From the IMG/VR virus record IMGVR_UViG_3300032562_000004, positions 124,001 through 188,000 of that record: a DNA stretch of 64,000 nucleotides. One strand, written 5' to 3'. The notes under the pieces are model-generated. The model was not told where the DNA came from and made no database searches. It worked only from the letters and a program-made list of their open reading frames with translations. This document shows positions 1 to 64,000 of this stretch, piece by piece. The position numbers and the translations under genes are program-made. Within the stretch, counting starts at the first letter, position 1. Each line of letters begins with the position of its first letter.

Positions 1-110
1 AAATTATAATCTTGAAAAGTACTTTGTCCTTGAAGATAGTTGATAAAGTTAGATTTAATAGAATCAAAATCTAAATTTGTGATTTGAATATTAGAATTAG
101 CGCCAGCCAT
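1..110 (-). CDS. gp6: Baseplate wedge gp6, N-terminal fragment (continues past the window edge)
   Basis: Own translation MAGANSNIQITNLDFDSIKSNFINYLQGQSTFQDYNF; ATG overlaps the gp25 stop (TAATG). Confidence 0.85.
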   Translation of the reverse strand, partial: MAGANSNIQITNLDFDSIKSNFINYLQGQSTFQDYN

Positions 111-499
111 TATCTGGTCCTTTGTAATATAAGATTAATTGCCGTAGGTGATGTTTGGTTACCTATAAAAACCGATAAAGATACATTAAATTGATTATTG
201 TCTGGATTAGCACTTACTACAAGAGTATTAATTGTGGCTCTTGGTTCATAATTTATTAATGTTCTTGTTATTTCATTTTGAATAAGAGTTGCAGTCAAAG
301 GTGAAACTGGTTCAAACAATAATTGATTTAATGTACTTCCTACGTCTGGTTGAAACAATCGGTCATATAAATTGGTATTCAAAAGATTACGAACCGAACG
401 AATTACCGCCTGTTCGTCATATTTCATAGAAACATCACCTGTCGCCGGTGAAGGTAGAAAGGTTAAATCTAAGTCTGAGTATATATGATTTGTTGCCAT
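110..499 (-). CDS. gp25: Baseplate wedge subunit gp25
   Basis: YSDLDLTF...AVIRSVRNLL...RLFQPDVGS...LLFEP...YEPR motifs. Confidence 0.92.
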   Translation of the reverse strand: MATNHIYSDLDLTFLPSPATGDVSMKYDEQAVIRSVRNLLNTNLYDRLFQPDVGSTLNQLLFEPVSPLTATLIQNEITRTLINYEPRATINTLVVSANPDNNQFNVSLSVFIGNQTSPTAINLILQRTR

Positions 500-523
500 T
501 CTTTATTTATTACAGTTGTATGG

Positions 524-763
524 TTAAGTTAAATTTATTATTTTCCATCCCAAATACCATTGTCCGTCTATTTGTATTGGTGTATCTGGAATTGCATTTT
601 GATTCTCTCCAATCGAAGGAGGGTCCGAAGAAAAAACTTTAACATAACCTTCTGGCATATGTGTATCTAATATTTCTAATGGAAAACTAACATTAGGAAA
701 TTCATCGCAAAGATTCATAATTGGAAATTTTTCAACCTGATTATTTGATATTTTAGCAAACAT
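524..763 (-). CDS. Small tail-fibre-associated hypothetical protein
   Basis: Co-oriented after the propeller protein; ends in a GQWYLGWKI motif. Confidence 0.5.
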   Translation of the reverse strand: MFAKISNNQVEKFPIMNLCDEFPNVSFPLEILDTHMPEGYVKVFSSDPPSIGENQNAIPDTPIQIDGQWYLGWKIINLT

Positions 764-764
764 T

Positions 765-2798
765 TTATTTTAAACTATAATAACTTCTAGTTTGATTAAA
801 AGGACTTTGAAAATACCCACAGGTAACCAATTGATTATTTGTTTGATTGTATGCCATTGAATAAAAATTATAACCAACACCCAAATATAATGAAGAATTT
901 GATGATGTCCAATTGATACCATCAAAGCTGGTAAATATGTCTCCATACAATCCCATAACAACATATTGAGTTCCTGTCCATAAACAATTTTGAAAATAAA
1001 TGGATTTTCTCAATGAATTTAAATTTCCAGCTGATGTCCAATTAATACCATCTGAACTCACTGCGGCCGATTGGCCAACAACCAAAAATTTTGTTCCGCC
1101 ATATACAATTGAATAAGCTGTATTTGCACCAAAAACTGTTCTAAAATTTGATTGTGGAGTCCAATTTACTAAATCTGTGCTTGTAACACAATTTGATGTG
1201 GCGGTTCCAACAACTACAGTTAATGTACCATTATTTGCAATAGCAGTGGCTGAATTTGCAGCACCTGAACCAAAAGCTGTTGTAAAGTTTGCTTGATTGT
1301 TCCAATTAATTGCATCAGAACTGGTAGCACATTTTCCATAAGTGCCTACTGCAATATATTGATTTCCTGTATATATTAATTTATTAACAGTATTTGTAGT
1401 GGCTGATCCAAAAACAGTTGGTAGTGTTGTTGTTTGATTTGTCCAAGTTACGCCATCCGAACTTGTCAATATCTTTGCATAAATTCCACTAACGACATAT
1501 TGAGATCCTGTCCAGGCAATTGTTTTTGGATCATTAAGTCCAAACCAAGATAATGTAAATCCATTTTGTTTTGTCCAATTAATGCCATCTGGACTAGTCG
1601 CACAATCTCCAGACGAACCAATAACAAGATATTGCGATTTATTATAATTAACGTCCCAAGGAATATTATTTACGGCAGTAAAAGGCGTATTAAAATTTCC
1701 ATTTGATAAAGACCATGAAGTTCCATTAGAGCTTATTGCCAATTTTGCCACTTGAGCAATAGTATCCTTTCCAAAAATTGCAACAGCGTTTGGACTTGCA
1801 ACAAGAGTGGATGTACTAACGCCAGGAAAAGTGCCTGGAGGATTAAGGCCATTATAAGCTGTCCATTGATTTATCAAATTTGATGATGGTTGTTTTGTCC
1901 AAGTTGATCCGGTTGTGCTGGTAATGATATTGCCTGTATTTGTTACCGCCACATATTGTGAGTTTGACCATACAATTTTTGGAGCATATTCAGTACTATT
2001 TCCTATAGCGGTTCTAAATGACGATTGATATGTCCAATTAACTCCATCAGTACTGGTTGCACAAGAAGTACCAACCGCACACATATTTGAAGCACCATTT
2101 GTAGCTATACCGTATGCGGTATTTCCAATTCCAAAAGAACTAGCAAAATTTGATTGTAGTGTCCAAGTTCTGCCATTAGAACTAGTAACTGCCGCATTCG
2201 CACCAACTCCAATCCATAAACTATTTTGTGGTAACCAAATAATTTGTTGCAAAGGATACGTGCTGGTAAAACCTATAGTAGTTAAATTTGTGGAAGGAGG
2301 ATACAATTTTCCTTCATACCAATATGCACCATTTGCTGTTGCAAAAGCGGTATAACCTGTACTAGATGCCGCCAAAAATGTATTATTATTTGATGCTAAT
2401 GTGATGGGATAAGTTGAGCCAGTAAAAATAGTATTAGAGGTATATGATGAAGTTTGGTTTGTCCAACTATTTCCTAAATTATTACTAGTAATAGCAAAAT
2501 TTCCCCCAGCAATCAATATGGTGTCATTACAAGTAGCTATTTGTGTTGAAGTTGATACAATAAAAGAAGAAAAAGCAGGTTTAATTGACCAAGTTATTAA
2601 ATCATTGCTGACAGCAAACCTGTTAGGATATGAACTAATATTATAAACAATAAAATTATTACTATTAGCGTTCCATGTTGAATTAATTGCTGAAGTTCCT
2701 ACGGCCCAAGTGTTTTGTAAATCTGAATATGTCCAAGTATTGCCTATAGATATAGTTGAAGCTCCGGCCGCAGAAAAAATAATATCTTGAACTGACAT
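765..2798 (-). CDS. BNR/Asp-box repeat beta-propeller protein, likely receptor-binding virion protein (start moved to MSVQDIIF at 2798)
   Basis: About a dozen (A/T)TS(S/P/T)DG(I/V)(N/T)WT-like repeats; ATG overlaps the upstream stop. Confidence 0.7.
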   Translation of the reverse strand: MSVQDIIFSAAGASTISIGNTWTYSDLQNTWAVGTSAINSTWNANSNNFIVYNISSYPNRFAVSNDLITWSIKPAFSSFIVSTSTQIATCNDTILIAGGNFAITSNNLGNSWTNQTSSYTSNTIFTGSTYPITLASNNNTFLAASSTGYTAFATANGAYWYEGKLYPPSTNLTTIGFTSTYPLQQIIWLPQNSLWIGVGANAAVTSSNGRTWTLQSNFASSFGIGNTAYGIATNGASNMCAVGTSCATSTDGVNWTYQSSFRTAIGNSTEYAPKIVWSNSQYVAVTNTGNIITSTTGSTWTKQPSSNLINQWTAYNGLNPPGTFPGVSTSTLVASPNAVAIFGKDTIAQVAKLAISSNGTSWSLSNGNFNTPFTAVNNIPWDVNYNKSQYLVIGSSGDCATSPDGINWTKQNGFTLSWFGLNDPKTIAWTGSQYVVSGIYAKILTSSDGVTWTNQTTTLPTVFGSATTNTVNKLIYTGNQYIAVGTYGKCATSSDAINWNNQANFTTAFGSGAANSATAIANNGTLTVVVGTATSNCVTSTDLVNWTPQSNFRTVFGANTAYSIVYGGTKFLVVGQSAAVSSDGINWTSAGNLNSLRKSIYFQNCLWTGTQYVVMGLYGDIFTSFDGINWTSSNSSLYLGVGYNFYSMAYNQTNNQLVTCGYFQSPFNQTRSYYSLK

Positions 2799-3688
2799 TA
2801 TCTGATATCCTTTGATAACAATAATCCATTCCAAGTTGTTCCAGAATCATATGTAAAAAACGCTAATATATCTCTACCTGAAGCGGTTAATGTTGGTGCG
2901 GTTTGTGCTGACCATTTGGTATTTGCCATCCAAAAAATTGTATTTGAGCCTCCGTTAGTCAAGTCAAGAATAAAGCTTCCAACAATTCCTGCAGGTGGAA
3001 CATTTGCAACAACAAAAGACGTATTTGAATTTATAGTTTTTGAAAAATAATTTCCTAATGAAATATCAATAGTATTTGCTGAAACTGTAGATTTAACTTC
3101 TTTTAAAGATGTTACTGTAATTGAGCTTGCAACAATATTTGCAGAAGTTGTAATATTATTAGCTAAAGTAAATGCTGCATTTGAAAATGTAAATAATTCT
3201 GTTCCATTAACATACACTCCTGCGGCAGTTACATTTCCTGTTGTTATAATACTTTCAGTAGTATTAACAGAAATGTTAGTAATATTTACATTCTCAATAG
3301 TGGTGTTACCTGTAACAATTAATGTACCATTAATACGAACATTACCTGAAACTGTGCCGCCAGTATAAACAAATGTATTTCCTACATTAGCGGTATTATA
3401 TGCCGCATTGGCTTGATTGAAAGCTGCATTGGCTTGATTGAAAGCTGCACCAGAAATTGTATTGGCAAAATTGTATGCCGCTTGAGCCGTTGTTAATGCC
3501 GATTGTGCAACATTAAGAGAAGTATTGGCTTGAGCAAAAGCCAGATTAGCCTGTATAAATTCTGGATCTAAAATAGGCACAGAAACATATAACGTTCCCG
3601 CAACATTAGAACTACCAACCACACCGCCAGTTTGACCGGCCACGGAAGATATTACTGCTGGATCTAAAGGTAAATTAAAATTAATCAT
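2798..3688 (-). CDS. Tail fibre-like protein with C-terminal adaptor-like domain
   Basis: AAFNQAN repeats, GGTVSGN fibre-like segments, C-terminal WSAQTAPTLTASGRDILAFFTYD. Confidence 0.6.
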   Translation of the reverse strand: MINFNLPLDPAVISSVAGQTGGVVGSSNVAGTLYVSVPILDPEFIQANLAFAQANTSLNVAQSALTTAQAAYNFANTISGAAFNQANAAFNQANAAYNTANVGNTFVYTGGTVSGNVRINGTLIVTGNTTIENVNITNISVNTTESIITTGNVTAAGVYVNGTELFTFSNAAFTLANNITTSANIVASSITVTSLKEVKSTVSANTIDISLGNYFSKTINSNTSFVVANVPPAGIVGSFILDLTNGGSNTIFWMANTKWSAQTAPTLTASGRDILAFFTYDSGTTWNGLLLSKDIR

Positions 3689-4482
3689 TAATATCCTAAC
3701 TCAGAATGTAGTTTGCTGGTTCCAATTAGTTGAATGAGTGAGTTTTGTGTACCACCCATATTACTAAATTGTAAAAGTGTTTGGTAGTCTTGTAAAACAG
3801 ACAAAGAGTTTTGGTAAAATGCCCAATCTTGTGTTCTTTGATTATCAACCAAAGTTTGTAATGTTTGTACATCAGATACAATTACATTCATTGCTGCATT
3901 TGATATATTACTTGTATTTGCTGTAATTGAATTATTTAATGTATTATAATCAATGGTAATATTATTACTTGAATTTGATAACTGTGGTCCAATATATAAA
4001 CTGGTAAAATTACCAAGTATAGGTGTATTATTTTGTACACCATCTGTTGTACTGGTTATGTTTAACATCTGGCGACCAACAGCCAAAGCAGAAGTTAAAT
4101 CTGGATACAAAGCAGTATTGGCAGAACGAGAAACACCAGATAAATTATTAGTATGAGTTGTAAAATTAATTAAAGATGAAGATAATGTTGCCAAACTACT
4201 AGATAACGTATTTGCTGTGTCTGGAGCATTAGTAAAAATGGTTGTATTTGAATTGGCCAATGTTGCCAAACCGTTCAAATAGATTGATAGTGTTGCCAAT
4301 ACATATTGATGTGGATTTTGATAATAACCACCAACGTTACTATTGGCAAGGTCATTAATCTGCCATTGAGATAATTGTATGTTTGTGTTACTAATATAAT
4401 TAATAACATTTTGTGAAAGTACATCCGCACCATTAAATAATGATGTGTTGAAATTGTATCCTAATCGACCATATACACTCAT
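3688..4482 (-). CDS. Hypothetical virion protein
   Basis: N/S/T-rich 264 aa ORF tiled within the baseplate operon. Confidence 0.5.
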   Translation of the reverse strand: MSVYGRLGYNFNTSLFNGADVLSQNVINYISNTNIQLSQWQINDLANSNVGGYYQNPHQYVLATLSIYLNGLATLANSNTTIFTNAPDTANTLSSSLATLSSSLINFTTHTNNLSGVSRSANTALYPDLTSALAVGRQMLNITSTTDGVQNNTPILGNFTSLYIGPQLSNSSNNITIDYNTLNNSITANTSNISNAAMNVIVSDVQTLQTLVDNQRTQDWAFYQNSLSVLQDYQTLLQFSNMGGTQNSLIQLIGTSKLHSELGY

Positions 4483-4484
4483 GA

Positions 4485-5309
4485 TTATATTTCCATCGGA
4501 CTAGTTGGTGGTGATGTTGGGAAACCTTTGTTACCAATATGAACGTGTTGGTCTACCTTCAATCTAAACATTTCCATAGCACCAAACATATCAGATACAG
4601 TAGGTGCAAACATTGATATACCAGCATTTATAAAACCTACTGCTGTAATTGACCCTGGTGTAGCAGGACCAGGAAGTCCAACATTGATACCTCCAAGTGT
4701 TGAGATACCTGCGGTTGGATTTTCTGAACCAGGAATACCAGCATGAATACCTGTGCCTGCGGTTACTGAACCTGAAGAATGTAAAGAATCAGCAAGTACT
4801 TCACCATGAACCGTAACATCAGTATCAACAATTAATCTATCACCAGCAATCATGTGAATCGATCCGGTTTGACCGAGATTATTAATATTTAAGTCTCCAC
4901 CTGCACTCAAGGTCATATTACCTTTGGCTAATACATTATAATTACCATCAACAACTTTATTAAAATCACCTTTAATGTGTTCGTAGGCATCGCCTTGAAC
5001 ATCCAATACCGCATCACCTTGAATCGTAATATTACAAATACCTTGAATTAATACATTGTTATCTTTAGCAACAATAGTATAATTTGTACCAAGTATTTTG
5101 TGAACTACTGAACCATCAGGTTGAATTTCAGTAAATGTTCCGGCTTTATGTTGTGTTCTAATACGTTCAGCACCAGGAGTATCATCAAACTCTTGAAAAT
5201 GACCAGATTCGGTCTGCATTACATTGTTGTATGGATACTGTGTCTGAGATGCCGATACCGGTTCTGTCCATGAGTAATCTACTGTACCTGCGCCACTTGA
5301 ATTAGCCAT
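4485..5309 (-). CDS. gp5: gp5-like baseplate spike, C-terminal (beta-helix) part
   Basis: YPYNNVMQTESGHFQEFDDTPGAERIR..HKAGTF.EI.PDG motif followed by beta-helix repeats; no lysozyme domain. Confidence 0.8.
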   Translation of the reverse strand: MANSSGAGTVDYSWTEPVSASQTQYPYNNVMQTESGHFQEFDDTPGAERIRTQHKAGTFTEIQPDGSVVHKILGTNYTIVAKDNNVLIQGICNITIQGDAVLDVQGDAYEHIKGDFNKVVDGNYNVLAKGNMTLSAGGDLNINNLGQTGSIHMIAGDRLIVDTDVTVHGEVLADSLHSSGSVTAGTGIHAGIPGSENPTAGISTLGGINVGLPGPATPGSITAVGFINAGISMFAPTVSDMFGAMEMFRLKVDQHVHIGNKGFPTSPPTSPMEI

Positions 5310-5317
5310 AATATGTC

Positions 5318-6184
5318 CTAAGGTTTAGCAGAACTTGGTGCATTAAATCCAGCGGCAGAAAATACTGCTGCTGTTGCTGCTTGTTGTGCTTGTGTATTTG
5401 CCACAGGAGTTAGACCTGGTGTTAAAGCAGAAATTGCTAAATTTGCCGGAGCAGCAGCTAAAGCAACCGAAGCGGAAATTAATTGTGATGTTTGATTTAT
5501 TACATCTTTAGCTGCCGAAATAATACTATCGGATGAACTTGTATCAATACTATCAGTTGAATCTGCCACGACAGACAAATATCCTGCTTGTAATTGTGCA
5601 TATGCTTTTTGTAAACAATCTTTAAAGAAAACAATCAGTTCAGAAGGTAAAGCAAGAATATAAGCAATTAACTGTTTAATAGCATTAACATAAACAATTA
5701 AACCATTAATTTGAGCGGTTAAATCTTTTACCCATTTAGTAGCATCAGCAATATCATGTGCTAATTTTTTTAATTGTGAACTTAATCCATTGGAAGTTGG
5801 CGTTACACCTAAAAAAGCTAATAGAGCTTTAATACCATTACGAATTGCAAGAATAATTTGTCTGCCTACTGAACCTGCTTTAAATAATGCGGTACTAACA
5901 GATGCCGGTAAATTACAGACGTGAGCAATATTTTGATTTGATTTTCGTAATGCTGTGTCTGCGCTAGGAGCATTACCTGAAGCATAGATTGGAATATTAG
6001 ATGGTGCACCAGGTTGTGGTGTATCACCAGAGGTGACTGTTGTTGGTGAATTGTTGGCCGTAGTAACAACAGGCAGTGTTGCGCTCGTTGATGTTGGTTT
6101 AGAATTTAATAATGCAACAAAAGCTGCTGCACTTACGCCAGCAATTTTAACAGTAGGACTTAAATTTGATAATAAATTTGCCAT
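5318..6184 (-). CDS. Hypothetical helical protein between the two gp5 halves
   Basis: 288 aa Ala/Leu-rich ORF starting 1 nt after the gp5-N stop. Confidence 0.55.
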   Translation of the reverse strand: MANLLSNLSPTVKIAGVSAAAFVALLNSKPTSTSATLPVVTTANNSPTTVTSGDTPQPGAPSNIPIYASGNAPSADTALRKSNQNIAHVCNLPASVSTALFKAGSVGRQIILAIRNGIKALLAFLGVTPTSNGLSSQLKKLAHDIADATKWVKDLTAQINGLIVYVNAIKQLIAYILALPSELIVFFKDCLQKAYAQLQAGYLSVVADSTDSIDTSSSDSIISAAKDVINQTSQLISASVALAAAPANLAISALTPGLTPVANTQAQQAATAAVFSAAGFNAPSSAKP

Positions 6185-6185
6185 T

Positions 6186-6497
6186 TTATTTTGGTTTTAT
6201 TCCTGGAAGAATACCCATCATAATTGGAAATTGACCTGATTCTCCGTCCATGAAGAATCCTACGATCCAATCTCCAACTCTTGGTTTACTGAATGTGTTA
6301 GGTGAATTTAATGGTAACATTGGGTGAGCCCAAGGTAAATCTTTTGTGGGTAATGCAGTAGTATCATCTGTGTGCCAACCAAATATACGAACTTGGCAAC
6401 GACCAATACCTAATGGATCTTTTCGAGCTTCTTCATTTTCAATTACACCAATCCACCAAATAAACCCACTTAATCCAGCAAAATTATTACGTTCCAT
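6186..6497 (-). CDS. gp5: gp5 N-terminal OB-fold as a stand-alone protein
   Basis: FIWWIGVIE...DPLGIGRCQVRIFGWH...LPWA...GDWIVGFFMDG..GQFPIMMG. Confidence 0.85.
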   Translation of the reverse strand: MERNNFAGLSGFIWWIGVIENEEARKDPLGIGRCQVRIFGWHTDDTTALPTKDLPWAHPMLPLNSPNTFSKPRVGDWIVGFFMDGESGQFPIMMGILPGIKPK

Positions 6498-7927
6498 TAT
6501 ATCTGTACACCATTAATATATTGTGTTAAAGAAGTACTTGTACCTGAATAAGAAGTGTTTACACTTTCTTTACACATTTCTAGTACCGTTATATATCCGT
6601 TGTTTTTAACGATATGTCTGCATGCAGTCACAAGGTATCTACCTGAATAAAATGGATCAGGTTCTCTTGTAACATTAGAACCACTTTGTGTAAAATTTAC
6701 TGGATTAATTCCATAAGTGTTAAAATTAACAACCGTACCAGCAGCCAATAAAGGATCACCAGGTACAGAAATTTTAATTCTCATATAATTAGCTATAGCT
6801 AATTGAGCAACTCGATTAGGAATGTATTTTTCAATTTGTACATCATTAGCAACGGCATCAGGTCCTTGTGATATATATGCATTTTTCTTTTGATTGGCAT
6901 TACCAGAACTCATTCGAAGTGTACCAATTTCAAGACCAACTACTGTTTTTGGTGGTGTTTCATACATCGTACCACCCAATCTATTCTTATAGTTGTTGGT
7001 CAAAGGAAACTTATTCATCGTTTTGGTGTTTGGATTTGAAAGATATTCATCGTAATTAAAAATACCAGTATTTGCCGTTCTTTGTAATGGATCCAAAGTA
7101 ATAACTTTATTTGACCACATACCATTAGATACAGCACCTAAAGTATCAAAGAAATTCAACATTTCGAAATCACTAGCATTAGTTAATTGTTGCTGAATAT
7201 TAATTTGACCTTGTACTGCCAATAAGTTTTTGGGATCATACTTATATGTTTGATATGAATTTGATTTATATAAGTTCTGTAATGAATGAAAATGATATCC
7301 GTTACTATTTTCATAGAACAACATATCAGCACCTGTATTGTTTACTGGCAAAGCATATGTTGATAACCAATTGATTGTTTCAAATATTTTTTTATTAGGT
7401 AAAATAAAATCGTAAACACCTTGAGTGGCATCGATGTATAAACGTTTATTACCTTTGCCTGCCAATACATAAGTGTTTAGAATGTTGGTAATAATATCCG
7501 ATATCATCGTACCTTTAACGGACTTAGAGATACGGTATTGTTCAGATAAAAAGAATTCTTCAGAAATAAAATTAATTACATATACTTCATAGTTATTACT
7601 ATCAGCAGTAACTCGCTTACTAATTTTGTATACTCGATAATTTCTAGAAAGAAATAGATTATCTGCTGTAGTTTTCTGTAATTGAACCTGAAGAAATTCA
7701 GTACCATTTAAAAGATAGTTAGCAATAATACCCAAAGCATCTTGTATGACCACTTCACCTGAAATGGTCGAACTGTAAATGTCCTCATATAGATTTAATT
7801 CAATCATCAAAGGACTTAAATCAATTGCACCATTGTTCAATGGTGTGTATAAAGCTAATGTTTTAAGATTATAATCGGTAGGATAACGTATATACTGTGT
7901 ACCAGTATTTGTACCGTTGGTTGCCAT
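6497..7927 (-). CDS. Baseplate hub protein (gp27-like)
   Basis: ELNLYEDIYS..ISG...D N-terminus, GDP...AG..V and SGRYLVTACRH C-terminus; position between gp53 and gp5. Confidence 0.65.
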   Translation of the reverse strand: MATNGTNTGTQYIRYPTDYNLKTLALYTPLNNGAIDLSPLMIELNLYEDIYSSTISGEVVIQDALGIIANYLLNGTEFLQVQLQKTTADNLFLSRNYRVYKISKRVTADSNNYEVYVINFISEEFFLSEQYRISKSVKGTMISDIITNILNTYVLAGKGNKRLYIDATQGVYDFILPNKKIFETINWLSTYALPVNNTGADMLFYENSNGYHFHSLQNLYKSNSYQTYKYDPKNLLAVQGQINIQQQLTNASDFEMLNFFDTLGAVSNGMWSNKVITLDPLQRTANTGIFNYDEYLSNPNTKTMNKFPLTNNYKNRLGGTMYETPPKTVVGLEIGTLRMSSGNANQKKNAYISQGPDAVANDVQIEKYIPNRVAQLAIANYMRIKISVPGDPLLAAGTVVNFNTYGINPVNFTQSGSNVTREPDPFYSGRYLVTACRHIVKNNGYITVLEMCKESVNTSYSGTSTSLTQYINGVQI

Positions 7928-7928
7928 A

Positions 7929-8555
7929 CTAAGCCTTCACTAGGGTTTGATAACGAGATTCAATTTGATTGGCGTATGCCGAATTGATGATGTTTATATT
8001 TCTTTTTGATTCGTTTAATTTATTTTCGTAATCATAAATTGAAACGGCATTGGTTGAAATAGTATATGTTATTTTTGTTCCATTAGAAAAAGATTTGGTT
8101 ACTGTTGATGGTATAATCAAATTATATGTAGGTTCATCAATCTCAACAGTTTTAATTGCTGTTGTTCCTGAATCCCCGTCAACAGAAGTAACTGTCTTTT
8201 CATAATGATGAATAGTACCTTGAGTGTACGATAATACATTACCATTGGCCACAGCACCATACTTATCATTTAAATAAATCAAAAATTGTTGTGAACTCAT
8301 TGGCCAATCTGCCTGAGGATCCAATATGGTTGGATTACCATACAATGTAATCCAAAATCTAAATGGATCACCATAATATTTGTTGGCAATAATTTCTGGT
8401 GTATCACCATCTTGTACAGAATAAGCATAGAACAACAAAGGGTTCTTGGCTAATTGTGGTATCAACTGTGTACGAATCAATAGATTTTTTAATGCAACAA
8501 TGTTTCCATTGTTATCATTGGCGGTAAGATAAGGTAAAGAATTAAAGTATCTCAT
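7929..8555 (-). CDS. gp53: Baseplate wedge gp53 (LysM-like)
   Basis: MRYFNSLP...YSVQDGDTPEIIANKYYGDP..FW. Confidence 0.88.
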   Translation of the reverse strand: MRYFNSLPYLTANDNNGNIVALKNLLIRTQLIPQLAKNPLLFYAYSVQDGDTPEIIANKYYGDPFRFWITLYGNPTILDPQADWPMSSQQFLIYLNDKYGAVANGNVLSYTQGTIHHYEKTVTSVDGDSGTTAIKTVEIDEPTYNLIIPSTVTKSFSNGTKITYTISTNAVSIYDYENKLNESKRNINIINSAYANQIESRYQTLVKA

Positions 8556-8558
8556 TTT

Positions 8559-9791
8559 TTAAAATTGTTGAGCTTGTAACATAGCTGTTTGTTGAGAACC
8601 AGGAGTTGTATTAAATTGTGTGGCGGTGGCAATATTTTGCTGTTGATTATTATAATTAGCTGCCACAGCACTACCTTTAAAGTTATTTTTAGTGTAGATA
8701 GTAGTTTCTTTAAATTGTAATACGATTCTAGTTTGTACTGGATAACCATCATCATATGTTGCCCAACCGTTAGGGGCATAATCAATTGAAACATTTGTTA
8801 AAACGCAATCATTAACTGTAAATGTTTTAGATGGTGTGCCACCCGTAATATTATTGGTTTGTGTTAAGAATCCAAGGCCACTTGCTGCCAATGCTGAGGA
8901 AATAGTATTGGTAATTTGACCAACAATACCTGAAGCACCTAAAAATTGAAATTGGACCTTGAATACTTGTGGTGGTGTTAAAAATTGTCCTGATGTACCA
9001 GTCATAGCACCAGCAATACCAGGTAATGAAAAATAAGCAAATGAATCGCAGATGTTTTGAATTGTTTGTGCTTCGGCTGCTGACTTTGGTGTTAATACAA
9101 ATTCCAATTGAAACTCTCTTAAATCAACACCTTTGTATAATAATTGCATTTGTGGGTTGGTAACTACTCCTAATGCTTGTGCAGCTAAACCACCTAATGC
9201 GGTGCCGTCCATTCCAAATGGACCACCAAGTTTATTAATTGTTGAACCAAATACTTTAGCGCCAATAGCCGTAGCCCATGGAGTAATAGCAGTTTGTAAA
9301 TCTCTACCTTTTTGGTCAGAATAAGCATTAGCAATCATACCAGGAAGTCCTAGTGCATCAGTCAAACTAACTTCACCATAGTTTGAAGTATAATTGATTG
9401 CCATGGTTTCTGGCATGAATAGTGAAATTGTTGCTAGTGGTGTACCTTGTGTTAATGGTTGATACTGAGATGCTGAAAACATGGTAGAGGCAACACTTTT
9501 TCCTGCATTAATAAAATTTTGAGCATCTGCCAGACTAGCATTACCTTCAATTAAATTCTTGCCACCAGCAATTACTGAATTACCTAAATCGGCTAAATTG
9601 TTACCAACGCCTGATTTATAATCATAAGCCTGAAAAATTACAGCATGACCTAATGTAGTATTAGTTCCTAAATCGGCTGGAAATACCATGTTTTGTGCTG
9701 AAGGTGTTCCGCCTAAGAGACTAGCTAATGGACTGGCAATTGAATTTAAACTAACGCCGCCAATATTTGTTGGTATAACTTGTAATCCCAT
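8559..9791 (-). CDS. gp48: Baseplate tail-tube cap gp48
   Basis: LFMPET....Y...Y and NPQMQLLYKGVDLREFQLEFVLTPKSAAEA motifs. Confidence 0.82.
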   Translation of the reverse strand: MGLQVIPTNIGGVSLNSIASPLASLLGGTPSAQNMVFPADLGTNTTLGHAVIFQAYDYKSGVGNNLADLGNSVIAGGKNLIEGNASLADAQNFINAGKSVASTMFSASQYQPLTQGTPLATISLFMPETMAINYTSNYGEVSLTDALGLPGMIANAYSDQKGRDLQTAITPWATAIGAKVFGSTINKLGGPFGMDGTALGGLAAQALGVVTNPQMQLLYKGVDLREFQLEFVLTPKSAAEAQTIQNICDSFAYFSLPGIAGAMTGTSGQFLTPPQVFKVQFQFLGASGIVGQITNTISSALAASGLGFLTQTNNITGGTPSKTFTVNDCVLTNVSIDYAPNGWATYDDGYPVQTRIVLQFKETTIYTKNNFKGSAVAANYNNQQQNIATATQFNTTPGSQQTAMLQAQQF

Positions 9792-9824
9792 GGTACTCTC
9801 TGGTTAATTGAATATATATTATTT

Positions 9825-10274
9825 ATGTCTAGAAATTCAGCTTATTCCGGAAAGTTCAAACCTAAAAATCCCCACAAGTATGTTGGTGATCCAACCAATA
9901 TTATTTACCGATCTTCGTGGGAATGTCGTTTTATGCACCATTTTGATGTATCGGATTGGTGTATAAACTGGTCAAGTGAAGAACTCGTGGTACCTTATAT
10001 TTCTCCTGTTGATAATCAATGGCACCGATATTTTGTTGATTTTGTTATAAAAGTTAAAAATGAAAAAGGTGAAATAAAAACTTGGATGATAGAAGTTAAA
10101 CCTAAAAAACAAACAAAAGAACCGGAAATAAAAAAAAGGGTTACCAAACAATATATCACAGAAGTTGTGACTTGGGGTGTAAATCAAGCCAAATGGAAGG
10201 CGGCCGAAGAATATTGTTTAGACCGTGGATGGAAATTTGTTATATTCACAGAGGATCAATTACCTAAGTTTTGA
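9825..10274 (+). CDS. gp4: Head completion protein gp4 (TnsA-like nuclease fold)
   Basis: YSGKFKPKNPHKYVGDPTNIIYRSSWE...WSSEE..VPY.SP.D...HRYFVDF...EVKP. Confidence 0.92.
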   Translation: MSRNSAYSGKFKPKNPHKYVGDPTNIIYRSSWECRFMHHFDVSDWCINWSSEELVVPYISPVDNQWHRYFVDFVIKVKNEKGEIKTWMIEVKPKKQTKEPEIKKRVTKQYITEVVTWGVNQAKWKAAEEYCLDRGWKFVIFTEDQLPKF

Positions 10275-10684
10275 CGCTTCAAAGCTTCTCTTTTTAACGC
10301 CATTTCTCTCATTCTTTGTATAGTTTCTTCACTAAATTTTCTATTTTTATTTCTTTGTTTTAAAGCTTCAAGTCGTTGTTCTTTGCCTTCTTCTGGCCAT
10401 TTTGAACCTTTTTTTGATTGACTTATTTTTTGTTTTGTTTCTTCAGAATGTGTTTTGCCTGTCCAATGATTAGTTTTACCTTTTAAACTATCACTAATAT
10501 TTTTTCGCTGCTCTTGTGTGTATTTGTAACCTGTGGTACCTTTTGTTTTTCCGCCACGGCCAACATTATCAACCTCAAAAATGGAAGATTCATAATCAAT
10601 ATAACGGTATTCAATTCCCAAGGCTTCGGAAAGAGATTTATTAATTTTTTCAAATTGTTTTGGTGTTATTGTAAAGGTATTCAT
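10256..10684 (-). CDS. NUMOD3-repeat protein with no recognisable nuclease domain
   Basis: GKTHSEETKQKISQSKKG-type motifs; TAAATA just upstream of the ATG at 10684. Confidence 0.6.
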   Translation of the reverse strand: MNTFTITPKQFEKINKSLSEALGIEYRYIDYESSIFEVDNVGRGGKTKGTTGYKYTQEQRKNISDSLKGKTNHWTGKTHSEETKQKISQSKKGSKWPEEGKEQRLEALKQRNKNRKFSEETIQRMREMALKREALKRQNLGN

Positions 10685-10713
10685 ACGTCTATTTATGTGA
10701 ACTAAATAACTAA

Positions 10714-11310
10714 ATGGCATCTAAATTTACCACACTCGCAGAAGAACATTCACAGGCAGATTTTGACCGACTGTCGAAAGATTCTTTATCTTGGATGAAA
10801 AAGAAAATCCAAGAGATTCGTTCACCAGCATCCATGGCATTAGGTATGGCTCGTGAGAAATCTAGGCAAACAAATACTTTTAAATTGGGTCAATTATATT
10901 GTTTTTATTATGATCCAAAAGGTAAAGATGATTTACCATATTACGATATATTCCCAATGGTATTGGTATTGGATCGTTATGAAGATGGCTTTTTAGGTTT
11001 GAACCTACATTATTTACCATACCGATACCGAGTGGCATTCCTGAAGAAACTCATGGATTACGCAGTCCTAAACAAAGATGATGAAATTAAAAGGTTGAGA
11101 GTCACTTACGACATTTTAACGACCTCCAGACGCCTCCGTGAGTTTCAACCTTGTCTCAAACGCTATCTTTTTGGTCATATTAAGTCAAGGTTACTTACCA
11201 TTCAACCGTCCGAGTGGGAAGTTGCTACATTATTGCCACTACAACAGTTTAGAAAAGCCAAACCTAATAAAGTCTGGCAAGATTCGATAGAAGAAATAAG
11301 GAAAAACTAA
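10714..11310 (+). CDS. gp2: DNA end protector gp2
   Basis: GQLYCFYYDPKGKDDLPYYDIFPMV...GFLGLNLHYLP. Confidence 0.92.
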   Translation: MASKFTTLAEEHSQADFDRLSKDSLSWMKKKIQEIRSPASMALGMAREKSRQTNTFKLGQLYCFYYDPKGKDDLPYYDIFPMVLVLDRYEDGFLGLNLHYLPYRYRVAFLKKLMDYAVLNKDDEIKRLRVTYDILTTSRRLREFQPCLKRYLFGHIKSRLLTIQPSEWEVATLLPLQQFRKAKPNKVWQDSIEEIRKN

Positions 11311-11895
11311 ATGGCCGGTACCATTAATGATTTTTTAGCCAGTTTTACCACAGATATTGCCAGACCGAATAGGTTTGATGTAACTATTCCTGTACCACTT
11401 TCTCTGGCAAACTATATCACTAGTGCCAGAAATTTAACTTTCCGTTGTGATACAGCGGTATTACCTGGTCGTTCATTTGAAACGGCAGATAAAAAAATGG
11501 GTTCGGCACCAATCGAAAAGTTTCCATACCATACAAATTATCAAGAAGCAACACTTACATTCATTCTATCTGATGATATGAATGAAAAGATTTTCTTTGA
11601 TGCTTGGATGGAATTAATGAATCCATCAACAACATATAACTTTCAGTATAAATCAAATTATGCTGTTGATATTAGTATTAATCAGTATGATGTGAAGAAC
11701 AATTTAACTTATGCTGGTTTATTACAAGAAGCATTTCCAATTGATGTGAACCAATTGGACTTAGATTGGGCGGCCGATGGTCACCATAAACTGGCGGTAG
11801 TATTTGCTTATCGTCAATGGAGCAATAATTCTGTTAGTTCACTTATTGAGAATCTTAAAACAGGTCTTATTTCTGGTTTGATTAATTCGATTTAA
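11311..11895 (+). CDS. Tail tube initiator / tail tube family protein (gp54/gp19-like)
   Basis: ARPNRFDV...[12 protein letters not shown]...KFPY...LTF..SDDM.EK.FF.AW. Confidence 0.8.
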
Positions 11896-12511
11896 TTGAA
11901 TTTCTTTTGTAATTTCTATATGTGGATGCACAAGACCTACCACAACATATACGATTTAAGTATTTTGGACTAGTAAAATCTTTATTACAGATTAAACAAT
12001 TTTTAACTAAACTACTACCATTTTCAATAAACCTTTGCTTGTGTTGTTTTTTTGTTTCTTCAGACCAAATACATTTTATTCCGGTATGAGATTTCGACAT
12101 TTTTAATATAGTTTCATCTTTATGCTTTTTGTTTTTCATACCATGTTGCCGGCCATGTTTATACTTTACACCCAAAAGAGATTTTCTTATTTTATCTTTA
12201 TGTTCTTGAGATTTTGGCTTATTGTTACCTGGAGCACCATCACCACCGTCAGTTTTATTTCTTAATATTCCAGTACCTAAATCTATTCTTCCATACCATT
12301 TAATCATTTTTCGTTCTAAAGCCAAAGCACCAATTTCTGTTAATTTTGATTCTATAATAACCACTCTATTTTTGTTTTTGGGTGGATAAACTTCACCTTT
12401 ACCTTTACAGTAAGCTCTATTATTTTTTCCTTTGCCAAAATAATAAGGCGATCCGTCTGGTCGTAGATAAGCATAGACATAAAAGACCAATTGGGGTATA
12501 TAAATAGACAT
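11882..12511 (-). CDS. GIY-YIG homing endonuclease with NUMOD3 motifs, inverted relative to neighbours
   Basis: [19 protein letters not shown]...[26 protein letters not shown]. Confidence 0.85.
12499..12506 (+). promoter_or_regulatory. T4-type late promoter TATAAATA upstream of gp26
   Basis: Exact TATAAATA about 100 nt upstream of the gp26 ATG. Confidence 0.65.
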
Positions 12512-12579
12512 AAGCTGGCATTCCTTTACAATGTTAGAGTGTGTGCGGAGGCCAATCCGGCGACATACACTTATTTATA
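12512..12579 (-). promoter_or_regulatory. Late promoter plus 36-nt structured leader of the GIY-YIG gene (copy 1)
   Basis: TATAAATA then AGTGTATGT-CGC-CGGA-TTGGCC-TCCG-C-ACACACTCT. Confidence 0.75.
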
Positions 12580-12602
12580 ATAATTTAATAGTTGAGGACA
12601 TA

Positions 12603-13325
12603 ATGTTACCAAAGATTGATGCACCAGTATATGAATTAGATTTACCTTTATCGAAGAAACATATTCGTTTTCGTCCTTTTTTAGTAAAAGAACAGAAGAA
12701 TTTGATGATGGCATTAGAATCTGATGATAGAGAAACAATTGAAAGAAATATCCGTCAGGTTCTAACTAACTGTACCTTGACCGACAATATTGATGTTGAT
12801 AAGTTACCAGTAATTGATGTTGAGTTTTACTTTATTAACTTACGAGCAAGGTCTGTAGGTGAGGTAGTAGAAAACGAATACATCTGTACCAATGAAGTTG
12901 ATGGTAAAGCCTGTAATAATAAAATGAAAGGCACATTAAACTTATTGGACATTAAAGTTGATGTTGATCCTGATAGAAAAGATACGATTAAAGTAACCGA
13001 TAAGATTTCTATCAAGATGAAATATCCAGAGTTCTCTTTGGTTGATAAGTTAAGTAAGAAAGAATCGGCTGTTGATATTGCTTTTGAAGTAATGGCAGAA
13101 AGTGTTGAATGGATTTTTGATGGTGAACAATATTACTATGCTAATGAAACACCTAAAGAAGAACTCATGCAGTTTATTGAATCTTTGAATCAAGAACAGT
13201 TTGGCAAGTTGGAAGAATTCTTTAGTAATCTTCCAACAATGCACAGAACAATGGAAATGAAATGCGGTAAATGTGGTTTTGAGCATCGTATTGATATGGA
13301 AGGCCTCGAAAGTTTTTTCGGGTAA
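12603..13325 (+). CDS. gp26: Baseplate hub assembly protein gp26 (start at MLPKID)
   Basis: MLPKIDAPVYELDLP.SKK.IRFRPFLVKEQKNL; C-terminal CGKCG...GLESFF. Confidence 0.9.
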   Translation: MLPKIDAPVYELDLPLSKKHIRFRPFLVKEQKNLMMALESDDRETIERNIRQVLTNCTLTDNIDVDKLPVIDVEFYFINLRARSVGEVVENEYICTNEVDGKACNNKMKGTLNLLDIKVDVDPDRKDTIKVTDKISIKMKYPEFSLVDKLSKKESAVDIAFEVMAESVEWIFDGEQYYYANETPKEELMQFIESLNQEQFGKLEEFFSNLPTMHRTMEMKCGKCGFEHRIDMEGLESFFG

Positions 13326-13375
13326 TATTTTGTTATGACAATTTGAGAAATTACTATAAAACTAATTTCTCCTTG

Positions 13376-13516
13376 ATGCAACACCATAAGTATTCTCTCA
13401 CGGAACTTGAAAATATGTTACCGTGGGAGAGGGACATTTACGTGGCTATGCTGATTCAGTATATTGAAGAAGAAAACGAAAAAATAAAACAACAACAGGC
13501 TGCAGCAAGACGATAG
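13376..13516 (+). CDS. gp51: Baseplate hub assembly catalyst gp51 (possibly made as a -1 frameshift extension of gp26)
   Basis: Own translation MQHHKYSLTELENMLPWERDIYVAMLIQYIEEENE; not in the supplied ORF track. Confidence 0.85.
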   Translation: MQHHKYSLTELENMLPWERDIYVAMLIQYIEEENEKIKQQQAAARR

Positions 13517-15181
13517 ATGGATGATAAAAATAATTCGGATTGGAAAAAGGAATGGAAGGATTCAGGATTAGATCCTGATAAACCTGAAGATTTTAAAAAA
13601 ATCCAAAGCATTTACGCCAAGAAAATGGAAACAAAAATTCTTGGAGGGTTGGAAAATAGCCCAGCACAAACCGTTTCAAACATAATCAACAAACTTCATG
13701 GAATTGATAAACAAAAACCATTGGTTGAAGGTAAAGATTATACTATTGCACCTGGTGGTGAAGATGTTGAATTGAGTCAAGAATTTATTGATTCGATGAG
13801 AAAAAGGTCAAAAGAACTCACTAAGACCAAAGGTATGGAAAATATGTTGGGTAACCCAATTATGTCTTCCGTATTTAAAAAGAATCCAAAAAGAAATCAA
13901 AAAAATTCAAAACCGGAAGTAGCAGCTGATACTTCAGTAAATGAAGATAAAGAAAAACTTGCTCCTAAAAAAGATCCATTAATTAACCATGTTGCACCTG
14001 CTTCTGAATCCAAACTAAAGGCAGGAGATTCTGAAGGTGATATTCTAGGTAAAATCTTTAATTTGATGGTAGAAAAATACCACAGAGATGATGCTAATTT
14101 TAAAGAAGAAACCAAATATAAAGAAAAACTCAAAGAAAAAAAAGAAACTCGTTCAAAAGAGTTAATTGATTTATTTACACCAGGTAAAAAGAAACCAGGT
14201 AAAAGAAAGAAAAAAGAAAAAGAAGGTACTGCCGAAAAAGTAGAACCTAAAACTACTGGTACAACTAAAGGTGGAACAACATCAGCAGTAAGAGATACCA
14301 CCAATTCAGTTGTTTCGACTGGAACTAAAGCTGTAGTGGGTGTTGCAGCTGCAGGTGCTGCGGTAGTTGGTGTTGATGCTTTGGCCGCCAAGATAACTAA
14401 AAATGAAGGCGGTGGAAATCCAAATCAAGCAAACATTGTAAAGGGACATTCAGCAAAAGAAGCACAAATTATCAAAGGTAATATAGATGTTACTACAGGT
14501 AAAACTTTTGATAAATCATTAGAAGAAATGACCTTAGGTGAAGCTTATGATTTGGGAACTAGAAGAGGTAAATATTATAATGCTAAAGGTGCTGGTGCCG
14601 CATTAGGTAAGTATGGTTTTATGCCTATTGCGATTGAAGATAGAGGTAGAGCACTTTATGGAAAAGATTGGAGAAATGTTCCGTTTGATTCAAAAACTCA
14701 GGATGAATTAAACAAGTCACTAATTATAACCAATTTACAAAAATTACAAAAAGCAGGAATACCACCATCTGAAAGAAATTTATATTTGATGCACTTTTTT
14801 GGTAATACTGCACAAACTTCAGCATTTTTAAATTCTTCAGATGAAAGTAGTATGGCGCCCATTCTAGATATGTACAATCATGGCGCTACTGCAAATCCGG
14901 ATGTTGCCAAGTTAACTGTTGGCCAATATAAAAAAAGGTTTTTGGCTAAATTTGATGATACTCCCGCTGACTTACAAGTAAAATCAGTAGCACAACCAGT
15001 ATCAAATCCACCTACAACAATTCCAAGTAAAATTCCAGATGGACAATCTTCAAGTGCACCATCTACAACAATAATAAGTAAAACTACCAATGTAATTAAA
15101 GGTGGTACTACATATAGTATAACGGAAGATAATTCTCCTGATACTTCTCCATTAATCGACAGACAATATAATTTAAGATAA
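13517..15181 (+). CDS. Hub/tape-measure-region protein with a lysozyme-like domain
   Basis: ITKNEGGG...EMTLGEA...AALGKYGFMP...FD.KTQDEL segment resembles muramidase AAGKYQF motifs. Confidence 0.55.
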   Translation: MDDKNNSDWKKEWKDSGLDPDKPEDFKKIQSIYAKKMETKILGGLENSPAQTVSNIINKLHGIDKQKPLVEGKDYTIAPGGEDVELSQEFIDSMRKRSKELTKTKGMENMLGNPIMSSVFKKNPKRNQKNSKPEVAADTSVNEDKEKLAPKKDPLINHVAPASESKLKAGDSEGDILGKIFNLMVEKYHRDDANFKEETKYKEKLKEKKETRSKELIDLFTPGKKKPGKRKKKEKEGTAEKVEPKTTGTTKGGTTSAVRDTTNSVVSTGTKAVVGVAAAGAAVVGVDALAAKITKNEGGGNPNQANIVKGHSAKEAQIIKGNIDVTTGKTFDKSLEEMTLGEAYDLGTRRGKYYNAKGAGAALGKYGFMPIAIEDRGRALYGKDWRNVPFDSKTQDELNKSLIITNLQKLQKAGIPPSERNLYLMHFFGNTAQTSAFLNSSDESSMAPILDMYNHGATANPDVAKLTVGQYKKRFLAKFDDTPADLQVKSVAQPVSNPPTTIPSKIPDGQSSSAPSTTIISKTTNVIKGGTTYSITEDNSPDTSPLIDRQYNLR

Positions 15182-15183
15182 AC

Positions 15184-16635
15184 ATGGACTATCAAAAAGC
15201 CAGACAGGTCAGAAAAAAGAGCCTATTATCACTCATCACACAACAAAAGTTTGGTGAGGGTAAAAGTCTTGGTGCATCCGTTAGAGGTGCAGTTTCACAA
15301 AAGTTTCAAGCCAAAGCCAAAGGTATTAAAGAAAGCCTTGATCCATTAAATTGGGTTAGAAAAGCCACAGGTAAAGGTGCTTTCGGTGACTTTGCTGTTA
15401 CTGGTTTAGGTAGAATGTTTGGTCGTTCTGATAAAGATATCAAAGCTTTTGGTGGTATTGGTAGAAAAAAATTAAGAGGCAAAAAAGATCCACAGTTTAC
15501 TACTATTGCTGCAGGTCCACTTAAACCATTAAAACGTGGTGATGGTGTTGCTGATGTTTTGGCCAAGATGTATAACTTCATGATGCAAAATGAAGAAATG
15601 CACAAACTGAACTTAGAGATTGATAAAGCTTTCAAACAAGAAGAAATGGATGAGGACGACCGCAGACATGAAGAATTAGTCAAAACAATTAAGAAGTATA
15701 TGAAAGTGTCAAAATCTTCTACAGGTAAAGTAAGAGATGTTGGTGGTGGAGGTTTCTTTGATGGTATAATTGATATGGTTAAAGGATTAATTGGGAAAGC
15801 AATTGACGCACTGAAATTTTTAATTGCTCCATTATTAACATTTGTTTCTTCGATAGGCGCAATGGCACTTGAGGCGTTAGGAACTTTAGCTGCATTTCTT
15901 ATTACTCCAGCAGGCGTTGCATTTTTAGGACTTATTGCTGCTGGTACAATTGCTGCATGGATTGCTAAAATGATTGCTGCTGATCCCCAGGCAGCATTAG
16001 CAGGTAAAGGTCCTGTAGGTACAGCTGTTGCAGGACCTGGTGCTGAAACTCAATTGCCTTCTTCGGAAGAAGAACAAGCAAATAAATCTTTGGCCAACAA
16101 AGCAAAAGCAGTGGACAAAAAAGGCATCAAAAAGGCATCATTAGAAGAATTGGAGGCCAAACAACAATTGCTAATTGAAACTGGCGATCCAAGATACAGA
16201 GTAAAAAAAGGTCAAGGTGATGAATCTGATAAACTCAAAGCAAAACAACTTGATGATATAGAATCAGAAATTACTGCAAGAAAATCAAAACAAACTTCAC
16301 AAGCACCAAACAATAAAACAGAAACACCTACTGCTGTTCCAGTAAAATCAGCTTCATCTGAACCCACGCCAGAAAAAACGGATGTGTCTGTGCCTACGGC
16401 CGCAACCGAAACACCTAAAGTACAACCCGTACAACAGTCAGCCAATCCTCCTGTGCCTGTAGCTGCACCAAGCCAAGCATCAACAGGTGGTGATACTCAA
16501 CCAATCGTTTCTGTAAACAGTAGTACTAATACTATTGGTGATAAATCTCCACCTAAGATTGTACAAACAAATACGGCAAGAGCAAGAAATGGCGACCTTA
16601 ACCGATACTTAATGAATATTGCGGGTGTTGTTTAA
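15184..16635 (+). CDS. Tape-measure/gp29-like protein
   Basis: Charged helical N-terminus, hydrophobic central helices, low-complexity P/T/S tail; follows gp26/51. Confidence 0.5.
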   Translation: MDYQKARQVRKKSLLSLITQQKFGEGKSLGASVRGAVSQKFQAKAKGIKESLDPLNWVRKATGKGAFGDFAVTGLGRMFGRSDKDIKAFGGIGRKKLRGKKDPQFTTIAAGPLKPLKRGDGVADVLAKMYNFMMQNEEMHKLNLEIDKAFKQEEMDEDDRRHEELVKTIKKYMKVSKSSTGKVRDVGGGGFFDGIIDMVKGLIGKAIDALKFLIAPLLTFVSSIGAMALEALGTLAAFLITPAGVAFLGLIAAGTIAAWIAKMIAADPQAALAGKGPVGTAVAGPGAETQLPSSEEEQANKSLANKAKAVDKKGIKKASLEELEAKQQLLIETGDPRYRVKKGQGDESDKLKAKQLDDIESEITARKSKQTSQAPNNKTETPTAVPVKSASSEPTPEKTDVSVPTAATETPKVQPVQQSANPPVPVAAPSQASTGGDTQPIVSVNSSTNTIGDKSPPKIVQTNTARARNGDLNRYLMNIAGVV

Positions 16636-16640
16636 CCAAT

Positions 16641-16662
16641 AAAAAACCCACCTTTCGGTGGG
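16641..16662 (-). terminator. Intrinsic terminator after gp32
   Basis: CCCACC-GAAA-GGTGGG followed by TTTTTT. Confidence 0.85.
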
Positions 16663-16683
16663 TCTAAACCAAGGGGTTAAGGT

Positions 16684-17577
16684 TTAATCTTCTTCTGCTA
16701 GTTTAGCAAAATAACTCAAGTCATCTTCATCAGATGTATCATCTTTAAATGGTGAATCTTCTGCTACTGCTTTAGGTGCAGAAAACTCTTTTGCTTTAAC
16801 TTGTTCTACGGTTGTCTTTGGTGCTTCACCATTGAGACCAAGAACTTTATCAAGGCGTTTCTTCAACTCATCATAAGACTTGAATTCTTTATCAGCAATC
16901 AAATCACTTAGAGCGAATTCACGCTTATAAACATCTTCCATCTGACCATCATCTTCAAATAATGCTGATGGTGATTCAAATTCAGACTTATCATAATTCT
17001 GATAACCTTCTACTTTACGAATCTTCAACTTAAAGTTAGCACCTTTCCACATATCAAATGGATTGATTGCTTGTTCATCTTCAAACTGAGGGTTCATTGC
17101 TTCGGAGATTTTATCAAAAATCTTTTTACCAAAACGGAACAACTTCACTTTACCTTCATTCTCAGGATGTTTTGGATCAGAAATGATGTATACGTTGGCA
17201 ATATAATCCAACTTACGTTTCTGTTTACGAACTACATCTTTGTTAGCTTCAATACCTGATTGCCATAATGTAGAATTGTGTTCACAAACAGGACATTGCT
17301 TGTTAAGTGTGGTTAAACAATTATCAATTAACCAACCACCAGGTCCTTGAAAACCATGTTTATGAATCTTGACCCATGGCAGAGCATCATCGCCATCTTT
17401 TTCGGATGCTGGTAGGAAACGAATAACGGCCATGCCATTACCTGCTTTATCTACTTCTGGCTTCCAAAAGTTTTCTGATTTATCTGAACCTGCTTCGGGG
17501 TTTTGATTGAGTGCCTCAACTGCTTGTTGTAATTTGCTGAGGTTGCCTGATTGGCGTTTGAGATTAGCGAAACTCAT
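16684..17577 (-). CDS. gp32: Single-stranded DNA-binding protein gp32 (start at MSFANLK)
   Basis: FWKPEVDKAGNGMAVIRFLPA...HGFQGPGGW.IDNCLTTL...CPVCE; acidic tail; AAGGAG RBS. Confidence 0.96.
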   Translation of the reverse strand: MSFANLKRQSGNLSKLQQAVEALNQNPEAGSDKSENFWKPEVDKAGNGMAVIRFLPASEKDGDDALPWVKIHKHGFQGPGGWLIDNCLTTLNKQCPVCEHNSTLWQSGIEANKDVVRKQKRKLDYIANVYIISDPKHPENEGKVKLFRFGKKIFDKISEAMNPQFEDEQAINPFDMWKGANFKLKIRKVEGYQNYDKSEFESPSALFEDDGQMEDVYKREFALSDLIADKEFKSYDELKKRLDKVLGLNGEAPKTTVEQVKAKEFSAPKAVAEDSPFKDDTSDEDDLSYFAKLAEED

Positions 17578-17654
17578 TGTACTTCTCCTTATTAACGGTG
17601 TATAAACGGAATATAAAAAACGACTTATCCAAAAACTACTCATAATCAACTACT

Positions 17655-17683
17655 AGTATATCATAATATTTATCCAAAGTCAA
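17655..17683 (-). promoter_or_regulatory. Sigma70-type promoter upstream of gp32
   Basis: TTGACT-17 nt-TATACT. Confidence 0.7.
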
Positions 17684-18171
17684 ACGTACATGGCCAATAT
17701 TGCCAATGTGGATGGCCAATCTTTATGAAGTATACCAATACCTCCTTTGGCCTTCCATTGTTCGATAACGGATTCAGTATCATCAATGATAATCTTATCA
17801 GGTGCTGCATAATCTTGTTTCAGTCTTTTACCTGGAACAAAGTTTGGTGTGAATGTAATACCGTGTGTCTGTAACCATATCAACTTCTGTTTAGAAATTG
17901 CATCGTATCTTGCCTCATTTGCTGTTGAGGATAGAATTTGAGTAGGTGCAGATGCCTTACGGAGAAATTCAATTCCATCCATAGTTCCTGGCATTAACTC
18001 TAGTGTTGCAAATTGACCTGTAGCAATAAACTCATCAAAGAATTTATCAAACTGTTTATTCTTTTCTGCCTCCCTTGGCATCATTTTATATAACTCTCGA
18101 TATCTTTTGGTGAAGTCAGCAATAACTCCATCCATATCAAGGTATATACAACTAATTTGTGGCTTACGCAT
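17680..18171 (-). CDS. HAD-family 5'(3')-deoxyribonucleotidase-like protein
   Basis: IYLDMDGVIADF and IIIDD motifs. Confidence 0.8.
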   Translation of the reverse strand: MRKPQISCIYLDMDGVIADFTKRYRELYKMMPREAEKNKQFDKFFDEFIATGQFATLELMPGTMDGIEFLRKASAPTQILSSTANEARYDAISKQKLIWLQTHGITFTPNFVPGKRLKQDYAAPDKIIIDDTESVIEQWKAKGGIGILHKDWPSTLAILAMYV

Positions 18172-18784
18172 ATTCTTTAATTTTTTCTTTCAAATTCTTT
18201 AAAAACTTTTCTTTATCATATTGTATAAATGGTGTGTATTTCTTAATTAATCGGTGCCAGATTGGCCAAATAATATCTTCGGTGACTTCTTTTTCCCATC
18301 TTGGCATACAACCTACCAAATCAACCAAAATACAAACCGATTCTAATGTTACTTCATTCTTCATGAACTTAGTGATAATCATTGGCCAACCACCACCGTG
18401 GCACCACAATATATCATCTCTCGTCCAAGACTCGGCACCATCTACCAAATCAAACAAGTATATTATATCATTATTAAAGGTATAAGTCAAGGCCTGTTGG
18501 GTCTTTTGCCACTTTAGGTAATTTTCCTCACCTTCAGTACCAGTCATATCACCTACCCACTTATCACCTTGTAGAAAGTTTGCCACATAAAAGTTTTTTA
18601 ATTCATCTAAACTATATTTACGGGACAACTTATAGAATTGGTACTTGTCTTTGCGTACCATAAAGGACTGCTTTGATACATTCGTCTTGCCATTATATTT
18701 AAAGTAATCGTAAGAATCGGATGTAAAATGTAATTTTATAGCATTATATAAAGCAAAGGCCGCAAATCCTGTGTTTTCACTCAT
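18164..18784 (-). CDS. gp59: Helicase loader gp59
   Basis: GFAAFALYNAIKLHFTSDSYDYFKYNGKT...KKYTPFI. Confidence 0.92.
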   Translation of the reverse strand: MSENTGFAAFALYNAIKLHFTSDSYDYFKYNGKTNVSKQSFMVRKDKYQFYKLSRKYSLDELKNFYVANFLQGDKWVGDMTGTEGEENYLKWQKTQQALTYTFNNDIIYLFDLVDGAESWTRDDILWCHGGGWPMIITKFMKNEVTLESVCILVDLVGCMPRWEKEVTEDIIWPIWHRLIKKYTPFIQYDKEKFLKNLKEKIKEYA

Positions 18785-19002
18785 ATTGGTAGTTTACTAG
18801 ATTTCTTAATTAAATTTAAACTCTGTGCTTCTTCTTTAATCTTGGCTTTGAGTGCTGAACTAATTAAACTGGCAGCAACTTCTATTTCTAATTCTGTTTC
18901 TTTACAATGATGGCAGATGGCATCCATTAAACCTAAATGTTCATCTGCCGCCAATTGTTCAATCATCATACTAAATTGTTTAATCTCATCTCTTGTAGGC
19001 AT
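18781..19002 (-). CDS. gp33: Late transcription coactivator gp33 (start at MPTRDEI)
   Basis: FSMMIE...MDAICHHC...IEVAASLISSALKAKI..EA..LNL. Confidence 0.88.
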   Translation of the reverse strand: MPTRDEIKQFSMMIEQLAADEHLGLMDAICHHCKETELEIEVAASLISSALKAKIKEEAQSLNLIKKSSKLPI

Positions 19003-19003
19003 C

Positions 19004-19534
19004 TCAAATATTCTTCGCTTTATAAAATATGTGGTGACCAATTTGTGTAACTCGTTGTAAGTTCCAACCTGGATTCACCTGTGTGTTATGATAGTATAAC
19101 GCATTTGTTCTCGCTATTGTATCATGAACATCTGGTTCCGTCAAGGCCTTTCTTGCAACCATTTCAGATTCATCGTAGGCATATTTGTTTCTTACCAACA
19201 TATTTTTCATACAAGTCCATGAAAACTGGCATACCACCAACTTATTAACATAACTACGTTGGTATACCACTTCACATACTGTACCACCAAACTTTGGATC
19301 GTTTGCACGATTGATTGTTACCTGTGCTACTGCCAATTTACCTTCATAAGATTCTGTTGCAGCTTCAAAATAAACATTATCTGCGAGGCATTTTAATTGT
19401 TTATTGAAATCTTCACTCACTTGTTGTTCTACTACCATTTGAGTAACCTCTTGTGAAATAGATGGGAATGAATATGCCAATAAAGCACAACTTAACAACA
19501 ATAATATAGCTTTTGATTTTGATGCGAACATCAT
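19004..19534 (-). CDS. SleB/CwlJ-type cell wall hydrolase
   Basis: CLADNVYFEA...GKLAVAQV..NR...CEVVYQ...CQFSW...LYYH...IGHHIFY. Confidence 0.9.
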   Translation of the reverse strand: MMFASKSKAILLLLSCALLAYSFPSISQEVTQMVVEQQVSEDFNKQLKCLADNVYFEAATESYEGKLAVAQVTINRANDPKFGGTVCEVVYQRSYVNKLVVCQFSWTCMKNMLVRNKYAYDESEMVARKALTEPDVHDTIARTNALYYHNTQVNPGWNLQRVTQIGHHIFYKAKNI

Positions 19535-19599
19535 ATCTCCTTTTGTTTACGGTCGTTACTCTGACCTTGGACCCAAGTACTTCTGACTTTGTGATAGGG

Positions 19600-19935
19600 T
19601 TTGTGGAACGATTGTTTCTGTTGCCAAGTACAATCGCTGGAAAACTCCGACAGGTGTTTAGGCTGCCAGTGCGTAACTTTCATCGTTAGCGTTTAATTTA
19701 ATTTGCTTCTTCGACCGAGTGTCCTCAATCCTAACGGCTTTCGCTTTGCCGATTCTCCATTGTTCTAATTATTGCCATGTCGAAACCGGTCGCCCACATC
19801 AAAAACATATTAGCTGGTAATACTCACTCCATTAAAAACCTGCCGTTGTGACTGGTTCACTAATATGCTTATGGTGTAGGCGGGGAGAATCGAACTCCCG
19901 TCCACAACAACTTTCAAACAACTTCAACGAATGTG
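19600..19935 (-). ncRNA. ssrA: Circularly permuted (two-piece) tmRNA, tag ANDESYALAA (outer ends approximate)
   Basis: T-arm + CGCCTACACCA (ends 19872), a 74-nt intervening segment, then GTGGGCGACCGGTTTCGAC (G1=19797); G3.U70; tag frame 19690-19658. Confidence 0.92.
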
Positions 19936-20052
19936 TATCAATAATGGTCCTAATCTATAACTAGTATAAACATCGCCATTATTAAATCTAACTTGGCCCC
20001 AATGAAAAATTCCACCACGGTACCAATGTGTCTTATATACTCTAATCTTCAT
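19924..20052 (-). CDS. 42 aa hypothetical protein
   Basis: Own translation MKIRVYKTHWYRGGIFHWGQ...; co-oriented, fills the gap. Confidence 0.35.
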   Translation of the reverse strand: MKIRVYKTHWYRGGIFHWGQVRFNNGDVYTSYRLGPLLIHIR

Positions 20053-20105
20053 GTCCGACCCACCACCTATTTTATTCGAAATAGGAAACCATTATATCAT
20101 TATAT

Positions 20106-20768
20106 TTATGCTTTGGCAACATTTTTTTGGTAATAATCAATCGCTTTCACCAATCCAGGTATGTGGTCATCGGTTTTCTGCTGAAATACCAATGGTGCTT
20201 CATTCTCTACCGCCATGATAATTACCAGATTATCAATTGGTGTACCAATCATTTCTTCATACATCAAAGCATATGCGGATGTTTGCCAAAAGTAATCTTC
20301 AATGTGTGCCATTTCTTTTATTTTCTTTGATGTTTTAAAGTCAATAACAGATAATACACCATCAAATTCACCAATACAATCCACACGACCTGCCATGCCT
20401 AATTGTTTAGACCATAATGCACATTCTTGATAATGAATATTGTTGATACGATTTAATTCTGGCTTAATTGATTGGAACATCTCCAACGCATCAGGCATGA
20501 TTGTGCCTAACTTCTCATTGTTTAGATATCTCTCGCACAAGGTGTGTACATTGGTGCCACGACCTGTTGCTTGTTTAGAGATTCTATTGGCTTCTGCTTC
20601 ACCAACTCTCTTACGCCATTTCATGATACCCTCTTTCTTTTGGGCGCCAATCACAGTAGTAACAGACGGCAATTTAGAACCATCAGGTAGAGTATAGTAC
20701 CTCATACCATCAGGAAAGGTTTCAGATTTTAAATCAATGAGGTCTTTTGGTGGGCAAAAAGTAAACAT
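20106..20768 (-). CDS. PD-(D/E)xK (Cas4/RecB-like) exonuclease
   Basis: PSVTTVIG...GRGTNVH...AGRVDCIGEFDGVLSVIDFKTS. Confidence 0.85.
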   Translation of the reverse strand: MFTFCPPKDLIDLKSETFPDGMRYYTLPDGSKLPSVTTVIGAQKKEGIMKWRKRVGEAEANRISKQATGRGTNVHTLCERYLNNEKLGTIMPDALEMFQSIKPELNRINNIHYQECALWSKQLGMAGRVDCIGEFDGVLSVIDFKTSKKIKEMAHIEDYFWQTSAYALMYEEMIGTPIDNLVIIMAVENEAPLVFQQKTDDHIPGLVKAIDYYQKNVAKA

Positions 20769-21544
20769 TATTTTTTATTTCTATAATTATCTAATTCAGC
20801 TTCAAACTTAGCTGCTTGTTCAGGAGTAATAACAGTAGCATCAATTCGTTTTCTCAACTCATCAGCATAATTCTGTAATTGTGTAATATCACCCTCATAG
20901 TGAAAATTCTTTGTAACATGTTTTGTATCATAGGCATCAATTAATAGATTATATCTATCAGTATCTCCATCATTTCTAATTTGATGCCATTTATTTACCC
21001 ATAAGATGTAAGCAGAACCATCAGCAGGCATATGTAGATTTTCACCTTCACAAATGAATACACATTTTGGATTTGTCCATAACGGAATATGAATTCGTGC
21101 CATGTATTCTTGTTCAGGTCCATCAGAATGTACCACAGATTTTGAACCAGCTTTTAGATTAGTAATTCTAGCACGCCTGGTGTAGAAACCCAATTCATCC
21201 AATTGGTCTAATACTTTCTTAATTTCACCGACACAACCTTGTGTTGGGTTTTTATATTCTAATGAATGTGCAATATCCAAATATTTTAGTGTTTCATAGT
21301 TATTGGCACCTTTGGGAAAGAATACTTCTTCTAATGTAGTACCTTCTTCATTCTGAAAGAAAGCAAACCCATCACGCCAATCACCAGTACGACTTTGTAA
21401 ACTGTAACCACCAAATCCATTATATTGTGGGGTTTCATATTCTTTACCTTGAATACATTCTCCACCCAATGTAAATACACTACGTTTAACTTCTTCTCTT
21501 AACTTTTCAATGTCGACTTTGAAATCTAATTTTTCATAGAACAT
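20768..21544 (-). CDS. Asp/Asn beta-hydroxylase-like 2OG-Fe(II) oxygenase
   Basis: RARITNL.AG....HSD...RIHIPLWTN...WHQIRNDG.TDRYNLLID. Confidence 0.8.
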   Translation of the reverse strand: MFYEKLDFKVDIEKLREEVKRSVFTLGGECIQGKEYETPQYNGFGGYSLQSRTGDWRDGFAFFQNEEGTTLEEVFFPKGANNYETLKYLDIAHSLEYKNPTQGCVGEIKKVLDQLDELGFYTRRARITNLKAGSKSVVHSDGPEQEYMARIHIPLWTNPKCVFICEGENLHMPADGSAYILWVNKWHQIRNDGDTDRYNLLIDAYDTKHVTKNFHYEGDITQLQNYADELRKRIDATVITPEQAAKFEAELDNYRNKK

Positions 21545-22128
21545 TATAATACACCTTTCAACATTTCAATGGTACTCTTATCAAATGTACCCAAATTGGA
21601 AGTTAATGATATTCTTGGTTGATTAGACCTGTTTTGTTCTACACTATGTAATACAAAACCTGGAAAGAATACTAACTTACTTTCTTTAGCTTTAATACGA
21701 TTAAACTTAGAACCATTCACACCATCGTTACCTGAATCCCAATCACAACCATTTCTAGGATCAATTAATAACAGGTCACCACAATTCTCAGGTGCTTGTA
21801 TATAATAAGTCATAGCAATCTTTGGTCCACCGTGTCCGTGTATGGCCATAGATTCACCTGGATTATTATAATTTACCCAACCTCTGTTGTGCCAATATTC
21901 AAAACCATCAACATAGTTGTGTGCCACATAATCATAAGTTTGTTCTTTGATTACCTTTAATGTATATTCTCTAAGTTCATTTAACCTTTTAGAATCGTTT
22001 GTCCAAACATTTGATGTTGGTTTGAATGATGTAATTTCATTCCACAATTCAATATTAAATTGTCTATCAAAATCAGTTTGTATCTCCCAAACAGGAGTAA
22101 CCCACATATCAGTTTTGTTTATAATCAT
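21544..22128 (-). CDS. 2OG-Fe(II) oxygenase (TIGR02466-like)
   Basis: GWVNYNNPGE....HGH...YYIQAP...LVFFPGFVLHSV...RISL. Confidence 0.82.
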   Translation of the reverse strand: MIINKTDMWVTPVWEIQTDFDRQFNIELWNEITSFKPTSNVWTNDSKRLNELREYTLKVIKEQTYDYVAHNYVDGFEYWHNRGWVNYNNPGESMAIHGHGGPKIAMTYYIQAPENCGDLLLIDPRNGCDWDSGNDGVNGSKFNRIKAKESKLVFFPGFVLHSVEQNRSNQPRISLTSNLGTFDKSTIEMLKGVL

Positions 22129-22667
22129 AAATGACCAGTTTCTTTCAACATATCACACACAGCAGCATAATCATAAGTTGCTGTAGCCAGAGTAATTGCT
22201 ACTCTATTTTTAATTCCTGATAATGGTGTAACTGAATGAGGTTTTGTTACATCTAAAATGTATACATCACCTGGTTCAGCAATGTAGTTACCATTAATCA
22301 ATAAATCTTCTTTATCATAAATGAAACCGTGTCCTGTTTGGTTCTCGATTCTGTGTTTCTTTGGGTCATCATTCTTAAATGTAAAGAACTCTGTTACACA
22401 ATTATCCGTTTCGACATAAAAGTTAATTGTTACCAAATCACAATCAGTATGTGGTGGTATTACTGTATTAATCTCCATCAATGATACACAGAACATATTA
22501 CGATATCGTTCAGGAATATATTCTATCACAGATTTATAATCTTGGCAATCCACATTAAGATATTTGATACCTTTGAACTCACCATCTACCACTTCACCGA
22601 ATGTTACTTGTTCAGTCAATGGTTTGTAACCAGTAATTGTGAATGGTTTATTTAATTTTTGGAACAT
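22125..22667 (-). CDS. 2OG-Fe(II) oxygenase-like protein
   Basis: IPPHTD (HxD) and LDVTKPHSV (distal His). Confidence 0.65.
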   Translation of the reverse strand: MFQKLNKPFTITGYKPLTEQVTFGEVVDGEFKGIKYLNVDCQDYKSVIEYIPERYRNMFCVSLMEINTVIPPHTDCDLVTINFYVETDNCVTEFFTFKNDDPKKHRIENQTGHGFIYDKEDLLINGNYIAEPGDVYILDVTKPHSVTPLSGIKNRVAITLATATYDYAAVCDMLKETGHL

Positions 22668-23322
22668 ATTCTTTAATCTTCACTAAATCATTTACCCAAC
22701 TCTTTAACACCACAGCATTAGGACTATCTTTCTCAATTTTCAATTTCATATCGGTAGATAATGAGATTCTTAAATCATTAGACTTGTTCTCTTGTACCTC
22801 ATGCATCAGATAGGCAGGAAAGAATACCAATTGGCCTGCCTTTGGTGTTATTGTTTTAATCTTTGCTGTTGGATTCTCCGTGGTGTATTCACCATCAACA
22901 ATAACAAGTTCACTAGTATCAATGAATGATATATCACCAGAGCTCTCTGGCACTTTAATATAATAAGTTGCCGCAAGTGCTGCATCAGAGTGTGCATGCA
23001 TCTCAATACGTTGACCAGGTTCTTTTACATTGACCCAACCAAATAGAAATTCAAATTGAATCTCCAATCCTTCTACTTCTCTTGCCTCACGAACATAATC
23101 GTTAGCATTCTCTACTACTAATTTGTGTATTGTTCTTTTGAGTTTTTGTATGTGTGGTAAATCGTAGTCCCATAAATCATCTTTGGGACTACTATCTACA
23201 CCAGTTTGAATATTTTTTGCTATTAGATAGATTTCATCCAGTAGTCTGTCGTTAAACTCTGAATCTAAATCTGTTGTTACTTCCCATATTGGTGATTTCC
23301 ACCATGTATTCACTTGAACCAT
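22648..23322 (-). CDS. 2OG-Fe(II) oxygenase (TIGR02466-like)
   Basis: GWVNVKEPGQ....HAH...YYIKVP...LVFFPAYLMHEV...RISL. Confidence 0.82.
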   Translation of the reverse strand: MVQVNTWWKSPIWEVTTDLDSEFNDRLLDEIYLIAKNIQTGVDSSPKDDLWDYDLPHIQKLKRTIHKLVVENANDYVREAREVEGLEIQFEFLFGWVNVKEPGQRIEMHAHSDAALAATYYIKVPESSGDISFIDTSELVIVDGEYTTENPTAKIKTITPKAGQLVFFPAYLMHEVQENKSNDLRISLSTDMKLKIEKDSPNAVVLKSWVNDLVKIKEYVPKIK

Positions 23323-23332
23323 TTTGTAAGGT

Positions 23333-23650
23333 TTACAGTCCTTTTTTTAACTTCCATGCTTCATATTGTTGTACAATTTCACACTTATGATTCCAATCAA
23401 TACCATCATGTGAGTTTAATTTGGCTGTATGGTACTCATCACCATATACAATATGTTCTAAAATAGGAATGCCATCATGAAAGATTGCTTCTAAGATATC
23501 AGCATAATCATGTAACATCTGAAACATTCTATCTTTTTTATCTTCAGGCAGGTTCAACATATCTGCACCCATCTGATTATCAAAATAATAGATTACATGC
23601 TGACGATATAGTTCAGTATCTTCTATTGTGATTTGATTGGTACCAGGCAT
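23333..23650 (-). CDS. Hypothetical acidic protein in the rSAM cluster
   Basis: Tiled in the operon. Confidence 0.5.
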   Translation of the reverse strand: MPGTNQITIEDTELYRQHVIYYFDNQMGADMLNLPEDKKDRMFQMLHDYADILEAIFHDGIPILEHIVYGDEYHTAKLNSHDGIDWNHKCEIVQQYEAWKLKKGL

Positions 23651-24519
23651 TTTAATTTTCCTTTAAAACTATTTAATTTTGTAATTGTAGATGCTGTGTA
23701 ATAACTAAAGAACAAGAAGAACCAAATAGTATATACTGTTGGTAATCCATGTTTACGTTTTGATTTAGCGATTCTTGGAATCATATCAACAACACGGCAG
23801 ATAGGACGGCCAATATTCATTAGAATACGACCCATGAAATTATCACGTTCAACAGCACCCATTAAGTATGCCATGTGTTGTGACCATGGTTGACCAATCT
23901 TGTTAGCCATATCAATCATGGCTTTCTGTTGTGCCTTCTGGCGTTCTTCTTTATTCTTAATCCACACCATGAAATCAGGACCTTTGCCTTCCATCCATGC
24001 TGTTACGATACGAGCCCAACGAATATAACCACGATATACCGATTTATCTGTTTTGCGTAACATCTGACCATAGGCTTGGTCGGCTGCCCATATATTGTGG
24101 CTCATCATACCAAGGTCAAACAGTTTAGCACAAACAATCTTAGAACAGTTACAAGCACAGTTACAATTATATGATGTTTGGCCTGTGGTACAGTTATAGG
24201 TACAAGCACAGTTGCAATTATTTTGTAACCAAGATTGTGAATCACAGTTGGTACAATTTACTGTACCTGAAATATAGCAGTTGTTGCATTGGATGTTACC
24301 ACAGTTACAATTGGATGTACAGTTACTATTGTTACAATTTCCTTGAGTGGTATTTTGAAAATAAGTCAAACCTTTAAACGAATTCATGTTTGGTGATGAT
24401 GGACTAATTGATGGCAAAACATAACCATTGAGAAAATTCAATGAAGAACTATACGTTGTGCCAATACCCAATTCGTTATTAACATCACTAACTGCAATTT
24501 GTCCTGTAGGTGTGGTCAT
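23623..24519 (-). CDS. Cys/Asn-rich repeat protein, candidate substrate of the adjacent radical SAM enzyme
   Basis: Virion-like N-terminus TPTGQIAVSDVNNELG; about 17 Cys in about 70 aa (NCNC repeats); C-terminal KIVCAKL...GYIRWA domain. Confidence 0.6.
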   Translation of the reverse strand: MTTPTGQIAVSDVNNELGIGTTYSSSLNFLNGYVLPSISPSSPNMNSFKGLTYFQNTTQGNCNNSNCTSNCNCGNIQCNNCYISGTVNCTNCDSQSWLQNNCNCACTYNCTTGQTSYNCNCACNCSKIVCAKLFDLGMMSHNIWAADQAYGQMLRKTDKSVYRGYIRWARIVTAWMEGKGPDFMVWIKNKEERQKAQQKAMIDMANKIGQPWSQHMAYLMGAVERDNFMGRILMNIGRPICRVVDMIPRIAKSKRKHGLPTVYTIWFFLFFSYYTASTITKLNSFKGKLKCLVPIKSQ

Positions 24520-24530
24520 TTATTTACTCT

Positions 24531-26000
24531 TTAAACGTTGATTTCAGTATTTATATCGTCAGCCAACCGTGATTTACCATATACTTCCACACCATCCAAT
24601 TCGCCAATTTTTTCACTAACCACCTTGATTGGAATAATCTTTTTGACTGGTTTCTCTTTATGTTCAAAGATAGTACCAAAGATATCTTGGCGTTCCAATG
24701 GTAACTCATCATTTTTAATGAGTGTTGGAATATAACCAGTCATTCGTTCTAATGCCACAGCAAACAATGCCACATTATCTGAATAAGAATTGGCACAGGA
24801 GATGTCCCAAAACTTCTTATCCAAGAACATACAGGCACCTTTACAGAGGTGTAATACTGGACAAGAACCACATTCTTTACGATTACTCCAATGCGTGGAG
24901 GTCTTAATCTCTACATTGTCCATATCAGTCATGTGGCCACCAAGATGAGACTCTCCATTCTTGGAGATTTCAAGGGAACTGACATTCTGGCAGGTCATTA
25001 CATTACCTCGTAAATCAACCGCCAATACATGTTCGTCATCCATACCACATTTCTGACCTAGGTACTTAGAATTGGCATGAGATAATACTGCTTGAGTAAA
25101 TCCATCAATCTTACCTAATTGGCCAACAAAACCAATTTGACCACCTGTGCTAAAGAAGTCAGCAAAGGCCGTTCTGCGATACTCAAAATGTTCTTGTAGT
25201 GTCTGTAATGAATTGGTAATACCTTCCTCATCATACGCATCAACAATACCACCTTCACCTAATTTAACATTAGGATCACCAGTCATATTAACAAACCATT
25301 CATAAATTTCTTTACGAGATTTATTTTTACTATTCATCATTGGATTGAATGAGATACCTTTTTTCAACCTACTCATCATACGATAGAAGCCAAGAATAAC
25401 TTTCTTCTTTTCTGGATCATCAAAAGGATCAGGACCACGAACAGATTGTCCAGGTCCATCGTGTGAGATTGATACAGAAAAATTATACTTCATCAACCAA
25501 TCACAAATTTCATCTGTAAGAATAGAACCATTGGTGATGATAGAAAATTGTGGTAGACGATTCCAATGTTGGAACTTATCTACGATTGCCTCAGTCAAAG
25601 GCTTTAATGTTTTCCAATAAACGAGTGGTTCACCACCCCACAATTCAATCTTCAAACCTTTTTGTTCATCAAATTCTAGAGTATCAAACATCTCCATAAA
25701 AGCATCAATATCTTTTTTGGAAGTTTCTGGCGCTCGTTCAACAAACTTCTGTGAACAGTAATCGCAAGAGTAATTACAACTCAAACCTAATTGAATTTTA
25801 AGTAATTGTACTTCTTTGGATTTTTTTAGTGGACGGTCTTTGTCGAATGATTTATATTCAGTCAACTGTTGATTGTGAATTGTGCCTTCAGGAAATTCAT
25901 ACACGATTCCATCTTCACTTTTGAGTGTGTTGGTTTCATTATCATAGTAGAAGATTTTTTTATCATCAGCACTACGTTCAGCATGTATTTCAAATAGCAT
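24531..26000 (-). CDS. Radical SAM/SPASM protein (anSME-like)
   Basis: CNYSCDYC, WGGEPL, SPASM Cys pattern KCG...CQNV...CGSCPVLHLCKGAC...C. Confidence 0.9.
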   Translation of the reverse strand: MLFEIHAERSADDKKIFYYDNETNTLKSEDGIVYEFPEGTIHNQQLTEYKSFDKDRPLKKSKEVQLLKIQLGLSCNYSCDYCSQKFVERAPETSKKDIDAFMEMFDTLEFDEQKGLKIELWGGEPLVYWKTLKPLTEAIVDKFQHWNRLPQFSIITNGSILTDEICDWLMKYNFSVSISHDGPGQSVRGPDPFDDPEKKKVILGFYRMMSRLKKGISFNPMMNSKNKSRKEIYEWFVNMTGDPNVKLGEGGIVDAYDEEGITNSLQTLQEHFEYRRTAFADFFSTGGQIGFVGQLGKIDGFTQAVLSHANSKYLGQKCGMDDEHVLAVDLRGNVMTCQNVSSLEISKNGESHLGGHMTDMDNVEIKTSTHWSNRKECGSCPVLHLCKGACMFLDKKFWDISCANSYSDNVALFAVALERMTGYIPTLIKNDELPLERQDIFGTIFEHKEKPVKKIIPIKVVSEKIGELDGVEVYGKSRLADDINTEINV

Positions 26001-26036
26001 TTATATTCCTAATTATAATATGAATTTCTGTGTGGA

Positions 26037-26228
26037 TCAAATGTTGATAGTATTGTTTTTGTTTTTTCTATTTCTCTGTGTTGCTTGGCCATTTCTGCCA
26101 ATTCTTGCTGTATTCTTTCTTTGTTGTTCTGTTCGTAATAAAGACGTTGTTGTTTGGACATCATTCTTTTCTTCGACATTCACACCCCTCTTAATTAAAA
26201 GTATAGGCAATTTCTTCACAGTTACCAT
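26037..26228 (-). CDS. Small basic hypothetical protein
   Basis: Co-oriented, overlaps the upstream stop. Confidence 0.35.
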   Translation of the reverse strand: MVTVKKLPILLIKRGVNVEEKNDVQTTTSLLRTEQQRKNTARIGRNGQATQRNRKNKNNTINI

Positions 26229-26503
26229 TCTCTAGGTGCCTTGGTTTTGTGACCAGATTTGATCGTGTTATTCGGAATACGTTCTTTCATTGGATTAATA
26301 ACATACTTCTCAAATGATGAGTCGGCTCGACCCATTCCAGGAACAGATAAACGAGAACCATCCGACATAACGGGTAGGTTCTCCGCAAAAATGTGCATTT
26401 CTAAATGGGGATTGTCTAGCTTGAACTGTTCTAAAACAGTATAAGACATACGGTGTTCTTCTACTTCACCTGTATTTTTGTTTAAAAAATCATAACTAGG
26501 CAT
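26222..26503 (-). CDS. FmdB-like small protein of T4-like phages
   Basis: MPSYDFLNKNTGEVEEH..S......F...NPHL. Confidence 0.7.
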   Translation of the reverse strand: MPSYDFLNKNTGEVEEHRMSYTVLEQFKLDNPHLEMHIFAENLPVMSDGSRLSVPGMGRADSSFEKYVINPMKERIPNNTIKSGHKTKAPREW

Positions 26504-27044
26504 TAAACCACTCCGGTTGATTACGAGAATTCACTTTACCTTTCCAGCTGGCTAAGTGTGTCTTATTATTTATATAGTAGTTACGATAGGAAGCCAATGA
26601 ATTACCAGTAATTTTAACGTCATCCGGCATGGCTGGAGTAGGCGCAGTAAAAGGTTTATTGGAAATGTTAGTTGGTGGTTGAGATAGAATATTTAATAAT
26701 CTGGAACAAGCGTGGGACTTACCATAACGATATGTATATTCTTTCAATAAATCTTTCCACAAATTATACAACCACACATAGTTTTCTTTAGATTCTCTAC
26801 ACCACAAAGCACTCGGATGGCTTGGGTGTGTGGATTTCATTAATAATGATTCTCTTTCGTCTAGTAACAACCATCTTTTTATTTTTCTACCGTTGGAGGT
26901 TTTATCATAATATTCTGTGCCATCTAATAATCTGTGTGTGGTGGATAATAACTGAGCATATTCGATACACATTTTTGTTACATGACGGTCTACATGATAT
27001 TCAGCACATTTTGTTGTGGAATTAGAAAGGTAAAATATATTCAT
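26496..27044 (-). CDS. Pyrimidine-dimer DNA glycosylase (DenV-like) family protein
   Basis: MNIFYL......CAEYHVDRHVTKMCIEYAQLLST...THPSHPS..W. Confidence 0.78.
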   Translation of the reverse strand: MNIFYLSNSTTKCAEYHVDRHVTKMCIEYAQLLSTTHRLLDGTEYYDKTSNGRKIKRWLLLDERESLLMKSTHPSHPSALWCRESKENYVWLYNLWKDLLKEYTYRYGKSHACSRLLNILSQPPTNISNKPFTAPTPAMPDDVKITGNSLASYRNYYINNKTHLASWKGKVNSRNQPEWFNA

Positions 27045-27325
27045 AACATTCTAATCAAACCAATACTATCAATAGAGGTTAACAAAATATAGTTAGCCAA
27101 CATGCCAAAAGATTTGCGAGTGTAAGCAGCCCAAGCATATAAAGCACAACCAGTAATCCAAACAGGATACATGAGACGTAAAGGGGGATTTGGAACGGTA
27201 AGTGCCATAGTAAGAGAGCAACCAATACTAATAGCCCAAGCAAGCAACTCAACCACAAACCTAAGTTTATGAGATTGCCAATCATCACGAATCCACCCAA
27301 ATGTTGTTCCCAACAAATCGTTCAT
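27041..27325 (-). CDS. Small membrane protein
   Basis: Three hydrophobic helices. Confidence 0.6.
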   Translation of the reverse strand: MNDLLGTTFGWIRDDWQSHKLRFVVELLAWAISIGCSLTMALTVPNPPLRLMYPVWITGCALYAWAAYTRKSFGMLANYILLTSIDSIGLIRML

Positions 27326-27621
27326 TATTTCTTAATACCAAGAACAGGAATTTCCAATGGTTCTTTTTCACCAGCAGTTTTCTTTAAAGATTTAACACGT
27401 TTAGCAATATCATCAGCGGATACTGTTTCCATAGCAAATTGTTTAAAAGCATCATAAGAATCTTTTACTTTGTATGCTGTTTTACCATTAACTGCAGCTG
27501 CATCAGCCATAAACAATGCACAACCACCTTCAACAAGTGGAGCAATTTCAATAATAGAATCTAGATTGATAATTACTTTACAATTTTTTTCAACTGATTC
27601 AACTTCAATAAAAATACTCAT
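27325..27621 (-). CDS. Hypothetical protein
   Basis: Tiled, with GGAG RBS. Confidence 0.55.
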   Translation of the reverse strand: MSIFIEVESVEKNCKVIINLDSIIEIAPLVEGGCALFMADAAAVNGKTAYKVKDSYDAFKQFAMETVSADDIAKRVKSLKKTAGEKEPLEIPVLGIKK

Positions 27622-27791
27622 TATTCTTCTCCTTGGTTAGTTTTGGTACTTAATTTGGCCAACTTGGCACGTTTCTCAGCAACTTCAGCATCAATCATCA
27701 TTTTCTTCCAATGGCCACGCTTTTCACTTGACAATCCAGAAAGAATACGTTTTGATTCTTTACTTAAATTAAAATCTTTAGTAGTTTTCAC
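27621..27791 (-). CDS. 56 aa hypothetical protein (GTG start)
   Basis: Own translation MKTTKDFNLSKESKRILSGL...; AGGA RBS. Confidence 0.5.
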   Translation of the reverse strand: MKTTKDFNLSKESKRILSGLSSEKRGHWKKMMIDAEVAEKRAKLAKLSTKTNQGEE

Positions 27792-27958
27792 TTGTTTCCT
27801 TTAATTTAATTAGTTCTAAGATTGATTTGGTAAATTCAACCGGAAAATCCGATTCTTGGCCAGATTCCATTCTACCTCTAGAACGGCCTTCTTCATACAA
27901 CCAAATATTATGAATTTCTTCTTTGTTGGGCATCATTTTTTATCACAATCTTCTAAAT

Positions 27959-28033
27959 TATAAATAGGTGTAGGTCACGATGCGCTAACATCTACCTACT
28001 CTATGTTTAACACTTTAACACGAAACACAGCTC
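27959..28033 (+). promoter_or_regulatory. Late promoter plus 36-nt structured leader of the GIY-YIG gene (copy 2)
   Basis: TATAAATA then GGTGTAGGT-CAC-GATG-CGCTAA-CATC-T-ACCTACTCT. Confidence 0.75.
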
Positions 28034-28672
28034 ATGTCAAGTATATATCAACCAAATCTACCATATTGTGTATATCTTACCACATATTTTGGTAACAAAC
28101 TTCCTATGTTTTATCTTGGATCTTCATCGGTTAAGAAGGTACAAAATGGTTATAAAGGTTCAGTATCTTCTAAAAAATACAAACAAATATGGAAAGAAGA
28201 ACTAAAACAAAATCCACAATTATTCAAAACACAAATTATATCGTATTATACAACAAGAATTGAAGCTACTGAAAAAGAAAATCAATTTCAACTTAAATTG
28301 AATGTAGTTAAATCTCCATTGTATATGAACACATCAAATGCAATACCAAATGGCATTTATGGTGTATCAATGAAAGGTGAAAATAATCCTATGTTTGGTA
28401 AAACCAGAAGTATGGCCACCGAAACCAAAATCAAAATAAGCCAAACCAAAAAAGGTGTTGTAAAATCGGAACAAACAAAACAAAAAATGAGAAAACCTAA
28501 ACCGATCGGTTTTAGTGAAAAACTAAAGGGCAATCAAAATGCAAAAGGTGCAAAATCTTGGTTAGGTAAAACTCATAGTGAAGAAACCAAAAAGAAAATC
28601 TCAGATAAAATCAAAGAATTAAACCGGTTAAAAAATCAAGGCTTATCACAATCAGGAACTCTAATTAAATAG
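28034..28672 (+). CDS. GIY-YIG homing endonuclease with NUMOD3 motifs, inverted
   Basis: YCVYLTTY......FYLGSS....GYKGS; ENNPMFGK, GKTHSEETKKKIS. Confidence 0.82.
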   Translation: MSSIYQPNLPYCVYLTTYFGNKLPMFYLGSSSVKKVQNGYKGSVSSKKYKQIWKEELKQNPQLFKTQIISYYTTRIEATEKENQFQLKLNVVKSPLYMNTSNAIPNGIYGVSMKGENNPMFGKTRSMATETKIKISQTKKGVVKSEQTKQKMRKPKPIGFSEKLKGNQNAKGAKSWLGKTHSEETKKKISDKIKELNRLKNQGLSQSGTLIK

Positions 28673-28878
28673 GTTGTATTGTTGGTATGTGGCCGAACAA
28701 AGAAACATTCTTTTTGAATATTCCAAACTAAATGGTTTTGAATCCCACCTTTAAACTGTTGCAACTCCGGTGGATTGGTCAATGAAATGAATTGATTGTA
28801 ACCAACAAAACCAATCAAAAGTAAACCAATAATAATAACAATGTGCTTCTTCAAAAATTCAGTTAGTTTTTTAAACAT
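28636..28878 (-). CDS. Membrane-anchored hypothetical protein
   Basis: N-terminal hydrophobic helix; 3' end overlaps the endonuclease. Confidence 0.55.
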   Translation of the reverse strand: MFKKLTEFLKKHIVIIIGLLLIGFVGYNQFISLTNPPELQQFKGGIQNHLVWNIQKECFFVRPHTNNTTYLIRVPDCDKP

Positions 28879-29113
28879 TCAAAACTCCATAACGATATAG
28901 AACTGCTATTATAACACAAATAATACCACCAAGCAACATACCTAGATTAAATCTACCATTAACCTGACGGAAGTATTCCACTTCCAACTCAAGATAATCT
29001 CGTTGACCTAATACCATATCAGGACATTCCGATTCACCACCCATTAACTCAATGGTTTCTTTAGCATTGGCCAATCGTTGTTTGGCTTCACGGTAATCTA
29101 AGTATGGTATCAT
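28871..29113 (-). CDS. Hypothetical protein with C-terminal TM helix (start at MIPYLDY)
   Basis: ATG overlaps the upstream stop. Confidence 0.5.
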   Translation of the reverse strand: MIPYLDYREAKQRLANAKETIELMGGESECPDMVLGQRDYLELEVEYFRQVNGRFNLGMLLGGIICVIIAVLYRYGVLNV

Positions 29114-29793
29114 TAGTCCCAAAGTCCCTCGTAGTACTTTCCTAGAAGCCGGAAACCATTGGTCTTTCTTGCTTGGTGTGCTCTCAGTCCATCCCAATCT
29201 ACCTTAGGTCCAACATAATCTTTATCCCAAGGTGCTGTATCACGACAACCCGTGTGGTCAAAGAATTGTGATTCATCATCATCTGTGACTTTTTGTGTAA
29301 AAGCCCAAATCATTTCATTGAGAACCCAATCCCATTTAAGGTGAACGGTGGATTCGCCATCATCTTCACCCATATCAACTGCATGAACCTGTATTGTATT
29401 ACGAACATCATTTTTCTTGCGTTTTAGTTTTGGTTTCTTAACTGCTCTTAATTCTTCTGGTACATCTTCATCATCTACCATTGGTGAACCATGTTTATCA
29501 TTACGCAACTGTATTAACATTGGTAGAATAATCTCAGCCAATGTATGATCCATTGACCAAGTATCCCATCGGTCAATCTTAATATAAGTCCATCTTGGAT
29601 GAATAAAGTCTAAAAACTTTTGCCATGCAATACAAATAGGATTCAAAAAGTTAACCACTTTTACATATTTGCCTGTGCCTGTATCTTCAAGATCATAGAA
29701 TACATCATCATTCTTTTCCCAAAAACAAACTTTTTTGAGAATAGTATATGGAGAAATCCAATGATTACGATATTTACTAATCCAAACTTTCAT
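29113..29793 (-). CDS. Hypothetical phage protein
   Basis: 226 aa; IDRWDTWSMDHTLAEIILPML...W.WVLNEMIWAF. Confidence 0.65.
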   Translation of the reverse strand: MKVWISKYRNHWISPYTILKKVCFWEKNDDVFYDLEDTGTGKYVKVVNFLNPICIAWQKFLDFIHPRWTYIKIDRWDTWSMDHTLAEIILPMLIQLRNDKHGSPMVDDEDVPEELRAVKKPKLKRKKNDVRNTIQVHAVDMGEDDGESTVHLKWDWVLNEMIWAFTQKVTDDDESQFFDHTGCRDTAPWDKDYVGPKVDWDGLRAHQARKTNGFRLLGKYYEGLWD

Positions 29794-29908
29794 TTTTATC
29801 CTTTAATGGCACAATATAATATTATAATCACAATTAATATGATTGGCAACCAGGCACGCAAGGTCATTGGTTCATTACTTGGTAATTTTGGTGGTGTAGG
29901 TCTTAGCA

Positions 29909-30865
29909 TTACACCACCACATATTGTAATTCAAATTGATCTGCACGTGCTTCGTAACCATCATAACCACGAGGATTACAAATCACTCTAGTACCTTTAA
30001 TCATGTAATCAAAAGGATGATGAGTGTGTCCATGAGTCCACAATTTAATCTGTGGACGATCCATAATAAAATCAATCAAATCACTAGTGTAAGCACCATT
30101 CATTGTCCTATCATTGGCATACATTTTGTGTATGCTGAATGGACTTGGTGTATGATGGCCAACAACCACATATTTTCTATCATGATTACCTTCAACAACA
30201 TGCCGGATAAAGTCCAACATCTTCTTATGGTCCTCTACCGAATCTTCAGGACAGAATTTGCTTGGTTCATCTTTATGTTTATAACCAATTGGGAACATAT
30301 TTCCCTTTTCGTCTTTTATATAACGACCACCATTCTTACCATCTTCTGTGTACAATAGATTTTCTTCATAGATTGGCACCTGGCGACTAACCATTCTATT
30401 ACTATTCTTTACACAATTAAAATCATTCATGGCACTACGGACATGGAACAAAGTCATTGGATCTTCCTTGTTCATATCAGTCCATAATGTACCACCAATA
30501 AAGGTAACATCATTCAATTCAAATACTTCTTTATCTAAAATGTGTAGATTAGGTAAGTAACTCAACATTTTCTTTAGATGGTCAATAGTATATTTGAAAT
30601 CATAATGATAATGCTCATGATTACCCATAACATAGATTACATGTGGAAACATGGCACAGCAATTACTGAAGAAATCATGGATTCTTCGGCTTTTATTAGT
30701 GCCAAGAGCGGCATGGCCATATTTAAAATCAGGACTAGTTTGTTCCAACAAATCGGCCGCAACACAAATATCACCACTCAGGATCAATACATCAGCCTGT
30801 TGGTCATTCTTTAAAAGGATATCTCCGAATTCCAAATGAATGTCGGAAGCTAAAGCAATTTTCAT
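29909..30865 (-). CDS. Calcineurin-like metallophosphoesterase
   Basis: SDIHLE, GDI, MGNHEHY, VVGHHTP, GHTH motifs. Confidence 0.88.
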   Translation of the reverse strand: MKIALASDIHLEFGDILLKNDQQADVLILSGDICVAADLLEQTSPDFKYGHAALGTNKSRRIHDFFSNCCAMFPHVIYVMGNHEHYHYDFKYTIDHLKKMLSYLPNLHILDKEVFELNDVTFIGGTLWTDMNKEDPMTLFHVRSAMNDFNCVKNSNRMVSRQVPIYEENLLYTEDGKNGGRYIKDEKGNMFPIGYKHKDEPSKFCPEDSVEDHKKMLDFIRHVVEGNHDRKYVVVGHHTPSPFSIHKMYANDRTMNGAYTSDLIDFIMDRPQIKLWTHGHTHHPFDYMIKGTRVICNPRGYDGYEARADQFELQYVVV

Positions 30866-30866
30866 T

Positions 30867-31160
30867 TTAATTCCATATTCTATGTTTTTCTGCGACCCAT
30901 TCTAGGCCATCATATTCTTCAAGCTGCCATTCTACTTCATCGGGAATATTTACTACTTTTAACTCTGAAAATCTACCATTGGCCTCATCGCCTAATTCTT
31001 CTATCACACGAACCAAATATTGGTCATTACGTTCAATATCATAATAAGACCAATCTTCTTGCCAATCTTTCCATTCAATCATAGAATATTGGCAAAATAG
31101 TTTTTGTGCCTTTTCAGATAAACTAAATCCGCCATGGCAAGAGTTAATTACAATTTTCAA
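30867..31160 (-). CDS. Hypothetical phage protein
   Basis: MKIVINSCHGGFSLS...EEYDGLEWVAE. Confidence 0.65.
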   Translation of the reverse strand: MKIVINSCHGGFSLSEKAQKLFCQYSMIEWKDWQEDWSYYDIERNDQYLVRVIEELGDEANGRFSELKVVNIPDEVEWQLEEYDGLEWVAEKHRIWN

Positions 31161-31441
31161 TGTAATATATCCTTATTTTCTTCTTGTGATAATATCTGTT
31201 CGGGAGCTTTTAGTAGTTCAATAAAATCATCCTGATATTGACCTTGTTTGGACAACCATGTTAATCGTGCCAATATAACGGCAGTCAAATTTAATGCTGG
31301 CACCTCATATGTATTCATCCATTTTAACAAGGCCATATCAATATCTTCCGATAGGTCTGCCAGCATTTTATCTTCTTCAATTGTTGCCATTACCATCTTC
31401 TTTCCACATTTTCTCACAACTTGATTTGGTTGCATTATCAT
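31157..31441 (-). CDS. Hypothetical protein (true start uncertain)
   Basis: Tiled. Confidence 0.45.
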   Translation of the reverse strand: MIMQPNQVVRKCGKKMVMATIEEDKMLADLSEDIDMALLKWMNTYEVPALNLTAVILARLTWLSKQGQYQDDFIELLKAPEQILSQEENKDILH

Positions 31442-31721
31442 TCAAACGAATACAATCTTCAATAAACTCAGATGGCGCTACCTCAGCTGAACTTACAGCT
31501 TTTACCTCAGGTGAATCCACGGTCTTGGCAGATGGCATAGAGAATACAAATAAACAACCAGCAACACCAATGCCCAATAGAATTTGTTTCCAATAGGTCA
31601 ATAGAATCAATCCAACAATAAGTGTGAAAAAGATTCCAACAATTAATAATTGTAATACTGTTGGAGTAATACCAACAGAGGACAACATATCAATAATATT
31701 CATGATTAGTAAGCATCGCAA
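31377..31721 (-). CDS. Membrane protein
   Basis: Two TM helices. Confidence 0.5.
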   Translation of the reverse strand: MRCLLIMNIIDMLSSVGITPTVLQLLIVGIFFTLIVGLILLTYWKQILLGIGVAGCLFVFSMPSAKTVDSPEVKAVSSAEVAPSEFIEDCIRLNDNATKSSCEKMWKEDGNGNN

Positions 31722-31945
31722 CGAACATCAACAGGCACCAATACCTTGCCACCAGTATCAACCTTTTGTGCCACATATTCGGTAGTAGGTCTCATCTTGG
31801 CACGGAGACATTCACGACCTGCATTGATTACTTCATTGCGACTCATGACCTCAGGACCATCATAACCTTTTACTTTATAAACAGGTGCAGATGAACAGGC
31901 TGGCATCATTAATACACATGCCACGACCAACAGTTTAACTTTCAC
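31706..31945 (-). CDS. Putative lipoprotein
   Basis: Signal-like N-terminus ending MPAC. Confidence 0.5.
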   Translation of the reverse strand: MKVKLLVVACVLMMPACSSAPVYKVKGYDGPEVMSRNEVINAGRECLRAKMRPTTEYVAQKVDTGGKVLVPVDVRCDAY

Positions 31946-32405
31946 TTTTTTTCTCCATAATATACTTAATTACTTCTTTTGCATCTTTCATATCAGACTT
32001 TTCTACTGCCTCATCAATCATATCCAATTGAACGCTATGCAAATGATTTAAATGTATTGTAATCATAATATCTCTTAGATTACGAACATTAAGAGGTAAT
32101 GGTTTATAATTCATTTACCCGTATCCACTTTAACTGAAACATTCTTAACAGTTTCAATACCATTATCTAATGCCTTGGCAATACCAGTAAAACCTACTGT
32201 AGCCACAATAAATCCCAAAATACAACCAATAATAAAATTAAACATAATCTTCCGCCAATACAATATATTCAATATACAAATTGTCCAATTCTTCATCAGA
32301 CTTTTTAATCAATGCATCAGTAGTAAAACCTTTAAATGATAACATTGTAATAATTTCTTCACGACTAATATGATCCATAAAAAACTCCTCGCCAATTAAG
32401 ATACC

Positions 32406-32433
32406 ATTATAACACATAGGTGGATGGTGTCAA
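32406..32433 (-). promoter_or_regulatory. Sigma70-type early promoter
   Basis: TTGACA-16 nt-TATAAT. Confidence 0.75.
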
Positions 32434-32447
32434 TACCAATGTTGTAC

Positions 32448-32666
32448 CTAAGCAACACAAATCAACTTACCAATGCCAGTATACTCCTCAATGGCATGCT
32501 TTAACTGCTTAGGAGACGCCTTAGGTGCAATAAACACATAATCCAACTCAGGATTCACATCATTGTCCGACAGCACCTTATTCAAGTATAGGACAGCTTC
32601 ACGAGCATCATCAAACTCTTTCATGCCAATATTATTAAACAACTTTGGTTTTGCAATATATTTCAT
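32448..32666 (-). CDS. Hypothetical protein
   Basis: Tiled. Confidence 0.5.
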   Translation of the reverse strand: MKYIAKPKLFNNIGMKEFDDAREAVLYLNKVLSDNDVNPELDYVFIAPKASPKQLKHAIEEYTGIGKLICVA

Positions 32667-33028
32667 TTCTTATCTTTCTTGTTTGGTTTAATTGCTGCAA
32701 TACCATATCCTTGGCCATCATAGGCATCTGATAACTGTTCACGCATTGCGGCACATTCATCTTCAAGCATTTGAATTTTAATGGCTGCATCAAGATTTTC
32801 ATTCAACAATTTTTTGTGTTGGCGAACTAAATCCATATGGACATCTTCAAATAAATCCCACAATTTGTTAAACTTCAATTCATACATTTCTTTCATACCA
32901 AATAACACATTGGTAGTCTGGTCTGTAGTGAGTCCATGTTCAAGTATAGCTTCAGCTAAATCATAGATATCATCCGTTACTGTCCAACATTTTTGAATCT
33001 GTTGTTCAAAATCAAATCTATCACTCAT
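32663..33028 (-). CDS. Hypothetical protein
   Basis: DRFDFEQQIQKCW.VTDDI N-terminus; tiled. Confidence 0.55.
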   Translation of the reverse strand: MSDRFDFEQQIQKCWTVTDDIYDLAEAILEHGLTTDQTTNVLFGMKEMYELKFNKLWDLFEDVHMDLVRQHKKLLNENLDAAIKIQMLEDECAAMREQLSDAYDGQGYGIAAIKPNKKDKK

Positions 33029-33209
33029 TTTTTTACTTTCTTTTTCTTTGGATTATACAAATCGTTATTAACAGCTTCTTTCAACATAGCAACCATACCC
33101 CATTGAATTAATAAAGCAAGAGCTTCTCGGTCAAAATTAATGGTTGCTTCAGCAGAACCATCTTCATTTTCTTCGATTACCTCAATTTCGAGTTTCATAA
33201 TTTACCTTT

Positions 33210-33367
33210 CACCTTATTGAAATACATCAACCCTAGAAGTTTCGAACCTTCTAAGTAACCCATCGGAATCTGTGTCGACCATAGTCCGCATATATGTATT
33301 GATTGGCGATGTATTTCAATAAGGTGTCACCGACTTACTGGCGTTTCACAACGAGCATGCGGTGACC
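33210..33367 (-). ncRNA. Intergenic structured element: perfect 19-bp inverted repeat around 79 nt, plus an adjacent hairpin
   Basis: CACCTTATTGAAATACATC (33210-33228) / GATGTATTTCAATAAGGTG (33308-33326); GTCACCG/CGGTGAC. Confidence 0.55.
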
Positions 33368-33371
33368 TAGA

Positions 33372-33713
33372 TTAAACTGTTACGGATTGTGTAAATGATT
33401 CGTCAGATGACTGTTTTGCAACACCACTTGGTGATTTTACTGTGGCGCCTTTGAATCGGCCATTTTGGTCAAATTGATCCGGATTGACTAATTGGTATCC
33501 GGTCACAGCACGGCCAGATTTAATGACCTTAATAACCGCACCATCTAAACGGCAATTATATATGTTCGTGGAAAGTCGGTACATTACCTTTTCTTGGTCT
33601 GTACCTTTAAAGCAATCAGCAATCTCCTGTGGAGATACCGGTTTGCCTGATAGAAGGCATTGCAACACTTTTTCATGACGATTAGGTTTACCCTTGCGTA
33701 CCATTTGTTTCAT
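33372..33713 (-). CDS. Winged-HTH-like protein
   Basis: RHEKVLQCLLSGKPVSPQEIA...RLST.IYN.R..G..I. Confidence 0.5.
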   Translation of the reverse strand: MKQMVRKGKPNRHEKVLQCLLSGKPVSPQEIADCFKGTDQEKVMYRLSTNIYNCRLDGAVIKVIKSGRAVTGYQLVNPDQFDQNGRFKGATVKSPSGVAKQSSDESFTQSVTV

Positions 33714-33779
33714 AATATATTTCCTTACTCAATTAAATTAATAAATTAATACTTCTCACATACAACATAAACCATTATA

Positions 33780-34973
33780 CTACACTTGAGGTTGGTTGGC
33801 AACCTCGGAAGTGGTAGCAATGGTACTCGTATTCGCTGGTGATTCTACTGATGCATCCACTTTTGAATACAAATCTAAAAATGCCATTTTGGTTTCTTCG
33901 TCAAAACGATTCACACACAATGTAATGGCCTTCATTCTATCTTTAAAGATACCAAATGCTTTGGCAATATGTACCAATCGGCGAGTAGAGATAATCTCGT
34001 CAGTAGCACCTTCTTGGTATGATTTACGAACCACATCAGCCCATTGGCAAAGATTCTCAACAAAATCTTTATCATCAAGCAATGGTCCTAAAATCTTTTT
34101 CTCGGTCTTAGCATCAGGGAATTCCTGCTCTACCGTAATCGGGAATCTTTCCAAAAATGCATCATCTAATATCTGTGATAGATATTTGCCTTCATCACTA
34201 CCACGACCTTTGGTATTTGCCGTTGCAATGATATTAAATCCATCTTTTGGATAAACCATTTCACCAGATTTCTTATTGTAATGTGGTTTGCCTTCCATGA
34301 TGCCTTGCAAACACATCAACTTATTAGAACCACGGTCTACTTCGTCAATCAACAATACTGCGCCACGCTTCATAGCAATAAGCACAGGACCATCACGATT
34401 GACCACATTACCATTCACCAATGTAGGACCGCCAAGTAGGTCACTCTCATCAGTTTCGACAGAGATATTCACACGGATACATTCACGATTCAACTCCGCA
34501 CACACCTGTTCGACCATCAAGGTCTTGCCGTTGCCTGATAGACCAGTAACAAATATCGGATAGAATGATTTGCTACCAATGATATTCTTCATATCTTTAT
34601 AGAAACCAAATGGCACATAATCAGGCCATTTCTGTGGTACAGCAGGTTCAGAATCATCTACCAGTTTTGGTTGACGGAACTCCAACACTTGTGCTGGTTG
34701 TGCATATGCCATTTCAGTTTCGGGTTCAATAACTTTACAATCAGCATCGTTTAACTTTACAATACTTTCTTTTAACTTTACAATCTTTTCACCTGATGGT
34801 GGCACTTTGTATTGACCACGGTCATAACGATATTGTGATTTTGTAACCAGCCAATATGGGTATGGTGCATCTGATTCATTACACACTTTGGTAATATCAT
34901 CACGATTCAAAATTGGTTCTGAACCAAAGATTGATTCAGCTGCTACAATAAATTGCTTTGCATTTTTATTCAT
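33780..34973 (-). CDS. MoxR/CbbQ/CobS-like AAA+ ATPase
   Basis: GLSGNGKT Walker A, LLIDEVDR, ATANTKG, AFLERF. Confidence 0.88.
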   Translation of the reverse strand: MNKNAKQFIVAAESIFGSEPILNRDDITKVCNESDAPYPYWLVTKSQYRYDRGQYKVPPSGEKIVKLKESIVKLNDADCKVIEPETEMAYAQPAQVLEFRQPKLVDDSEPAVPQKWPDYVPFGFYKDMKNIIGSKSFYPIFVTGLSGNGKTLMVEQVCAELNRECIRVNISVETDESDLLGGPTLVNGNVVNRDGPVLIAMKRGAVLLIDEVDRGSNKLMCLQGIMEGKPHYNKKSGEMVYPKDGFNIIATANTKGRGSDEGKYLSQILDDAFLERFPITVEQEFPDAKTEKKILGPLLDDKDFVENLCQWADVVRKSYQEGATDEIISTRRLVHIAKAFGIFKDRMKAITLCVNRFDEETKMAFLDLYSKVDASVESPANTSTIATTSEVANQPQV

Positions 34974-34980
34974 AATATCC

Positions 34981-35196
34981 TTAATCTAATAAAACCATAT
35001 ACGCTTCTGCGTTGTTATTCATAAACCAGTTAATGCCTTTTCTTAAACCATCATAATCACCAAAGATTTCACAACCTTTTAATGTATCATATACAGCAAC
35101 TTCTTCAGGTGATAACATAATGCCTTCACCTGAAAATGGATTGGTGATATACTCACTCATTTCACCAATAAAAATATCTTTGTAAGGCAATTTCAT
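34981..35196 (-). CDS. Hypothetical protein
   Basis: NPFSGEGIMLSPEEVAVYD...YMVLLD. Confidence 0.55.
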   Translation of the reverse strand: MKLPYKDIFIGEMSEYITNPFSGEGIMLSPEEVAVYDTLKGCEIFGDYDGLRKGINWFMNNNAEAYMVLLD

Positions 35197-35211
35197 AATA
35201 TTCCTTTTAAA

Positions 35212-36075
35212 TTAACCAACGATGGCATATTCTGCCAATTCTTTCCATTTACCATTAGGATTCGATTTACGAATCTTGGTAACCTGTATCAAAGTTCTTA
35301 ACGATAACTCTTTAACAGAATCGGCCAATTTACTAATCAAATTCATGGCATCATTCTTACTAACTAAATCATACTCAGGCATAAAATCTTTCTGCGTCAA
35401 TAAATGTTTCATTCTTTCAATCTTCTGCTCTGTGGTCATATTCAAATCAACTGCCAAGCTACGGGTAACGATTGCTTGGTCTAGTGCTACATTGCTCATA
35501 TTAGAGATAAACACCACACCACCTTTGAACTCAAAGGCATTAGGTAAATCTTCATCACGAATGTCCGCATTATATGAAATGATACGGCGTGAATATGAAT
35601 CAAGTGCAGCTTTTAATATATTCAATGATGTTGCATCTTTTAATACTGAATCACAATCATCAAACACCACAATACTATTACGATTCTCATACAAGGTACG
35701 ATACAAACCCTTGGCAGTAGAATAACCTTTGACTACACGATACGCATTGGCAGGCACATCATCACCAATATCCAAACCTGTTACATCCATCAAACCAGTA
35801 TTGGCTAATGTAGTGGTAACAGTATGTGATTTACCTAAACCACCAGGTCCTGTTACTACAACGGATGCTTGGTCTTTCTTGGCCAACATTGTAACCATAT
35901 CAGAAAGAAAACCAAATCGCTCATTGATTGTAAATTTGGATTCCATCACTGCGCCAGTAACTTTGGTTCCTGCCTTACGCAATACATATTGTAAATGTTC
36001 AATTTTGGTACGCTTCACGGTTTTGCCATTAATCACGGCAGTATATTTTCCATTTACGAATTTAATATCGGACAT
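35212..36075 (-). CDS. AAA+ ATPase
   Basis: GPGGLGKS Walker A, VVFDDCD Walker B, FISN sensor. Confidence 0.82.
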   Translation of the reverse strand: MSDIKFVNGKYTAVINGKTVKRTKIEHLQYVLRKAGTKVTGAVMESKFTINERFGFLSDMVTMLAKKDQASVVVTGPGGLGKSHTVTTTLANTGLMDVTGLDIGDDVPANAYRVVKGYSTAKGLYRTLYENRNSIVVFDDCDSVLKDATSLNILKAALDSYSRRIISYNADIRDEDLPNAFEFKGGVVFISNMSNVALDQAIVTRSLAVDLNMTTEQKIERMKHLLTQKDFMPEYDLVSKNDAMNLISKLADSVKELSLRTLIQVTKIRKSNPNGKWKELAEYAIVG

Positions 36076-36098
36076 AATTTCTCACAATTAAAACAACC

Positions 36099-36126
36099 AT
36101 TATACAGGTACCACACCACAAGTCAA
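36099..36126 (-). promoter_or_regulatory. Sigma70-type early promoter
   Basis: TTGACT-16 nt-TATAAT. Confidence 0.7.
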
Positions 36127-36282
36127 GAATTATTTGCGCTGCTGTTGTTTTGGTACAACACCATCAGGTATAGAAGGTCTGGACAACAATTGGTGCTGGA
36201 TCACCAGTCAATCCAAAGCGCCTGGAATTGGCGACCATATCAGCAATATTATCATCATAATGGTCATCTTTCATTTGTGTTT

Positions 36283-36492
36283 TCATTCTTCAACTCCAAA
36301 ATGTTCTTCAATCATTCTGTTTGACCACTTACCCCAATCTTCACTATATTGATTTTTTACTACTTCAGCACATTCCTTGACAATCAACTCGGCGAATTTC
36401 ATTCTACTAAATGAATAGTATTCTTCGCCGGTGATAGGGTCAATTAGTTTTTCTTGTGCTAATGCAGAGAGTTCGTTAAATTTCTCGTTCAT
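36283..36492 (-). CDS. Small protein of the MNE...FAELIV.ECA...EHFGVEE repeated family (copy A)
   Basis: Shares 24 identical nt at its 3' end with 53024-53290. Confidence 0.65.
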   Translation of the reverse strand: MNEKFNELSALAQEKLIDPITGEEYYSFSRMKFAELIVKECAEVVKNQYSEDWGKWSNRMIEEHFGVEE

Positions 36493-36707
36493 TATTCAAC
36501 TCCGAAAACTGAAATTTTCTTAACCATATCACCTAACCGCAGTTCTACAGCCAGGCGCCGTTCGTTTCCGTTAAACATGCCGTCGCTAACTACAGTAGTA
36601 TTAGCGATTTCATTAAACAATAACTCGGCCAGCTTATTAGCACGGCCTGCTAACTCTGGAGCCGCATAGCCTGCCTCTAGCATAAGTTCTTTAAGACGTT
36701 CGTTCAT
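36492..36707 (-). CDS. Same small-protein family (copy B)
   Basis: MNERLKELMLEAG...KLAELL...FGVE. Confidence 0.6.
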   Translation of the reverse strand: MNERLKELMLEAGYAAPELAGRANKLAELLFNEIANTTVVSDGMFNGNERRLAVELRLGDMVKKISVFGVE

Positions 36708-36708
36708 A

Positions 36709-36906
36709 TCAATATCCTTCGTATTGTTCCAGTGTTCTTATTAGATCAGGTAGTGCTCGCTTGTCTATGGTCAGGTAATATGGACCAATATCATCGTAGG
36801 CGTGTAATTGGATTCGAACGGCGTCTTTATTGTCTGATACTGATAGATACGGCAGACCTGTTGGGCCATTGATCGTGATCATTTCTTTACTGCCTCCAGG
36901 TAGCAT
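36709..36906 (-). CDS. Hypothetical protein
   Basis: Tiled. Confidence 0.45.
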   Translation of the reverse strand: MLPGGSKEMITINGPTGLPYLSVSDNKDAVRIQLHAYDDIGPYYLTIDKRALPDLIRTLEQYEGY

Positions 36907-37202
36907 TCTTTACAAGCACTATCATTTCCATGTTTACATACATCTAATAACGGATTATCAAAATCATATACCCGATCTGCTTGTGCTAATTTAGCTTTTA
37001 ATAATTCATTCTCAACTGCCAATTCATCTGCTCGAACCATTTCGTGTGAGTGTGTCGAGAACAGCAGGTCTCGTTCCTTTTGTAGCTGGCGTAGCTTTGC
37101 CTCAGCTTTTATTAAATATGCTTCAGCATTTCCATAGTAGGATTCTGCGCCGGCAAGCATGGTTTTTATTTCATCAGCTAGTTCATTTGCGTTCATTACC
37201 AT
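36879..37202 (-). CDS. Coiled-coil hypothetical protein with C-terminal Cys motif
   Basis: CKHGNDSACKEC. Confidence 0.5.
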   Translation of the reverse strand: MVMNANELADEIKTMLAGAESYYGNAEAYLIKAEAKLRQLQKERDLLFSTHSHEMVRADELAVENELLKAKLAQADRVYDFDNPLLDVCKHGNDSACKECYLEAVKK

Positions 37203-37501
37203 TGTTCTGTTCCAAATTTTAGTCTAAACCATACAGCATCTGCAGGATCTCTAAAATAGACCACGGTGTAATCTTCGGACCGGTCAGCCACAGGACTGCG
37301 GCGGTGCCGGGTCCTGCCCCAGCTCTTGTCGTGATATGCTTCTATTGTAACCGGGGTGATCAATCTAGCAAACCAACGGCGGCCTTTTTGAACTCCAGCC
37401 GGTCCAAAGTTCTCTTCACAAAATGCGTATGTATAATACCAGGCGGCTGAATTACCTGCTCGAATTCGTGTAGTTGCTGTGCCCATTATTCTACCCACCA
37501 T
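37196..37501 (-). CDS. Hypothetical protein (ends VWFRLKFG)
   Basis: C-terminus resembles those of 37851 (FFRLAWS) and 46068 (FLLRWG). Confidence 0.5.
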   Translation of the reverse strand: MVGRIMGTATTRIRAGNSAAWYYTYAFCEENFGPAGVQKGRRWFARLITPVTIEAYHDKSWGRTRHRRSPVADRSEDYTVVYFRDPADAVWFRLKFGTEQW

Positions 37502-37848
37502 TCAATTTTAGGATTTGTTTTTTCATACTGTTCAACCAATTGGTCCATAGTCCACAAGTCATCAGTTTCAATAGTTTCTAACCATTTACCAAATTGAGCC
37601 CACGATGAATCTTTCATAGGATCAACACCAATTTCCGCACCCCACGGACCTAACCCTGTGCCACAACAATCAATACGACCACATGAATAACTTTGTAGTA
37701 TCTCATCATACTCAAATGATTCACCAGCTTTTCTGCCAGTGAGTTTGGAATCTTCTGTTAGTGTTCGGGTGACCCGTTTGGTCAATCCGCGATCTATATA
37801 CCATTGCAAGTTAATAACACCCATCCAATTTGTAGAATACCTAATCAT
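37486..37848 (-). CDS. Hypothetical protein
   Basis: MIRYSTNWMG.INL.W; tiled. Confidence 0.55.
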   Translation of the reverse strand: MIRYSTNWMGVINLQWYIDRGLTKRVTRTLTEDSKLTGRKAGESFEYDEILQSYSCGRIDCCGTGLGPWGAEIGVDPMKDSSWAQFGKWLETIETDDLWTMDQLVEQYEKTNPKIEWWVE

Positions 37849-37850
37849 CG

Positions 37851-38120
37851 TTAACTCCAGGCCAAACGGAAAAAGGTTGCCAACTGCTCGGAAGCAAATC
37901 TATAGCCCAATTCGGTCTGCTGATAATCGGTTCCACACTGATAGCCATGATCAACTAACCACTGACTCATGCCTTCGCATCGTTGAGCGATTTCTTTACG
38001 GATCTCAAGTCTGTCCTGATTCTTACCTGTGCCTAGACTAGTATAGCGACGCACCAAATCCGCATAAAACGGTTCGGTATCTACAGCAATACAAAGATGT
38101 GGGTATAGTAGTTGACTCAT
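37851..38120 (-). CDS. Hypothetical protein
   Basis: Downstream of a TTGACT-17-TATAAT promoter. Confidence 0.5.
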   Translation of the reverse strand: MSQLLYPHLCIAVDTEPFYADLVRRYTSLGTGKNQDRLEIRKEIAQRCEGMSQWLVDHGYQCGTDYQQTELGYRFASEQLATFFRLAWS

Positions 38121-38291
38121 GCTACTATTATACTATCTTCAGTATTAAGAGTCAAGTCGTAAAAACCCACTAAAGTGTGCTTCTGTGAGAGGCAGGGTGG
38201 GTATGTGGCTTTTTGGCTACAGTTTTATTGTTTGGTGGCCAATCTTTCCACGGCTTGTTGAGCCATGGCCCGGAATGGACCCGAGGAAGGA

Positions 38292-38897
38292 CTACATTAC
38301 GGGTCCATTCCCATTCTTAAATCCGACTTCCCCTCCCTGCTCTTTAATCCTCTTTAATACATCTTCAAATAAGATTGGAGCAAAGTCGGGTAGTTGTTCA
38401 ACGGACACATTGAAATATCGTGGATCAATCTCGTCGCTATATAGAATTTTGCCGGTCTTGGCATCAACTCCGCGTGGCTTCATTACACGATTGGCGTGGA
38501 GGTGGCCGTGGATTGAGCAACCAAATCTACCTAGCGATTCTTCATGAATAGGAATATGGCTAAGAATCATTCCATTCATCACATGATATGCACGAAGTTC
38601 ACGGAAGTATTTCCGGTAGTCCTCATCTTTAAAAATGTCGTGATTACCACGAATAAGAACCTTGTCTCCGTTAAGTCTATCCATAATAGGCAATGCTTTT
38701 CGATTCATAACAACATCACCTAAGTGGTAAACTTTGTCGTTAGGTCGTACTCTTTCGTTCCATGCTGTAATCATGGCCTCATCCATCTCCTCAGCAGAGT
38801 CCCACGGGCGAAGTTTTGTAACCCCATCACTACGAGTGAAGCGACATACACCGGCATGACCAAAGTGTGTATCGCTAACTAAAAATACTGCTGGCAT
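38292..38897 (-). CDS. Calcineurin-like metallophosphoesterase
   Basis: SDTHFGH, YHLGDV, RGNHD, SHIP, HGHLH. Confidence 0.88.
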   Translation of the reverse strand: MPAVFLVSDTHFGHAGVCRFTRSDGVTKLRPWDSAEEMDEAMITAWNERVRPNDKVYHLGDVVMNRKALPIMDRLNGDKVLIRGNHDIFKDEDYRKYFRELRAYHVMNGMILSHIPIHEESLGRFGCSIHGHLHANRVMKPRGVDAKTGKILYSDEIDPRYFNVSVEQLPDFAPILFEDVLKRIKEQGGEVGFKNGNGPVM

Positions 38898-38959
38898 ATT
38901 ATGCTCCTTTCTCTAAGTTAATAAAACATTATACTATAAAAGTATTTTTTTGTCAATTC

Positions 38960-39035
38960 TGGTGGAAATGGAGGGATTCGAACCCCCGACCTTGTCCGTA
39001 TGAAGGACCTGCTCTACCAACTAAGCTACATTTCC
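38960..39035 (-). tRNA. tRNA anticodon CAT (elongator Met or Ile2)
   Basis: Cloverleaf, loop TTCATAC, CCA. Confidence 0.85.
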
Positions 39036-39522
39036 GTAAATGAAAAAAGGCGTAGAGTATTATCCCCAAACCTCTTTATATTTTTCTAAAGCCTTTTTTC
39101 TTGCTAACACAAGTCTAATTTTCATTTCATCCGAAATGTCTTGTACATCAGCTGTTTGGTCGACTAGCTCTGGACGACGATATCCAATTTGAAACTCTGG
39201 AGTTTCATCGTAATAGTCATCATCGTTATCATTTAAAAATACACGAGCTAACGGTCGCTTAGGTAGATGTAGTTTTGCCTTCGTTCTTGTGATGATAGCA
39301 CGGACCCGACCGTTTGCTGTCGCAGTTGGGGCAACCCATTCTAAGCGATTGGAATCCAAAGACTGTGCCAACTCGGCTGAGCTTTTCTGGCTTATTATTA
39401 CTAAAGTCGCGAGTGTTAATACTTGTAACAGGGTGGGTATACATGAGTTTCTCCTAAGCATACTATATTAACGCTTAAGAGTTACACTAAGTTGACAATA
39501 ATATTGCCAAAATTATATCTTT

Positions 39523-39597
39523 TGGTCCGGCGTACAGGAATCGAACCCATATTCATCGGGTAGAAGCCGATTGTACTATCCATTGTACTAACGCCAG
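39523..39597 (-). tRNA. tRNA-Arg(TCT)
   Basis: ATCGG-CTTCTAC-CCGAT, CCA. Confidence 0.9.
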
Positions 39598-39600
39598 CTT

Positions 39601-39718
39601 ATATTGAAACACACTAGAAGAACCGTGACGAGCGGATTCATTTACCTTCCTCCAACAAGCGGAAGCCCATACCGGTCAGATATGGTGCCACTACTAAGGA
39701 TTAATGTGCTTCAATATA
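39601..39718 (-). ncRNA. Structured spacer RNA closed by a long inverted repeat
   Basis: ATATTGAAGCACATT / AGTGTGTTTCAATAT enclosing two hairpins. Confidence 0.5.
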
Positions 39719-39721
39719 AAC

Positions 39722-39797
39722 TGGTCCAGGCGCAGAGATTTGAACTCTGAAAGTTCGGGTAAAAGCCGAATATGATAGCCAGTTTCATCACACCTGG
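39722..39797 (-). tRNA. tRNA-Lys(TTT)
   Basis: TTCGG-CTTTTAC-CCGAA, CCA. Confidence 0.85.
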
Positions 39798-39906
39798 ATT
39801 GTTTTTCTTGCTTGCGTAGAGCTTTATTGCTCTTGCGGTGCGAGCCCGCTTTCCGTTTATTTGCTAGTACAGCAAATATATTTCTTGCTTTCATTTTACT
39901 TCTCCT

Positions 39907-40326
39907 TTAAAAATCTGTTAGTGGAACTAGTTCCTCTAAATTTACAACATCGGTCCAATCTTCAATATGGCCCGAGTAGTAACCGTTGTGTTCGTTGCGT
40001 ACTTCAAAATCAATATATCCACGGTTAGTGCGAATAGTAAAGAAGCCATCTTCGACTACTTCTGCGTATTCGTCATCTGTCTCAACATTGACCCACTCTT
40101 TTTCTTCTACAGCAGTAACTAACGCACCACGTAGCAAATCAAAAGTGTTACCTTCTCCAATTACATCTCTACCTTGAAAGTGATTAATGTAAACAGTATT
40201 ACAACAATCGCCACATACATAAAATCCTAATACTTCTCCTTCGATGGTACGAAATGCAACTCTATCATGGTCTTCGTTTAGGAAAATACCATTAATGCGT
40301 TTTCCAACTAGCTTGTTTAAAACCAT
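39907..40326 (-). CDS. Hypothetical protein inside the tRNA array
   Basis: GDCC and RNEHNGYYSG motifs; AGGAG RBS. Confidence 0.6.
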   Translation of the reverse strand: MVLNKLVGKRINGIFLNEDHDRVAFRTIEGEVLGFYVCGDCCNTVYINHFQGRDVIGEGNTFDLLRGALVTAVEEKEWVNVETDDEYAEVVEDGFFTIRTNRGYIDFEVRNEHNGYYSGHIEDWTDVVNLEELVPLTDF

Positions 40327-40358
40327 GCCATTCTCCTTTTAAAATTTAAAACATATTA

Positions 40359-40433
40359 GGGGTGACCTGTGGAATTCGAATCCACCCTATCGGAATCACA
40401 ATCCGAGGTGCTAACCGCTAACACTAAGGCCAC
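40359..40433 (-). tRNA. tRNA-His(GTG)
   Basis: TCGGA-TTGTGAT-TCCGA; C73; 3' end CCT rather than CCA. Confidence 0.88.
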
Positions 40434-40447
40434 ACCTAATATGTCTA

Positions 40448-40523
40448 TGGTGCACCCTCTTGGTTACGCTCCAAGCCATCCAGCTCTTAGAGCTGGCGCT
40501 TCCACTAGGTTAGCTTAGGGTGC
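40448..40523 (-). tRNA. Atypical class I tRNA, anticodon TAA (loop TCTAAGA)
   Basis: Perfect acceptor stem + CCA; C at position 33; T-loop AGCGTAA; short variable loop. Confidence 0.65.
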
Positions 40524-40739
40524 TCTACCTCTTGATATCCAACCATCATAGTTGTCGACATCTTTTACTTCGTCTACTCCTAGTTTACTCGTGCAGTTAG
40601 GATTTTCACTACACATCGTAACAAAGGTATGTCCAAGGCTACGATGGAATTGAGACGCAGATAATGCCATACTTAAATCATCAAACACTTCTGCGTGTGG
40701 TTTATTATCCACAGTATAATAAACTTTAAACATATTCAC
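40515..40739 (-). CDS. Hypothetical protein; stop codon inside the next tRNA
   Basis: FVTMCSENPNCTSKLGVD motif. Confidence 0.55.
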   Translation of the reverse strand: MNMFKVYYTVDNKPHAEVFDDLSMALSASQFHRSLGHTFVTMCSENPNCTSKLGVDEVKDVDNYDGWISRGRAP

Positions 40740-40749
40740 TTTCTAAAAT

Positions 40750-40823
40750 TGGTACCTCGTGATGGTGTCGAACCACCGAGACCCACTTGTAAGGAGGGCA
40801 GTATACCGTTTACTTAACGAGGC
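40750..40823 (-). tRNA. tRNA-Val(TAC)
   Basis: Loop CTTACAA, CCA. Confidence 0.88.
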
Positions 40824-40826
40824 ATT

Positions 40827-40900
40827 TGGTAGAGGTACTAAGATTTGAACTTAGACTAATGCCTTCAAAGGGCACGGTGCTGCCGTTACACTATACCTCA
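40827..40900 (-). tRNA. tRNA-Gln(TTG)
   Basis: GTGCC-CTTTGAA-GGCAT, CCA. Confidence 0.9.
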
Positions 40901-40906
40901 ACAGTT

Positions 40907-40980
40907 TGGTTGCGGGTTCTGGAATCGCACCAGAGACTAGGGCTTATGAGACCCTCGAGATACTCCTTCTCCAACCCGCG
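40907..40980 (-). tRNA. tRNA-fMet(CAT)
   Basis: C1:A72 mismatch, loop CTCATAA, T-loop TGCGATT. Confidence 0.85.
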
Positions 40981-40986
40981 ATAGAT

Positions 40987-41061
40987 TGGTGGACCGTGGG
41001 AGAGTCGAACTCCCTACTCCTGCGTGCAAGGCAGGTGTGTTCCCAATTATACCAACAGCCC
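40987..41061 (-). tRNA. tRNA-Ala(TGC)
   Basis: G3.U70, loop CTTGCAC. Confidence 0.92.
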
Positions 41062-41493
41062 TAAATTCTTTTGCCATTCATTAATAAATGGCAATACTTC
41101 GTGTTTCCATTTGCTATGAACCATCTCGTGATGATTTGGGCATAGCGGTATTAAATTACTGGGCTTGTTATTTTTTCTATTCTCATCAATATGATGGATA
41201 GCAACAATCTTGTCAAACCCGCAAATAATACACTTGTGTTCGTGATGCTGTTTTGCTATAGTCGCATAATGTGTGGCATTGTCTTTCCACCAAGAGCTTC
41301 TGTTATTAGCACAACTTCTACTACAAAATCTAGCTGTTTCAAATTGTTTGGTATTTTGTCTACCAGTCCAAACAAATTCTTTATTACAGCATCCGCAAAT
41401 TTTAGTATGATCTTTTACTGGACCATACTTTCTATTTACTTTTGCTATTTGACCAGCTTTATAAGATTCTGTATAATATTTTCCGTTATTCAT
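41047..41493 (-). CDS. HNH endonuclease
   Basis: CIICG...IHHIDENRKNNKPSNLIPLCPNHH. Confidence 0.85.
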   Translation of the reverse strand: MNNGKYYTESYKAGQIAKVNRKYGPVKDHTKICGCCNKEFVWTGRQNTKQFETARFCSRSCANNRSSWWKDNATHYATIAKQHHEHKCIICGFDKIVAIHHIDENRKNNKPSNLIPLCPNHHEMVHSKWKHEVLPFINEWQKNLGLLV

Positions 41494-41508
41494 AATTTTT
41501 AATTACTT

Positions 41509-41582
41509 TGGAGCGGGTAGAGAGAATCGAACTCTCAACTAAACCTTGGCAAGGTCTCGGGTTACCATTACACCATACCCGC
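41509..41582 (-). tRNA. tRNA-Gly(GCC)
   Basis: Loop TTGCCAA, TCCA end. Confidence 0.9.
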
Positions 41583-41586
41583 AAAT

Positions 41587-42102
41587 TTATAAAATACTTT
41601 CTAATAACTTCCTAACATCTAATGTAATAGGTTGTAAGTTATTTACTACTGTAGAATCTTTACATATCCAATTAGCAACAGGCAGTCCTGGTTTTAAATT
41701 AAACTGCCCGCTTTTTGTTTCAAGATTCCTATTACATTCGTCCCACGATAATTGCGATATAGCAAACTTATGCGGGGCTGACTGAATACATAACAAATAA
41801 TCAAATGATTGATTAAATTTAGACTTATTAGTATTTTGAAGTGAAACTCGTCCTGTAATTGTATTCTTCGGTGAAAACATATCAGCTACTGATTTAAATT
41901 CATATTTTGTATTAGTTTCTAAATCAATGCTATCATATCCTTCCTGGTCAACATACTTTAATCTTCCGTCTGTTGCTTTCTCTAATGCTAATGCTAGAAC
42001 TTCGCCTTTGAGAAATCTATAAGATGGCTTATTAAGTTGCTTGCCAAGTTTAACTAAACAATCAACTACGGGTTGATAATCTACATCCTTCAAAAAACTC
42101 AT
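41587..42102 (-). CDS. Putative PD-(D/E)xK endonuclease between two tRNA-Gly genes
   Basis: GYDSIDLETNTKYEFKS (D...ExK). Confidence 0.5.
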   Translation of the reverse strand: MSFLKDVDYQPVVDCLVKLGKQLNKPSYRFLKGEVLALALEKATDGRLKYVDQEGYDSIDLETNTKYEFKSVADMFSPKNTITGRVSLQNTNKSKFNQSFDYLLCIQSAPHKFAISQLSWDECNRNLETKSGQFNLKPGLPVANWICKDSTVVNNLQPITLDVRKLLESIL

Positions 42103-42116
42103 AAGTTCCTTTAATT

Positions 42117-42190
42117 TGGAGCGGGATAAGAGAATCGAACTCTTGACCGAAGATTGGAAATCTGCTGTTTTACCATTAAACTAATCCCGC
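42117..42190 (-). tRNA. tRNA-Gly(TCC)
   Basis: Loop TTTCCAA, TCCA end. Confidence 0.9.
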
Positions 42191-42192
42191 AT

Positions 42193-42375
42193 TGGTGTCG
42201 TAACGGCAGGGCCCTTCAGGATGAGTTACGACGTTACTACATTGAGGCATTGCACCGTAGCTTACGCTACCCCCATCAACTGCCTCAAATTTTGTGTAGG
42301 GCTTCCACCTACTCCCACCTCGCTTTAAAGTCTGCGTGTCCAAGACTTAGTTCTATTGCTAGAACTGAAAATGTT
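42193..42375 (-). ncRNA. Multi-hairpin RNA ending in an 8-bp stem + ACCA; not a cloverleaf
   Basis: Five hairpins; GTCGTAAC/GTTACGAC-ACCA. Confidence 0.55.
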
Positions 42376-42389
42376 ACTTTCTAATACTT

Positions 42390-42415
42390 TGGTACCTCGG
42401 GCCGGAATCGAACCG
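42390..42415 (-). pseudogene. Orphan 3' fragment (T-arm + acceptor strand) of a tRNA, probably Leu
   Basis: CGGTTCGATTCCGGCCCGAGGTACCA with no 5' half. Confidence 0.75.
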
Positions 42416-42427
42416 TTCGCGTTATAT

Positions 42428-42513
42428 TGGTGCCCGGAGCCGGACTCGAACCGGCATGCCTTTTAAAGCGGAAGATTTTAAGTCTTCTATGTATACCATT
42501 TCATCACCCGGGC
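42428..42513 (-). tRNA. tRNA-Leu(TAA)
   Basis: GAAGA-CTTAAAA-TCTTC, long variable arm. Confidence 0.92.
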
Positions 42514-42968
42514 GTTTGATCTATCTTGCGCCAACCTTTAGGTTTACCACCTTTTCTGTTAGCGGCAATTTTTGCCTTATGTTCTTCCGACTTTGGTTTT
42601 CCTTTATTTCCAGATCCATTAGTATTACCTAACATTACTTTGCTATTCATAGCAGATGCTTTTTCTAAACCATATTTTTCAACACGGCGTTCAAAAGGAT
42701 TTTTATGTGTCCCAAACTCTTTACCATCAATGATGATATTATCGTAATCAGTGCCCCAATACAAATGTTTTGGATTACTACATTTACTATTATTACAAGC
42801 ATGACACAACAGTATGCGCCCGCTTGGAATAGTTGTATCTAAATATTGTGCTAATACACCTTTATGATTAGTAGAGTTACCGCCGCGTTCACAACAAGGC
42901 TCGGATAAGTCTAAGTGAGCCCTGCGTTCTTCGCGAGATTTTTTAATAAATTCTTCTACTATAATCAT
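42504..42968 (-). CDS. HNH-type endonuclease with NUMOD3-like tail (start at MIIVEE)
   Basis: LCHACNNSKCSNPKHLYWGT..DN; GKPKSEEHKAKIA. Confidence 0.78.
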   Translation of the reverse strand: MIIVEEFIKKSREERRAHLDLSEPCCERGGNSTNHKGVLAQYLDTTIPSGRILLCHACNNSKCSNPKHLYWGTDYDNIIIDGKEFGTHKNPFERRVEKYGLEKASAMNSKVMLGNTNGSGNKGKPKSEEHKAKIAANRKGGKPKGWRKIDQTPG

Positions 42969-43009
42969 AACAGTATTATATAGTAATAATTTATTACTGT
43001 CAAATATTT

Positions 43010-43094
43010 TGGTGGGCAAGGAGAGACTCGAACTCTCACGCCTTGCGGCACTGGCTTCTAAGACCAGCATGGCTACCAATTACATCACTCACCC
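43010..43094 (-). tRNA. tRNA-Leu(TAG)
   Basis: CTGGT-CTTAGAA-GCCAG, long variable arm. Confidence 0.92.
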
Positions 43095-43559
43095 ATTTAC
43101 TACTTTTAAACCTTTTAATCTATCTGCGGCATAACTAGCCGCAAACGCTTGTGGCTTAACTAGTGGCTCTACATTACATACGCCACGGATATAACCAATA
43201 GCTTGACTTACAACATTAGAACTAGCATGAATTTCGTTAGGATTAATATCTAAATGTACTTCTACAGCACGACCTTCTAATACTTCTGCTAATTTTAAAT
43301 ACAATTCACTAACCTTAAACACTTCAGTCATTAATCTAGTATTAGGTTTATCACAACGGTCATAATCTCGTTCTCTAGTCACTTCACCAAATAACTTACA
43401 ACCGTGATTACCGTCAATATGTACAACAATAGCGGCTGTATAGTCAGCATACCATTCTTTGCCACGCTTAATTCGTTCAGAGTCCACACCAATATAAATC
43501 TTAGTGTCTGGACCTTGAGCATCTATAAACTTTTTGATTTGTGGTATGTTAAACTTCAT
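43089..43559 (-). CDS. RNase H-like YkuK/DUF458 family protein (start at MKFNIP)
   Basis: IYIGVDS...RLMTEV...EVHLDIN...KPQAFAASYAAD. Confidence 0.78.
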   Translation of the reverse strand: MKFNIPQIKKFIDAQGPDTKIYIGVDSERIKRGKEWYADYTAAIVVHIDGNHGCKLFGEVTRERDYDRCDKPNTRLMTEVFKVSELYLKLAEVLEGRAVEVHLDINPNEIHASSNVVSQAIGYIRGVCNVEPLVKPQAFAASYAADRLKGLKVVNG

Positions 43560-43580
43560 TATTCTCTTTCTTAAGTTATT

Positions 43581-43654
43581 TGGCGTCCCGGCAGGGATTC
43601 GAACCCCGACCAACAGTTTTGGAGACTGCGATGCTACCGTTACACTACCAAGAC
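43581..43654 (-). tRNA. tRNA-Trp(CCA)
   Basis: Loop CTCCAAA. Confidence 0.92.
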
Positions 43655-43674
43655 GTTGTACTACTATTTAATGT

Positions 43675-43751
43675 TGGTGCCTCAACCTAGACTCGAACTA
43701 GGGACCCTTGCGTTATCAACACAATGCTCTAACCAACTGAGCTATTGAGGC
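43675..43751 (-). tRNA. tRNA-Ile(GAT)
   Basis: Loop TTGATAA. Confidence 0.92.
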
Positions 43752-43752
43752 A

Positions 43753-43829
43753 TGGTGGGTCTTGAGAGACTCGAACTCCCAACCGCTAGTTTCGAAGACT
43801 AGAACTCTAATCCATTGAGCTAAAGACCC
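43753..43829 (-). tRNA. tRNA-Arg(TCG)
   Basis: CTAGT-CTTCGAA-ACTAG. Confidence 0.92.
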
Positions 43830-43834
43830 ATGTT

Positions 43835-43929
43835 TGGTAGTAGATATAGGTTATGATCCTATCCGTTGCAGCCCATCTGACCACTCTCCCAGGTTTATAA
43901 AACCCGGCCGCACACCAGTGCTATCTACC
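43835..43929 (-). tRNA. Atypical 95-nt tRNA, anticodon TAT (reads Ile AUA)
   Basis: 7-bp acceptor + ACCA; 4-nt D-loop; loop TTTATAA; long variable arm; T-loop ATCATAA. Confidence 0.7.
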
Positions 43930-43939
43930 ATATTGTTAT

Positions 43940-44026
43940 TGGCGGAAAGTATTGGAGTCGAACCAATCCACCCATTGCTGAATGACAGATTAGCAATCTG
44001 TTGCCTTGCCGCTCGGCCAACTTTCC
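43940..44026 (-). tRNA. tRNA-Ser(GCT)
   Basis: Loop TTGCTAA, G73, long variable arm. Confidence 0.92.
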
Positions 44027-44035
44027 TTAATTGTT

Positions 44036-44130
44036 TGGCGGAAGACAGAGGAGTCGAACCCCACCCGGCTCTTCACCAGGACCTGGTTTTCAAGGCCAGT
44101 CGCAGGACCATCCCCGCTGCATTATCTTCC
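44036..44130 (-). tRNA. tRNA-Ser(TGA) with enlarged D-arm
   Basis: Loop CTTGAAA, G73, long variable arm. Confidence 0.85.
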
Positions 44131-44136
44131 ATATTG

Positions 44137-44212
44137 TGGCTCCCCGAGCTGGGCTCGAACCAGCGACACCGTGATTAACAGTCACGTACTCTACCAACTG
44201 AGCTATCAGGGA
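44137..44212 (-). tRNA. tRNA-Asn(GTT)
   Basis: Loop CTGTTAA. Confidence 0.93.
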
Positions 44213-44220
44213 ATTGTTTT

Positions 44221-44298
44221 TGGTCTGTGAGGTAGGATTCGAACCTACAGCCTCCTGACTCCAGATCAGGCCGTCTACCAGATTGACATTACACACAG
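44221..44298 (-). tRNA. tRNA-Pro(TGG), non-canonical C33
   Basis: CCTGA-TCTGGAG-TCAGG; C1-G72, A73. Confidence 0.8.
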
Positions 44299-44306
44299 AT
44301 TGTTAC

Positions 44307-44381
44307 TGGTGCCCCAGAATGGAATCGAACCACCGAACCCGGCTTACAAGACCGGACCTTTACCACTAAGGATACAAGGGC
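44307..44381 (-). tRNA. tRNA-Thr(TGT)
   Basis: CCGGT-CTTGTAA-GCCGG. Confidence 0.9.
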
Positions 44382-44764
44382 TATTTTCTGTCTCTACCAT
44401 TTCCTTTATTTTTAGCCTTATATGTAGGCGTCTGACTATGGCAGTTTGGGCATATTGCCCTTAAATTTTCTTCTTTGTTATTTTTATAATTCCCGTCGAT
44501 ATGATCTAATTCTAGATATAGCGGAAGACCATTATGTTCTTCGATACCACAAATAAGACATTTATTATTTTGTTTTGCCCTTATATAACGATGTATATAC
44601 ATACTAGTTTGATGTTTGCCTCGAAGGCCATCTTCTAAACCAGACTTCCACCGTTCTATGTAACTTTGATGCATTCCTTCTAAGTAATGCTTGCCACAAT
44701 AGATTCTTTTTTCTTTATGTGTAAATACCGTAGAACATATTTTACAGCTATATTTTTGTAACAT
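44381..44764 (-). CDS. HNH endonuclease
   Basis: CLICG...LELDHIDGNYKNNKEENLRAICPNCHSQTPTY. Confidence 0.88.
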   Translation of the reverse strand: MLQKYSCKICSTVFTHKEKRIYCGKHYLEGMHQSYIERWKSGLEDGLRGKHQTSMYIHRYIRAKQNNKCLICGIEEHNGLPLYLELDHIDGNYKNNKEENLRAICPNCHSQTPTYKAKNKGNGRDRK

Positions 44765-44780
44765 ATAATCTTTCTTTAAC

Positions 44781-44857
44781 TGGCACTCTGTAGGGGTGAC
44801 GATCCCCTCTTACCAACGTGAAAGGCTGGGGTCCTAACCAACATAGACGAACAGAGT
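44781..44857 (-). tRNA. tRNA-Glu(TTC)
   Basis: Loop CTTTCAC; T-loop ATCGTCA. Confidence 0.85.
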
Positions 44858-44863
44858 ATAACT

Positions 44864-44941
44864 TGGCGTCCTCACCGGGTGTCGATCCCGGTCCTACACC
44901 TTGAAAGGGTGTTGATCTAGCCAATCGTAATCTATGAGGAC
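44864..44941 (-). tRNA. tRNA-Glu(TTC), second copy
   Basis: ACACC-CTTTCAA-GGTGT; T-loop ATCGACA. Confidence 0.85.
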
Positions 44942-44947
44942 ATAACT

Positions 44948-45022
44948 TGGCGACTCCAGGGAGTAACGATCTCCCTCTTCCTCTTAGACAGAGAGGTGTG
45001 CGTCCATGAACACTTTGGAGCC
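44948..45022 (-). tRNA. tRNA-Asp(GTC)
   Basis: CCTCT-CTGTCTA-AGAGG; T-loop ATCGTTA. Confidence 0.85.
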
Positions 45023-45027
45023 TTTGT

Positions 45028-45101
45028 TGGTTGCGGGCTAGGGTAACGCTCCCTATTCCATCCTGGCTTATGAGACCGGAGTGTGGCTATCACAACCCGC
45101 A
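45028..45101 (-). tRNA. Initiator-like tRNA-Met(CAT) with short D-arm
   Basis: GCGGG acceptor, loop CTCATAA, T-loop AGCGTTA. Confidence 0.7.
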
Positions 45102-45109
45102 ATAGTTGT

Positions 45110-45187
45110 TGGAGGAACGGGTCGGATTCGAACCGACGACTTTACAGTTTTGCAGACTGTTGCTTTGGGCCACTCAGCCACCGTTCC
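45110..45187 (-). tRNA. tRNA-Cys(GCA)
   Basis: Loop CTGCAAA, U73. Confidence 0.92.
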
Positions 45188-45196
45188 GTTATTGTT

Positions 45197-45281
45197 TGGT
45201 GGGTGGTCATGGAGTCGAACCAAGTATGCCAGAGGCGTCTGATTTACAGTCAGGTGCGGTCGCCAGTGCCGCTCACCACCC
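45197..45281 (-). tRNA. tRNA-Tyr(GTA)
   Basis: Loop CTGTAAA, long variable arm. Confidence 0.92.
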
Positions 45282-45285
45282 ATAT

Positions 45286-45505
45286 AACGCTCTCTTTAGA
45301 AAGCGTGTAATAAAGCATACTAAGGCAATCATTTTTGCGCTGTGGAAAAGCGCCATGTCTTCGATCCGCGATGCCATTGACGGACCAGGTCTTTTAGTAT
45401 GCTTTATTACGCTGTAGTTTTTTGCTCCACAAAAGGAGTTTCATCGTACAGGCCGCCCGTTTACTAGATGTTTTAAGTGCCTAGCGTGGACCTCGTTCCC
45501 ACATA
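45286..45505 (-). ncRNA. Structured leader of the tRNA array with a perfect 16-bp helix
   Basis: TAATAAAGCATACTAA / TTAGTATGCTTTATTA plus flanking hairpins. Confidence 0.5.
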
Positions 45506-45509
45506 ACAC

Positions 45510-45538
45510 ACTATACTACCTTACTGTTTATTTGTCAA
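45510..45538 (-). promoter_or_regulatory. Sigma70-type promoter proximal to the tRNA array
   Basis: TTGACA-17 nt-TATAGT. Confidence 0.75.
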
Positions 45539-45720
45539 TCTTCTATTTGAAAATAAACAGCTTCTTTACGCTGCGAAGCAAGTAATACCTTTGCTCGCTC
45601 GATCTTATTCTGAATCAACTTCTGCTTTTGCTCATCACTGAGTGAATAACTATAAGCCTGTTCCACAATACGATCATTTAATTTACTATAATCTATTGTC
45701 ATCTTTCTTTCCTTTTAAAA

Positions 45721-45752
45721 ACAAAAAACCCGGAGTGTTTAGTTCCGGGTCC
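45721..45752 (-). terminator. Intrinsic terminator (candidate attenuator)
   Basis: GGACCCGGA-ACTAAACAC-TCCGGGTTT then TTTGT. Confidence 0.85.
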
Positions 45753-45779
45753 TTAAAGTTTGTGATATTAAAATATTAC

Positions 45780-45941
45780 TTAATCATCATATCCTTCTTG
45801 GACCCTACTATAATCTTTCCCTGCCTCAATCATATTAAAGCCACTATTATGAATTGTTGAGCGTAAAGAGGCTACCGGGCTCCAGCAGAGTGCTGAACCT
45901 TGTGCTATTTGATACGTTACGGACAATCTTGTATTTTTCAT
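45780..45941 (-). CDS. 53 aa candidate leader peptide containing all 20 amino acids
   Basis: Own translation MKNTRLSVTYQIAQGSALCWSPVASLRSTIHNSGFNMIEAGKDYSRVQEGYDD; ATG lies 9 nt after the -10 box. Confidence 0.6.
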   Translation of the reverse strand: MKNTRLSVTYQIAQGSALCWSPVASLRSTIHNSGFNMIEAGKDYSRVQEGYDD

Positions 45942-45950
45942 AATATGTTT

Positions 45951-45979
45951 ATTATAATGCTTAATTAATTCTTTGTCAA
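45951..45979 (-). promoter_or_regulatory. Consensus sigma70 promoter of the leader peptide
   Basis: TTGACA-17 nt-TATAAT. Confidence 0.85.
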
Positions 45980-46067
45980 CCTTCTTTTTTACTTCTCTGA
46001 ACTTTTATTTACCTAATGTTGCAATTATACGCATATTTCCATTGAAAGTCAACCACTTTTGGTAAAA

Positions 46068-46322
46068 TTAGTTGCCCCATCTTAAAAGGAAGAGTGATGA
46101 GTCGGTATCGCGAACAAAACTTACACCACATAAGTGTGGTTGATCCAATGTCCACATGGTCCAAGTCCAGTGTATGTAATGTCTACCTACTGTTGTTTCA
46201 AGCCAATATTCCATAGTATCCACTGCGGCGATCCAATCTAAATTTCCATTGGTTTCTATTATTGGCCAAGGCGCTACAGCTCTATAAGGAAGTTCAGGAT
46301 GTTTGTCCCAAAGTGCTCGCAT
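46068..46322 (-). CDS. Hypothetical Trp-rich protein
   Basis: Ends FLLRWG. Confidence 0.55.
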   Translation of the reverse strand: MRALWDKHPELPYRAVAPWPIIETNGNLDWIAAVDTMEYWLETTVGRHYIHWTWTMWTLDQPHLCGVSFVRDTDSSLFLLRWGN

Positions 46323-46360
46323 AGAAGTATTTACGAGCCCAGAACTTTCATTATATGCTA

Positions 46361-46975
46361 TTAATTGATTAGATCTTCTATAGATTTTTCGAACCCCACT
46401 GTAATTACTAATCTCGGTCCTGGGCTCAAATGTACGGTATGCACATAGTCTGTGCGTACAAATGCGCTAGGAGTTAGTAAATTTGATTCTGCAGCCGTAG
46501 CAGGGCCTAAATATTCCATTTTTTCTGCTACTGTTGTTCCTGGCATAGTTAGCCCAGTAAAAGGTAATCCAGTTCGAGTACTTACTTGAGTAATCGAGTA
46601 TAGTCTTTTATCAGTATGATGAAAATCGGTCCACCAATGCATAGGATCTTCTGGATTACCTTTTATTAATATATTAAATCTACTTTTTAAAATTTTATGG
46701 TTTTCGTTATCCACATGGGGTCTTCCATAACCTTGATTTTCTAAATTAGCTAAATGTGCGGTTATGATTAGATTGGATGTATCACAATTATATTGCGACA
46801 AATAATTTAATAATTCTTGTCCAGCACTTACTTCACGCCATTCGTGCTGTAACTTTCTTTGATCCCAATCTAAATTATGATAAAAATTTTCATTAAAATG
46901 ATTTTTATATCGATTAAGTATCCAATCTTTAGCTTCCTGCGAAAAATCAAAATCTGTTTTATGGAATAGTAACAT
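46361..46975 (-). CDS. 2OG-Fe(II) oxygenase-like protein, tandem paralogue 2
   Basis: RPHVD (HxD), SAFVRTDYVHTV, PRLVITV. Confidence 0.6.
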   Translation of the reverse strand: MLLFHKTDFDFSQEAKDWILNRYKNHFNENFYHNLDWDQRKLQHEWREVSAGQELLNYLSQYNCDTSNLIITAHLANLENQGYGRPHVDNENHKILKSRFNILIKGNPEDPMHWWTDFHHTDKRLYSITQVSTRTGLPFTGLTMPGTTVAEKMEYLGPATAAESNLLTPSAFVRTDYVHTVHLSPGPRLVITVGFEKSIEDLIN

Positions 46976-47606
46976 TGATTAACTCTTCTATACTTTTATC
47001 GAAAGGCACAGTAATTACCAATCTTGGTCCAGGACTTAATTTTATAGTATGAATATAATCTGTGCGTACAAATGCGCTAGGAGTTAGTAAATTTGATGCT
47101 GTATCTGTAGCAGGACCTAGATACTCCATTTTTTCTTCATTAGTGTGTCCTGGCATAGATAAACTACTAAATTCTTGATTAGTACGTGTATTTAAAACAT
47201 TACTATAGTACAAGCGTTTATCTGTATGGTGAAAGTTAGTCCACCAAAGCATAGGATCTTCTGGATTACCAAGCACTATTATATTAAATTTTGAAGTTAC
47301 TGTTATTTTACCTTTAGCAGGTCCGTATAATTGTTCGGCGTCAACGTGCGGGCGACTATAATATGGTATTGTTAAATTTGCCAGATGAGCAGTTATGATC
47401 AGATTAGATGTATCGCAATTATATTGAGAAAGGTAAGACAATAATTCTTCTCCAGCAATAGATGCTCGCCATTCATGTTGTAGTTGATTTTGAATCCAAT
47501 CATAATTATGATAGAAATTTAATTTGAAGTGATCTTTATATCGGTTAAGTAACCAATCTTTAGCTTCTTGTGAGAAATCAAAATTTGTTTTATGATATAA
47601 CAGCAT
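46959..47606 (-). CDS. 2OG-Fe(II) oxygenase-like protein, tandem paralogue 1
   Basis: RPHVD, SAFVRTDYIHTI; shares long identical blocks with its neighbour. Confidence 0.6.
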   Translation of the reverse strand: MLLYHKTNFDFSQEAKDWLLNRYKDHFKLNFYHNYDWIQNQLQHEWRASIAGEELLSYLSQYNCDTSNLIITAHLANLTIPYYSRPHVDAEQLYGPAKGKITVTSKFNIIVLGNPEDPMLWWTNFHHTDKRLYYSNVLNTRTNQEFSSLSMPGHTNEEKMEYLGPATDTASNLLTPSAFVRTDYIHTIKLSPGPRLVITVPFDKSIEELINVTIP

Positions 47607-48106
47607 TATAATTTCCTACTAGTATTATCAAATTCTATCATAGTGACTCTTTTATTATCTAAAAAATATTTAATACCGTTAATAACTTGATTAACATCAA
47701 TGACTGTACGACCTAATTCAACGCACCTAGCATTATTTTCAAGAAAACCTGGTATCAACAATAAACATCTTTCTGGATAAAATGGTTTATGATATTGATA
47801 TGTTTCGTGTATTATTTTTTTATTAACTTGATATGGATTGGTGCTATAGTATCCAGCAATACTTCCAATAGTAATTAAAGTTACTTTTGAATCTTTTAAA
47901 TCTTTTATGATATTTGCTTGTATAGTACCTGAATAGGCATTATTGAATACTATGTCCGCTGATTTCATTATAGACAAGCACTCGTCGTACTTTGTAGTTA
48001 AATCGTATCCGTTACTACGACTTAACCCGATAACTTCTTCATTGGGGAATAATTCAACTATTTTGCTTCCTACTAAACCAGTATGTCCAGTGATTACTAT
48101 CTTCAT
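47606..48106 (-). CDS. Truncated Rossmann-fold (SDR-like) protein
   Basis: MKIVITGHTGLVGSKI...GLSRSNGYDL...VFNNAY. Confidence 0.7.
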   Translation of the reverse strand: MKIVITGHTGLVGSKIVELFPNEEVIGLSRSNGYDLTTKYDECLSIMKSADIVFNNAYSGTIQANIIKDLKDSKVTLITIGSIAGYYSTNPYQVNKKIIHETYQYHKPFYPERCLLLIPGFLENNARCVELGRTVIDVNQVINGIKYFLDNKRVTMIEFDNTSRKL

Positions 48107-48121
48107 TCTATATTTACCAAC

Positions 48122-48146
48122 AAAAAAAGGACCCGAAGGCCCTTTT
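48122..48146 (-). terminator. Intrinsic terminator with UUCG loop
   Basis: AAGGGCC-TTCG-GGTCCTT-TTTTT. Confidence 0.85.
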
Positions 48147-48163
48147 AGTTTAACTCGTAAAAA

Positions 48164-48616
48164 TTAGAACGAGTACTTAACACCTGCGGTTACGATGTTG
48201 CCATTGTAAGCCTTAGTAATGTTATTACCTTTTTGGTAGGCATAATCAGCTACCAAATTTACATTCTTAACTACAGGATAGGCAATCCCTGCGCCAATAA
48301 ATCCAGCACCACCATTACCTACGCCAGGTTTTTGTGTGTCAATAAATGCAGCTCCAGCACGAACATTAGTTTGTACGGGACCTAGTTTGATAACGTCATA
48401 ACTCACAGATGCTGTGTAACGATTAACATCAACAGCATTGGTAGTACTACGATCAAAAGTTCCTTGAACGCCAATTGCGCCAAATGATTGACCAACAGAA
48501 ACGCCTGCGGTATCTTGTTTAGAGCCCATGTTGCGGCCACCAAAAACACCAACGTCAGTTGCGAAAGCAAAAGTAGTTGATGCTAATAATGCTACTGCTA
48601 AAATTACTTTTTTCAT
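48164..48616 (-). CDS. Small outer-membrane beta-barrel protein (OmpA/Lom-like)
   Basis: Signal peptide, amphipathic strands, C-terminal GVKYSF. Confidence 0.8.
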   Translation of the reverse strand: MKKVILAVALLASTTFAFATDVGVFGGRNMGSKQDTAGVSVGQSFGAIGVQGTFDRSTTNAVDVNRYTASVSYDVIKLGPVQTNVRAGAAFIDTQKPGVGNGGAGFIGAGIAYPVVKNVNLVADYAYQKGNNITKAYNGNIVTAGVKYSF

Positions 48617-48736
48617 ACTAATAGTTCCTTTATGTTTATACTACTGAACAAATATTTATTGTTTTTTTGCGTTGGCCTGCAAAAATTGCTAGGTTTTGGC
48701 ATATTTTTAAGTTTAATATACGCATATAATGAAGTC

Positions 48737-48764
48737 AAAAGAATAGGGGTCGAAGCCCCTATCT
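48737..48764 (-). terminator. Terminator at the end of the tmRNA coding piece
   Basis: ATAGGGGC-TTCG-ACCCCTAT-TCTTTT. Confidence 0.8.
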
Positions 48765-49097
48765 GTTATTTTCTGTTTCGACGGATAACTCCGCAAAGCA
48801 GTGATTAAACTGCTAATGTTTGGCGTTGTGCTGTACGAGCAGAGAAACGAATTCCCTTACCTGAAACAGTTACTTCGCCTTTAGATGCGTTTGCATTTAA
48901 GTTTTTCGCTTGATTTACAGTCATCGCCTACTGTGTTGCCTCTTTCATTATCTCACCATGTCGAAACCTTGTCATCCCCACTGAAACATACTACAGCTTT
49001 TGGCCTCGCTACCGATAACTCGGTTCGGTAATATGCTTCGGTGGAGATGCCGGGAATCGAACCCGGGTCCACAGCGCCTTCACTACGAAGGAATTAC
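48765..49097 (-). ncRNA. ssrA: Second circularly permuted tmRNA, 29-aa tag ANASKGEVTVSGKGIRFSARTAQRQTLAV (outer ends approximate)
   Basis: GGACCCGGGTTCGATTCCCGGCATCTCCACC, an intervening segment, then GGGGATGACAAGGTTTCGAC (G1=48979); G3.U70; tag frame 48894-48805. Confidence 0.9.
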
Positions 49098-49106
49098 AAC
49101 AATTCT

Positions 49107-49310
49107 TTACAGCGGAAGAATATTTGATGCTTGCTTGCCTTTAGGGCCTGCCACTACATCGAATGTTACCGCTTGATTCTCTTTTAAACTCTTAAAACCA
49201 TTTGTGCTAATTGCGGAAAAATGTGCAAACAATTCCTCACCACCAGCATCGGGGGTAATAAATCCAAACCCTTTTGCATCATTAAACCACTTTACTTTAC
49301 CTGTTGCCAT
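49107..49310 (-). CDS. cspA: Cold-shock protein
   Basis: [18 protein letters not shown]...FAHFSAI...[10 protein letters not shown]. Confidence 0.95.
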
Positions 49311-49338
49311 GTTACTTTACTTCCTTTATTAAAAACTA

Positions 49339-49554
49339 TTATACTACTATTTTACCTATTTTGTCAACCAATTTGATATAAACAAGCGTAGCGTGATACT
49401 TAATATATCTAACCACTCTAAAACTCAAATGAGCATTAGTAGGTATATTTAGTATTGATCGGTTCCGAATTGCTGGCAATGGACCACAACCTAATCTGCT
49501 CCACTCTTCTTCAGAGTAATAATACTGTTCAACTGGTTTTTTGTTCTGTTCCAT
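49339..49554 (-). CDS. Hypothetical protein
   Basis: YYYSEEEWSRLGCGPLP; TAAATA upstream. Confidence 0.45.
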   Translation of the reverse strand: MEQNKKPVEQYYYSEEEWSRLGCGPLPAIRNRSILNIPTNAHLSFRVVRYIKYHATLVYIKLVDKIGKIVV

Positions 49555-49596
49555 AAATCTATTTAGTACTGGTAGGCCTTGTTACTTAAAGACATT

Positions 49597-49672
49597 TGGT
49601 GGTCCGGGTAGGACTTGCACCCACACTCCCCGAATTATGAGTTCGACGCTTTACTTTTTAAGCTACCGGGCC
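49597..49672 (-). tRNA. tRNA anticodon CAT, Ile2-like body
   Basis: GGCCC acceptor, loop CTCATAA, A73. Confidence 0.82.
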
Positions 49673-49701
49673 ATCTTTACTACATTGTAAGTATAACATC
49701 G

Positions 49702-50070
49702 TTAGCTATAATTGTCAAGAAATTTTTCTAGACTACCATACAAATTAGCTAATACTGCTTCTTTACTACCAAAAAAAACAATAGACTTTGGTACACCTTT
49801 AGTAGTTATAATATAGTAAGGCATTTGAAGTTTTCTATCAAGGTCTAGTATTGTATGCTGATTAAACTTCATAGGATCATCAATGCGATATTCATAAAAT
49901 TCAAGGTCTAATGTATCGGCTAAAGCAAACCAACCTAATTGAGTTAATCTAAGTCCGCCAGTTGGACGCAAATTATACCACCATGATACTCTAGCTGATT
50001 CTACGCTAATGCGTTGTTCTTCCGGGAGTTGATTTACTAATTGTTCTGTAAGTTTGAGTTTGTTACGCAC
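49702..50070 (-). CDS. Hypothetical phage protein
   Basis: WWYNLRPTGGLRLT..G...LDRKLQMPYY. Confidence 0.6.
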   Translation of the reverse strand: MRNKLKLTEQLVNQLPEEQRISVESARVSWWYNLRPTGGLRLTQLGWFALADTLDLEFYEYRIDDPMKFNQHTILDLDRKLQMPYYIITTKGVPKSIVFFGSKEAVLANLYGSLEKFLDNYS

Positions 50071-50077
50071 AGTAATA

Positions 50078-50365
50078 TCAAGGATATACTTTTTCGCCTT
50101 GCTTGAGTAACACTACGCTAAACTTATCAGTTTTGAATTGTGTGTTGAGTTTTTTGGCAAGATTGATTGCGTGACCTGGATTACTAAAACTTACTTTTTT
50201 ATATTTAGGTCCAGGGTACTGAACTAATAAATTAGAAGTTTTAAGATTAACTGGTTTATTATCAAAGTAAACGGCCCATACTCCTTCCGAAGCAAGTACT
50301 TGCTCGGTTTTGTATGTTTGCTTGTTTGTAAGCTCAGCTAAAATGGTTGGCTTGGGGCGACTCAC
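50078..50365 (-). CDS. Hypothetical phage protein
   Basis: MSRPKPTIL...GPKYKKVSFSNPGHA.NLAKKLN. Confidence 0.65.
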   Translation of the reverse strand: MSRPKPTILAELTNKQTYKTEQVLASEGVWAVYFDNKPVNLKTSNLLVQYPGPKYKKVSFSNPGHAINLAKKLNTQFKTDKFSVVLLKQGEKVYP

Positions 50366-50964
50366 TTAGAATTCCTTTTGAATAGTTCTTTTCGTGCTTC
50401 AGATATTTTTTTACAAGTTTCTGGAGAACGCTTTTTACCTTTGTGGAGCAACGATATTTTTTGTTTGAATTCCTCACTTCGTGGAACCATTATTTGTTTA
50501 GCTCTAGCATCTTTTATTTTTTGTTTTGTTTCGTCACTATGCTTTTTTCCTAACATAGTAGGCGCTTGTTTTGCTCTAGCAGTTCGAATCTTTTCTTTAC
50601 TAGACTCTGTATGTCTATAGTTTTTACTATTTTCTCTAATTTTTTGTCTAGTGGACTCTTTTACAGTACCGTAACTACCTCCCATTAATCCATCTTCGGG
50701 TTTAATGTTAGCCCATTCTGCTGACTCGACAATTTTGTTTTCTGTAGAAAATTTTAAAGCGTATTCGACTAATGTTTCTTTATTATCGAATAGCTGACAC
50801 CAAACGGTAGTAACATCTAGACCGTGTTTATTAAGATGTGCCCGCCAGTGTACGCCAGATCCTAAATATTTGTTAGGATCCCGTATAGTTTTTCCAAAGT
50901 ATTTTAGACCGGTAGTATTATGTTGCTTAATGTACAACCAGGTAGGTTTAAACGGTTTCGACAT
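50362..50964 (-). CDS. GIY-YIG homing endonuclease with NUMOD3 repeats
   Basis: LYIKQHNTTGLKYFGKT..DP..YLGSG..W; GKKHSDETKQKI. Confidence 0.88.
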   Translation of the reverse strand: MSKPFKPTWLYIKQHNTTGLKYFGKTIRDPNKYLGSGVHWRAHLNKHGLDVTTVWCQLFDNKETLVEYALKFSTENKIVESAEWANIKPEDGLMGGSYGTVKESTRQKIRENSKNYRHTESSKEKIRTARAKQAPTMLGKKHSDETKQKIKDARAKQIMVPRSEEFKQKISLLHKGKKRSPETCKKISEARKELFKRNSK

Positions 50965-51002
50965 AGTATATTATTTAGTCATAATATACCTACTTATTTC
51001 AT

Positions 51003-51215
51003 TTATTTGAACCCACCGCCATCAATTTTAAGTTCAATAACCTGGTCCTGCTGGGGCTTTAATGCGGCTGTTTGTAGGGTTCTAAGTTCAAGTAATAGCT
51101 CGGTTAAGTCCGCGGCCATGCCTTTAGCATCTTTCATTGGCATAACAAAGTCTTTACTACCCCGAGCATCATTACCTCGAACCCGCTCAATAAATTTTTG
51201 TAAGTGTAAGCTCAA
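51003..51215 (-). CDS. Hypothetical protein
   Basis: MSLHLQKFIERVR...IDGGGF. Confidence 0.55.
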   Translation of the reverse strand: MSLHLQKFIERVRGNDARGSKDFVMPMKDAKGMAADLTELLLELRTLQTAALKPQQDQVIELKIDGGGFK

Positions 51216-51586
51216 TGTTCTCTCTTTAAAAAGTTAGCTAGCTTAGGTGGTTCCCATCCCAATGGTTTAAGAATTTTACCATCTTCACGACGGCGTACTT
51301 TGCCCAGTTGACGGTCAATTTTGGCAAAGTTAGTAGCCATTACCTCACGCCAAGCACCTTCACCATCTGCGCCCATCGAATTGATTGCTCCGATAGTAAC
51401 GACAATAATATCGATTAAAGCATCAAGAGTTTCAACTTGATTTTTATTAGCAATAGCTACTTGTAGCTCGTCGTATTCTTCTGTAATCAATTTGGAGTAA
51501 AGTCTAAACTGATCATCATTCATGCCTGAGATAGTCTGCTCGCAAGCTGTCATAAATTTTGCTGAATCCTTAAACGGGTTTGTCAT
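51212..51586 (-). CDS. MazG-like / PRA-PH nucleotide pyrophosphohydrolase (start at MTNPFKD)
   Basis: LITEEYDEL...LDALIDI...EVMATNFAKI...RREDGKILKP.GW. Confidence 0.82.
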   Translation of the reverse strand: MTNPFKDSAKFMTACEQTISGMNDDQFRLYSKLITEEYDELQVAIANKNQVETLDALIDIIVVTIGAINSMGADGEGAWREVMATNFAKIDRQLGKVRRREDGKILKPLGWEPPKLANFLKREH

Positions 51587-52203
51587 ACTTTTTCCTTTTT
51601 CTTTAATTGTGCGTTGCGTCTTGCTTCGGACCAAGGCTTACCTTTATGCTGTGATCCATAAATCTTTTTTCTCTCTTCTTCTGTAAGAGAACTTCTATGT
51701 TGTAATGCCTTTTCTTGCATCACTACTTTTGTATCTTCTGAATGTTCTTTATCTCTAAACGGATTATTTTCCTTCATCCATTCTCTGTGTTTTTCTTTTC
51801 TTCTCTTTGCTTCTTCTTTATCCTGTTGTATCTCTTCGTAAGTCTTGCCTTTGTTTTTACCTGGCTTACCTCTGCTGGCATTGCCTATTTTAGTTTTTGC
51901 TTCTTCGGTATGACTAAACGGACCACCATCGCCTGCTTCTGGTTTTAAGTTAGCCCACTCTGGACTATCTACTACCTGCCATAAGTCACTGTAGTACAGG
52001 CCCCAGGCTCTTATTTCTTCATTATCTTTACACTCTTTTAATATTTCTGTATCAACATCATTGCCGTGTTTCTCGATATGAGCTGACCAACGCTTACCAG
52101 AACCTTTGTAAGTGTACGGATCTTGATTAGTCTTACCTAAATATTTTAATCCGGTTTTACGATGAGTTTTAATGTACAAGTAAATCATATTGTACTTAGT
52201 CAT
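51583..52203 (-). CDS. GIY-YIG homing endonuclease with NUMOD3 repeats
   Basis: IYLYIKTHRKTGLKYLGKT..DPYTYKGSG. Confidence 0.88.
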   Translation of the reverse strand: MTKYNMIYLYIKTHRKTGLKYLGKTNQDPYTYKGSGKRWSAHIEKHGNDVDTEILKECKDNEEIRAWGLYYSDLWQVVDSPEWANLKPEAGDGGPFSHTEEAKTKIGNASRGKPGKNKGKTYEEIQQDKEEAKRRKEKHREWMKENNPFRDKEHSEDTKVVMQEKALQHRSSLTEEERKKIYGSQHKGKPWSEARRNAQLKKKEKV

Positions 52204-52393
52204 CGTAAAGGGTTAGTCATTTATTTCTCTTGTATCTTTTTCACTTCTATACAAGCCCATCCCGATGCTGATTTAACAAGTACTCCATCATTCATTTCGC
52301 ATTGGTTAGCTCTTTGTATTTGCTGATAAATCAAAAAAGGAACGGATAACAATATCAATAAAAGTATTGGCGGCCAAATTTTTTCAATTAAAT

Positions 52394-52843
52394 TCATTTA
52401 GGTAGTGCCTCTTCTTTAGTTTGAAATGGACCCTCGTAAGGGTAGCGTTGTAATACAATTAATTTAGGATCTTGCATAGCCGCCCAATGACGACCTTTCT
52501 TGACTGTGTACCAACCAGCCGCATACCAAGATTTACTTTTCTTTGTTTTAGTGTAAACTGGTAGCTTTTGTGGAACGTCCCACATAGGATTATATACACG
52601 ACCTGCTGCCGGAAAGCCATGTACTATATTGGTTGTTTTCTTTTTCTCAGGTTTAATAATAGCTTCAAAAGTAACATTGATATTTCGTTCAACTAATTTA
52701 ATACTTTTGTATTGTGCTACTACTTGATTATTAATCTTAACTTGATAGCCGCCATCGCAGGCTTCAATGTTCCCTACTTTATTATTATTTTCTTGTAAAA
52801 TCCAAAACTGTTTATCTATTACGGGTTTAGCTACTAGACTCAT
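52394..52843 (-). CDS. Hypothetical phage protein
   Basis: LPVYTKTKKSKSWYAAGWY...QRYPYEGPF. Confidence 0.6.
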   Translation of the reverse strand: MSLVAKPVIDKQFWILQENNNKVGNIEACDGGYQVKINNQVVAQYKSIKLVERNINVTFEAIIKPEKKKTTNIVHGFPAAGRVYNPMWDVPQKLPVYTKTKKSKSWYAAGWYTVKKGRHWAAMQDPKLIVLQRYPYEGPFQTKEEALPK

Positions 52844-53040
52844 TTAGTCATCCTTTTTCTACATTGTTCTTTTACTGCTACAGGATAGTCGGGACTAATC
52901 TCTGCGATACCACAATCATACTTTACTGTTACATGGCGTACATCTGCGGGCCAAAATGCTAAGGCTAATATAGTTAACAATACAGCAAATGTTACCGTAG
53001 TCCAAAACATATCTTTAGCCATATTATTCTTCAACTCCAA
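52840..53040 (-). CDS. Small membrane protein
   Basis: TM helix; YDCGIAEISPDYP. Confidence 0.55.
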   Translation of the reverse strand: MELKNNMAKDMFWTTVTFAVLLTILALAFWPADVRHVTVKYDCGIAEISPDYPVAVKEQCRKRMTK

Positions 53041-53290
53041 AATGTTCTTTAATTACTCTGCCTACACCTAGAGTAATACCTTCGGCTTCTGAATTATGGT
53101 CATTGGCAACTTCGGCACATTCCTGAACAATCAACTCGGCGAACTTGGCTAAATCGTCGTGCGACATATTGCCATCGCTTAGATTATTATCAGTGATACC
53201 AGCCTGTTCAGCAAGTTGTTTAATCTTCTCGTTCATTGCTTTAATTCCCAAATTTAATTGTATGCTACTATTGTAACAGAATTTAACCAT
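53024..53290 (-). CDS. MNE...FAELIV.ECA...EHFGVEE family (copy C)
   Basis: Same motifs as 36283-36492. Confidence 0.65.
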   Translation of the reverse strand: MVKFCYNSSIQLNLGIKAMNEKIKQLAEQAGITDNNLSDGNMSHDDLAKFAELIVQECAEVANDHNSEAEGITLGVGRVIKEHFGVEE

Positions 53291-53342
53291 ACGGTCAACT
53301 ATTTTGGTAACCTAATAAAATTAACGAAAGATAAATATGAAC

Positions 53343-53409
53343 TAAATAAGTGTAGTTCGCGATCCTGGCAGATCCAACTACTCTAACAGTTAAAAAGGAA
53401 CTATTAGCA
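53343..53409 (+). promoter_or_regulatory. TAAATA promoter plus 36-nt structured leader of the GIY-YIG gene (copy 3)
   Basis: AGTGTAGTT-CGC-GATC-CTGGCA-GATC-C-AACTACTCT. Confidence 0.75.
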
Positions 53410-54150
53410 ATGACTATTTACACGCTTTACATTAAGACGCATAAGAAAACAGGACTAAAATATTTAGGTCAAACTCATTACGATCCCTATGAATACAAAG
53501 GTTCGGGGATTGATTGGAAAAAACATATTAAACAGTATGGAGACGATATTACTACTCAAGTTATTTATTCCGGAAAAAATCGTAATGAAATGTCGTCCTT
53601 GGGCAGATATTACAGCAACCTATACCGCATTACAACTTCTGTGGATGATTTTGGCAACAGAATTTGGGCTAACAGAACTATAGAAAACGGTGGAGGCGGA
53701 TGGAACATAGGTAAAACATACTCTACAGAAGAACGAAAAAAGTTTGGGCATACTAAGCATAAGGGTTCTAAACGAACAGATAAACAAAAACAAAAAATGA
53801 AGGATAATCACGCAGATTTTTCTGGTAGCAATAATCCTAACTATGGCAAAAAAGCAAAAGATTCAACACTTACAAAAATGAGAGTCTCAAAAGTAAGAGT
53901 ATGTCGCATAGTTGATCGCAAAGAAATGTCTGTAAACGAACTTACTGGCTGGATTAAGCGAGGCTGTAATCTAAAAGACAACTATCGACATGATCCTACT
54001 ATCTATTCATTTACTAACCTAATAACTAACGAAACTATTACTGCTACTAAACGAGAAATGATTGAACGATACAATCTAGATCAAAGTGCTATGAGTAGAG
54101 TATTAACCAGAAAGTTAAAATCTACTAAGGGATGGTCTTTAACTTTGTAG
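53410..54150 (+). CDS. GIY-YIG homing endonuclease, inverted
   Basis: TIYTLYIKTHKKTGLKYLGQT..DPY.YKGSG; GSNNPNYGK. Confidence 0.88.
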   Translation: MTIYTLYIKTHKKTGLKYLGQTHYDPYEYKGSGIDWKKHIKQYGDDITTQVIYSGKNRNEMSSLGRYYSNLYRITTSVDDFGNRIWANRTIENGGGGWNIGKTYSTEERKKFGHTKHKGSKRTDKQKQKMKDNHADFSGSNNPNYGKKAKDSTLTKMRVSKVRVCRIVDRKEMSVNELTGWIKRGCNLKDNYRHDPTIYSFTNLITNETITATKREMIERYNLDQSAMSRVLTRKLKSTKGWSLTL

Positions 54151-55140
54151 TGATCCAGTGTAGTGCTTATTAAGCCAATCACCAAATGTTGCTGCGTTTT
54201 CGCTTACCTTTGTAAGTTCGTAACGCCCACAAAATTTAAGGAAGTGACTACCAACTTGTCCTACATCCTTGTGACTAATTTGTTCCTTAATAGTATCATC
54301 TACTACTTCTTTAACATCATCTGGTTGCGCTGTTAAATCTACTAATGCTACATTACGCTGATAATCGTCCAACACACGATGTTCTACACCATCTGGATCC
54401 GTCCAGCGTTGTAGCATCATATTGTTCCAATTATATCCCTTTTTGTCCTTGTCAGCGAATGCCTCCACAAGGCCAACCTTGTTTTTAGTGCCCTTTGTTC
54501 TGACACCGGGAAATGCCGAAAAGACATTGTCGCTCGAATCGCCGCGCATACATTTCTCAAAAAGTAACCACTGTGGATCCGGTATTGTTTTTGGTTCTTT
54601 AGTTTTCTTGTCGATGACTGGTCTACCTTTGGCATCAAAGATTCCTTCTATAGTATGTAATTCGTCGGTAATTCCGTTATACTGCTTGACATTTTGTGCT
54701 AATAATTGAACAAAGTCAGTATCACTGCTGATAATAACGTGTTCATCTTGTGGATGTAATGCGATCCAACGAGCTATAATATCATCCCCTTCTGCTGTTG
54801 GGCAACGGATAACACTACAGTTTGTTTTCTCTGACAAGTATTTAGTCAAGGAATCATAGGTTTCCCAGAACATCTTATCTTCTTCTTGTTCTGCTTCTGT
54901 AAGCGCAGCTCTAGATACAGCACGATTAGCCTTATATGGTTTGTAGAAGTCTTTGCGCCAACTGCGCCCTTCTAAAGCAAATACCACATGATCCGCCTCA
55001 AATCGACGAGCCATTTTGTTAGCGGCCATTAATGTTACATGGAGGGCAAATCCTACCTTTTCCCAAGTATCACTAGCACGAAAGGCTCCATGTCTAGCAC
55101 GAAAGAAAAGATTAGCGGTATCTATAAGAACATATTTCAT
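54139..55140 (-). CDS. 5'-3' exonuclease / T4 RNase H-like flap endonuclease
   Basis: LIDTANLFFRA, WRKDFY.PYKANR, EGDD.IA, SSDTDFVQL, GDSSDNV..PGV. Confidence 0.9.
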   Translation of the reverse strand: MKYVLIDTANLFFRARHGAFRASDTWEKVGFALHVTLMAANKMARRFEADHVVFALEGRSWRKDFYKPYKANRAVSRAALTEAEQEEDKMFWETYDSLTKYLSEKTNCSVIRCPTAEGDDIIARWIALHPQDEHVIISSDTDFVQLLAQNVKQYNGITDELHTIEGIFDAKGRPVIDKKTKEPKTIPDPQWLLFEKCMRGDSSDNVFSAFPGVRTKGTKNKVGLVEAFADKDKKGYNWNNMMLQRWTDPDGVEHRVLDDYQRNVALVDLTAQPDDVKEVVDDTIKEQISHKDVGQVGSHFLKFCGRYELTKVSENAATFGDWLNKHYTGSLQS

Positions 55141-55171
55141 ACAAACAGTATAGCAGAACTTATATTAAAAG

Positions 55172-55714
55172 TCAAACGAAATTGTTGGTAATAATGTAAT
55201 TTAGGAGTAAACGGTTCCAAAAAGAATGCCCGTCTTTACCAAAATGCTTAGAATTTGGGGATACCGTTTCGATATTGGCATTACGAATTTTATCTTCGTA
55301 AGTATCTGATATAAAGCTATTGTTCCAATCGTGTTGGATGTTAAAAGATTGGCTACTGTTAAAAAATATATGTTTAATATTTTGGTTGGCTAATTCCAAA
55401 TGAAATTGCCAAATTTTTCCTTCATCTTCAGCAGTAGCAGGCCATTGGATAATAACTAAAACATCCTGCTTTTTCTCGTCTAACCATTTTTTTGTTGCGG
55501 CTATAATATCATCGGTGGTATTATCAACATACGCTTCGCAATGAAAACTATAACGAAGGGCTAGACTTAACATCTTGCCCCAACTGATTGCTATATTATC
55601 AGGATGCGGTAGTTGGCCTAAATGAGCTATTCTTGCGTCATCGCCGGCAACAATATATTGATTTACAGCTTCGGCGGCTGTGGTGTGACTATCACCGTTT
55701 ACATATAATATCAT
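55172..55714 (-). CDS. SGNH-like hypothetical protein
   Basis: LYVNGDSHT; HFGKDGH. Confidence 0.55.
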   Translation of the reverse strand: MILYVNGDSHTTAAEAVNQYIVAGDDARIAHLGQLPHPDNIAISWGKMLSLALRYSFHCEAYVDNTTDDIIAATKKWLDEKKQDVLVIIQWPATAEDEGKIWQFHLELANQNIKHIFFNSSQSFNIQHDWNNSFISDTYEDKIRNANIETVSPNSKHFGKDGHSFWNRLLLNYIITNNFV

Positions 55715-56184
55715 TGTTGTTTTAAGAGTTTAAAAGTTTCAGCTTCGACTACACGTCTGCGTAAACTACTACTTGAAAACGAATGGTCACGATCGTTAAA
55801 AATACATTCGATACCTCGTCGATAACATTCACTCTTTCCAGTAAATTCTTTATCCTCATACTCAATACCCAATACACGAACATCCAAAGGCAGTATTAGA
55901 AGCAAATCAACTAAGTCTTGTTCTGTTTGATAAACAACAACTTCGTCTACATAGCGACAAGCGGCTAATTGTATTTGCCGTTCAACAATACTTTGTACAG
56001 GTTTGTTTTTAGTATCTCGGTCAATAGTAGGATCTGTTTGCAATCCAGCAATTAAGTAATCACAATGGTTCTTAGCTTCGGATAGCATAGCAATATGCCC
56101 AGCGTGTAGCATATCAAAAGTACTAAAGGTAATACCAATCTTTTTACCTTCTTCTGTAAGTCTGCGAATGTGATTAAAAATCAA
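55711..56184 (-). CDS. Cytidylyltransferase (TagD-like)
   Basis: STFDMLHAGH, YVDEV, RDH.FSSSSLR. Confidence 0.85.
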   Translation of the reverse strand: MIFNHIRRLTEEGKKIGITFSTFDMLHAGHIAMLSEAKNHCDYLIAGLQTDPTIDRDTKNKPVQSIVERQIQLAACRYVDEVVVYQTEQDLVDLLLILPLDVRVLGIEYEDKEFTGKSECYRRGIECIFNDRDHSFSSSSLRRRVVEAETFKLLKQQ

Positions 56185-56546
56185 CTTACTTCACTCCTGC
56201 CATCGCCAACATCGCGACTTTTAACTACTCGCGGCGACATTGCTTCGTATTGTTCTGCTGTTTCTAATACTACATTACGACATACTGCGGTAAACCAACG
56301 ATCAATAATATCTGCGTCTGTATCTTTAGGATCCATCATATAGCCATGGCGAACCAAATCGGCAATCATTTTGTCATTCCAATCAAATTCAAATGCGCCT
56401 GAATTAATATCGTTAGGATCTATGTCCATACTTAATACTTCAAAGTATGCTTCGCCTTTTTCAGTAGCAACTTGTTTAGCTGACTTAGCTTGTTGTTGCG
56501 CTACAGCCGCAATTGGCTTCTTTTTAAAAAAATCAAATATTCCCAT
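56181..56546 (-). CDS. Hypothetical phage protein
   Basis: GAFEFDWNDK...WFTAVCRNV. Confidence 0.6.
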   Translation of the reverse strand: MGIFDFFKKKPIAAVAQQQAKSAKQVATEKGEAYFEVLSMDIDPNDINSGAFEFDWNDKMIADLVRHGYMMDPKDTDADIIDRWFTAVCRNVVLETAEQYEAMSPRVVKSRDVGDGRSEVS

Positions 56547-57649
56547 TACTGATCCTTAAACAAATTTATTTCTTCCCATGGCAAATCTTTTTTGCCAAAG
56601 TGACCATAGTTAGTAGTCTTACTGTATATAGGTCTAAACAGCTTAAAGCGATTAATAATACCTAACGGAGTTAAATCTACATTATTATAAATCCACTCTG
56701 TTAACGCACGACTATCACCGTCTGACTCTATATAAAAACTCATAGGTTGTGCTACCCCAATAGCATAACTAATTTGTACAGTAGCCCAGTTAGCACGACC
56801 AGCGGCAACAATATTCTTAGCCAAATAGCGAGCCATGTAAGCGGCGCTACGGTCTACCTTAGTAGGATCCTTGCCACTAAACGCACCACCGCCGTGTGGG
56901 CTATATCCACCGTATGTGTCTACAATAATCTTACGACCTGTTAATCCTGTGTCACCATCAGGACCACCTACTACAAAACGCCCTGTTGGGTTAATATAAA
57001 ATTCTGTCTTTTCATCTACAAATTCTGTAGGTAATATATTACGAATAATATTGCCAACGTCTTTACGAACAGTTTCGATATCAACATCGGCATTATGTTG
57101 TGTAGAACAAACTACTTTAGCAATACGAATAGGTTTGGCATCATCGCTGTATTCAAAAGTAACTTGACTCTTAGCATCTGGTCCAAGATAGTTAAGTACA
57201 CCTTGTTTACGAACTTGTGTTAACCCTTCTACAATTCTATGACTCCAGTAAATTGCCGAAGGCATAAAGTTTTCTGTTTCGTTACAAGCATATCCAAACA
57301 TTAATCCTTGGTCGCCTGCGCCAAAGTTGTCTGTGCCTAACGCAATATCTGCGGACTGGCCATGTAGCAAGTTAATAATTTTAACAGTACGCCAATCAAA
57401 TCCTGACTGCTCGTAACCAATATCTTTGATGACTCGACGAATAGCTGATTCTACTTCTTCTGAATGTAATACACCTTTATATTCTCCAGCAACAATTACT
57501 GTATCTGTAGTTACCAATGTTTCACAAGCACAACGAAGACTAGTGTCTTCTTTACTCATTACTAAATCTAAAATAGCATCACTAATAGCATCTGCTACTT
57601 TGTCTGGATGTCCTTCTGATACTGATTCGCTTGTGAATAGATAGCTCAT
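56546..57649 (-). CDS. metK: S-adenosylmethionine synthetase (start at MSYLFTSES)
   Basis: FTSESVSEGHPDK, GAGDQGLMFGYA, GLTGRKIIVDTYGG, GGAFSGKDPTKVDRS. Confidence 0.97.
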   Translation of the reverse strand: MSYLFTSESVSEGHPDKVADAISDAILDLVMSKEDTSLRCACETLVTTDTVIVAGEYKGVLHSEEVESAIRRVIKDIGYEQSGFDWRTVKIINLLHGQSADIALGTDNFGAGDQGLMFGYACNETENFMPSAIYWSHRIVEGLTQVRKQGVLNYLGPDAKSQVTFEYSDDAKPIRIAKVVCSTQHNADVDIETVRKDVGNIIRNILPTEFVDEKTEFYINPTGRFVVGGPDGDTGLTGRKIIVDTYGGYSPHGGGAFSGKDPTKVDRSAAYMARYLAKNIVAAGRANWATVQISYAIGVAQPMSFYIESDGDSRALTEWIYNNVDLTPLGIINRFKLFRPIYSKTTNYGHFGKKDLPWEEINLFKDQ

Positions 57650-57891
57650 TAATTTCCTTTTAATTTCCATATAAGATGTTCGGTACTGCTATGCCATTTG
57701 TATTGATACGCTGGTTCGCCTGGCCCGGACCATCCAGCTACGCCACGATAGGCATATTCTAGCCAGATTAACTTATTACTTAGCGCACATTTATGGGGTA
57801 GCCAAGAAAATTTGAGTTCCCAAAATGCCTTTCTATAAAAAGGATCGATTAAATCAGGTATAGGCATACCATGAAATCCTTGTGGATACAA
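57649..57891 (-). CDS. Hypothetical protein
   Basis: Tiled; FSWLPHKC. Confidence 0.45.
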   Translation of the reverse strand: MYPQGFHGMPIPDLIDPFYRKAFWELKFSWLPHKCALSNKLIWLEYAYRGVAGWSGPGEPAYQYKWHSSTEHLIWKLKGN

Positions 57892-58746
57892 TCAAGTACC
57901 CCAGTCGTTTTTCCAAAGAACCACTTGAAGTCTATCACTATAGCGTAAGCCATTTGCCATAGCTAGTTCTGCTACTCGACGATTATTCAAAGTATAAACA
58001 CTTTCAACCCCGCCAACTGGCATTAAGTAAATTGGGCCTTTAAACCCAGCCGCTTGATAAATTTGCGATACTGCTAGTGCTTCTTCGGCATCTTCTTCTG
58101 TAGAGATTACAAATTTTAAATAAGTGTATCCAACTTCTTGATATTCGCAAACTACTTCAGGCTTAATAGCATCTTCACGCAATTCACCAGAGCAACTTAA
58201 TTTAGCACTAACACTAAATGTAACTTGTTTAGGCTTGCCAACTCCATCTAATGACCAGTTAATCAAAAACTCTTTAAACTCTGGACTTAGCTTTTGAGTG
58301 CCATTCGTTTCAAAAGTAATTTCTCGTAAATTGGCCATCTTAGGATTGTTCAGCAAGTCTGGATAAGCACGTTGCCAACCTAACAAAGGTTCTCCGCCTG
58401 TGATAACCAAGTGCTCAGTGCCCCACTGACCAAATGGCAGAATCTCCATAATGCGATTAGCAATAGCATCTGACTCCATTAAAGGACTTAAATCTTTAAA
58501 GCGCGGATCCCAACTAGCATAGCTATCACATCCTGTACTTACTAATGGCAAGTCTTCATATTTGGTAAACATATGAGCAACTTCTGCTATTTCTTCTACT
58601 TCTGTGCTAAGTTGACCTTTGGGCATACCAAATCCAGCACAGCGGAAATTACAGCCGAAAGTTCTAAGGAATATACTGGGCACTCCCATATAGCGACCTT
58701 CGCCTTGAATACTATAAAATAGTTCTGCTACTTTTAATTTACTCAC
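57892..58746 (-). CDS. queE: 7-carboxy-7-deazaguanine synthase (radical SAM)
   Basis: ELFYSIQGEG...FLRTFGCNFRC...CDS, VITGGEPLL, ETNGT, YSDRLQV.LW. Confidence 0.85.
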   Translation of the reverse strand: MSKLKVAELFYSIQGEGRYMGVPSIFLRTFGCNFRCAGFGMPKGQLSTEVEEIAEVAHMFTKYEDLPLVSTGCDSYASWDPRFKDLSPLMESDAIANRIMEILPFGQWGTEHLVITGGEPLLGWQRAYPDLLNNPKMANLREITFETNGTQKLSPEFKEFLINWSLDGVGKPKQVTFSVSAKLSCSGELREDAIKPEVVCEYQEVGYTYLKFVISTEEDAEEALAVSQIYQAAGFKGPIYLMPVGGVESVYTLNNRRVAELAMANGLRYSDRLQVVLWKNDWGT

Positions 58747-59044
58747 CGAATTCCTCTCTCATCATTTGATCATGTTCATTTTCTTCTTTAGCACCTTTCC
58801 GTGCTTTTTGTTCTTGATAGCCGCGACTACCGTCTCCTTTGCCTTTTACTCTGCGCCCACACTCCGTACATTCGTGAAATCCTTGTACAAACTCTTTTCC
58901 ACTATCAAATGTTATTACTTCTGTGCCTTCGATTGTGAATTTTTTGTAACACTGGTTAAAGGTACAAACCACTTTCATAGTTTCAGGATCTATAAAAGAT
59001 ACGTCTACTTTTTTCTTTGACAATTTACTCATTTCTTCCACCAC
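58739..59044 (-). CDS. Small Cys-containing protein
   Basis: CTFNQC...HECTECG. Confidence 0.45.
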   Translation of the reverse strand: MVEEMSKLSKKKVDVSFIDPETMKVVCTFNQCYKKFTIEGTEVITFDSGKEFVQGFHECTECGRRVKGKGDGSRGYQEQKARKGAKEENEHDQMMREEFGE

Positions 59045-59598
59045 CCTTCATAAGGAAAATTAACCCATCGAGGGTCTTCGTTTTTATTAATCTCCATACC
59101 AGCATAGTTAATAGTTAATTCACTCTTACTTGGTAAGTTATCGATTAGTACTGCTACTCGTACATTGTTGCCCCAAACTTGTTCCCAAACTTCTGTAGCC
59201 TGCGGTAAGCAACTTGATTGCCAATCTTGTTTAATCCAGTTTAGAGTAGCACCTGTATCATTAATATCATCAACGATAAGAATATTTTTGCGTAGCTTTT
59301 TCTTAGAATATGATTCGTGATCTTTGCGGATTTCTAAGTTGACATACCCAAAGGCATCACTTGCCATTCCGCAATCACTTACACAATCTTGATCATCCCG
59401 TAATGATACTTTAAGTGTTTGCATTGGCACGTCTAGATATTGGGATATAAGAACAGCTGGAAGTAACCCGCCACGAGTAAGTCCTACAACATAATCGGGT
59501 TTCCAGCCGTCTTTCGTAATTTGACGTAGAATGTCTTGAGTTAAACATTCTACGTCTTTGTAAGTTAAATTAGTATGGTCCATACAAGTATTATACAC
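59029..59598 (-). CDS. Type I phosphoribosyltransferase (Gpt-like)
   Basis: VGLTRGGLLPA, ILIVDDINDTGAT, FPYEGWW. Confidence 0.85.
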   Translation of the reverse strand: MYNTCMDHTNLTYKDVECLTQDILRQITKDGWKPDYVVGLTRGGLLPAVLISQYLDVPMQTLKVSLRDDQDCVSDCGMASDAFGYVNLEIRKDHESYSKKKLRKNILIVDDINDTGATLNWIKQDWQSSCLPQATEVWEQVWGNNVRVAVLIDNLPSKSELTINYAGMEINKNEDPRWVNFPYEGWWKK

Positions 59599-59622
59599 AC
59601 TTGTATTTAGGTCGTCAAGCTA

Positions 59623-60516
59623 TTACGATAAAATTTGGCGAATACCTTCTTCAAACGACATAGGATTATAGTCAGGCATAATCGAACGAAGTTTGGTAAT
59701 ATCAGGACGGCGATTAGCAACAGAACCTGGCATACTTGGTAACTGTTCAAATACTGCGTCTGGATGACCTAATTCGGTAGCAATAACTTTAACAGCATCA
59801 CCAATTGAAATCTCGCGGTCATTGCCCACATTAACCAATTCACGAGTAGTGTTTTCGGCAACATAGATACTAGCACGGATAGCATCTGATACATGACAGA
59901 AGCTACGAGTTTCTTGTGCGCCGATTACAGAGAAAATACCGTTTTTAATCTTGTTAATTTGGTCACCTAAGAAATGACCTTGTTTACTGTTTTCACCATA
60001 TACATTAAAGTAACGGATCATAACATAAGGTAAGTCCGAATTAGCCAAATAGTTTTCACTAGTAATCTTAGCCAAACGATAACTCCAACGAGCATTGTGT
60101 ATATCTTTAATAAACACATCTGAATTCTCTGGAACTGGACTCGTAGGATCATCTGCTACAATTTCACTGCTCGAAGCATATACTAAGCTCTTAAGATTAG
60201 TACATTTACGAGCAAAATTGAAAATGTTTAAATCGCAAACAAAGTTATTTTCTAATACCTTGTTAGGCATTTTGTAAAAGTTAGTTGTACCGTTAATAGC
60301 ACCATAGTGATAAATGTAATCAAAATCAGTTGGCAATAATTCATCAAACAATACTGTGTTATTTAAGTCAGCGGCAACAAACTTATCACAATCAGGAATA
60401 CTTGAACTACGACTATGATTATCTAGTGCCCATACTTCATTGCCAGCGGCTTTAAGTTGTTTACAAAATTCTGTGCCTAGCAATCCGCTAGCGCCTGTAA
60501 TTAAAATTTTAGCCAT
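59623..60516 (-). CDS. NAD-dependent epimerase/dehydratase
   Basis: ITGASGLLG, YASSSE, YRLAK (YxxxK), RYFNVYG, TRSFCHVSD. Confidence 0.9.
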   Translation of the reverse strand: MAKILITGASGLLGTEFCKQLKAAGNEVWALDNHSRSSSIPDCDKFVAADLNNTVLFDELLPTDFDYIYHYGAINGTTNFYKMPNKVLENNFVCDLNIFNFARKCTNLKSLVYASSSEIVADDPTSPVPENSDVFIKDIHNARWSYRLAKITSENYLANSDLPYVMIRYFNVYGENSKQGHFLGDQINKIKNGIFSVIGAQETRSFCHVSDAIRASIYVAENTTRELVNVGNDREISIGDAVKVIATELGHPDAVFEQLPSMPGSVANRRPDITKLRSIMPDYNPMSFEEGIRQILS

Positions 60517-61285
60517 TTACAATTTTCTCATTATCTTTAATAGTTGCTTCAATCATAGCGAAGTCAAGTCCTAAGTTCTTAACTAAGTTAGCCCACGCAC
60601 TTGTATCTTTTGGCAAGCAATGTCCGCCAAAGCCACGCAAGTTTTCATTACACATCAAATATGCTGGATTAATACAATCACGCTTGGTAATAGCATTGTA
60701 AACATTATTATAATCTGCGCCTAATGCTTTACATACTTCATAAGCAATATTAGCAAAAATAATTTGTACAGAATGATTTACATTGTTGAAGTATTTGATA
60801 ACTTCTGCTTCTGCTGGCTTAACACAAGCAACATTTTGTGGCAAGTTACCATGGATAGCTTTAACAATAATATAATCTTCTTCGCGATTACTGCCAATTA
60901 CTAATAAATCATGATTGTACATAAAATCAGCTAACGCTGTTTTAGCACGAAGAAATTCTGGAACGGAGCAAATACGCAAGTTAGGGTATTGGGCAGATAG
61001 CTTATCGCAAGTACCAGGAACACAAGTACTTTTAAGTCCTACTAAACCTTTGTAGCCAGCGTCGTTTAATTCGCCAACTACCTTTTCTACAATACTTGTA
61101 TCGCAATCACCATTTGGCGCTTGGTTAGTAGGAACACAAATGAATACACATTCTGTATCTAATACATCATTAAGTGTTGATCCTTCGTATGCTGGATCAA
61201 AGAAACTCATTTGGTGACCCAAATGATTTAATCCTTCATAAACTGCTTTGCCTACTGTGCCTTTTCCTATTAAACCAATCTTCAT
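60509..61285 (-). CDS. UDP-glucose/GDP-mannose dehydrogenase family protein
   Basis: IGKGTVG, CVPT, PEFLRA, GFGGHCLPKD. Confidence 0.88.
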   Translation of the reverse strand: MKIGLIGKGTVGKAVYEGLNHLGHQMSFFDPAYEGSTLNDVLDTECVFICVPTNQAPNGDCDTSIVEKVVGELNDAGYKGLVGLKSTCVPGTCDKLSAQYPNLRICSVPEFLRAKTALADFMYNHDLLVIGSNREEDYIIVKAIHGNLPQNVACVKPAEAEVIKYFNNVNHSVQIIFANIAYEVCKALGADYNNVYNAITKRDCINPAYLMCNENLRGFGGHCLPKDTSAWANLVKNLGLDFAMIEATIKDNEKIVNG

Positions 61286-61882
61286 TCAATTCTCCTCTGG
61301 ATATTTCATATCAACTAGTTGATTACTCTGAGCTGACGCCATGCTTAATATTTCTTGTGCCACATCTTCGGGTTCTAAACATATAGCCGAAGTTTTCATA
61401 TCTATCATTTTAGTGCGTGTGCGTACTGGATTAATTAATCCTAATGTAACTTCACTGCCTTTAAAATACTCACAGGCACCTTGCCATACATTATATAGTG
61501 CTGCTTTACTGGCGGCGTATAAAATGTAGTCTTTGCGTCCTGACTTATACGCACTAGATCCAACCATAATAATCTTTACAGGTTTCTTAGTACCGTTACT
61601 AATGTAATGACGAATAATGGACCAATTCGATCCAATGTTTATATCAAATGTATTTGAATGTGTTTCGTTATTAGTTTTATCGAAATGACCTACACAATTT
61701 ACAATAACATCTGGATCATTACTTGATAACATTTCTTGTATTTTAATATCGCTATCTAAATAAACAAAATTTACTTGATTTTTGCTAATAGGTTTGACAA
61801 TATAGCCGGCTCGAGTGAAGGCTTCACAGGTAGCTTGACCGATGCCGCCATTAGATCCAAATATAACTGCTCGTTTAATCAT
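61286..61882 (-). CDS. Short-chain dehydrogenase/reductase
   Basis: FGSNGGIG, YAASK. Confidence 0.82.
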   Translation of the reverse strand: MIKRAVIFGSNGGIGQATCEAFTRAGYIVKPISKNQVNFVYLDSDIKIQEMLSSNDPDVIVNCVGHFDKTNNETHSNTFDINIGSNWSIIRHYISNGTKKPVKIIMVGSSAYKSGRKDYILYAASKAALYNVWQGACEYFKGSEVTLGLINPVRTRTKMIDMKTSAICLEPEDVAQEILSMASAQSNQLVDMKYPEEN

Positions 61883-62288
61883 GTTTTGGTAAAATAGAAT
61901 CTACACGGAATGTATCATTCTCGTAATCTTCGCCACCGCGTGGGCCTTCAGCAAAAGCAATAAACACACAGCCATCGCTACCAGCTTCCATACCGTGGAT
62001 CTCATTAGGTTCGCTAATAACCATATCCCCAGGACCGGCAGTGATTCCAACGGCTGGCTCATCACTATCAACAGGCTTAGAGTAATAGTGTAAAGTACCA
62101 GCTAACACATAGGTATACTGCGTAGTAAGTTTGTGATAATGATTAGCACGAATAGCACCAGGAGCGTTAGTAATAATACAAGCATGATTCATATTTGCTT
62201 TGTAAAAAATATCGGTAATCGAACCACGGTCGTCTGCGTGTTTGCCTAAACCTTCTTCTGTATTGTTATAAATGTTGTAATGTCTCAT
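61875..62288 (-). CDS. Cupin (NDP-sugar isomerase/epimerase-like)
   Basis: DDRGSI, RANHYHK, EPNEIHG. Confidence 0.75.
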   Translation of the reverse strand: MRHYNIYNNTEEGLGKHADDRGSITDIFYKANMNHACIITNAPGAIRANHYHKLTTQYTYVLAGTLHYYSKPVDSDEPAVGITAGPGDMVISEPNEIHGMEAGSDGCVFIAFAEGPRGGEDYENDTFRVDSILPKHD

Positions 62289-63514
62289 TGTGATATAAAC
62301 CTTGTGTTAGGGTTGATGCTTAATAGAGCTTTCTTTAGTGGCTCTCCGATATTCCAGCTTAGTACTAATGCGTATGGTTTTTCGTGTTTAGCAAACTCGT
62401 CATCGCTACGAATAGGAATACGAGTTAATGGTGTGTATTTGCCTTGTTTAAATTGACTAGCATCTGTAATACAAGTTAATACTGTTTTATCTAGTTTGTG
62501 CCAGTTTAACCAAGTATTAGCTTTGGCTGCCGCCCCAACACCAATAATAACAGCATCAGGTTCATCTGCTAAAATTTGATAAAAGTTAAGTAGCCACGCA
62601 TTGCGTTGCTTTTCAAACTTGTCTTGTAATTTGGTATAGAAAGTAGTATCAAACAAACCCATAGCAGTTTCGTTTTCGATAGCACCACGAACCAAGAATG
62701 GCATTCCGTTGTTAGTAGTATGTTTAGCAATAACTCTAATACTGCCGCCATGATAATCAACTATATCAAAATCTACAATATCTAAACCAACTTGCTGTAG
62801 CAAGTTCCAAGCACTCTTAATAGTAAAGTAAGAAATGTGTTCGTGATAAACCATATCTACGAATCGACCACTTTCAATCATACTTGCCCAGTACGGTAAC
62901 TCAAATACAAATATACCATCTTTATCTAATAACTGTGAAACTCCCGAAGCAAAGTTAACAGGATCGTTAGCATGATTGAATACATTGTTAGCTATAATTA
63001 CCGAAGCCTTGCCATGTTCTTCGGCAACTTCAACTGCTGTATCAATATTGAATAAAGCAGCTAATGAGTCGACTCCTTTTTCTTTGGCAATATCGCACAT
63101 AGTTTGGGAAGAATCGATCCCAAGTACTTTGGTATCTGTATCTTGAAATTGTTTAATTAAGTAAGCATCGTTACTACCAATCTCTACAACCAATCCCTCA
63201 GTGTTGTATTTGCTTTTGATAGTAGAAGCATATTCATCCCAGTGATCTCTGGCAGTTTTTGAATTTGACGATGTATAGCTATAACTGTATAAGTTATAAC
63301 GATCTTCGGCATCGCTAACGAATCCTAATTGGATTTGCCCTGAACTAGAATTTAAATGTAGTTGTAGTGGAAATACTGGTTCAGACATATGAAGCTGATC
63401 TTCAGCAATGAATGTATCAGCATAAGCGTGTTGCCCGAAGTCTAAAATTTTTGTAACAAACTCGCCTGTAATTAAACAGCGATCTAAGTGGGTGCTTTCA
63501 GTTATTTTACTCAT
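62285..63514 (-). CDS. NDP-hexose C-methyltransferase
   Basis: VEIGSNDA, ANNVFNHA, YHEHISYF, HGGSIR, GAAAKANT, GKYTP..RIPI, LSWN. Confidence 0.88.
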   Translation of the reverse strand: MSKITESTHLDRCLITGEFVTKILDFGQHAYADTFIAEDQLHMSEPVFPLQLHLNSSSGQIQLGFVSDAEDRYNLYSYSYTSSNSKTARDHWDEYASTIKSKYNTEGLVVEIGSNDAYLIKQFQDTDTKVLGIDSSQTMCDIAKEKGVDSLAALFNIDTAVEVAEEHGKASVIIANNVFNHANDPVNFASGVSQLLDKDGIFVFELPYWASMIESGRFVDMVYHEHISYFTIKSAWNLLQQVGLDIVDFDIVDYHGGSIRVIAKHTTNNGMPFLVRGAIENETAMGLFDTTFYTKLQDKFEKQRNAWLLNFYQILADEPDAVIIGVGAAAKANTWLNWHKLDKTVLTCITDASQFKQGKYTPLTRIPIRSDDEFAKHEKPYALVLSWNIGEPLKKALLSINPNTRFISQ

Positions 63515-64000
63515 TATCTTTTTACCGGAGTTTGTATCATTTGTTTATTAATATCATTCTTTTTAAGTTTTTCCCAAGGATCCTGTTGACCTAGTTTTAC
63601 ATTTTGCCAGAAAGAAAGGTCTTTACCTTTTGACACTAGATAAGAAGCAATCTTTTCAGCGTCAACTAATCTGCCATTGCCATATGAAGGATGATGGAAA
63701 TCTTTTGGACTACTAGGATTACCTTCTAATACCTCACGATTTTTAAATGTAAGGTCTGCGTTGCTACCAGTTAAGTCATGTCTATCGTGTGTAGCGTAAA
63801 TTTCTACAATTTCCATAATGTCAAGCATATAAGCAATTTGACTTAACTCAGCATCAATCATTTGATGACGTGAGAAGAATCCAAATAAGTCATACCATTC
63901 TTTAGGAACAATAGGGAAAATAGAATATGGATGTTCGCGATGAACATGGATTTTAAGTAGTTTGAATTCACCAGTATGATCAGTGATAATTTTATCCCAA
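63514..64000 (-). CDS. Probable glycosyltransferase, C-terminal part (5' end outside the window)
   Basis: Frame open to the window edge: WDKIITDHTGEF...HPYSIFPIVPKEW...DAELSQIAY...HDRHD. Confidence 0.5.
   Translation of the reverse strand, partial: WDKIITDHTGEFKLLKIHVHREHPYSIFPIVPKEWYDLFGFFSRHQMIDAELSQIAYMLDIMEIVEIYATHDRHDLTGSNADLTFKNREVLEGNPSSPKDFHHPSYGNGRLVDAEKIASYLVSKGKDLSFWQNVKLGQQDPWEKLKKNDINKQMIQTPVKR

What the first reader, a model, noticed from the sequence alone, without database searches (positions are those of the whole stretch)
12512..53409. Covarying 36-nt RNA leader on all three inverted GIY-YIG endonuclease genes
Copies lie at 12536-12571 (-), 27967-28002 (+) and 53349-53384 (+). 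Each follows a TAAATA box, is exactly 36 nt, and has a 9-bp outer stem with a conserved U.U, a 3-nt CRC bulge, a 4-bp inner stem and a 6-nt loop. The inner stem changes with compensation: CGGA/TCCG, GATG/CATC, GATC/GATC. A second hairpin closed by CT...AG precedes the ATG and holds the AAGG SD in copies 1 and 3. The co-oriented GIY-YIG genes (50362, 51583) lack it. It occurs in both halves, so it appears to travel with the endonuclease cassette. Possible roles (inference): translational control, autoregulatory binding site, antisense-strand terminator, or an endonuclease-associated RNA. T4 I-TevI has a late promoter plus RBS hairpin, but I do not recognise this motif.
Basis: partly seen in the sequence, partly recalled or inferred. 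Interest (0 to 1): 0.75.

Follow-up and report, generated by a model that had tools for sequence, protein, structure and literature searches.

The report
Homing-endonuclease leader module with antisense RNA
The three hairpins are real copies of a roughly 90-bp regulatory module that homing-endonuclease genes carry in more than a hundred uncultured T4-like phage contigs, and its conserved folds fit the opposite strand best, so it most likely encodes a small antisense RNA that restrains the nuclease gene.

Summary
All three copies sit at the stated coordinates (±1 nt), each after a T4-type late box and before a homing-endonuclease gene (HEG). The element is larger and more widespread than reported.

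- **Extent:** late box, bulged hairpin HP1, hairpin HP2 carrying the SD, CAGC, a 5-nt spacer holding the ATG, then TATTTA.
- **Spread:** 7 copies in this 236-kb genome, a degenerate orphan at 49372-49456, and at least 120 IMG/VR contigs. It precedes unrelated nucleases (several GIY-YIG types, HNH, HNH_3). Rfam has no match.
- **Covariation:** 98.5% of cells paired, 16 of 19 pairs with double changes, 0 of 500 shuffles as good.
- **Strand:** wobbles are one-sided, with 194 G·U against 12 A·C on the antisense reading. HP2 forms only there.
- **Second promoter:** TATTTA keeps its distance from CAGC in all three reading frames. On the other strand it is ATAAATA, five nt before GCUG. The genome encodes a gp55 homologue.
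- **Terminator:** antisense HP1 is followed by a U-tract.

Best reading (inferred, not shown): convergent late promoters produce the HEG mRNA and a ~70-nt antisense RNA covering its 5' UTR, like IS10 RNA-OUT. The "inverted genes only" rule fails elsewhere.

The parts
12572..12579 (-). Copy 1: sense late-promoter box TATAAATA. Its complement forms the U-tract after antisense HP1.
12535..12570 (-). Copy 1: HP1, the bulged 36-nt hairpin GTGTATGT/CGC/CGGA-loop-TCCG/C/ACACACTCTA.
12514..12536 (-). Copy 1: HP2 region with the SD (AAGGAA) and CAGC. It is an 8-bp helix only on the + (antisense) strand.
12499..12506 (+). Copy 1: convergent antisense late box, a perfect TATAAATA, inside codons 2-4 of the HEG.
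12512..12579 (+). Copy 1: predicted ~68-nt antisense RNA with two hairpins and a U-tail; -19.3 kcal/mol, z = -2.2.
11882..12511 (-). Copy 1: GIY-YIG-type homing endonuclease gene ([14 protein letters not shown] class), 209 aa.
27959..27966 (+). Copy 2: sense late box TATAAATA.
27968..28003 (+). Copy 2: HP1.
28002..28031 (+). Copy 2: longer HP2 variant ending in CAGC (MSSIY subclass).
28012..28040 (-). Copy 2: sigma-70-like antisense promoter TTGACA-17-TAAAGT. In this subclass it takes the place of the antisense late box.
28034..28672 (+). Copy 2: homing endonuclease gene, 212 aa, with NUMOD3.
53343..53348 (+). Copy 3: sense late box (C)TAAATA.
53350..53385 (+). Copy 3: HP1.
53384..53408 (+). 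Copy 3: HP2 region with the SD (AAGGAA) and TAGC. It is a 9-bp helix on the - (antisense) strand.
53415..53421 (-). Copy 3: convergent antisense late box GTAAATA, inside codons 2-4 of the HEG.
53341..53409 (-). Copy 3: predicted ~69-nt antisense RNA; -18.5 kcal/mol, z = -2.6.
53410..54150 (+). Copy 3: GIY-YIG-type homing endonuclease gene (YTLYIKTH..LKYLGQT class), 246 aa.
49372..49456 (+). Degenerate orphan copy of the module with a decayed box and no SD, ATG or HEG.

Best explanation
The hairpins belong to a mobile regulatory module of about 90 bp that homing-endonuclease genes of a large group of uncultured T4-like (Kyanoviridae-related) phages carry at their 5' end. The module holds two T4-type late promoter boxes that face each other about 75 bp apart.

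The first box drives the HEG mRNA. Its predicted start falls at or inside the 5' arm of HP1.

The second box lies in HEG codons 2-4. It should start an RNA at the G of GCUG, one nt before HP2'. That RNA runs back through the whole 5' UTR, folds into two hairpins (HP2', HP1') and ends in the U-tract formed by the complement of the first box. The result would be an antisense RNA of about 70 nt, fully complementary to the SD, the start codon and the 5' end of the HEG mRNA.

By analogy with IS10 RNA-OUT, IS200 art200 and SymR, this RNA would keep nuclease synthesis low through pairing, occlusion of the ribosome site, duplex cleavage and promoter interference. The variable inner hairpin may make each copy specific for its own mRNA.

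Shown: the conservation, the covariation, the strand bias, the fixed position of the second box, the U-tract, the gp55 homologue and the association with unrelated nucleases.

Inferred: that both boxes fire, that the RNA terminates there, and that it represses.
For: The model gives 111 hits, 103 of them distinct, in 100 loci.

**Covariation.** 98.5% of cells are paired and 16 of 19 pairs show changes on both sides. No shuffle of 500 does as well, and the slid controls pair only 31-51%. An unfitted MAFFT alignment gives 12 of 19 compensatory pairs.

**Strand.**
- The same helices are 98.5% canonical read as antisense and 89.2% read as sense, with 194 G.U against 12 A.C.
- In HP2, position 1 is A.C in 96 of 96 sequences; position 2 has 15 A.C and no G.T; position 3 has 36 C.A and no T.G.
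- The HP1 bulge pair is G-C in 55, A-T in 13, A.C in 14 and G.T in none.
- Alifold gives -18.0 for antisense and -12.7 for sense, and predicts no HP2 for sense.
- The predicted antisense RNAs have z = -2.2, -2.6 and -3.2. The sense late UTRs have z = +1.2, +0.6 and +0.3.

**Second box.**
- The antisense heptamer ATAAATA is conserved at 73-99% per position, and G at the predicted +1 is present in 98 of 103.
- The CAGC-to-ATG distance (4, 5 or 6 nt) and the ATG-to-ATTTA distance (6, 5 or 4 nt) compensate to a constant 10, so the motif is conserved in all three reading frames.
- TATTTA follows 81% of modules against 1.5% of all ORF starts in the genome.
- HEGs of the same protein class that lack the module do not have it.
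- The box is kept in co-oriented cassettes (18 of 19) as well as inverted ones (33 of 43).

**Late transcription.** The genome has a gp55 homologue (43% identity, E = 7e-26). ATAAATA is rare, at 53 sites, and 24 of them lie 5-60 nt upstream of a gene start on the same strand against 5 on the opposite strand. The box-to-start geometry follows PMC2988020.

**U-tract.** There are 5-7 U in the 8 nt after antisense HP1 in 101 of 103 sequences.

**Precedents.** An antisense RNA, CfrI, opposes a HEG in the T4-like cyanophage S-PM2 (PMC2984593). IS10 and IS200 have antisense RNAs opposite the transposase 5' UTR, and the Sib RNAs show cognate specificity (PMC5006887, PMC4513863, PMC2943612).
Against: - There are no transcript data, so neither promoter, neither start site nor the termination has been observed.
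- The U-tract is forced by the sense box and so is not independent evidence.
- The base of HP1' is AU-rich and sits 2 nt from the U-tract. A simple terminator scan does not call it, so termination may be leaky.
- About a fifth of modules lack the antisense late box, among them the whole MSSIY subclass that includes window copy 2. That subclass has a sigma-70-like TTGACA-17-TAAAGT instead.
- In copies 1 and 3 the box-to-GCUG spacing is 7 and 6 nt rather than the family's usual 5.
- HP1 can fold on both strands, so a sense role for it is not excluded.
- The invariant U.U (A.A on the other strand) mismatch and the invariant bulged bases are unexplained.
- The strand asymmetry could equally reflect a single-stranded DNA hairpin.
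- The A2 alignment was fitted to the model.
Confidence: 0.45

Rival explanations
1. Sense-strand 5' leader. HP1 sits at the very 5' end of the late HEG mRNA and protects it from 5'-end-dependent decay, or HP1 and HP2 tune translation as in I-TevI, mobE and segB. On this view the antisense features are by-products.
For: With the commonest 3-nt spacer (81 of 116 contexts) the predicted late start falls on the first paired base of the HP1 core. Most HP1 pairs are Watson-Crick and so fold on either strand. The SD lies in the loop and 3' arm of HP2. Late promoter plus hairpin is the established pattern for HEGs of T4-type phages (PMC2988022; PMC2677866).
Against: HP2 does not form on the sense strand, where an invariant A.C and further A.C/C.A mismatches appear with no G.U at all. 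HP1 does not contain the SD. The predicted sense UTRs of the window copies fold no better than shuffles. This view does not explain the frame-independent TATTTA at a fixed distance from CAGC.
Confidence: 0.2
2. Insulator for opposite-strand transcription. The antisense hairpins plus the U-tract stop or attenuate host-strand transcripts that read through an inverted HEG. The inner box only supplies a promoter for the neighbouring gene, and no regulatory antisense RNA is involved.
For: Inverted cassettes are the majority, 45 against 21. In all three window copies a gene on the other strand starts 20-50 nt beyond the U-tract. In T4, promoters for neighbouring genes are known to be embedded in HEGs (PMC2988022). 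PeSL stem-loops act as terminators (PMC2839356).
Against: The antisense box is at least as well kept in co-oriented cassettes (18 of 19), where it points into the 3' end of the upstream gene. A strong terminator placed between a promoter and the gene it is meant to serve is contradictory. HP2' has no role in this model, yet it covaries strongly.
Confidence: 0.15
3. DNA-level element. The module would be a conserved linker for homologous recombination that shuffles HEG cassettes (like PeSLs), or a single-stranded DNA hairpin or cruciform recognised during replication or recombination.
For: The same module precedes unrelated nuclease genes. L052 and L053 share the upstream flank and HP1 but diverge from HP2 onward. 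The inner loop occurs in both orientations, a DNA-level hairpin inversion. The length of about 90 bp is close to that of PeSLs.
Against: Recombination needs sequence identity rather than a compensated variable stem. The one-sided wobble pattern requires a specific single strand to fold. The promoter-like spacing of both boxes and the U-tract suit transcription better.
Confidence: 0.12
4. Operator for autorepression by the endonuclease itself, as with I-TevI.
For: The element overlaps the late promoter, as the I-TevI operator does (PMC2988022).
Against: An identical conserved sequence lies in front of GIY-YIG, HNH and HNH_3 enzymes, which have different DNA-binding modules and presumably different targets. 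What varies between copies is a compensated stem, not a recognition sequence.
Confidence: 0.03

Closest known systems
IS10 RNA-IN/RNA-OUT, IS200 art200 and SymR/SymE (cis-antisense RNAs opposite the 5' UTR of a mobile-element or toxin nuclease gene)
   Same: Face-to-face promoters. A short, stably folded antisense RNA covers the SD and start codon of a potentially harmful DNA-cutting enzyme carried by a selfish element. The antisense promoter sits just inside the ORF (PMC5006887, PMC4513863; SymR from my own knowledge).
   Different: Both promoters here are T4-type late boxes read by gp55 polymerase. The host is a lytic phage. The RNA has two hairpins, and its terminator U-tract is the complement of the sense promoter. 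None of this has been shown experimentally.
Late promoter plus regulatory hairpin of I-TevI, I-TevII, I-TevIII, segB and Aeh1 mobE
   Same: A TATAAATA box lies immediately upstream of a HEG, a hairpin lies between the box and the ATG, and the predicted late start falls within the 5' arm (PMC2988022).
   Different: In those systems the hairpin sequesters the RBS on early or middle read-through transcripts of the sense strand. Here HP1 does not contain the SD, the SD hairpin is stable only on the other strand, most cassettes are inverted so there is no upstream read-through, and a second convergent box is present.
Hairpins with TATAAATA and two complementary conserved motifs upstream of free-standing HEGs in GOS 'fractured gene' loci (Dassa et al. 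2009, PMC2677866)
   Same: Metagenomic T4-like context, a late box, and a conserved hairpin whose two arms are conserved motifs, found before GIY-YIG and other HEGs. It may be the same motif.
   Different: Their figure and supplement are not held, so identity could not be checked. They read it as a sense-strand translational hairpin. No antisense reading, second box or covariation analysis is reported in the text available. None of the co-oriented cassettes examined here showed an obvious split-intein context (neighbouring ORF ends inspected by eye, no domain search).
PeSL/PmSL mobile regulatory cassettes of T4-type phages
   Same: Conserved composite of about 100 bp made of promoter, stem-loop, SD and start codon. 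It is repeated through the genome and associated with variable genes (PMC2839356, PMC4122927).
   Different: PeSLs use sigma-70-like early (or Mot middle) promoters, flank ORFans and terminate in the sense direction. This module uses late boxes, is tied to HEGs, has convergent boxes and shows antisense-biased structure.
CfrI antisense RNA of cyanophage S-PM2
   Same: An experimentally detected antisense RNA opposite a homing endonuclease gene in a T4-like phage of the same broad group (PMC2984593).
   Different: CfrI is about 225 nt and bridges psbA and the HEG. The covariance model finds no copy of this module in S-PM2.

Membership tests
T4-type late promoter | TATAAATA-like box about one helical turn upstream of the start site, with AT-rich DNA just downstream | tested here: met
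   Sense boxes are GATAAATA (41), TATAAATA (34), ACTAAATA (15) and others, followed by a 1- or 3-nt, mostly A, spacer. The antisense ATAAATA is 73-99% conserved per position, 5 nt before GCUG.
T4-type late promoter | The phage encodes the late sigma factor gp55 | tested here: met
   G000:81324-81815(-) is 43% identical to T4 gp55, E = 7e-26.
T4-type late promoter | Mapped late transcript 5' end | not testable with these tools
   No transcript data are available.
I-TevI/mobE-type RBS-sequestering hairpin | A stable sense-strand hairpin that includes the SD | tested here: not met
   HP1 ends about 12 nt before the SD. Sense HP2 is 3-4 bp flanked by A.C mismatches, and alifold predicts no HP2 on the sense strand.
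I-TevI/mobE-type RBS-sequestering hairpin | Late start inside the hairpin, so that late transcripts lack the 5' arm | tested here: inconclusive
   By spacing, +1 falls at position 3 or 5 of the HP1 5' arm. It has not been mapped.
Intrinsic terminator (antisense strand) | A hairpin immediately followed by a U-tract | tested here: inconclusive
   There are 5-7 U in the next 8 nt in 101 of 103 sequences. However, the stem is bulged, AU-rich at its base and 2 nt from the U-tract, and the simple scan does not call it.
Cis-antisense regulatory RNA (RNA-OUT/art200/SymR type) | A promoter on the opposite strand inside or near the 5' end of the target ORF | tested here: met
   By sequence only: a frame-independent box at a fixed distance from the structure.
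Cis-antisense regulatory RNA (RNA-OUT/art200/SymR type) | Conserved secondary structure of the antisense transcript | tested here: met
Cis-antisense regulatory RNA (RNA-OUT/art200/SymR type) | A detectable antisense transcript that represses the target | not testable with these tools
   Needs RNA-seq, a Northern blot or reporter assays.
PeSL | Sigma-70-like early promoter (-35 and -10) | tested here: not met
   The module has a late box and no -35/-10 on the sense strand.
Any Rfam 15 family | A match at the gathering score or at E <= 1 | tested here: not met
   No hit at any copy.

The most novel reading that the evidence does not exclude
A previously unrecognised, widespread class of phage cis-antisense RNAs. 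Homing-endonuclease cassettes of aquatic T4-like phages would carry a portable control unit made of two convergent late promoters. Its ~70-nt two-hairpin antisense RNA silences the nuclease mRNA, and its variable inner hairpin gives each copy its own specificity. This would be the homing-endonuclease counterpart of IS10 RNA-OUT or of type I antitoxins, shared by unrelated nuclease families.
Probability: 0.4. Interest if true: 0.8.

Novelty: new variant of a known kind. Interest (0 to 1): 0.68.

Why it matters
How free-standing homing endonucleases are kept harmless to their phage is understood for only a handful of T4 and Aeh1 genes. Here one compact module is shared by GIY-YIG and HNH genes in a very large uncultured phage group. 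It has some of the clearest covariation one can expect from a short element, and it points to a different control logic: a built-in antisense RNA made from a second late promoter.

If confirmed, three things follow. It would add a new RNA family to the databases. It would show that selfish nuclease genes exchange a common regulatory head. It would also supply a ready sequence marker (late box, GTGTAG...CTACTCTA, CAGC, N5, TATTTA) for finding HEG cassettes and late promoters in metagenomic phage contigs.

Tried and rejected
- Megablast and blastn of the region and of the module against 50,697 phage records gave no match. tblastn with one structural ORF also gave none.
- Rfam at gathering score on the window and at E <= 1 on four loci gave nothing at the module.
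- The covariance model found nothing in HTVC008M, S-PM2, Melnitz-3 or S-SCSM2R. Two 19-bit hits in a marine single-cell virus were inspected and rejected.
- The simple promoter and terminator scan did not call HP1 on either strand, because it requires an unbulged stem.
- The TAAATAAGTGTA at window 58117 has no module behind it and is a chance match.
- The idea that M-x-I-Y/TATTTA is a protein feature was rejected. The motif occurs in three reading frames, and HEGs of the same protein class that lack the module do not have it.
- The idea that the antisense box serves only the neighbouring host gene was rejected as the sole role, because the box is kept in co-oriented cassettes.
- A link to split-intein 'fractured genes' was looked for among the co-oriented cassettes, by eye on the ends of the neighbouring ORFs, and not seen. 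The Dassa 2009 motif sequence could not be read.
- A YUNR-loop argument and a within-genome test of inner-hairpin diversity were considered and dropped as inconclusive.
- The exact cassette boundary at copy 3 could not be fixed, because the region after the exonuclease gene is hypervariable.

Full report
**1. The observation**

The three copies lie at 12535-12570(-), 27968-28003(+) and 53350-53385(+). Each follows a T4-type late box (TATAAATA, TATAAATA, CTAAATA) by one nucleotide. Copy 1 has an extra A.C mismatch in the outer stem. Each copy is followed 25-32 nt later by the ATG of a homing endonuclease gene (HEG) that PHROGs files under homing endonuclease and, for two of the three, Pfam under NUMOD3. 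A covariance model built later scores the copies at 78, 78 and 60 bits. It finds nothing in front of the two co-oriented GIY-YIG genes, and it finds one decayed, HEG-less copy at 49372-49456.

**2. The element is a large family**

The window is part of a 235.8-kb IMG/VR virus record (36% GC), which holds seven copies. That gave 116 distinct contexts and 83 distinct HP1 sequences. The model recovers 111 copies, 103 of them distinct, in the first 100 loci, including copies the strict pattern missed.

Rfam has no match at gathering score or at E <= 1. Blast against 50,697 phage isolates finds nothing. The model also finds nothing in the closest cultured relatives by gp55: Melnitz 67%, HTVC008M 63% and S-PM2 55% identical, all Kyanoviridae. 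Nine further hits lie in MAG contigs, several of them from freshwater bins.

**3. Anatomy of the module**

The order of parts is as follows.
- A late box [G/T/C]ATAAATA or CTAAATA.
- A spacer of 3 nt (81 contexts) or 1 nt (27 contexts).
- HP1: GTGTAGKT, CRC, a 4-5 bp inner stem of at least a dozen compensated sequence types, a loop, one nt, then AMCTACTCTA.
- HP2, with the SD AAGGAG or AAGGAA in its loop and 3' arm.
- CAGC.
- Five nt that contain the ATG.
- TATTTA.

The ATG floats. The CAGC-to-ATG distance is 4, 5 or 6 nt while the ATG-to-ATTTA distance is 6, 5 or 4 nt, so CAGC-to-ATTTA stays at 10. TATTTA is therefore conserved as nucleotides in all three reading frames, giving N-termini M-x-I-Y, M-Y-L or M-I-F-I. 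It follows 81% of modules but only 1.5% of ORF starts in this genome. The co-oriented HEGs of the same protein class that lack the module begin MSKPF and MTKYN.

**4. What follows the module**

At least seven unrelated or distant nuclease classes follow it. Among them are three or more GIY-YIG types (PF01541, SegE_GIY-YIG), a classical HNH (PF01844) and HNH_3 (PF13392). The module is therefore a shared regulatory head rather than part of one gene family, and it cannot be an operator for one DNA-binding specificity.

At the copy-3 site, 78 of 80 related contigs (exonuclease 74-90% identical) lack both the HEG and the module. Homology to the HEG-less alleles resumes right after the insertion.

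Orientation relative to the neighbouring genes is inverted in 45 cases, co-oriented in 21 and mixed in 10, in a crude count. In this genome two of the seven copies run with the main strand.

**5. Which strand folds**

The covariation is very strong. On the fitted alignment, 98.5% of cells are paired, 16 of 19 pairs show changes on both sides, no shuffle of 500 reaches the observed value, and the slid controls pair only 31-51%. On an unfitted MAFFT alignment, 12 of 19 pairs are compensated.

The wobble pairs are one-sided. Read as antisense RNA, the helices contain 194 G.U and 12 A.C. Read as sense they are only 89% canonical. The detail supports this:
- In HP2, position 1 is A.C on the sense strand in 96 of 96 sequences.
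- Positions 2 and 3 of HP2 pass between Watson-Crick states only through A.C or C.A (15 and 36 cases), never through G.U.
- The HP1 bulge pair is G-C in 55, A-T in 13, A.C in 14 and G.T in none.

Alifold gives -18.0 kcal/mol for the antisense alignment and -12.7 for the sense alignment, where it predicts no HP2 at all. For the window copies, the predicted antisense RNAs fold at z = -2.2, -2.6 and -3.2. The predicted late sense UTRs fold at z = +1.2, +0.6 and +0.3.

**6. A second, convergent late box**

On the antisense strand TATTTA reads ATAAATA. It is conserved at 73-99% per position, as well as the sense box. It is followed by five nt and then G (98 of 103), C, U, G, where HP2' begins. This matches the geometry of T4 late promoters: an 8-bp TATA box about one helical turn upstream of the start site (PMC2988020).

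The genome encodes a gp55 homologue. ATAAATA occurs only 53 times in the genome and is concentrated 20-39 nt upstream of gene starts on the coding strand.

After HP1' come 5-7 U in the next 8 nt, the complement of the sense box. The box is retained in co-oriented cassettes (18 of 19), so it is not there only to serve a neighbouring gene.

**7. Mechanism proposed**

Two late promoters face each other about 75 bp apart. They would produce the HEG mRNA and an antisense RNA of about 70 nt with two hairpins and a U-tail, complementary to the whole 5' UTR, the SD and the AUG. By analogy with IS10 RNA-OUT, IS200 art200 and SymR (PMC5006887, PMC4513863; SymR from my own knowledge), this RNA would limit translation of the nuclease and expose the duplex to cleavage. 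Convergent transcription would add promoter interference.

The variable inner hairpin differs among all seven copies in this genome. It could give cognate specificity, as in the Sib RNAs (PMC2943612), but this was not testable statistically. An antisense RNA opposite a HEG has been detected in the related cyanophage S-PM2 (CfrI; PMC2984593).

Everything from 'both promoters fire' onward is inference.

**8. Caveats**

- There are no transcript data.
- The U-tract is forced by the sense box.
- HP1' is a weak-looking terminator, bulged and with an AU-rich base, and the simple scan does not call it.
- About one fifth of modules lack the antisense late box. That includes the MSSIY subclass to which window copy 2 belongs, which instead carries a conserved antisense TTGACA-17-TAAAGT.
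- HP1 can also fold on the mRNA. With the 3-nt spacer it would sit exactly at the 5' end, so a stabilising sense role is not excluded.
- The invariant U.U/A.A mismatch and the invariant bulged bases remain unexplained.
- A single-stranded DNA hairpin would give the same strand bias.
- The inner loop occurs in both orientations (TTGGCG and CGCCAA). This shows DNA-level hairpin inversions, and it means some apparent compensation may arise from template switching rather than from stepwise selection.

**9. Comparison with the known, and novelty**

The general theme of a late promoter plus a hairpin before HEGs of T4-type phages is established (PMC2988022). Dassa et al. 2009 reported a conserved hairpin with TATAAATA and two complementary motifs before metagenomic free-standing HEGs (PMC2677866). 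That may be this motif, but I could not read their figure. PeSLs are analogous mobile promoter/stem-loop cassettes built on early promoters (PMC2839356, PMC4122927).

What appears new is the full extent of the module, its size as a family, its sharing among unrelated nucleases, the antisense-biased structure and the second convergent late box.

I file it as a new variant of a known kind. Interest is 0.68.

Noticed in passing
window 19567-19966(-) and 48714-49131(-): The phage carries two permuted (two-piece type) tmRNA genes. One has the tag ANDESYALAA and the other an unusually long tag. Rfam matches them to the permuted, alpha- and beta-proteobacterial tmRNA models.
   Followed up: partly
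window 38960-49672(-): A cluster of 26 tRNA genes covering most amino acids lies in a region of higher GC (about 0.38-0.43).
   Followed up: no
window 49372-49456(+): A degenerate orphan copy of the module (34.8 bits, E = 9e-6) sits between a tmRNA and a tRNA gene. Its box is decayed and it has no SD, ATG or HEG, so it is probably the scar of a lost cassette.
   Followed up: yes
window 28012-28040(-); also genome 48032 copy, L018, L067, L078, L088, L091: The MSSIY subclass of the module lacks the antisense late box. It has instead a conserved sigma-70-like TTGACA-17-TAAAGT on the antisense strand, overlapping the start codon, and a longer HP2.
   Followed up: partly
HP1 inner loops across L005-L124: The same inner hairpin occurs in both orientations (for example GGAA-TTGGCG-TTCC and GGAA-CGCCAA-TTCC). 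These are small inversions of the loop between the inverted repeats.
   Followed up: partly
window 51587-52393 and 53023-54138: Both segments are insertions relative to the closest HEG-less relatives (L136, L139). The first is the module-less co-oriented GIY-YIG gene. The second holds the module-bearing HEG plus a small divergent ORF (53024-53290), an accessory gene of unknown function.
   Followed up: partly
L049:127-1903; L052 and L053: In L049 the module sits directly upstream of a 558-aa terminase-like ORF with no HEG between them. L052 and L053 share the upstream flank and HP1 but differ from HP2 onward, as if recombined between the two hairpins.
   Followed up: no
G000:202840-202875(-) (= L015, L120): This genome copy has an intact box and HP1, but only a 16-codon remnant follows (MNRWHFENC..., resembling the C-terminal part of the L050 protein). 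It is a deletion derivative of a cassette.
   Followed up: partly
L214-L222: The strict pattern also occurs on nine contigs assigned to MAGs, several from freshwater bins (Haliscomenobacter, Mucilaginibacter, Luteolibacter from Lake Mendota, Terrimicrobiaceae). They are probably phage contigs binned with bacteria. The one in Mycoplasmopsis may be a chance match.
   Followed up: no
window 58117-58128(+): TAAATAAGTGTA occurs once more, inside a minus-strand ORF, with no hairpin behind it. It is a chance match.
   Followed up: yes

What the first reader, a model, noticed from the sequence alone, without database searches (positions are those of the whole stretch)
13308..13516. Probable programmed -1 frameshift fusing gp26 to gp51 (G/GT-like)
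gp26 ends GAA AGT TTT TTC GGG TAA, which contains a T TTT TTC slippery heptamer (13313-13319). The -1 frame is open from there: FRVIFCYDNLRNYYKTNFSLMQHHKYSLTELENM..., and the 20 residues before the first ATG look gp51-like (YYKTNF). The pair lies directly before tape-measure-region genes. This matches the lambda G/GT and P2 E/E' tail chaperone arrangement, which is not normally described for T4-like phages.
Basis: partly seen in the sequence, partly recalled or inferred. Interest (0 to 1): 0.7.

Follow-up and report, generated by a model that had tools for sequence, protein, structure and literature searches.

The report
Tail-chaperone frameshift joining gp26 to gp51
The end of this marine T4-like phage's gp26 gene carries a deeply conserved slippery T TTT TTC site that very probably lets some ribosomes slip back one base and add the small "gp51" segment, giving the short and long tail-assembly chaperone pair found in most long-tailed phages; this is real but was already published for T4-like phages in 2022.

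Summary
gp26 (12603-13325, PF12322) ends GAA AGT TTT TTC GGG TAA. The in-frame heptamer T TTT TTC lies at 13313-13319, and the -1 frame is open from there to 13516.

One heptamer is not beyond chance: the window has 33, with 33 expected. Its conservation is.
- All 82 distinct related junctions (35-78% gp26 identity) keep an in-frame T TTT TTN.
- The residue before it varies (S, N, D, A), but its codon always ends in T.
- The -1 frame is always open, and P of PWER lies exactly 34 codons downstream in 79/79.
- The -1 peptide is conserved from its first residues. 48/79 have no ATG or GTG before the conserved block, and one locus has no start codon before codon 55.

Best explanation: a programmed -1 ribosomal frameshift makes a short (240 aa) and a long (304 aa) chaperone, as in lambda G/GT.

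It is not novel. Vladimirov, Gautam & Davidson (Virology 2022) identified gp26 and gp51 as the T4-like chaperones, and later papers cite that work for poly-T slip sites. Tape-measure adjacency remains unproven here.

The parts
12603..13325 (+). gp26-like gene, the short chaperone form (TAC-N, 240 aa); ATG preceded by GAGG at 12594-12597
13299..13303 (+). Weak Shine-Dalgarno-like GAAGG, encoding the E-G of the conserved LEGL motif, 9 nt upstream of the heptamer. In many relatives it is GGAGG or GAGGG. Possible upstream frameshift stimulator (inferred).
   Evidence: At this Glu codon GAG:GAA is 40:25, against 21% GAG in the gp26 bodies. Binomial P 1e-12, not corrected for relatedness. A strong SD-like motif lies within 20 nt upstream in 41/79 relatives, a weak one in 33/79 and none in 5/79.
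13313..13319 (+). Slippery heptamer T TTT TTC (X XXY YYZ in the gp26 frame), the proposed site of tandem -1 tRNA-Phe slippage
   Evidence: Present in register in 82/82 distinct related junctions: C 67, T 13, A 2 at the last position. The preceding codon is AGT, AAT, TCT, GAT or GCT, always ending in T. The first Phe codon is always TTT. Also present in Syn1, P-SSM2, P-RSM6, Melnitz, phiM19, two KVP40-like vibriophages and Aeh1. Absent in T4, GEC-3S, KARL-1 and Aeromonas phage 25, which have a separate long gp51.
13323..13325 (+). gp26 zero-frame stop codon TAA, one sense codon after the heptamer
   Evidence: Read directly from the sequence. The stop lies 0-3 codons after the heptamer in all relatives, most often one codon.
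13319..13516 (+). The -1 frame extension (65 codons plus TAG), the C-terminal segment of the long form (TAC-NC, predicted 239 + 65 = 304 aa). Conventionally annotated as a small gp51 starting at ATG 13376 or TTG 13343.
   Evidence: phrog_634 (gp51) E 3.3e-30, matched from residue 3; it also matches the tail of phrog_150, positions 236-276 of 282. BLASTP to T4 gp51 residues 207-244, E 3e-5. Exactly 34 codons from the heptamer to P of PWER in 79/79. Codon periodicity in the -1 frame, with 0/79 stops against 75 and 77 in the other two frames.
13517..15181 (+). 554-aa downstream ORF; start overlaps the gp51 stop (TAGATG). Possible tail-associated lytic transglycosylase or lysozyme-like protein (lead only).
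   Evidence: Only a weak phrog_6126 hit, E 2.5e-4. In the protein-atlas search the named nearest neighbours carry SLT or lysozyme families, at scores of 0.85 or less. No similarity to T4 gp29.
15184..16635 (+). 483-aa downstream ORF with a long hydrophobic Gly/Ala-rich central stretch; candidate tape measure (lead only)
   Evidence: One atlas neighbour cluster carries PF25671 T4_Tape_measure, score 0.90 at rank 9. There is no Pfam or PHROG hit and no BLAST similarity to T4 gp29.

Best explanation
gp26 and the small 'gp51' ORF form one tail-assembly-chaperone gene decoded in two ways.

Most ribosomes read gp26 to its TAA at 13323 and release the 240-aa short form (TAC-N).

A minority slip back one base. 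This happens when the P and A sites hold tRNA-Phe on UUU UUC of U UUU UUC (13313-13319). Both tRNAs re-pair perfectly with UUU UUU in the -1 frame. Decoding then resumes at CGG (13319) and runs to TAG at 13514-13516. The product is a 304-aa long form (TAC-NC): gp26 residues 1-239 plus 65 residues, junction ...LESFF|RVIFCYDNL...

By analogy with lambda G/GT and with T4 gp26/gp51, the shared N-terminal part would chaperone the tape-measure/hub assembly. The C-terminal segment, present on only a fraction of molecules, would recruit another tail component. Neither form would remain in the virion.

T4 and its close relatives make the same two architectures from two diverged paralogous genes, 26 and 51, instead of by slippage.

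Shown here: the sequence anatomy, its conservation, and the homologies. Inferred: that slippage actually occurs, its efficiency, any stimulators (an upstream SD-like GAGG/GAAGG and the nearby stop codon; no conserved downstream structure was found), and the partners of each domain.
For: 1. Heptamer conservation. All 82 distinct junctions from IMG/VR relatives (35-78% gp26 identity) have T TTT TTN in register. The preceding residue varies (S, N, D, A), but its codon always ends in T. The first Phe is always TTT, against 71% TTT in the gene bodies. Naive probabilities are 1e-18 and 1e-12, not corrected for relatedness. At least 30 of these loci (N, D or A before FF) cannot have been picked up through the ...SFF search pattern.

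2. Phylogenetic breadth. The same heptamer and open -1 frame occur in cyanophages Syn1, P-SSM2 and P-RSM6, Methylophilales phage Melnitz, Sinorhizobium phiM19, KVP40-like vibriophages and Aeromonas Aeh1. tblastn matches in 533 phage records mostly begin at the first residue after the heptamer and overlap the annotated gp26 3' end.

3. Spacing and frame. The distance from the heptamer to P of PWER is exactly 34 codons in 79/79. The -1 frame is open in all of them, whereas the other two frames carry stops in 75 and 77 of 79.

4. Coding upstream of any start. Information content by codon position in the linker is 1.01/1.24/0.58 bits. L8 and F16 are invariant and N15 is present in 73/79.

5. Start codons. 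48/79 have no ATG or GTG before codon 11. L050 has no ATG, GTG or TTG before codon 55. L026 and L058 have none before codon 32. The 'ATG 13376' position is I, V, T or A in 17/79 loci (61/79 have Met). No candidate ATG has an SD-like motif upstream.

6. Natural in-frame equivalent. T4 gp51 (249 aa) is PF12322 over residues 1-201 (E 3.9e-52), the same family as gp26. Its C-terminus matches the small gp51 (phrog_634 E 1.2e-23; BLASTP E 3e-5 to the window's -1 peptide).

7. Natural controls. T4 (GAG TTC TTT), GEC-3S (AGT TTC CTT), KARL-1 (GAA TTT GTT) and Aeromonas phage 25 have a separate long gp51 and no heptamer.

9. Literature. T4 gp26 and gp51 are listed as hub assembly chaperones (PMC3004832). 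Short marine gp51 was noted as lacking about 200 N-terminal residues (PMC3037559). Vladimirov et al. 2022 is cited for T4-like TAC genes, poly-T slip sites, and a two-gene alternative in some T4-like phages (PMC10885494; PMC12846349).
Against: - There is no direct evidence for the trans-frame protein in this or any relative that I could access: no peptide, reporter or ribosome-profiling data.
- No RNA run holding this sequence was listed, so slippage during transcription could not be examined.
- No conserved downstream stimulatory RNA structure was found (RNAalifold energy 0.0 over 79 junctions; mean z -0.9). The window's own upstream SD-like element is weak (GAAGG).
- FF is also conserved at the protein level, including in T4 gp26, so part of the T-run is explained by coding.
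- 61/79 loci have an ATG at codon 19 and 30/79 have an ATG within codons 0-7, so a free-standing small gp51 may also be made.
- Pseudomonas phage Cygsa01 has a short gp51 with a TAATG overlap and no heptamer (AGC ATT TTC ACC TAA). The C-segment can therefore apparently be expressed on its own in at least one lineage.
- The sequences are related, so the naive probabilities overstate the significance.
Confidence: 0.85

Rival explanations
1. There is no frameshift. The small gp51 is an independent 46-57-aa protein, initiated at ATG 13376 (or TTG 13343; in cyanophages at an ATG 2-5 nt after the gp26 stop) by translational coupling or reinitiation. The T-run merely encodes the conserved Phe-Phe.
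For: GenBank records annotate it this way. An ATG at codon 19 is present in 61/79 and an early ATG in 30/79. Phage Cygsa01 has a TAATG overlap, a short gp51 and no heptamer. FF is conserved as protein even in T4 gp26.
Against: It does not explain why the third base of a variable preceding codon is always T, or why the first Phe is always TTT. It does not explain why T4-type gp26 genes keep FF or F but not the heptamer. It does not explain the conservation and codon periodicity upstream of the ATG, nor the fixed 34-codon distance from the heptamer. L050, L026, L058, L067 and others lack any usable start before the conserved block. No SD-like motif precedes any candidate ATG. T4 gp51 shows that the C-segment is naturally attached to a gp26-like domain. 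A free small gp51 made in addition to the fusion is not excluded.
Confidence: 0.08
2. The long form is made by RNA polymerase slippage on the T-run, inserting one extra U in a fraction of transcripts, rather than by ribosomal slippage.
For: The site is a homopolymer of 6 to 8 or more T. Transcriptional slippage is a known route to tail-chaperone-like and dnaX-like fusions in some bacteria and phages (own knowledge). No RNA data were available to exclude it.
Against: In 69/82 junctions the run is only 6 T long, shorter than runs known to give appreciable polymerase slippage (own knowledge). The run always starts at codon position 3, which is the register required for tandem tRNA re-pairing (X XXY YYZ) but irrelevant to polymerase slippage. 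TTTTTTA variants, which have the same heptamer as the HIV-1 gag-pol slip site (own knowledge), are tolerated.
Confidence: 0.05
3. Chance: a T-rich genome happens to have T TTT TTC near a stop codon, next to an overlapping small ORF.
For: TTTTTTC occurs 33 times in the window against 33 expected.
Against: Conservation in register in 82/82 relatives and in several distant phage families, with a fixed distance to the gp51 motif.
Confidence: 0.01

Closest known systems
T4-like tail assembly chaperones gp26 (TAC-N) and gp51 (TAC-NC), as identified by Vladimirov, Gautam & Davidson, Virology 2022; 566:9-15
   Same: Same protein family: PF12322 and phrog_150 for the gp26 part, phrog_634 for the gp51 C-segment. 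Same poly-T slip site reported for TAC-N genes of T4-like phages (as cited in PMC12846349). Same idea that T4 itself encodes the short and long forms as two genes (as cited in PMC10885494).
   Different: Nothing essential; this window is one more instance. I could not read the paper itself, so I cannot say which of the following were already reported there: the invariant 34-codon spacing, loci without any start codon, the Aeh1 case, the heptamer-less pf16-like exception, and the absence of a conserved downstream structure.
Phage lambda G/GT (and P2 E/E', Mu gp41/42): the conserved -1 frameshift in tail assembly chaperone genes (Xu, Hendrix & Duda 2004)
   Same: Two products share an N-terminus. 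The -1 slip occurs at a heptamer a few codons before the stop of the upstream ORF. There is no requirement for a strong downstream structure. The genes lie in the tail module. The N-domain fold resembles solved TACs.
   Different: No detectable sequence similarity. gp26 is larger (240 aa against about 140) and has extra beta-rich and Cys-pair (zinc-ribbon-like) parts after the TAC-like N-domain. The heptamer is U UUU UUC rather than G GGA AAG. Adjacency to the tape measure is not shown here, and in T4 genes 27 and 28 separate 51 from 29.
T4 gene 51 (long, separate gene) with gene 26
   Same: T4 gp51 has the architecture predicted for the window's frameshift product: a PF12322 domain followed by the roughly 45-aa C-segment.
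   Different: In T4 the two genes are divergently transcribed paralogues. Gene 26 ends GAG TTC TTT GAG TTA CTA TAA, with no slippery site, and is followed by gene 25.
E. coli dnaX -1 frameshift (A AAA AAG with an upstream SD-like element and a downstream stem-loop)
   Same: An SD-like GGAGG or GAGGG lies about 9-10 nt 5' of the heptamer in about half of the relatives, similar to the dnaX spacing as I recall it (own knowledge). A stop codon is close by.
   Different: No conserved downstream hairpin. The window's own element is only GAAGG. Here the frameshift product is the longer protein, whereas in dnaX it is the shorter one.

Membership tests
Phage tail assembly chaperone (lambda G/GT type) | [quoted passage not shown] | tested here: met
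   The in-register T TTT TTN heptamer lies 0-3 codons before the stop in 82/82 relatives. The -1 frame is always open, and the extension is conserved from its first residues. This is comparative evidence only; the product itself was not observed.
Phage tail assembly chaperone (lambda G/GT type) | TAC fold of the N-terminal (G-like) part | tested here: met
Phage tail assembly chaperone (lambda G/GT type) | Gene lies immediately upstream of the tape measure gene | tested here: inconclusive
   The next ORFs (554 and 483 aa) have no Pfam or PHROG tape-measure match and no BLAST similarity to T4 gp29. The only support is a language-model neighbour cluster carrying PF25671, score 0.90. In T4 the order is 51-27-28-29.
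Phage tail assembly chaperone (lambda G/GT type) | Needed for tail assembly, binds the tape measure and tube proteins, and is absent from the virion | not testable with these tools
   T4 gp26 and gp51 are listed as hub assembly chaperones (PMC3004832). A complex prediction of the C-segment with the gp19-like tube protein gave no answer.
T4 gp26 family (PF12322 T4_baseplate) | Significant full-length match to the family profile | tested here: met
   E 9.5e-58 over residues 8-239, profile positions 2-218 of 219.
T4 gp51 C-terminal segment (phrog_634) | Significant match of the -1 frame peptide to the gp51 profile and to T4 gp51 itself | tested here: met
   phrog_634 E 3.3e-30, residues 3-63 against profile positions 59-119 of 121. 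BLASTP to T4 gp51 residues 207-244, E 3e-5.
dnaX-type stimulated -1 frameshift | Downstream stem-loop or pseudoknot 5-9 nt after the heptamer | tested here: not met
   RNAalifold finds no consensus structure over 79 ungapped junctions; the mean z of single folds is -0.9.
dnaX-type stimulated -1 frameshift | Upstream SD-like element about 10 nt 5' of the heptamer | tested here: inconclusive
   GGAG or GAGG is present in 41/79, and GAG is enriched at the Glu codon (40:25 against a 21% background). The window has only GAAGG, 5/79 have nothing, and the motif also encodes the conserved E-G.

The most novel reading that the evidence does not exclude
The frameshift arrangement may be the ancestral state for all T4-like phages and may have been resolved in different ways. 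T4-type phages duplicated the gene into 26 and a long 51. pf16-like Pseudomonas phages lost the heptamer and express the C-segment alone. If so, the C-segment could act in trans. The fixed 34-codon linker and the upstream SD-like GAGG, not any downstream RNA structure, would then be the functional determinants of the slip. How much of this is already in Vladimirov et al. 2022 I could not check.
Probability: 0.3. Interest if true: 0.4.

Novelty: already known. Interest (0 to 1): 0.25.

Why it matters
For annotation, the small 'gp51' ORFs of marine, vibrio, rhizobial and Aeromonas T4-like phages are annotated inconsistently. They appear as 44-63-aa genes with arbitrary starts, or not at all, as in S-MbCM7 and Aeh1. 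They should be annotated as the -1 frameshift extension of gp26, with ribosomal_slippage.

For biology, the finding ties the long-puzzling T4 'hub assembly catalyst' gp51 to the universal short/long tail-chaperone pair. It also gives a clean natural experiment: frameshift, two genes, or a free C-segment. That experiment bears on why a fixed ratio of short to long chaperone is needed.

As a discovery it adds little, because the class was published in 2022.

Tried and rejected
- Conserved downstream stimulatory RNA structure: RNAalifold on 79 ungapped junctions found none. A terminator-like hairpin at 13305-13322 contains the heptamer itself and by eye is seen only in the window's closest relatives. 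I read it as a by-product of GAA A...T TTC complementarity.
- Natural in-frame gp26-gp51 fusions among close homologues: the top 120 of 3800 hits were all 240-242 aa. The natural 'fusion' turned out to be T4-type gp51 itself.
- Tape-measure identity of the downstream ORFs: BLASTP to T4 gp29, Pfam at E up to 10, and PHROGs were all negative. There are only atlas leads.
- RNA evidence on transcriptional slippage: no RNA run was listed.
- Predicted complex of the -1 peptide with the genome's gp19-like tube protein (L102:1480-2025:-): no answer, score 0.00; this is not evidence either way.
- Sequence search of solved structures with the gp26 profile: nothing. Foldseek against PDB: nothing significant.
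- The search for related loci with T4 gp26 returned only near-identical T4 contigs, so the controls came from GenBank records.
- The key paper (doi 10.1016/j.virol.2021.11.003) is not held in the library. Its content is known to me only through citing papers.

Full report
**What is in the sequence**

The window is bases 124001-188000 of a 235.8-kb virus record. Its closest named relatives are marine T4-like myophages: cyanophages, Methylophilales phage Melnitz and a Pelagibacter phage.

The ORF 12603-13325 has an ATG with GAGG 6 nt upstream. It is a full-length member of PF12322 'T4_baseplate' (E 9.5e-58) and of phrog_150 'baseplate hub' (E 1.9e-61), so it is gp26. It ends GAA AGT TTT TTC GGG TAA.

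The -1 frame is closed only 6 codons upstream of the Phe-Phe and open from there to TAG at 13514-13516. The 65 residues read after a -1 slip begin RVIFCYDNLRNYYKTNFSLMQHHKYSL. They match the gp51 profile phrog_634 at E 3.3e-30 from residue 3 onward. They also match the last 40 positions of the gp26 profile phrog_150.

A single TTTTTTC means nothing in this AT-rich DNA: there are 33 in the window against 33 expected.

**Conservation**

Using an alignment of five gp26 proteins (A1), I fetched 80 related loci from IMG/VR. Their gp26 identity to the window is 35-78%. I located each gp26 stop by tblastn.

- All 82 distinct junctions carry T TTT TTN in register, 0-3 codons before the stop. The last base is C in 67, T in 13 and A in 2.
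- The residue before Phe-Phe varies: Ser, Asn, Asp or Ala. Its codon is always AGT, TCT, AAT, GAT or GCT, never a C-, A- or G-ending synonym.
- The first Phe is always TTT.
- In the same genes' bodies, T-ending codons make up 74% for Asn, 80% for Asp, 55% for Ser and 32% for Ala. TTT is 71% of Phe codons.
- Naive probabilities are 1e-18 and 1e-12. They are overstated because the sequences are related.

One of the two search patterns was ...SFF, which could bias the set. However, the 30 loci with N, D or A before FF can only have come in through the other pattern.

Two junctions read TTT TTA (Phe-Leu). The amino acid changed while the heptamer survived.

**The -1 frame is coding from the heptamer on**

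- In all 79 complete junctions the -1 frame is open. The distance from the heptamer to the Pro of the conserved PWER motif is exactly 34 codons.
- Over linker codons 2-18, upstream of the ATG that the window has at 13376, information content by codon position is 1.01/1.24/0.58 bits. This is the same periodicity as in the gp51 core (1.26/1.69/0.65).
- 0/79 have a stop in this frame, against 75 and 77 in the other two frames.
- Leu8 and Phe16 are invariant, and Asn15 is present in 73/79.
- The 'ATG 13376' position is Met in 61/79 and I, V, T or A in the rest.
- 48/79 have no ATG or GTG before codon 11.
- L050 has no ATG, GTG or TTG before codon 55 of 66. L026 and L058 have none before codon 32.
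- No candidate ATG is preceded by an SD-like motif.

In the window the only possible start upstream of ATG 13376 is TTG 13343. It sits on the invariant Leu8, which is CTT, CTG or TTA in many relatives. A stand-alone gp51 therefore cannot account for the conserved N-terminal part of the segment in many of these phages.

**Breadth and natural controls**

The same anatomy is present in several GenBank phages:

| Phage | End of gp26 |
|---|---|
| Syn1, P-SSM2, P-RSM6 | AGT or TCT TTT TTC |
| Methylophilales phage Melnitz | AGT TTT TTT TAA |
| Sinorhizobium phiM19 | AAT TTT TTT |
| Two KVP40-like vibriophages | GAT TTT TTC GTA TAATG |
| Aeromonas Aeh1 | GAT TTT TTC GAC TGA |

Aeh1 was reported to lack gp51 (PMC3037559). 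It in fact has an unannotated gp51-like -1 ORF.

A tblastn search with the -1 peptide hit 533 phage records. Most matches start at residue 1, overlapping the annotated 3' end of gp26.

By contrast, four phages have a separate, divergently transcribed long gene 51. They do not keep the heptamer: T4 has GAG TTC TTT, GEC-3S has AGT TTC CTT, KARL-1 has GAA TTT GTT, and Aeromonas phage 25 has no Phe-Phe. T4 still encodes Phe-Phe, so the protein constraint alone does not produce the slippery pattern.

There is one exception. Pseudomonas phage Cygsa01 (pf16-like) has a short gp51 with a TAATG overlap and AGC ATT TTC ACC TAA. It has no heptamer.

**T4 gp51 is the in-frame equivalent of the predicted fusion**

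T4 gp51 (249 aa) matches PF12322 over residues 1-201 (E 3.9e-52). This is the same family as T4 gp26 (E 8.8e-64). It matches the whole of phrog_150 (positions 13-280 of 282). Its C-terminal part matches phrog_634. The window's -1 peptide aligns to T4 gp51 residues 207-244 (E 3e-5).

The product predicted here is gp26 residues 1-239 plus 65 residues, 304 aa in all. It therefore has the domain order of T4 gp51. Sullivan et al. 2010 had noted that cyanophage and marine vibriophage gp51 lack the first ~200 residues of the T4 protein (PMC3037559). The frameshift supplies them.

**Chaperone identity**

An AlphaFold2 model of the window's gp26 was built from 33 sequences. It has mean pLDDT 88.7 and pTM 0.82. 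It shows an alpha/beta N-domain, followed by beta-rich parts that carry two Cys pairs.

**Mechanism**

The most likely mechanism is tandem -1 slippage of two tRNA-Phe from UUU UUC to UUU UUU. Re-pairing is perfect.

I found no conserved downstream structure. This is as reported for lambda G/GT (own knowledge).

Two features may help:
- The zero-frame stop lies one codon downstream in most loci.
- An SD-like element is encoded by the conserved Leu-Glu-Gly, 9-10 nt upstream of the heptamer. This is similar to the dnaX spacing as I recall it (own knowledge). GAG is used in 40 of 65 Glu codons there, against 21% elsewhere.

The window itself has only GAAGG (13299-13303).

Polymerase slippage on a 6-T run is unlikely but untested, because no RNA run was listed.

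A free small gp51 made in addition, by reinitiation, is not excluded, especially in cyanophages with an ATG 2-5 nt after the stop.

**Context**

The downstream ORFs are 13517-15181 (554 aa) and 15184-16635 (483 aa). Neither could be assigned.
- The 554-aa ORF has SLT or lysozyme-like neighbours in the protein atlas, at scores of 0.85 or less.
- The 483-aa ORF has one neighbour cluster carrying PF25671 T4_Tape_measure, score 0.90.
- Neither has an HMM or BLAST match to T4 gp29.

A complex prediction of the C-segment with the genome's gp19-like tube protein gave no answer.

**Novelty**

My first literature searches on gp26, gp51 and frameshift found nothing relevant.

The PRFect paper (PMC10885494) then turned up. 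[quoted passage not shown] It summarises that paper as showing that some T4-like phages carry one short gene and one longer fusion gene instead of frameshifting.

PMC12846349 cites the same paper for poly-T -1 frameshift signals in 'TAC-N genes of T4-like phages'. The paper itself is not held in the library.

The phenomenon is therefore published. The window is a further, unannotated instance. Possible small additions are:
- the invariant 34-codon spacing;
- loci with no start codon at all;
- the explanation of Aeh1's 'missing' gp51;
- the heptamer-less pf16-like exception;
- the lack of a conserved downstream structure.

I cannot tell whether these are new.

**Verdict**

Novelty: already known. 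Interest: low to moderate.

Noticed in passing
L097 (Aeromonas phage Aeh1, NC_005260) about 2197-2400: Aeh1 was reported as the one T4-like phage lacking gp51 (PMC3037559). Its gp26 ends GAT TTT TTC GAC TGA, and the -1 frame encodes an unannotated gp51-like segment (...RLTLVNDSVYDLFNVNYEMHKEGWTIEELETTTPFERAIY...). Pro of PFER is at codon 33 instead of 34.
   Followed up: partly
L098 (Pseudomonas phage Cygsa01, PP179332) 1790-1982: This pf16-like phage has a short gp51 with a TAATG stop-start overlap. Its gp26 ends AGC ATT TTC ACC TAA, with no slippery heptamer. It is the only lineage seen with a short gp51 and no slip site.
   Followed up: partly
L085 (Synechococcus phage S-MbCM7, NC_023587) 1201-1390: The record annotates gp26 but nothing over the gp51-like stretch that matches the window. 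Several other cyanophage records list only 'baseplate hub' or 'hypothetical protein' there.
   Followed up: no
window 13305-13322: A terminator-like hairpin, CTCGAAA-GTTT-TTTCGGG followed by TAATATTTTG, contains the heptamer itself. By eye, comparable pairing is seen only in the closest relatives (L005-L010). No structure is conserved across the family.
   Followed up: partly
window 11882-12511 (-): A 209-aa ORF on the opposite strand is inserted between the tube-like gene (11311-11895) and gp26. By eye it has a GIY-YIG-like N-terminus (YVYAYL...YYFGKGK) and Lys-rich repeats like a homing endonuclease, but it has no Pfam hit at E 1e-3.
   Followed up: partly
window 10256-10720 (-): A 154-aa opposite-strand ORF between the gp4-like and gp2-like genes carries two NUMOD3 motifs (PF07460, E 6.6e-17). 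No nuclease domain was detected, so it may be a remnant or a stand-alone DNA-binding module of a homing endonuclease.
   Followed up: partly
window 12603-13325 (gp26 protein residues about 95-105 and 219-224): gp26 and its relatives keep two Cys pairs (C95...C105 and KCGKCG). T4 gp26 has CTC...CPEC and T4 gp51 has CPKC...CC. In the model these sit in beta-rich parts after the chaperone-like N-domain, which suggests a zinc-ribbon-like element not present in classical G-type chaperones.
   Followed up: no
window 13517-15181: The 554-aa ORF starts at the ATG overlapping the gp51 stop (TAGATG). It has a lytic-transglycosylase-like region at about residues 280-490, according to atlas structure neighbours. 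It may be the tail lysin rather than the tape measure.
   Followed up: partly
window 9825-11895 and 16684-17649: The gene order is gp4-like head completion (phrog_218), gp2-like DNA end protector (phrog_429), a short tube-like protein (phrog_45), gp26/gp51, two large unknown ORFs, then gp32 on the opposite strand (PF08804, E 2.8e-46). In phiM19, Aeh1 and vibriophage D490 a 'tail tube' gene also lies upstream of gp26: directly adjacent in phiM19 and D490, and about 0.5 kb of unannotated sequence away in Aeh1.
   Followed up: no

What the first reader, a model, noticed from the sequence alone, without database searches (positions are those of the whole stretch)
19798..49039. One helix family encloses both tmRNA intervening segments, tRNA-His and three unexplained RNAs
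Arm pairs (minus strand): AAGCATATTAG/CTAATATGTTT (19798-19871); GAAATACATC/GATGTATTTC (33210-33326); GAAGCACATT/AGTGTGTTTC (39601-39718); AGACATATTAG/CTAATATGTTT (40348-40446, around tRNA-His); AAAGCATACTAA/TTAGTATGCTTT (45310-45415); GAAGCATATTAC/GTAGTATGTTTC (48980-49039). The sequence as well as the pairing is similar, roughly AA(G/A)CAYAY on the left arm. This suggests a shared cleavage signal that excises or releases cargo RNAs, so the cargos at 33.2, 39.6 and 45.3 kb may be distinct small RNAs.
Basis: partly seen in the sequence, partly recalled or inferred. Interest (0 to 1): 0.7.

Follow-up and report, generated by a model that had tools for sequence, protein, structure and literature searches.

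The report
Phage tRNA-array RNA stems with swappable cargo
A lake phage and hundreds of its uncultured relatives use one conserved double-stranded RNA stem of about 20 base pairs to bracket very different small RNAs inside their tRNA gene arrays; it looks like a shared RNA-processing handle, and I found no description of it.

Summary
All six arm pairs are present, and they rank among the longest inverted repeats of the region. Stems with this core are about tenfold more frequent than in shuffled sequence.

The pairing works only on the tRNA-sense strand (G.U 104 vs A.C 11 in an unbiased sample). It covaries, so it is an RNA structure.

The same helix recurs as 311 distinct elements in 180 fetched viral loci, almost always in tRNA arrays. 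Its consensus is ACCAUAUU-N-AARCAYAYU paired with its complement. The pattern occurs once in 185,579 cellular species genomes.

The arms are better conserved (79-85%) than the flanking tRNAs (53-66%). The enclosed cargo falls into about 204 unrelated clusters.

All three "unexplained" cargos have homologues in other phages, always inside this helix but at other genomic positions. The 33.2-kb cargo belongs to a covarying three-way-junction family of at least 10 members.

Cleavage is not shown, because no usable RNA data exist. The best reading is a processing stalk cut by a double-strand-specific nuclease, most likely host RNase III. The phage encodes no RNase III.

The YkuK-like protein is not strictly linked. 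One complete genome has the helices without the gene, and phage DLP_6 has the gene without the helices.

The parts
19803..19870 (-). Hairpin that forms the intervening segment of permuted tmRNA 1. The arms are 19859-19870 and 19803-19814 (12 bp, one G.U) and the loop is 44 nt. The left arm starts 1 nt after the CCA of the acceptor piece and the right arm ends 5 nt before the 5' G of the coding piece. With two mismatches the helix extends to 19791-19882.
33210..33326 (-). Helix-cargo element between two protein genes: a 20-bp stem and a 77-nt cargo. The cargo belongs to a conserved three-way-junction RNA family, which in relatives sits between tRNA-Thr or tRNA-Tyr and the tmRNA.
39594..39724 (-). 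Helix-cargo element that fills the spacer between tRNA-Lys(UUU) and tRNA-Arg(UCU): a 23-bp stem with G.U pairs and an 85-nt cargo. The left arm begins in the CCA end of tRNA-Lys and the right arm runs into the first bases of tRNA-Arg. A cargo homologue lies in L094 in a different genomic context.
40349..40446 (-). 12-bp leader/trailer helix that encloses tRNA-His (40359-40433). The leader GG pairs with C74 and C75, and position -1 is U. The core resembles the family only in this phage.
45305..45412 (-). Helix-cargo element upstream of tRNA-Tyr: 17 Watson-Crick bp, with a few more pairs beyond a bulge, and a 70-nt cargo. It lies about 100 nt downstream of a sigma70-like promoter (45538-45510). 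A cargo homologue in L059 lies in the Lys-Arg spacer there.
48983..49039 (-). Hairpin that forms the intervening segment of permuted tmRNA 2: 12 bp with two G.U pairs and a 33-nt loop. It lies between the ...CACC 3' end of the acceptor piece and the GGGG 5' end of the coding piece.
19567..19966 (-). Permuted (two-piece) tmRNA gene 1, tag ANDESYALAA.
48714..49131 (-). Permuted (two-piece) tmRNA gene 2, with a long tag ending in LAV. A terminator-like hairpin follows at 48763-48742.
38960..45281 (-). Array of 24 tRNA genes, all on the minus strand, with small ORFs interspersed. It is the setting for three of the helices.
43089..43613 (-). YkuK-like RNase H-fold protein (PF04308/DUF458) inside the array. 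It is the protein gene most often found near the helices, but it is not strictly linked to them.
38292..38897 (-). Calcineurin-like phosphoesterase next to the array. It is shared by the helix-bearing genomes compared and absent from DLP_6. Any role in the helix system is unknown.

Best explanation
The helix is an RNA-level closing stem, typically 19-20 bp, with a conserved 8-bp core (ARCAYAYU paired with ARURUGYU, often with a U.G wobble). It serves as a common punctuation and processing module in the polycistronic tRNA / tmRNA / small-RNA transcripts of this phage clade. The transcripts appear to start at host-type promoters. The stem folds between the 3' CCA of one RNA and the 5' leader of the next, or across the break of a two-piece tmRNA. 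A double-strand-specific endoribonuclease, most likely the host's RNase III, then cuts both arms. That would free the flanking tRNA or tmRNA pieces with short tails, which RNase P and 3' exonucleases would finish. It would also release the enclosed cargo as a stem-capped, stable small RNA. Shown here by computation: the structure, its strand, its covariation, its positions and the conservation of the cargos. Inferred only: that the helix is cut, and by which enzyme.
For: The structure is at the RNA level. In a sample retrieved with a strand-neutral pattern, non-Watson-Crick pairs in tRNA-sense orientation are G.U 104 against A.C 11. Sense-strand stems outnumber antisense stems 83 to 33, and 39 to 10 at 19 bp or more. 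The two unconstrained helix positions pair in 202 of 226 cells against 162 +/- 3 in shuffles.

The position fits processing. 26 of 29 distinct tRNA-Lys(UUU) genes are followed at their CCA end by a helix of 9 bp or more, found without using the motif. In about half of the 29 distinct phage permuted tmRNAs, the longest stem found is a hairpin that starts at the CCA and ends a few bases before the GGGG 5' end; in 12 it carries the strict core. This is exactly where an RNA cut is obligatory.

The geometry fits. The unbroken stems cluster at 17-23 bp (modal 19-20), about two helical turns, in a sample partly selected for such stems. The conserved core lies near the middle of the longest (23-bp) stems.

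The arms are under stronger constraint (79-85% identity) than the flanking tRNAs (53-66%), while the cargo is only 23% identical.

The units are co-oriented behind consensus sigma70-like promoters.

The element is virus-specific: at least 120 viral contigs against one hit in 185,579 cellular species genomes. Of 80 pattern-retrieved loci, 79 carry tRNAs.

From my own knowledge, not tested here: rRNA processing stalks and the T7 early-RNA RNase III sites are precedents for flanking helices, and for sequence-conserved RNase III sites in phages.
Against: No RNA ends were observed. The only RNA runs hold relatives' conserved tRNA or tmRNA parts as contigs, and some of those contigs run through a helix arm, so they are unprocessed RNA or DNA.

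The phage encodes no RNase III, and the host is unknown.

The arm sequence is nearly invariant across diverse phages. That is more than a structure-specific host enzyme would be expected to need, and it hints at a sequence-specific partner.

The tmRNA hairpins and the tRNA-His helix have only 12 unbroken bp, which is short for a classical RNase III substrate.

No cellular genome carries the sequence, so it is not a copy of a host processing site.
Confidence: 0.45

Rival explanations
1. The stem is a handle for a dedicated, sequence-specific factor encoded by the phage. This could be the YkuK-like RNase H-fold protein or an unidentified protein. The factor would bind or cut the conserved 8-bp core, so the helix would be a private recognition tag rather than a generic double-stranded RNA substrate.
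For: The arms are more conserved than the neighbouring tRNAs. Copies within one genome seem to share variants of the variable helix positions (by eye). There is a recurrent U.G at one core position, in 45 of 71 elements. The element is virus-specific. The YkuK-like gene is the array protein most often found beside the helices: 18 of 80 partial loci, against 13 or fewer for any other protein.
Against: G002, a 400-kb genome rated complete, has the helices and 27 tRNAs but no PF04308 match. DLP_6 has a YkuK-like gene at 59% identity and 38 tRNAs but no helices. A four-genome presence/absence profile gave no nuclease-like candidate. It returned only sugar epimerases, endolysins, a GIY-YIG homing endonuclease, 7-deazaguanine genes, a phosphoesterase and three unknowns.
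Confidence: 0.2
2. The stem is not cut. It would be a folding insulator and stabiliser that closes each cargo RNA, keeps neighbouring tRNAs from misfolding, and protects ends. The cuts would be made next to it by RNase P, RNase E and exonucleases.
For: The long closing stems give very stable folds. The cargos are conserved structured RNAs that would benefit from a clamp. In L173 the inner 7 bp of a family helix are the acceptor stem of a tRNA that scores above the Rfam threshold, so there the helix is part of the product.
Against: In the two-piece tmRNAs the hairpin must be removed to free the CCA end, and a stable 12-bp hairpin blocks 3' exonucleases. Where the left arm contains the CCA of the upstream tRNA, the helix has to be opened or cut for that tRNA to mature. 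Pure structural roles do not explain the sequence conservation.
Confidence: 0.18
3. The inverted repeats act at the DNA level. They would be folded single-strand recombination sites (like integron attC sites) or the terminal repeats of a miniature mobile cassette, which would explain why cargos move between positions.
For: The same cargo families occur in different helices and genomic positions in different phages. At a syntenic position the cargo is replaced outright while the arms stay. Folded single-strand DNA sites can also be strand-specific.
Against: The complete genome has no tyrosine recombinase and no Y1 transposase. The arms start precisely in tRNA CCA ends and at tmRNA break points, which makes sense for RNA but not for DNA sites. 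The cargo stems covary as in a functional RNA. All elements lie on the transcribed strand of co-oriented arrays.
Confidence: 0.07
4. The repeats are chance products of AT-rich sequence.
For: The genome is 36% G+C, and short AT-rich stems are common.
Against: Stems are about tenfold or more in excess over shuffles. 311 distinct elements share one core in 180 loci. There is covariation and strand asymmetry.
Confidence: 0.01

Closest known systems
RNase III processing stalks (16S/23S rRNA precursors; T7 early-RNA RNase III sites)
   Same: A helix formed by sequences that flank the released RNA. The length is about two helical turns. The sites punctuate a polycistronic transcript. In T7 they are also similar to each other in sequence (own knowledge).
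   Different: Cleavage is not demonstrated here. The arms are nearly invariant across hundreds of phages while the enclosed RNA is freely exchanged. The helix often includes the CCA end of a tRNA. The phage has no RNase III gene.
Intervening segment of permuted (two-piece) tmRNA genes of Alphaproteobacteria, a betaproteobacterial lineage and cyanobacteria
   Same: The gene order is acceptor piece, then an excised segment, then the coding piece. Both tmRNAs match the Rfam permuted models.
   Different: Here the excised segment is a member of a helix family that the same phages also use between tRNAs and around other RNAs. I know of no such shared module reported for cellular two-piece tmRNAs, and none came up in the papers I searched.
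Phage T4 stable RNAs of unknown function in the tRNA cluster (species 1 and 2, RNA C and RNA D)
   Same: Small, stable, structured non-tRNA RNAs encoded within a T4-like phage's tRNA gene cluster. Species 1 RNA was reported to be cut by RNase III (own knowledge).
   Different: No sequence similarity to any of 50,697 GenBank phage records, T4 among them. The common closing helix and the cargo diversity are not known for T4.
Archaeal bulge-helix-bulge motifs
   Same: One RNA motif marks excision sites in very different precursors: tRNA introns, permuted and split tRNAs, and rRNA stalks.
   Different: There is no bulge-helix-bulge geometry here; the stems are continuous. No splicing endonuclease or RNA ligase was found. 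The setting is a bacterial phage.
Integron attC sites
   Same: Conserved inverted arms around a variable-length terminal structure, strand-specific folding, and a modular array.
   Different: No integrase is present. The attC R-box consensus is not seen in the arm consensus. The arms abut RNA ends. The variable part is itself a conserved, covarying RNA.
Y RNAs (Ro-binding stem plus a variable, sometimes tRNA-like, module)
   Same: A conserved stem formed by the 5' and 3' ends, with a variable module inside that in some cases has a T-arm-like hairpin.
   Different: The genome has no Ro/TROVE and no RtcB gene, and there is no Rfam Y RNA match.

Membership tests
RNase III processing stalk | Double-stranded RNA helix of about 20 bp or more, formed by the sequences that flank the released RNA | tested here: met
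   The stems at 33.2, 39.6 and 45.3 kb have 20, 23 and 17 bp. The family mode is 19-20 bp. The two tmRNA hairpins and the His helix have only 12 unbroken bp.
RNase III processing stalk | Staggered cleavage of both arms by RNase III | not testable with these tools
   No usable transcript data exist: the RNA runs hold only relatives' conserved parts as contigs.
RNase III processing stalk | An RNase III enzyme is available | tested here: inconclusive
   The phage genome, rated 100% complete, has no PF14622 or PF00636 match. The host is unknown. Most bacteria have RNase III (8 of the tool's 14 control genomes matched).
Permuted two-piece tmRNA | Acceptor piece upstream of the coding piece, with a segment between the CCA and the 5' G | tested here: met
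   ARAGORN calls both genes permuted. Rfam RF04321 scores 118 and 104 bits, and RF01850 and RF01849 are above threshold. The sequence was read.
Permuted two-piece tmRNA | Excision of the intervening segment to give two RNA pieces | not testable with these tools
   No RNA ends are available.
Integron attC / folded single-strand DNA recombination site | A cognate tyrosine recombinase or Y1 transposase | tested here: not met
   No PF00589 and no PF01797 match in the complete genome.
Y RNA / Ro system | A Ro (TROVE) protein and a Y-RNA-like stem | tested here: not met
   No PF05731 match and no Rfam Y RNA hit, even at permissive E-values.
Any described RNA family (Rfam 15) | A match of the helix or the cargos to a curated covariance model | tested here: not met
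   Only tRNA and tmRNA models match. The cargos give nothing better than chance miRNA hits at E 0.2-4.
   A helix-positive complete genome (G002) lacks PF04308. DLP_6 has PF04308 but lacks helices. 18 of 80 partial loci have both.

The most novel reading that the evidence does not exclude
The helix would be the universal handle of a phage-specific small-RNA cassette system. A constant, sequence-specific stem would be recognised by a dedicated partner that has not yet been identified. It would display more than 200 kinds of short structured cargo RNAs, some derived from tRNAs, and phages would exchange these cargos among themselves. The cargos would be a new class of phage effector RNAs, for example decoys or inhibitors aimed at host tRNA-targeting or RNA-targeting defences. 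The use of the stem in tmRNA and tRNA maturation would be the same handle put to work for processing.
Probability: 0.25. Interest if true: 0.88.

Novelty: new variant of a known kind. Interest (0 to 1): 0.72.

Why it matters
Large phages carry tRNA arrays whose maturation is barely studied outside T4. This element offers a concrete, testable rule for how such arrays are cut up, including how phage two-piece tmRNAs are split.

It also exposes a large, unannotated set of conserved small RNAs: about 200 cargo types in the contigs sampled here. They are easy to find because they share one stem.

If the stem is recognised in a sequence-specific way, it could become a compact tool for RNA processing or RNA display. 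A cultured phage-host pair that carries the element exists, so experiments are feasible: Synechococcus phage BUCT-ZZ01 on S. elongatus PCC 7942.

Tried and rejected
**Transcript ends.** Two run searches and two read layings found only DNA metagenomes of the phage, plus RNA contigs of relatives' conserved tRNA or tmRNA parts. No ends could be read.

**Rfam.** Searches at gathering and at permissive thresholds on the window, the cargos and four element-rich loci found only tRNA and tmRNA.

**Phage-encoded enzymes in the complete genome.** None of these was found: RNase III, Ro/TROVE, RtcB, CCA-adding enzyme, RNA ligases (the Rnl1 model did not ring in any control, so that negative is weak), tyrosine recombinase, Y1 transposase.

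**Antisense targets.** The cargos have no meaningful antisense match in the phage's own genome.

**Cultured phages.** The array, the tmRNA, a consensus element and the three cargos have no close relative among 50,697 GenBank phage records. BUCT-ZZ01 carries variant helices; I found them by scanning the locus fetched through its YkuK-like gene.

**Presence/absence profile.** I compared three helix-bearing genomes with DLP_6. No nuclease candidate emerged.

**Literature.** Searches for DUF458 with tRNA, two-piece tmRNA in phages, RNase III in tRNA clusters, tRNA arrays, and the arm sequence itself found no description of the element.

**Other stems in the window.** The extra stems at 34608-34714 (inside an AAA ATPase gene) and 46558-46665 (no family core) are not counted as members.

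Full report
**Setting.** The window is bases 124001-188000 of a 235,812-bp viral contig from lake water. The contig has 36% G+C and is rated complete. It shares T4-type core genes with Stenotrophomonas phage DLP_6 and Synechococcus phage BUCT-ZZ01. The window holds 26 tRNA genes and two permuted (two-piece) tmRNA genes, all on the minus strand. Consensus sigma70-like promoters on that strand precede the units.

**The observation.** All six arm pairs are present at the stated places, and they are longer than reported:
- The element at 39594-39724 has 23 bp and occupies the entire spacer from the CCA of tRNA-Lys(UUU) to the first bases of tRNA-Arg(UCU).
- The element at 33210-33326 has 20 bp, and the one at 45307-45410 has 17 Watson-Crick bp.
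- The helix around tRNA-His and the two tmRNA hairpins have 12 unbroken bp each.

Five of the six are among the eight longest inverted repeats of the 31-kb stretch. Across the genome, core-bearing stems of 12 bp or more number 5 against 0.5 in shuffles, and stems of 15 bp or more number 3 against 0.05. Chance is excluded.

**RNA, not DNA.** Several pairs are G.U on the minus strand and would be A.C mismatches on the plus strand.
- In 62 non-identical related loci fetched through the YkuK-like protein, sense-strand stems outnumber antisense stems 83 to 33. At 19 bp or more the ratio is 39 to 10.
- In a second set, retrieved from IMG/VR with a pattern that treats both strands alike, the non-Watson-Crick pairs in tRNA-sense orientation are G.U 104 and A.C 11.
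- The two helix positions that the pattern left free pair in 202 of 226 cells, against 162 +/- 3 after shuffling, with GC, AT, TA and CG all used.

**Anatomy.** The consensus is a 19-bp stem, ACCAUAUU-N-AARCAYAYUA paired with its complement. The core is ARCAYAYU opposite ARURUGYU. U.G is the commonest pair at one core position, in 45 of 71 elements, and an A.C mismatch recurs at one outer position. Unbroken stems cluster at 17-23 bp, with a mode of 19-20, though this sample is partly biased by the search pattern.
- The left arm often begins with the discriminator and CCA of the upstream tRNA (Lys, Thr, Tyr, Leu).
- The right arm ends 0-16 nt before the next tRNA or the tmRNA.
- Without using the motif, 26 of 29 distinct tRNA-Lys(UUU) genes are followed by such a helix.
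- In about half of the 29 distinct phage permuted tmRNAs, the longest stem found is a hairpin from the CCA to a few bases before the 5' GGGG. In 12 it has the strict core, and several others have near variants.

**Spread.** Of the first 80 loci, 79 carry tRNAs and 75 carry three or more. The same pattern occurs once in one genome each of 185,579 bacterial and archaeal species, on a 1.5-kb contig of a freshwater MAG. In all, 311 distinct elements were found in 180 loci, with up to nine per fetched stretch. Some phages have tandem runs of helix-cargo units with few tRNAs between them. Among cultured phages only BUCT-ZZ01 showed variants. No Rfam family and no paper I could search describes the element.

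**Arms against cargo.** At the syntenic Lys-Arg spacer, mean pairwise identity is 79-85% for the arms, 53-66% for the two tRNAs and 23% for the cargo. Cargos fall into 204 clusters, 151 of them singletons, with a median length of 46 nt. Yet the cargos are not junk, because each of the window's three has a homologue elsewhere:
- The 33.2-kb cargo aligns with eight elements that in other phages lie between tRNA-Thr or tRNA-Tyr and the tmRNA. The consensus is a three-way junction with 37 pairs, 15 of which show compensatory changes. A covariance model finds a tenth member.
- The 45.3-kb cargo recurs at 77% identity in L059, there in the Lys-Arg spacer.
- The 39.6-kb cargo recurs in L094 in yet another context, with a compensatory change in its first hairpin.

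So cargo families move between sockets while the socket stays. Some cargos are tRNA-like. In L173 the inner 7 bp of a family helix are the acceptor stem of a tRNA that scores above the Rfam threshold. Several cargos end in a T-arm-like hairpin.

**tRNA-His.** The helix around tRNA-His has a family-like core only in this phage. Five relatives also enclose tRNA-His in a leader/trailer helix, but with other sequences. All share GG, then an unpaired U, then the tRNA, then C73, then CC pairing back to the GG. This may be a separate feature of tRNA-His precursors, which here lack an encoded G-1.

**Mechanism.** Position is the main argument for processing. The helix sits exactly where RNA must be cut: after CCA ends, before 5' ends, and at the break of both tmRNAs. 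A two-turn helix with a conserved centre, in transcripts from host-type promoters, fits a double-strand-specific endonuclease. Host RNase III is the default candidate, because the phage has none. After such a cut, RNase P and 3' exonucleases would finish the flanking RNAs, and the cargo would remain as a stem-capped small RNA. None of this is shown, because the public RNA data were uninformative.

The near invariance of the arm sequence argues for a sequence-specific partner. I could not identify one:
- The YkuK-like gene is the commonest array protein near the helices (18 of 80 partial loci). However, a complete 400-kb genome has helices without it, and DLP_6 has it without helices.
- A four-genome profile gave no nuclease candidate.
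- DNA-level models lack a recombinase or transposase and do not explain why the arms start in CCA ends.
- Ro/Y-RNA, RtcB and RNA-ligase models found no support.

**Verdict.** As far as Rfam 15 and the searchable literature show, the element is undescribed. I classify it as a new variant of the processing-stalk idea. It remains possible that it is a new modular system of phage small RNAs.

Noticed in passing
window 40359-40433 (minus); L023, L028, L041, L044, L045: tRNA-His has U at position -1, so no G-1 is encoded. Its C74 and C75 pair with a GG in the leader. The same 'GG, U, tRNA, C73, CC' leader/trailer helix recurs in five relatives with different helix sequences. How these tRNAs obtain, or do without, G-1 is open.
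   Followed up: partly
window 48714-49131 (minus): The second permuted tmRNA encodes an unusually long tag, ANASKGEVTVSGKGIRFSARTAQRQTLAV. Similar long tags occur in L012 and L059. The phage therefore carries two different tmRNAs.
   Followed up: no
L173:1-2661 and L152:2100-5450 (tRNA-sense orientation): These are tandem runs of seven and nine helix-cargo units with few canonical tRNAs between them. In some phages the elements form arrays of their own.
   Followed up: partly
L173:1181-1303: A family-type 22-bp helix whose inner 7 bp are the acceptor stem of a tRNA that scores 40 bits in Rfam. The tRNA has a 21-nt insertion in the anticodon arm.
   Followed up: partly
window 38292-38897 (minus): A calcineurin-like phosphoesterase (PF00149, phrog_547) lies next to the tRNA array. 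It is 55-72% identical in the helix-bearing genomes G002, G011 and BUCT-ZZ01, absent from DLP_6, and present in 28 of 62 and 13 of 80 related loci. It may be an RNA-end healing enzyme; I did not test this.
   Followed up: partly
window 57892-58746 (minus) and genome 188666-190308: QueE-like, QueD-like and GTP cyclohydrolase I genes suggest a 7-deazaguanine modification pathway. They are shared by the helix-bearing genomes compared.
   Followed up: no
window 46558-46665: A perfect 15-bp inverted repeat with a 78-nt loop lies inside ORF 46361-46975. It has no family core and is kept in L007 at 91% identity.
   Followed up: no
window 41047-41493, 44381-44764, 50362-50964 (minus); genome 20863-21303: HNH, NUMOD3 and SegE-like GIY-YIG homing-endonuclease genes lie in and near the tRNA array.
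   Followed up: no
window 43835-43929 (minus): ARAGORN calls a 95-nt tRNA-Ile(UAU) with the anticodon at position 31. Rfam's tRNA model gave no match above threshold there. It may be an atypical or interrupted tRNA.
   Followed up: no
window 34608-34714 (minus): A 12-bp stem with a core-like GGCAUAUG lies inside the AAA_5 ATPase gene 33780-34973. It is probably chance and is not counted as a member.
   Followed up: no
window 19784 flank, RNA runs X38 and X44: Metatranscriptome contigs of a related tmRNA continue upstream of the coding piece's 5' end into a helix arm of family type. They are either unprocessed precursor or contaminating DNA.
   Followed up: no
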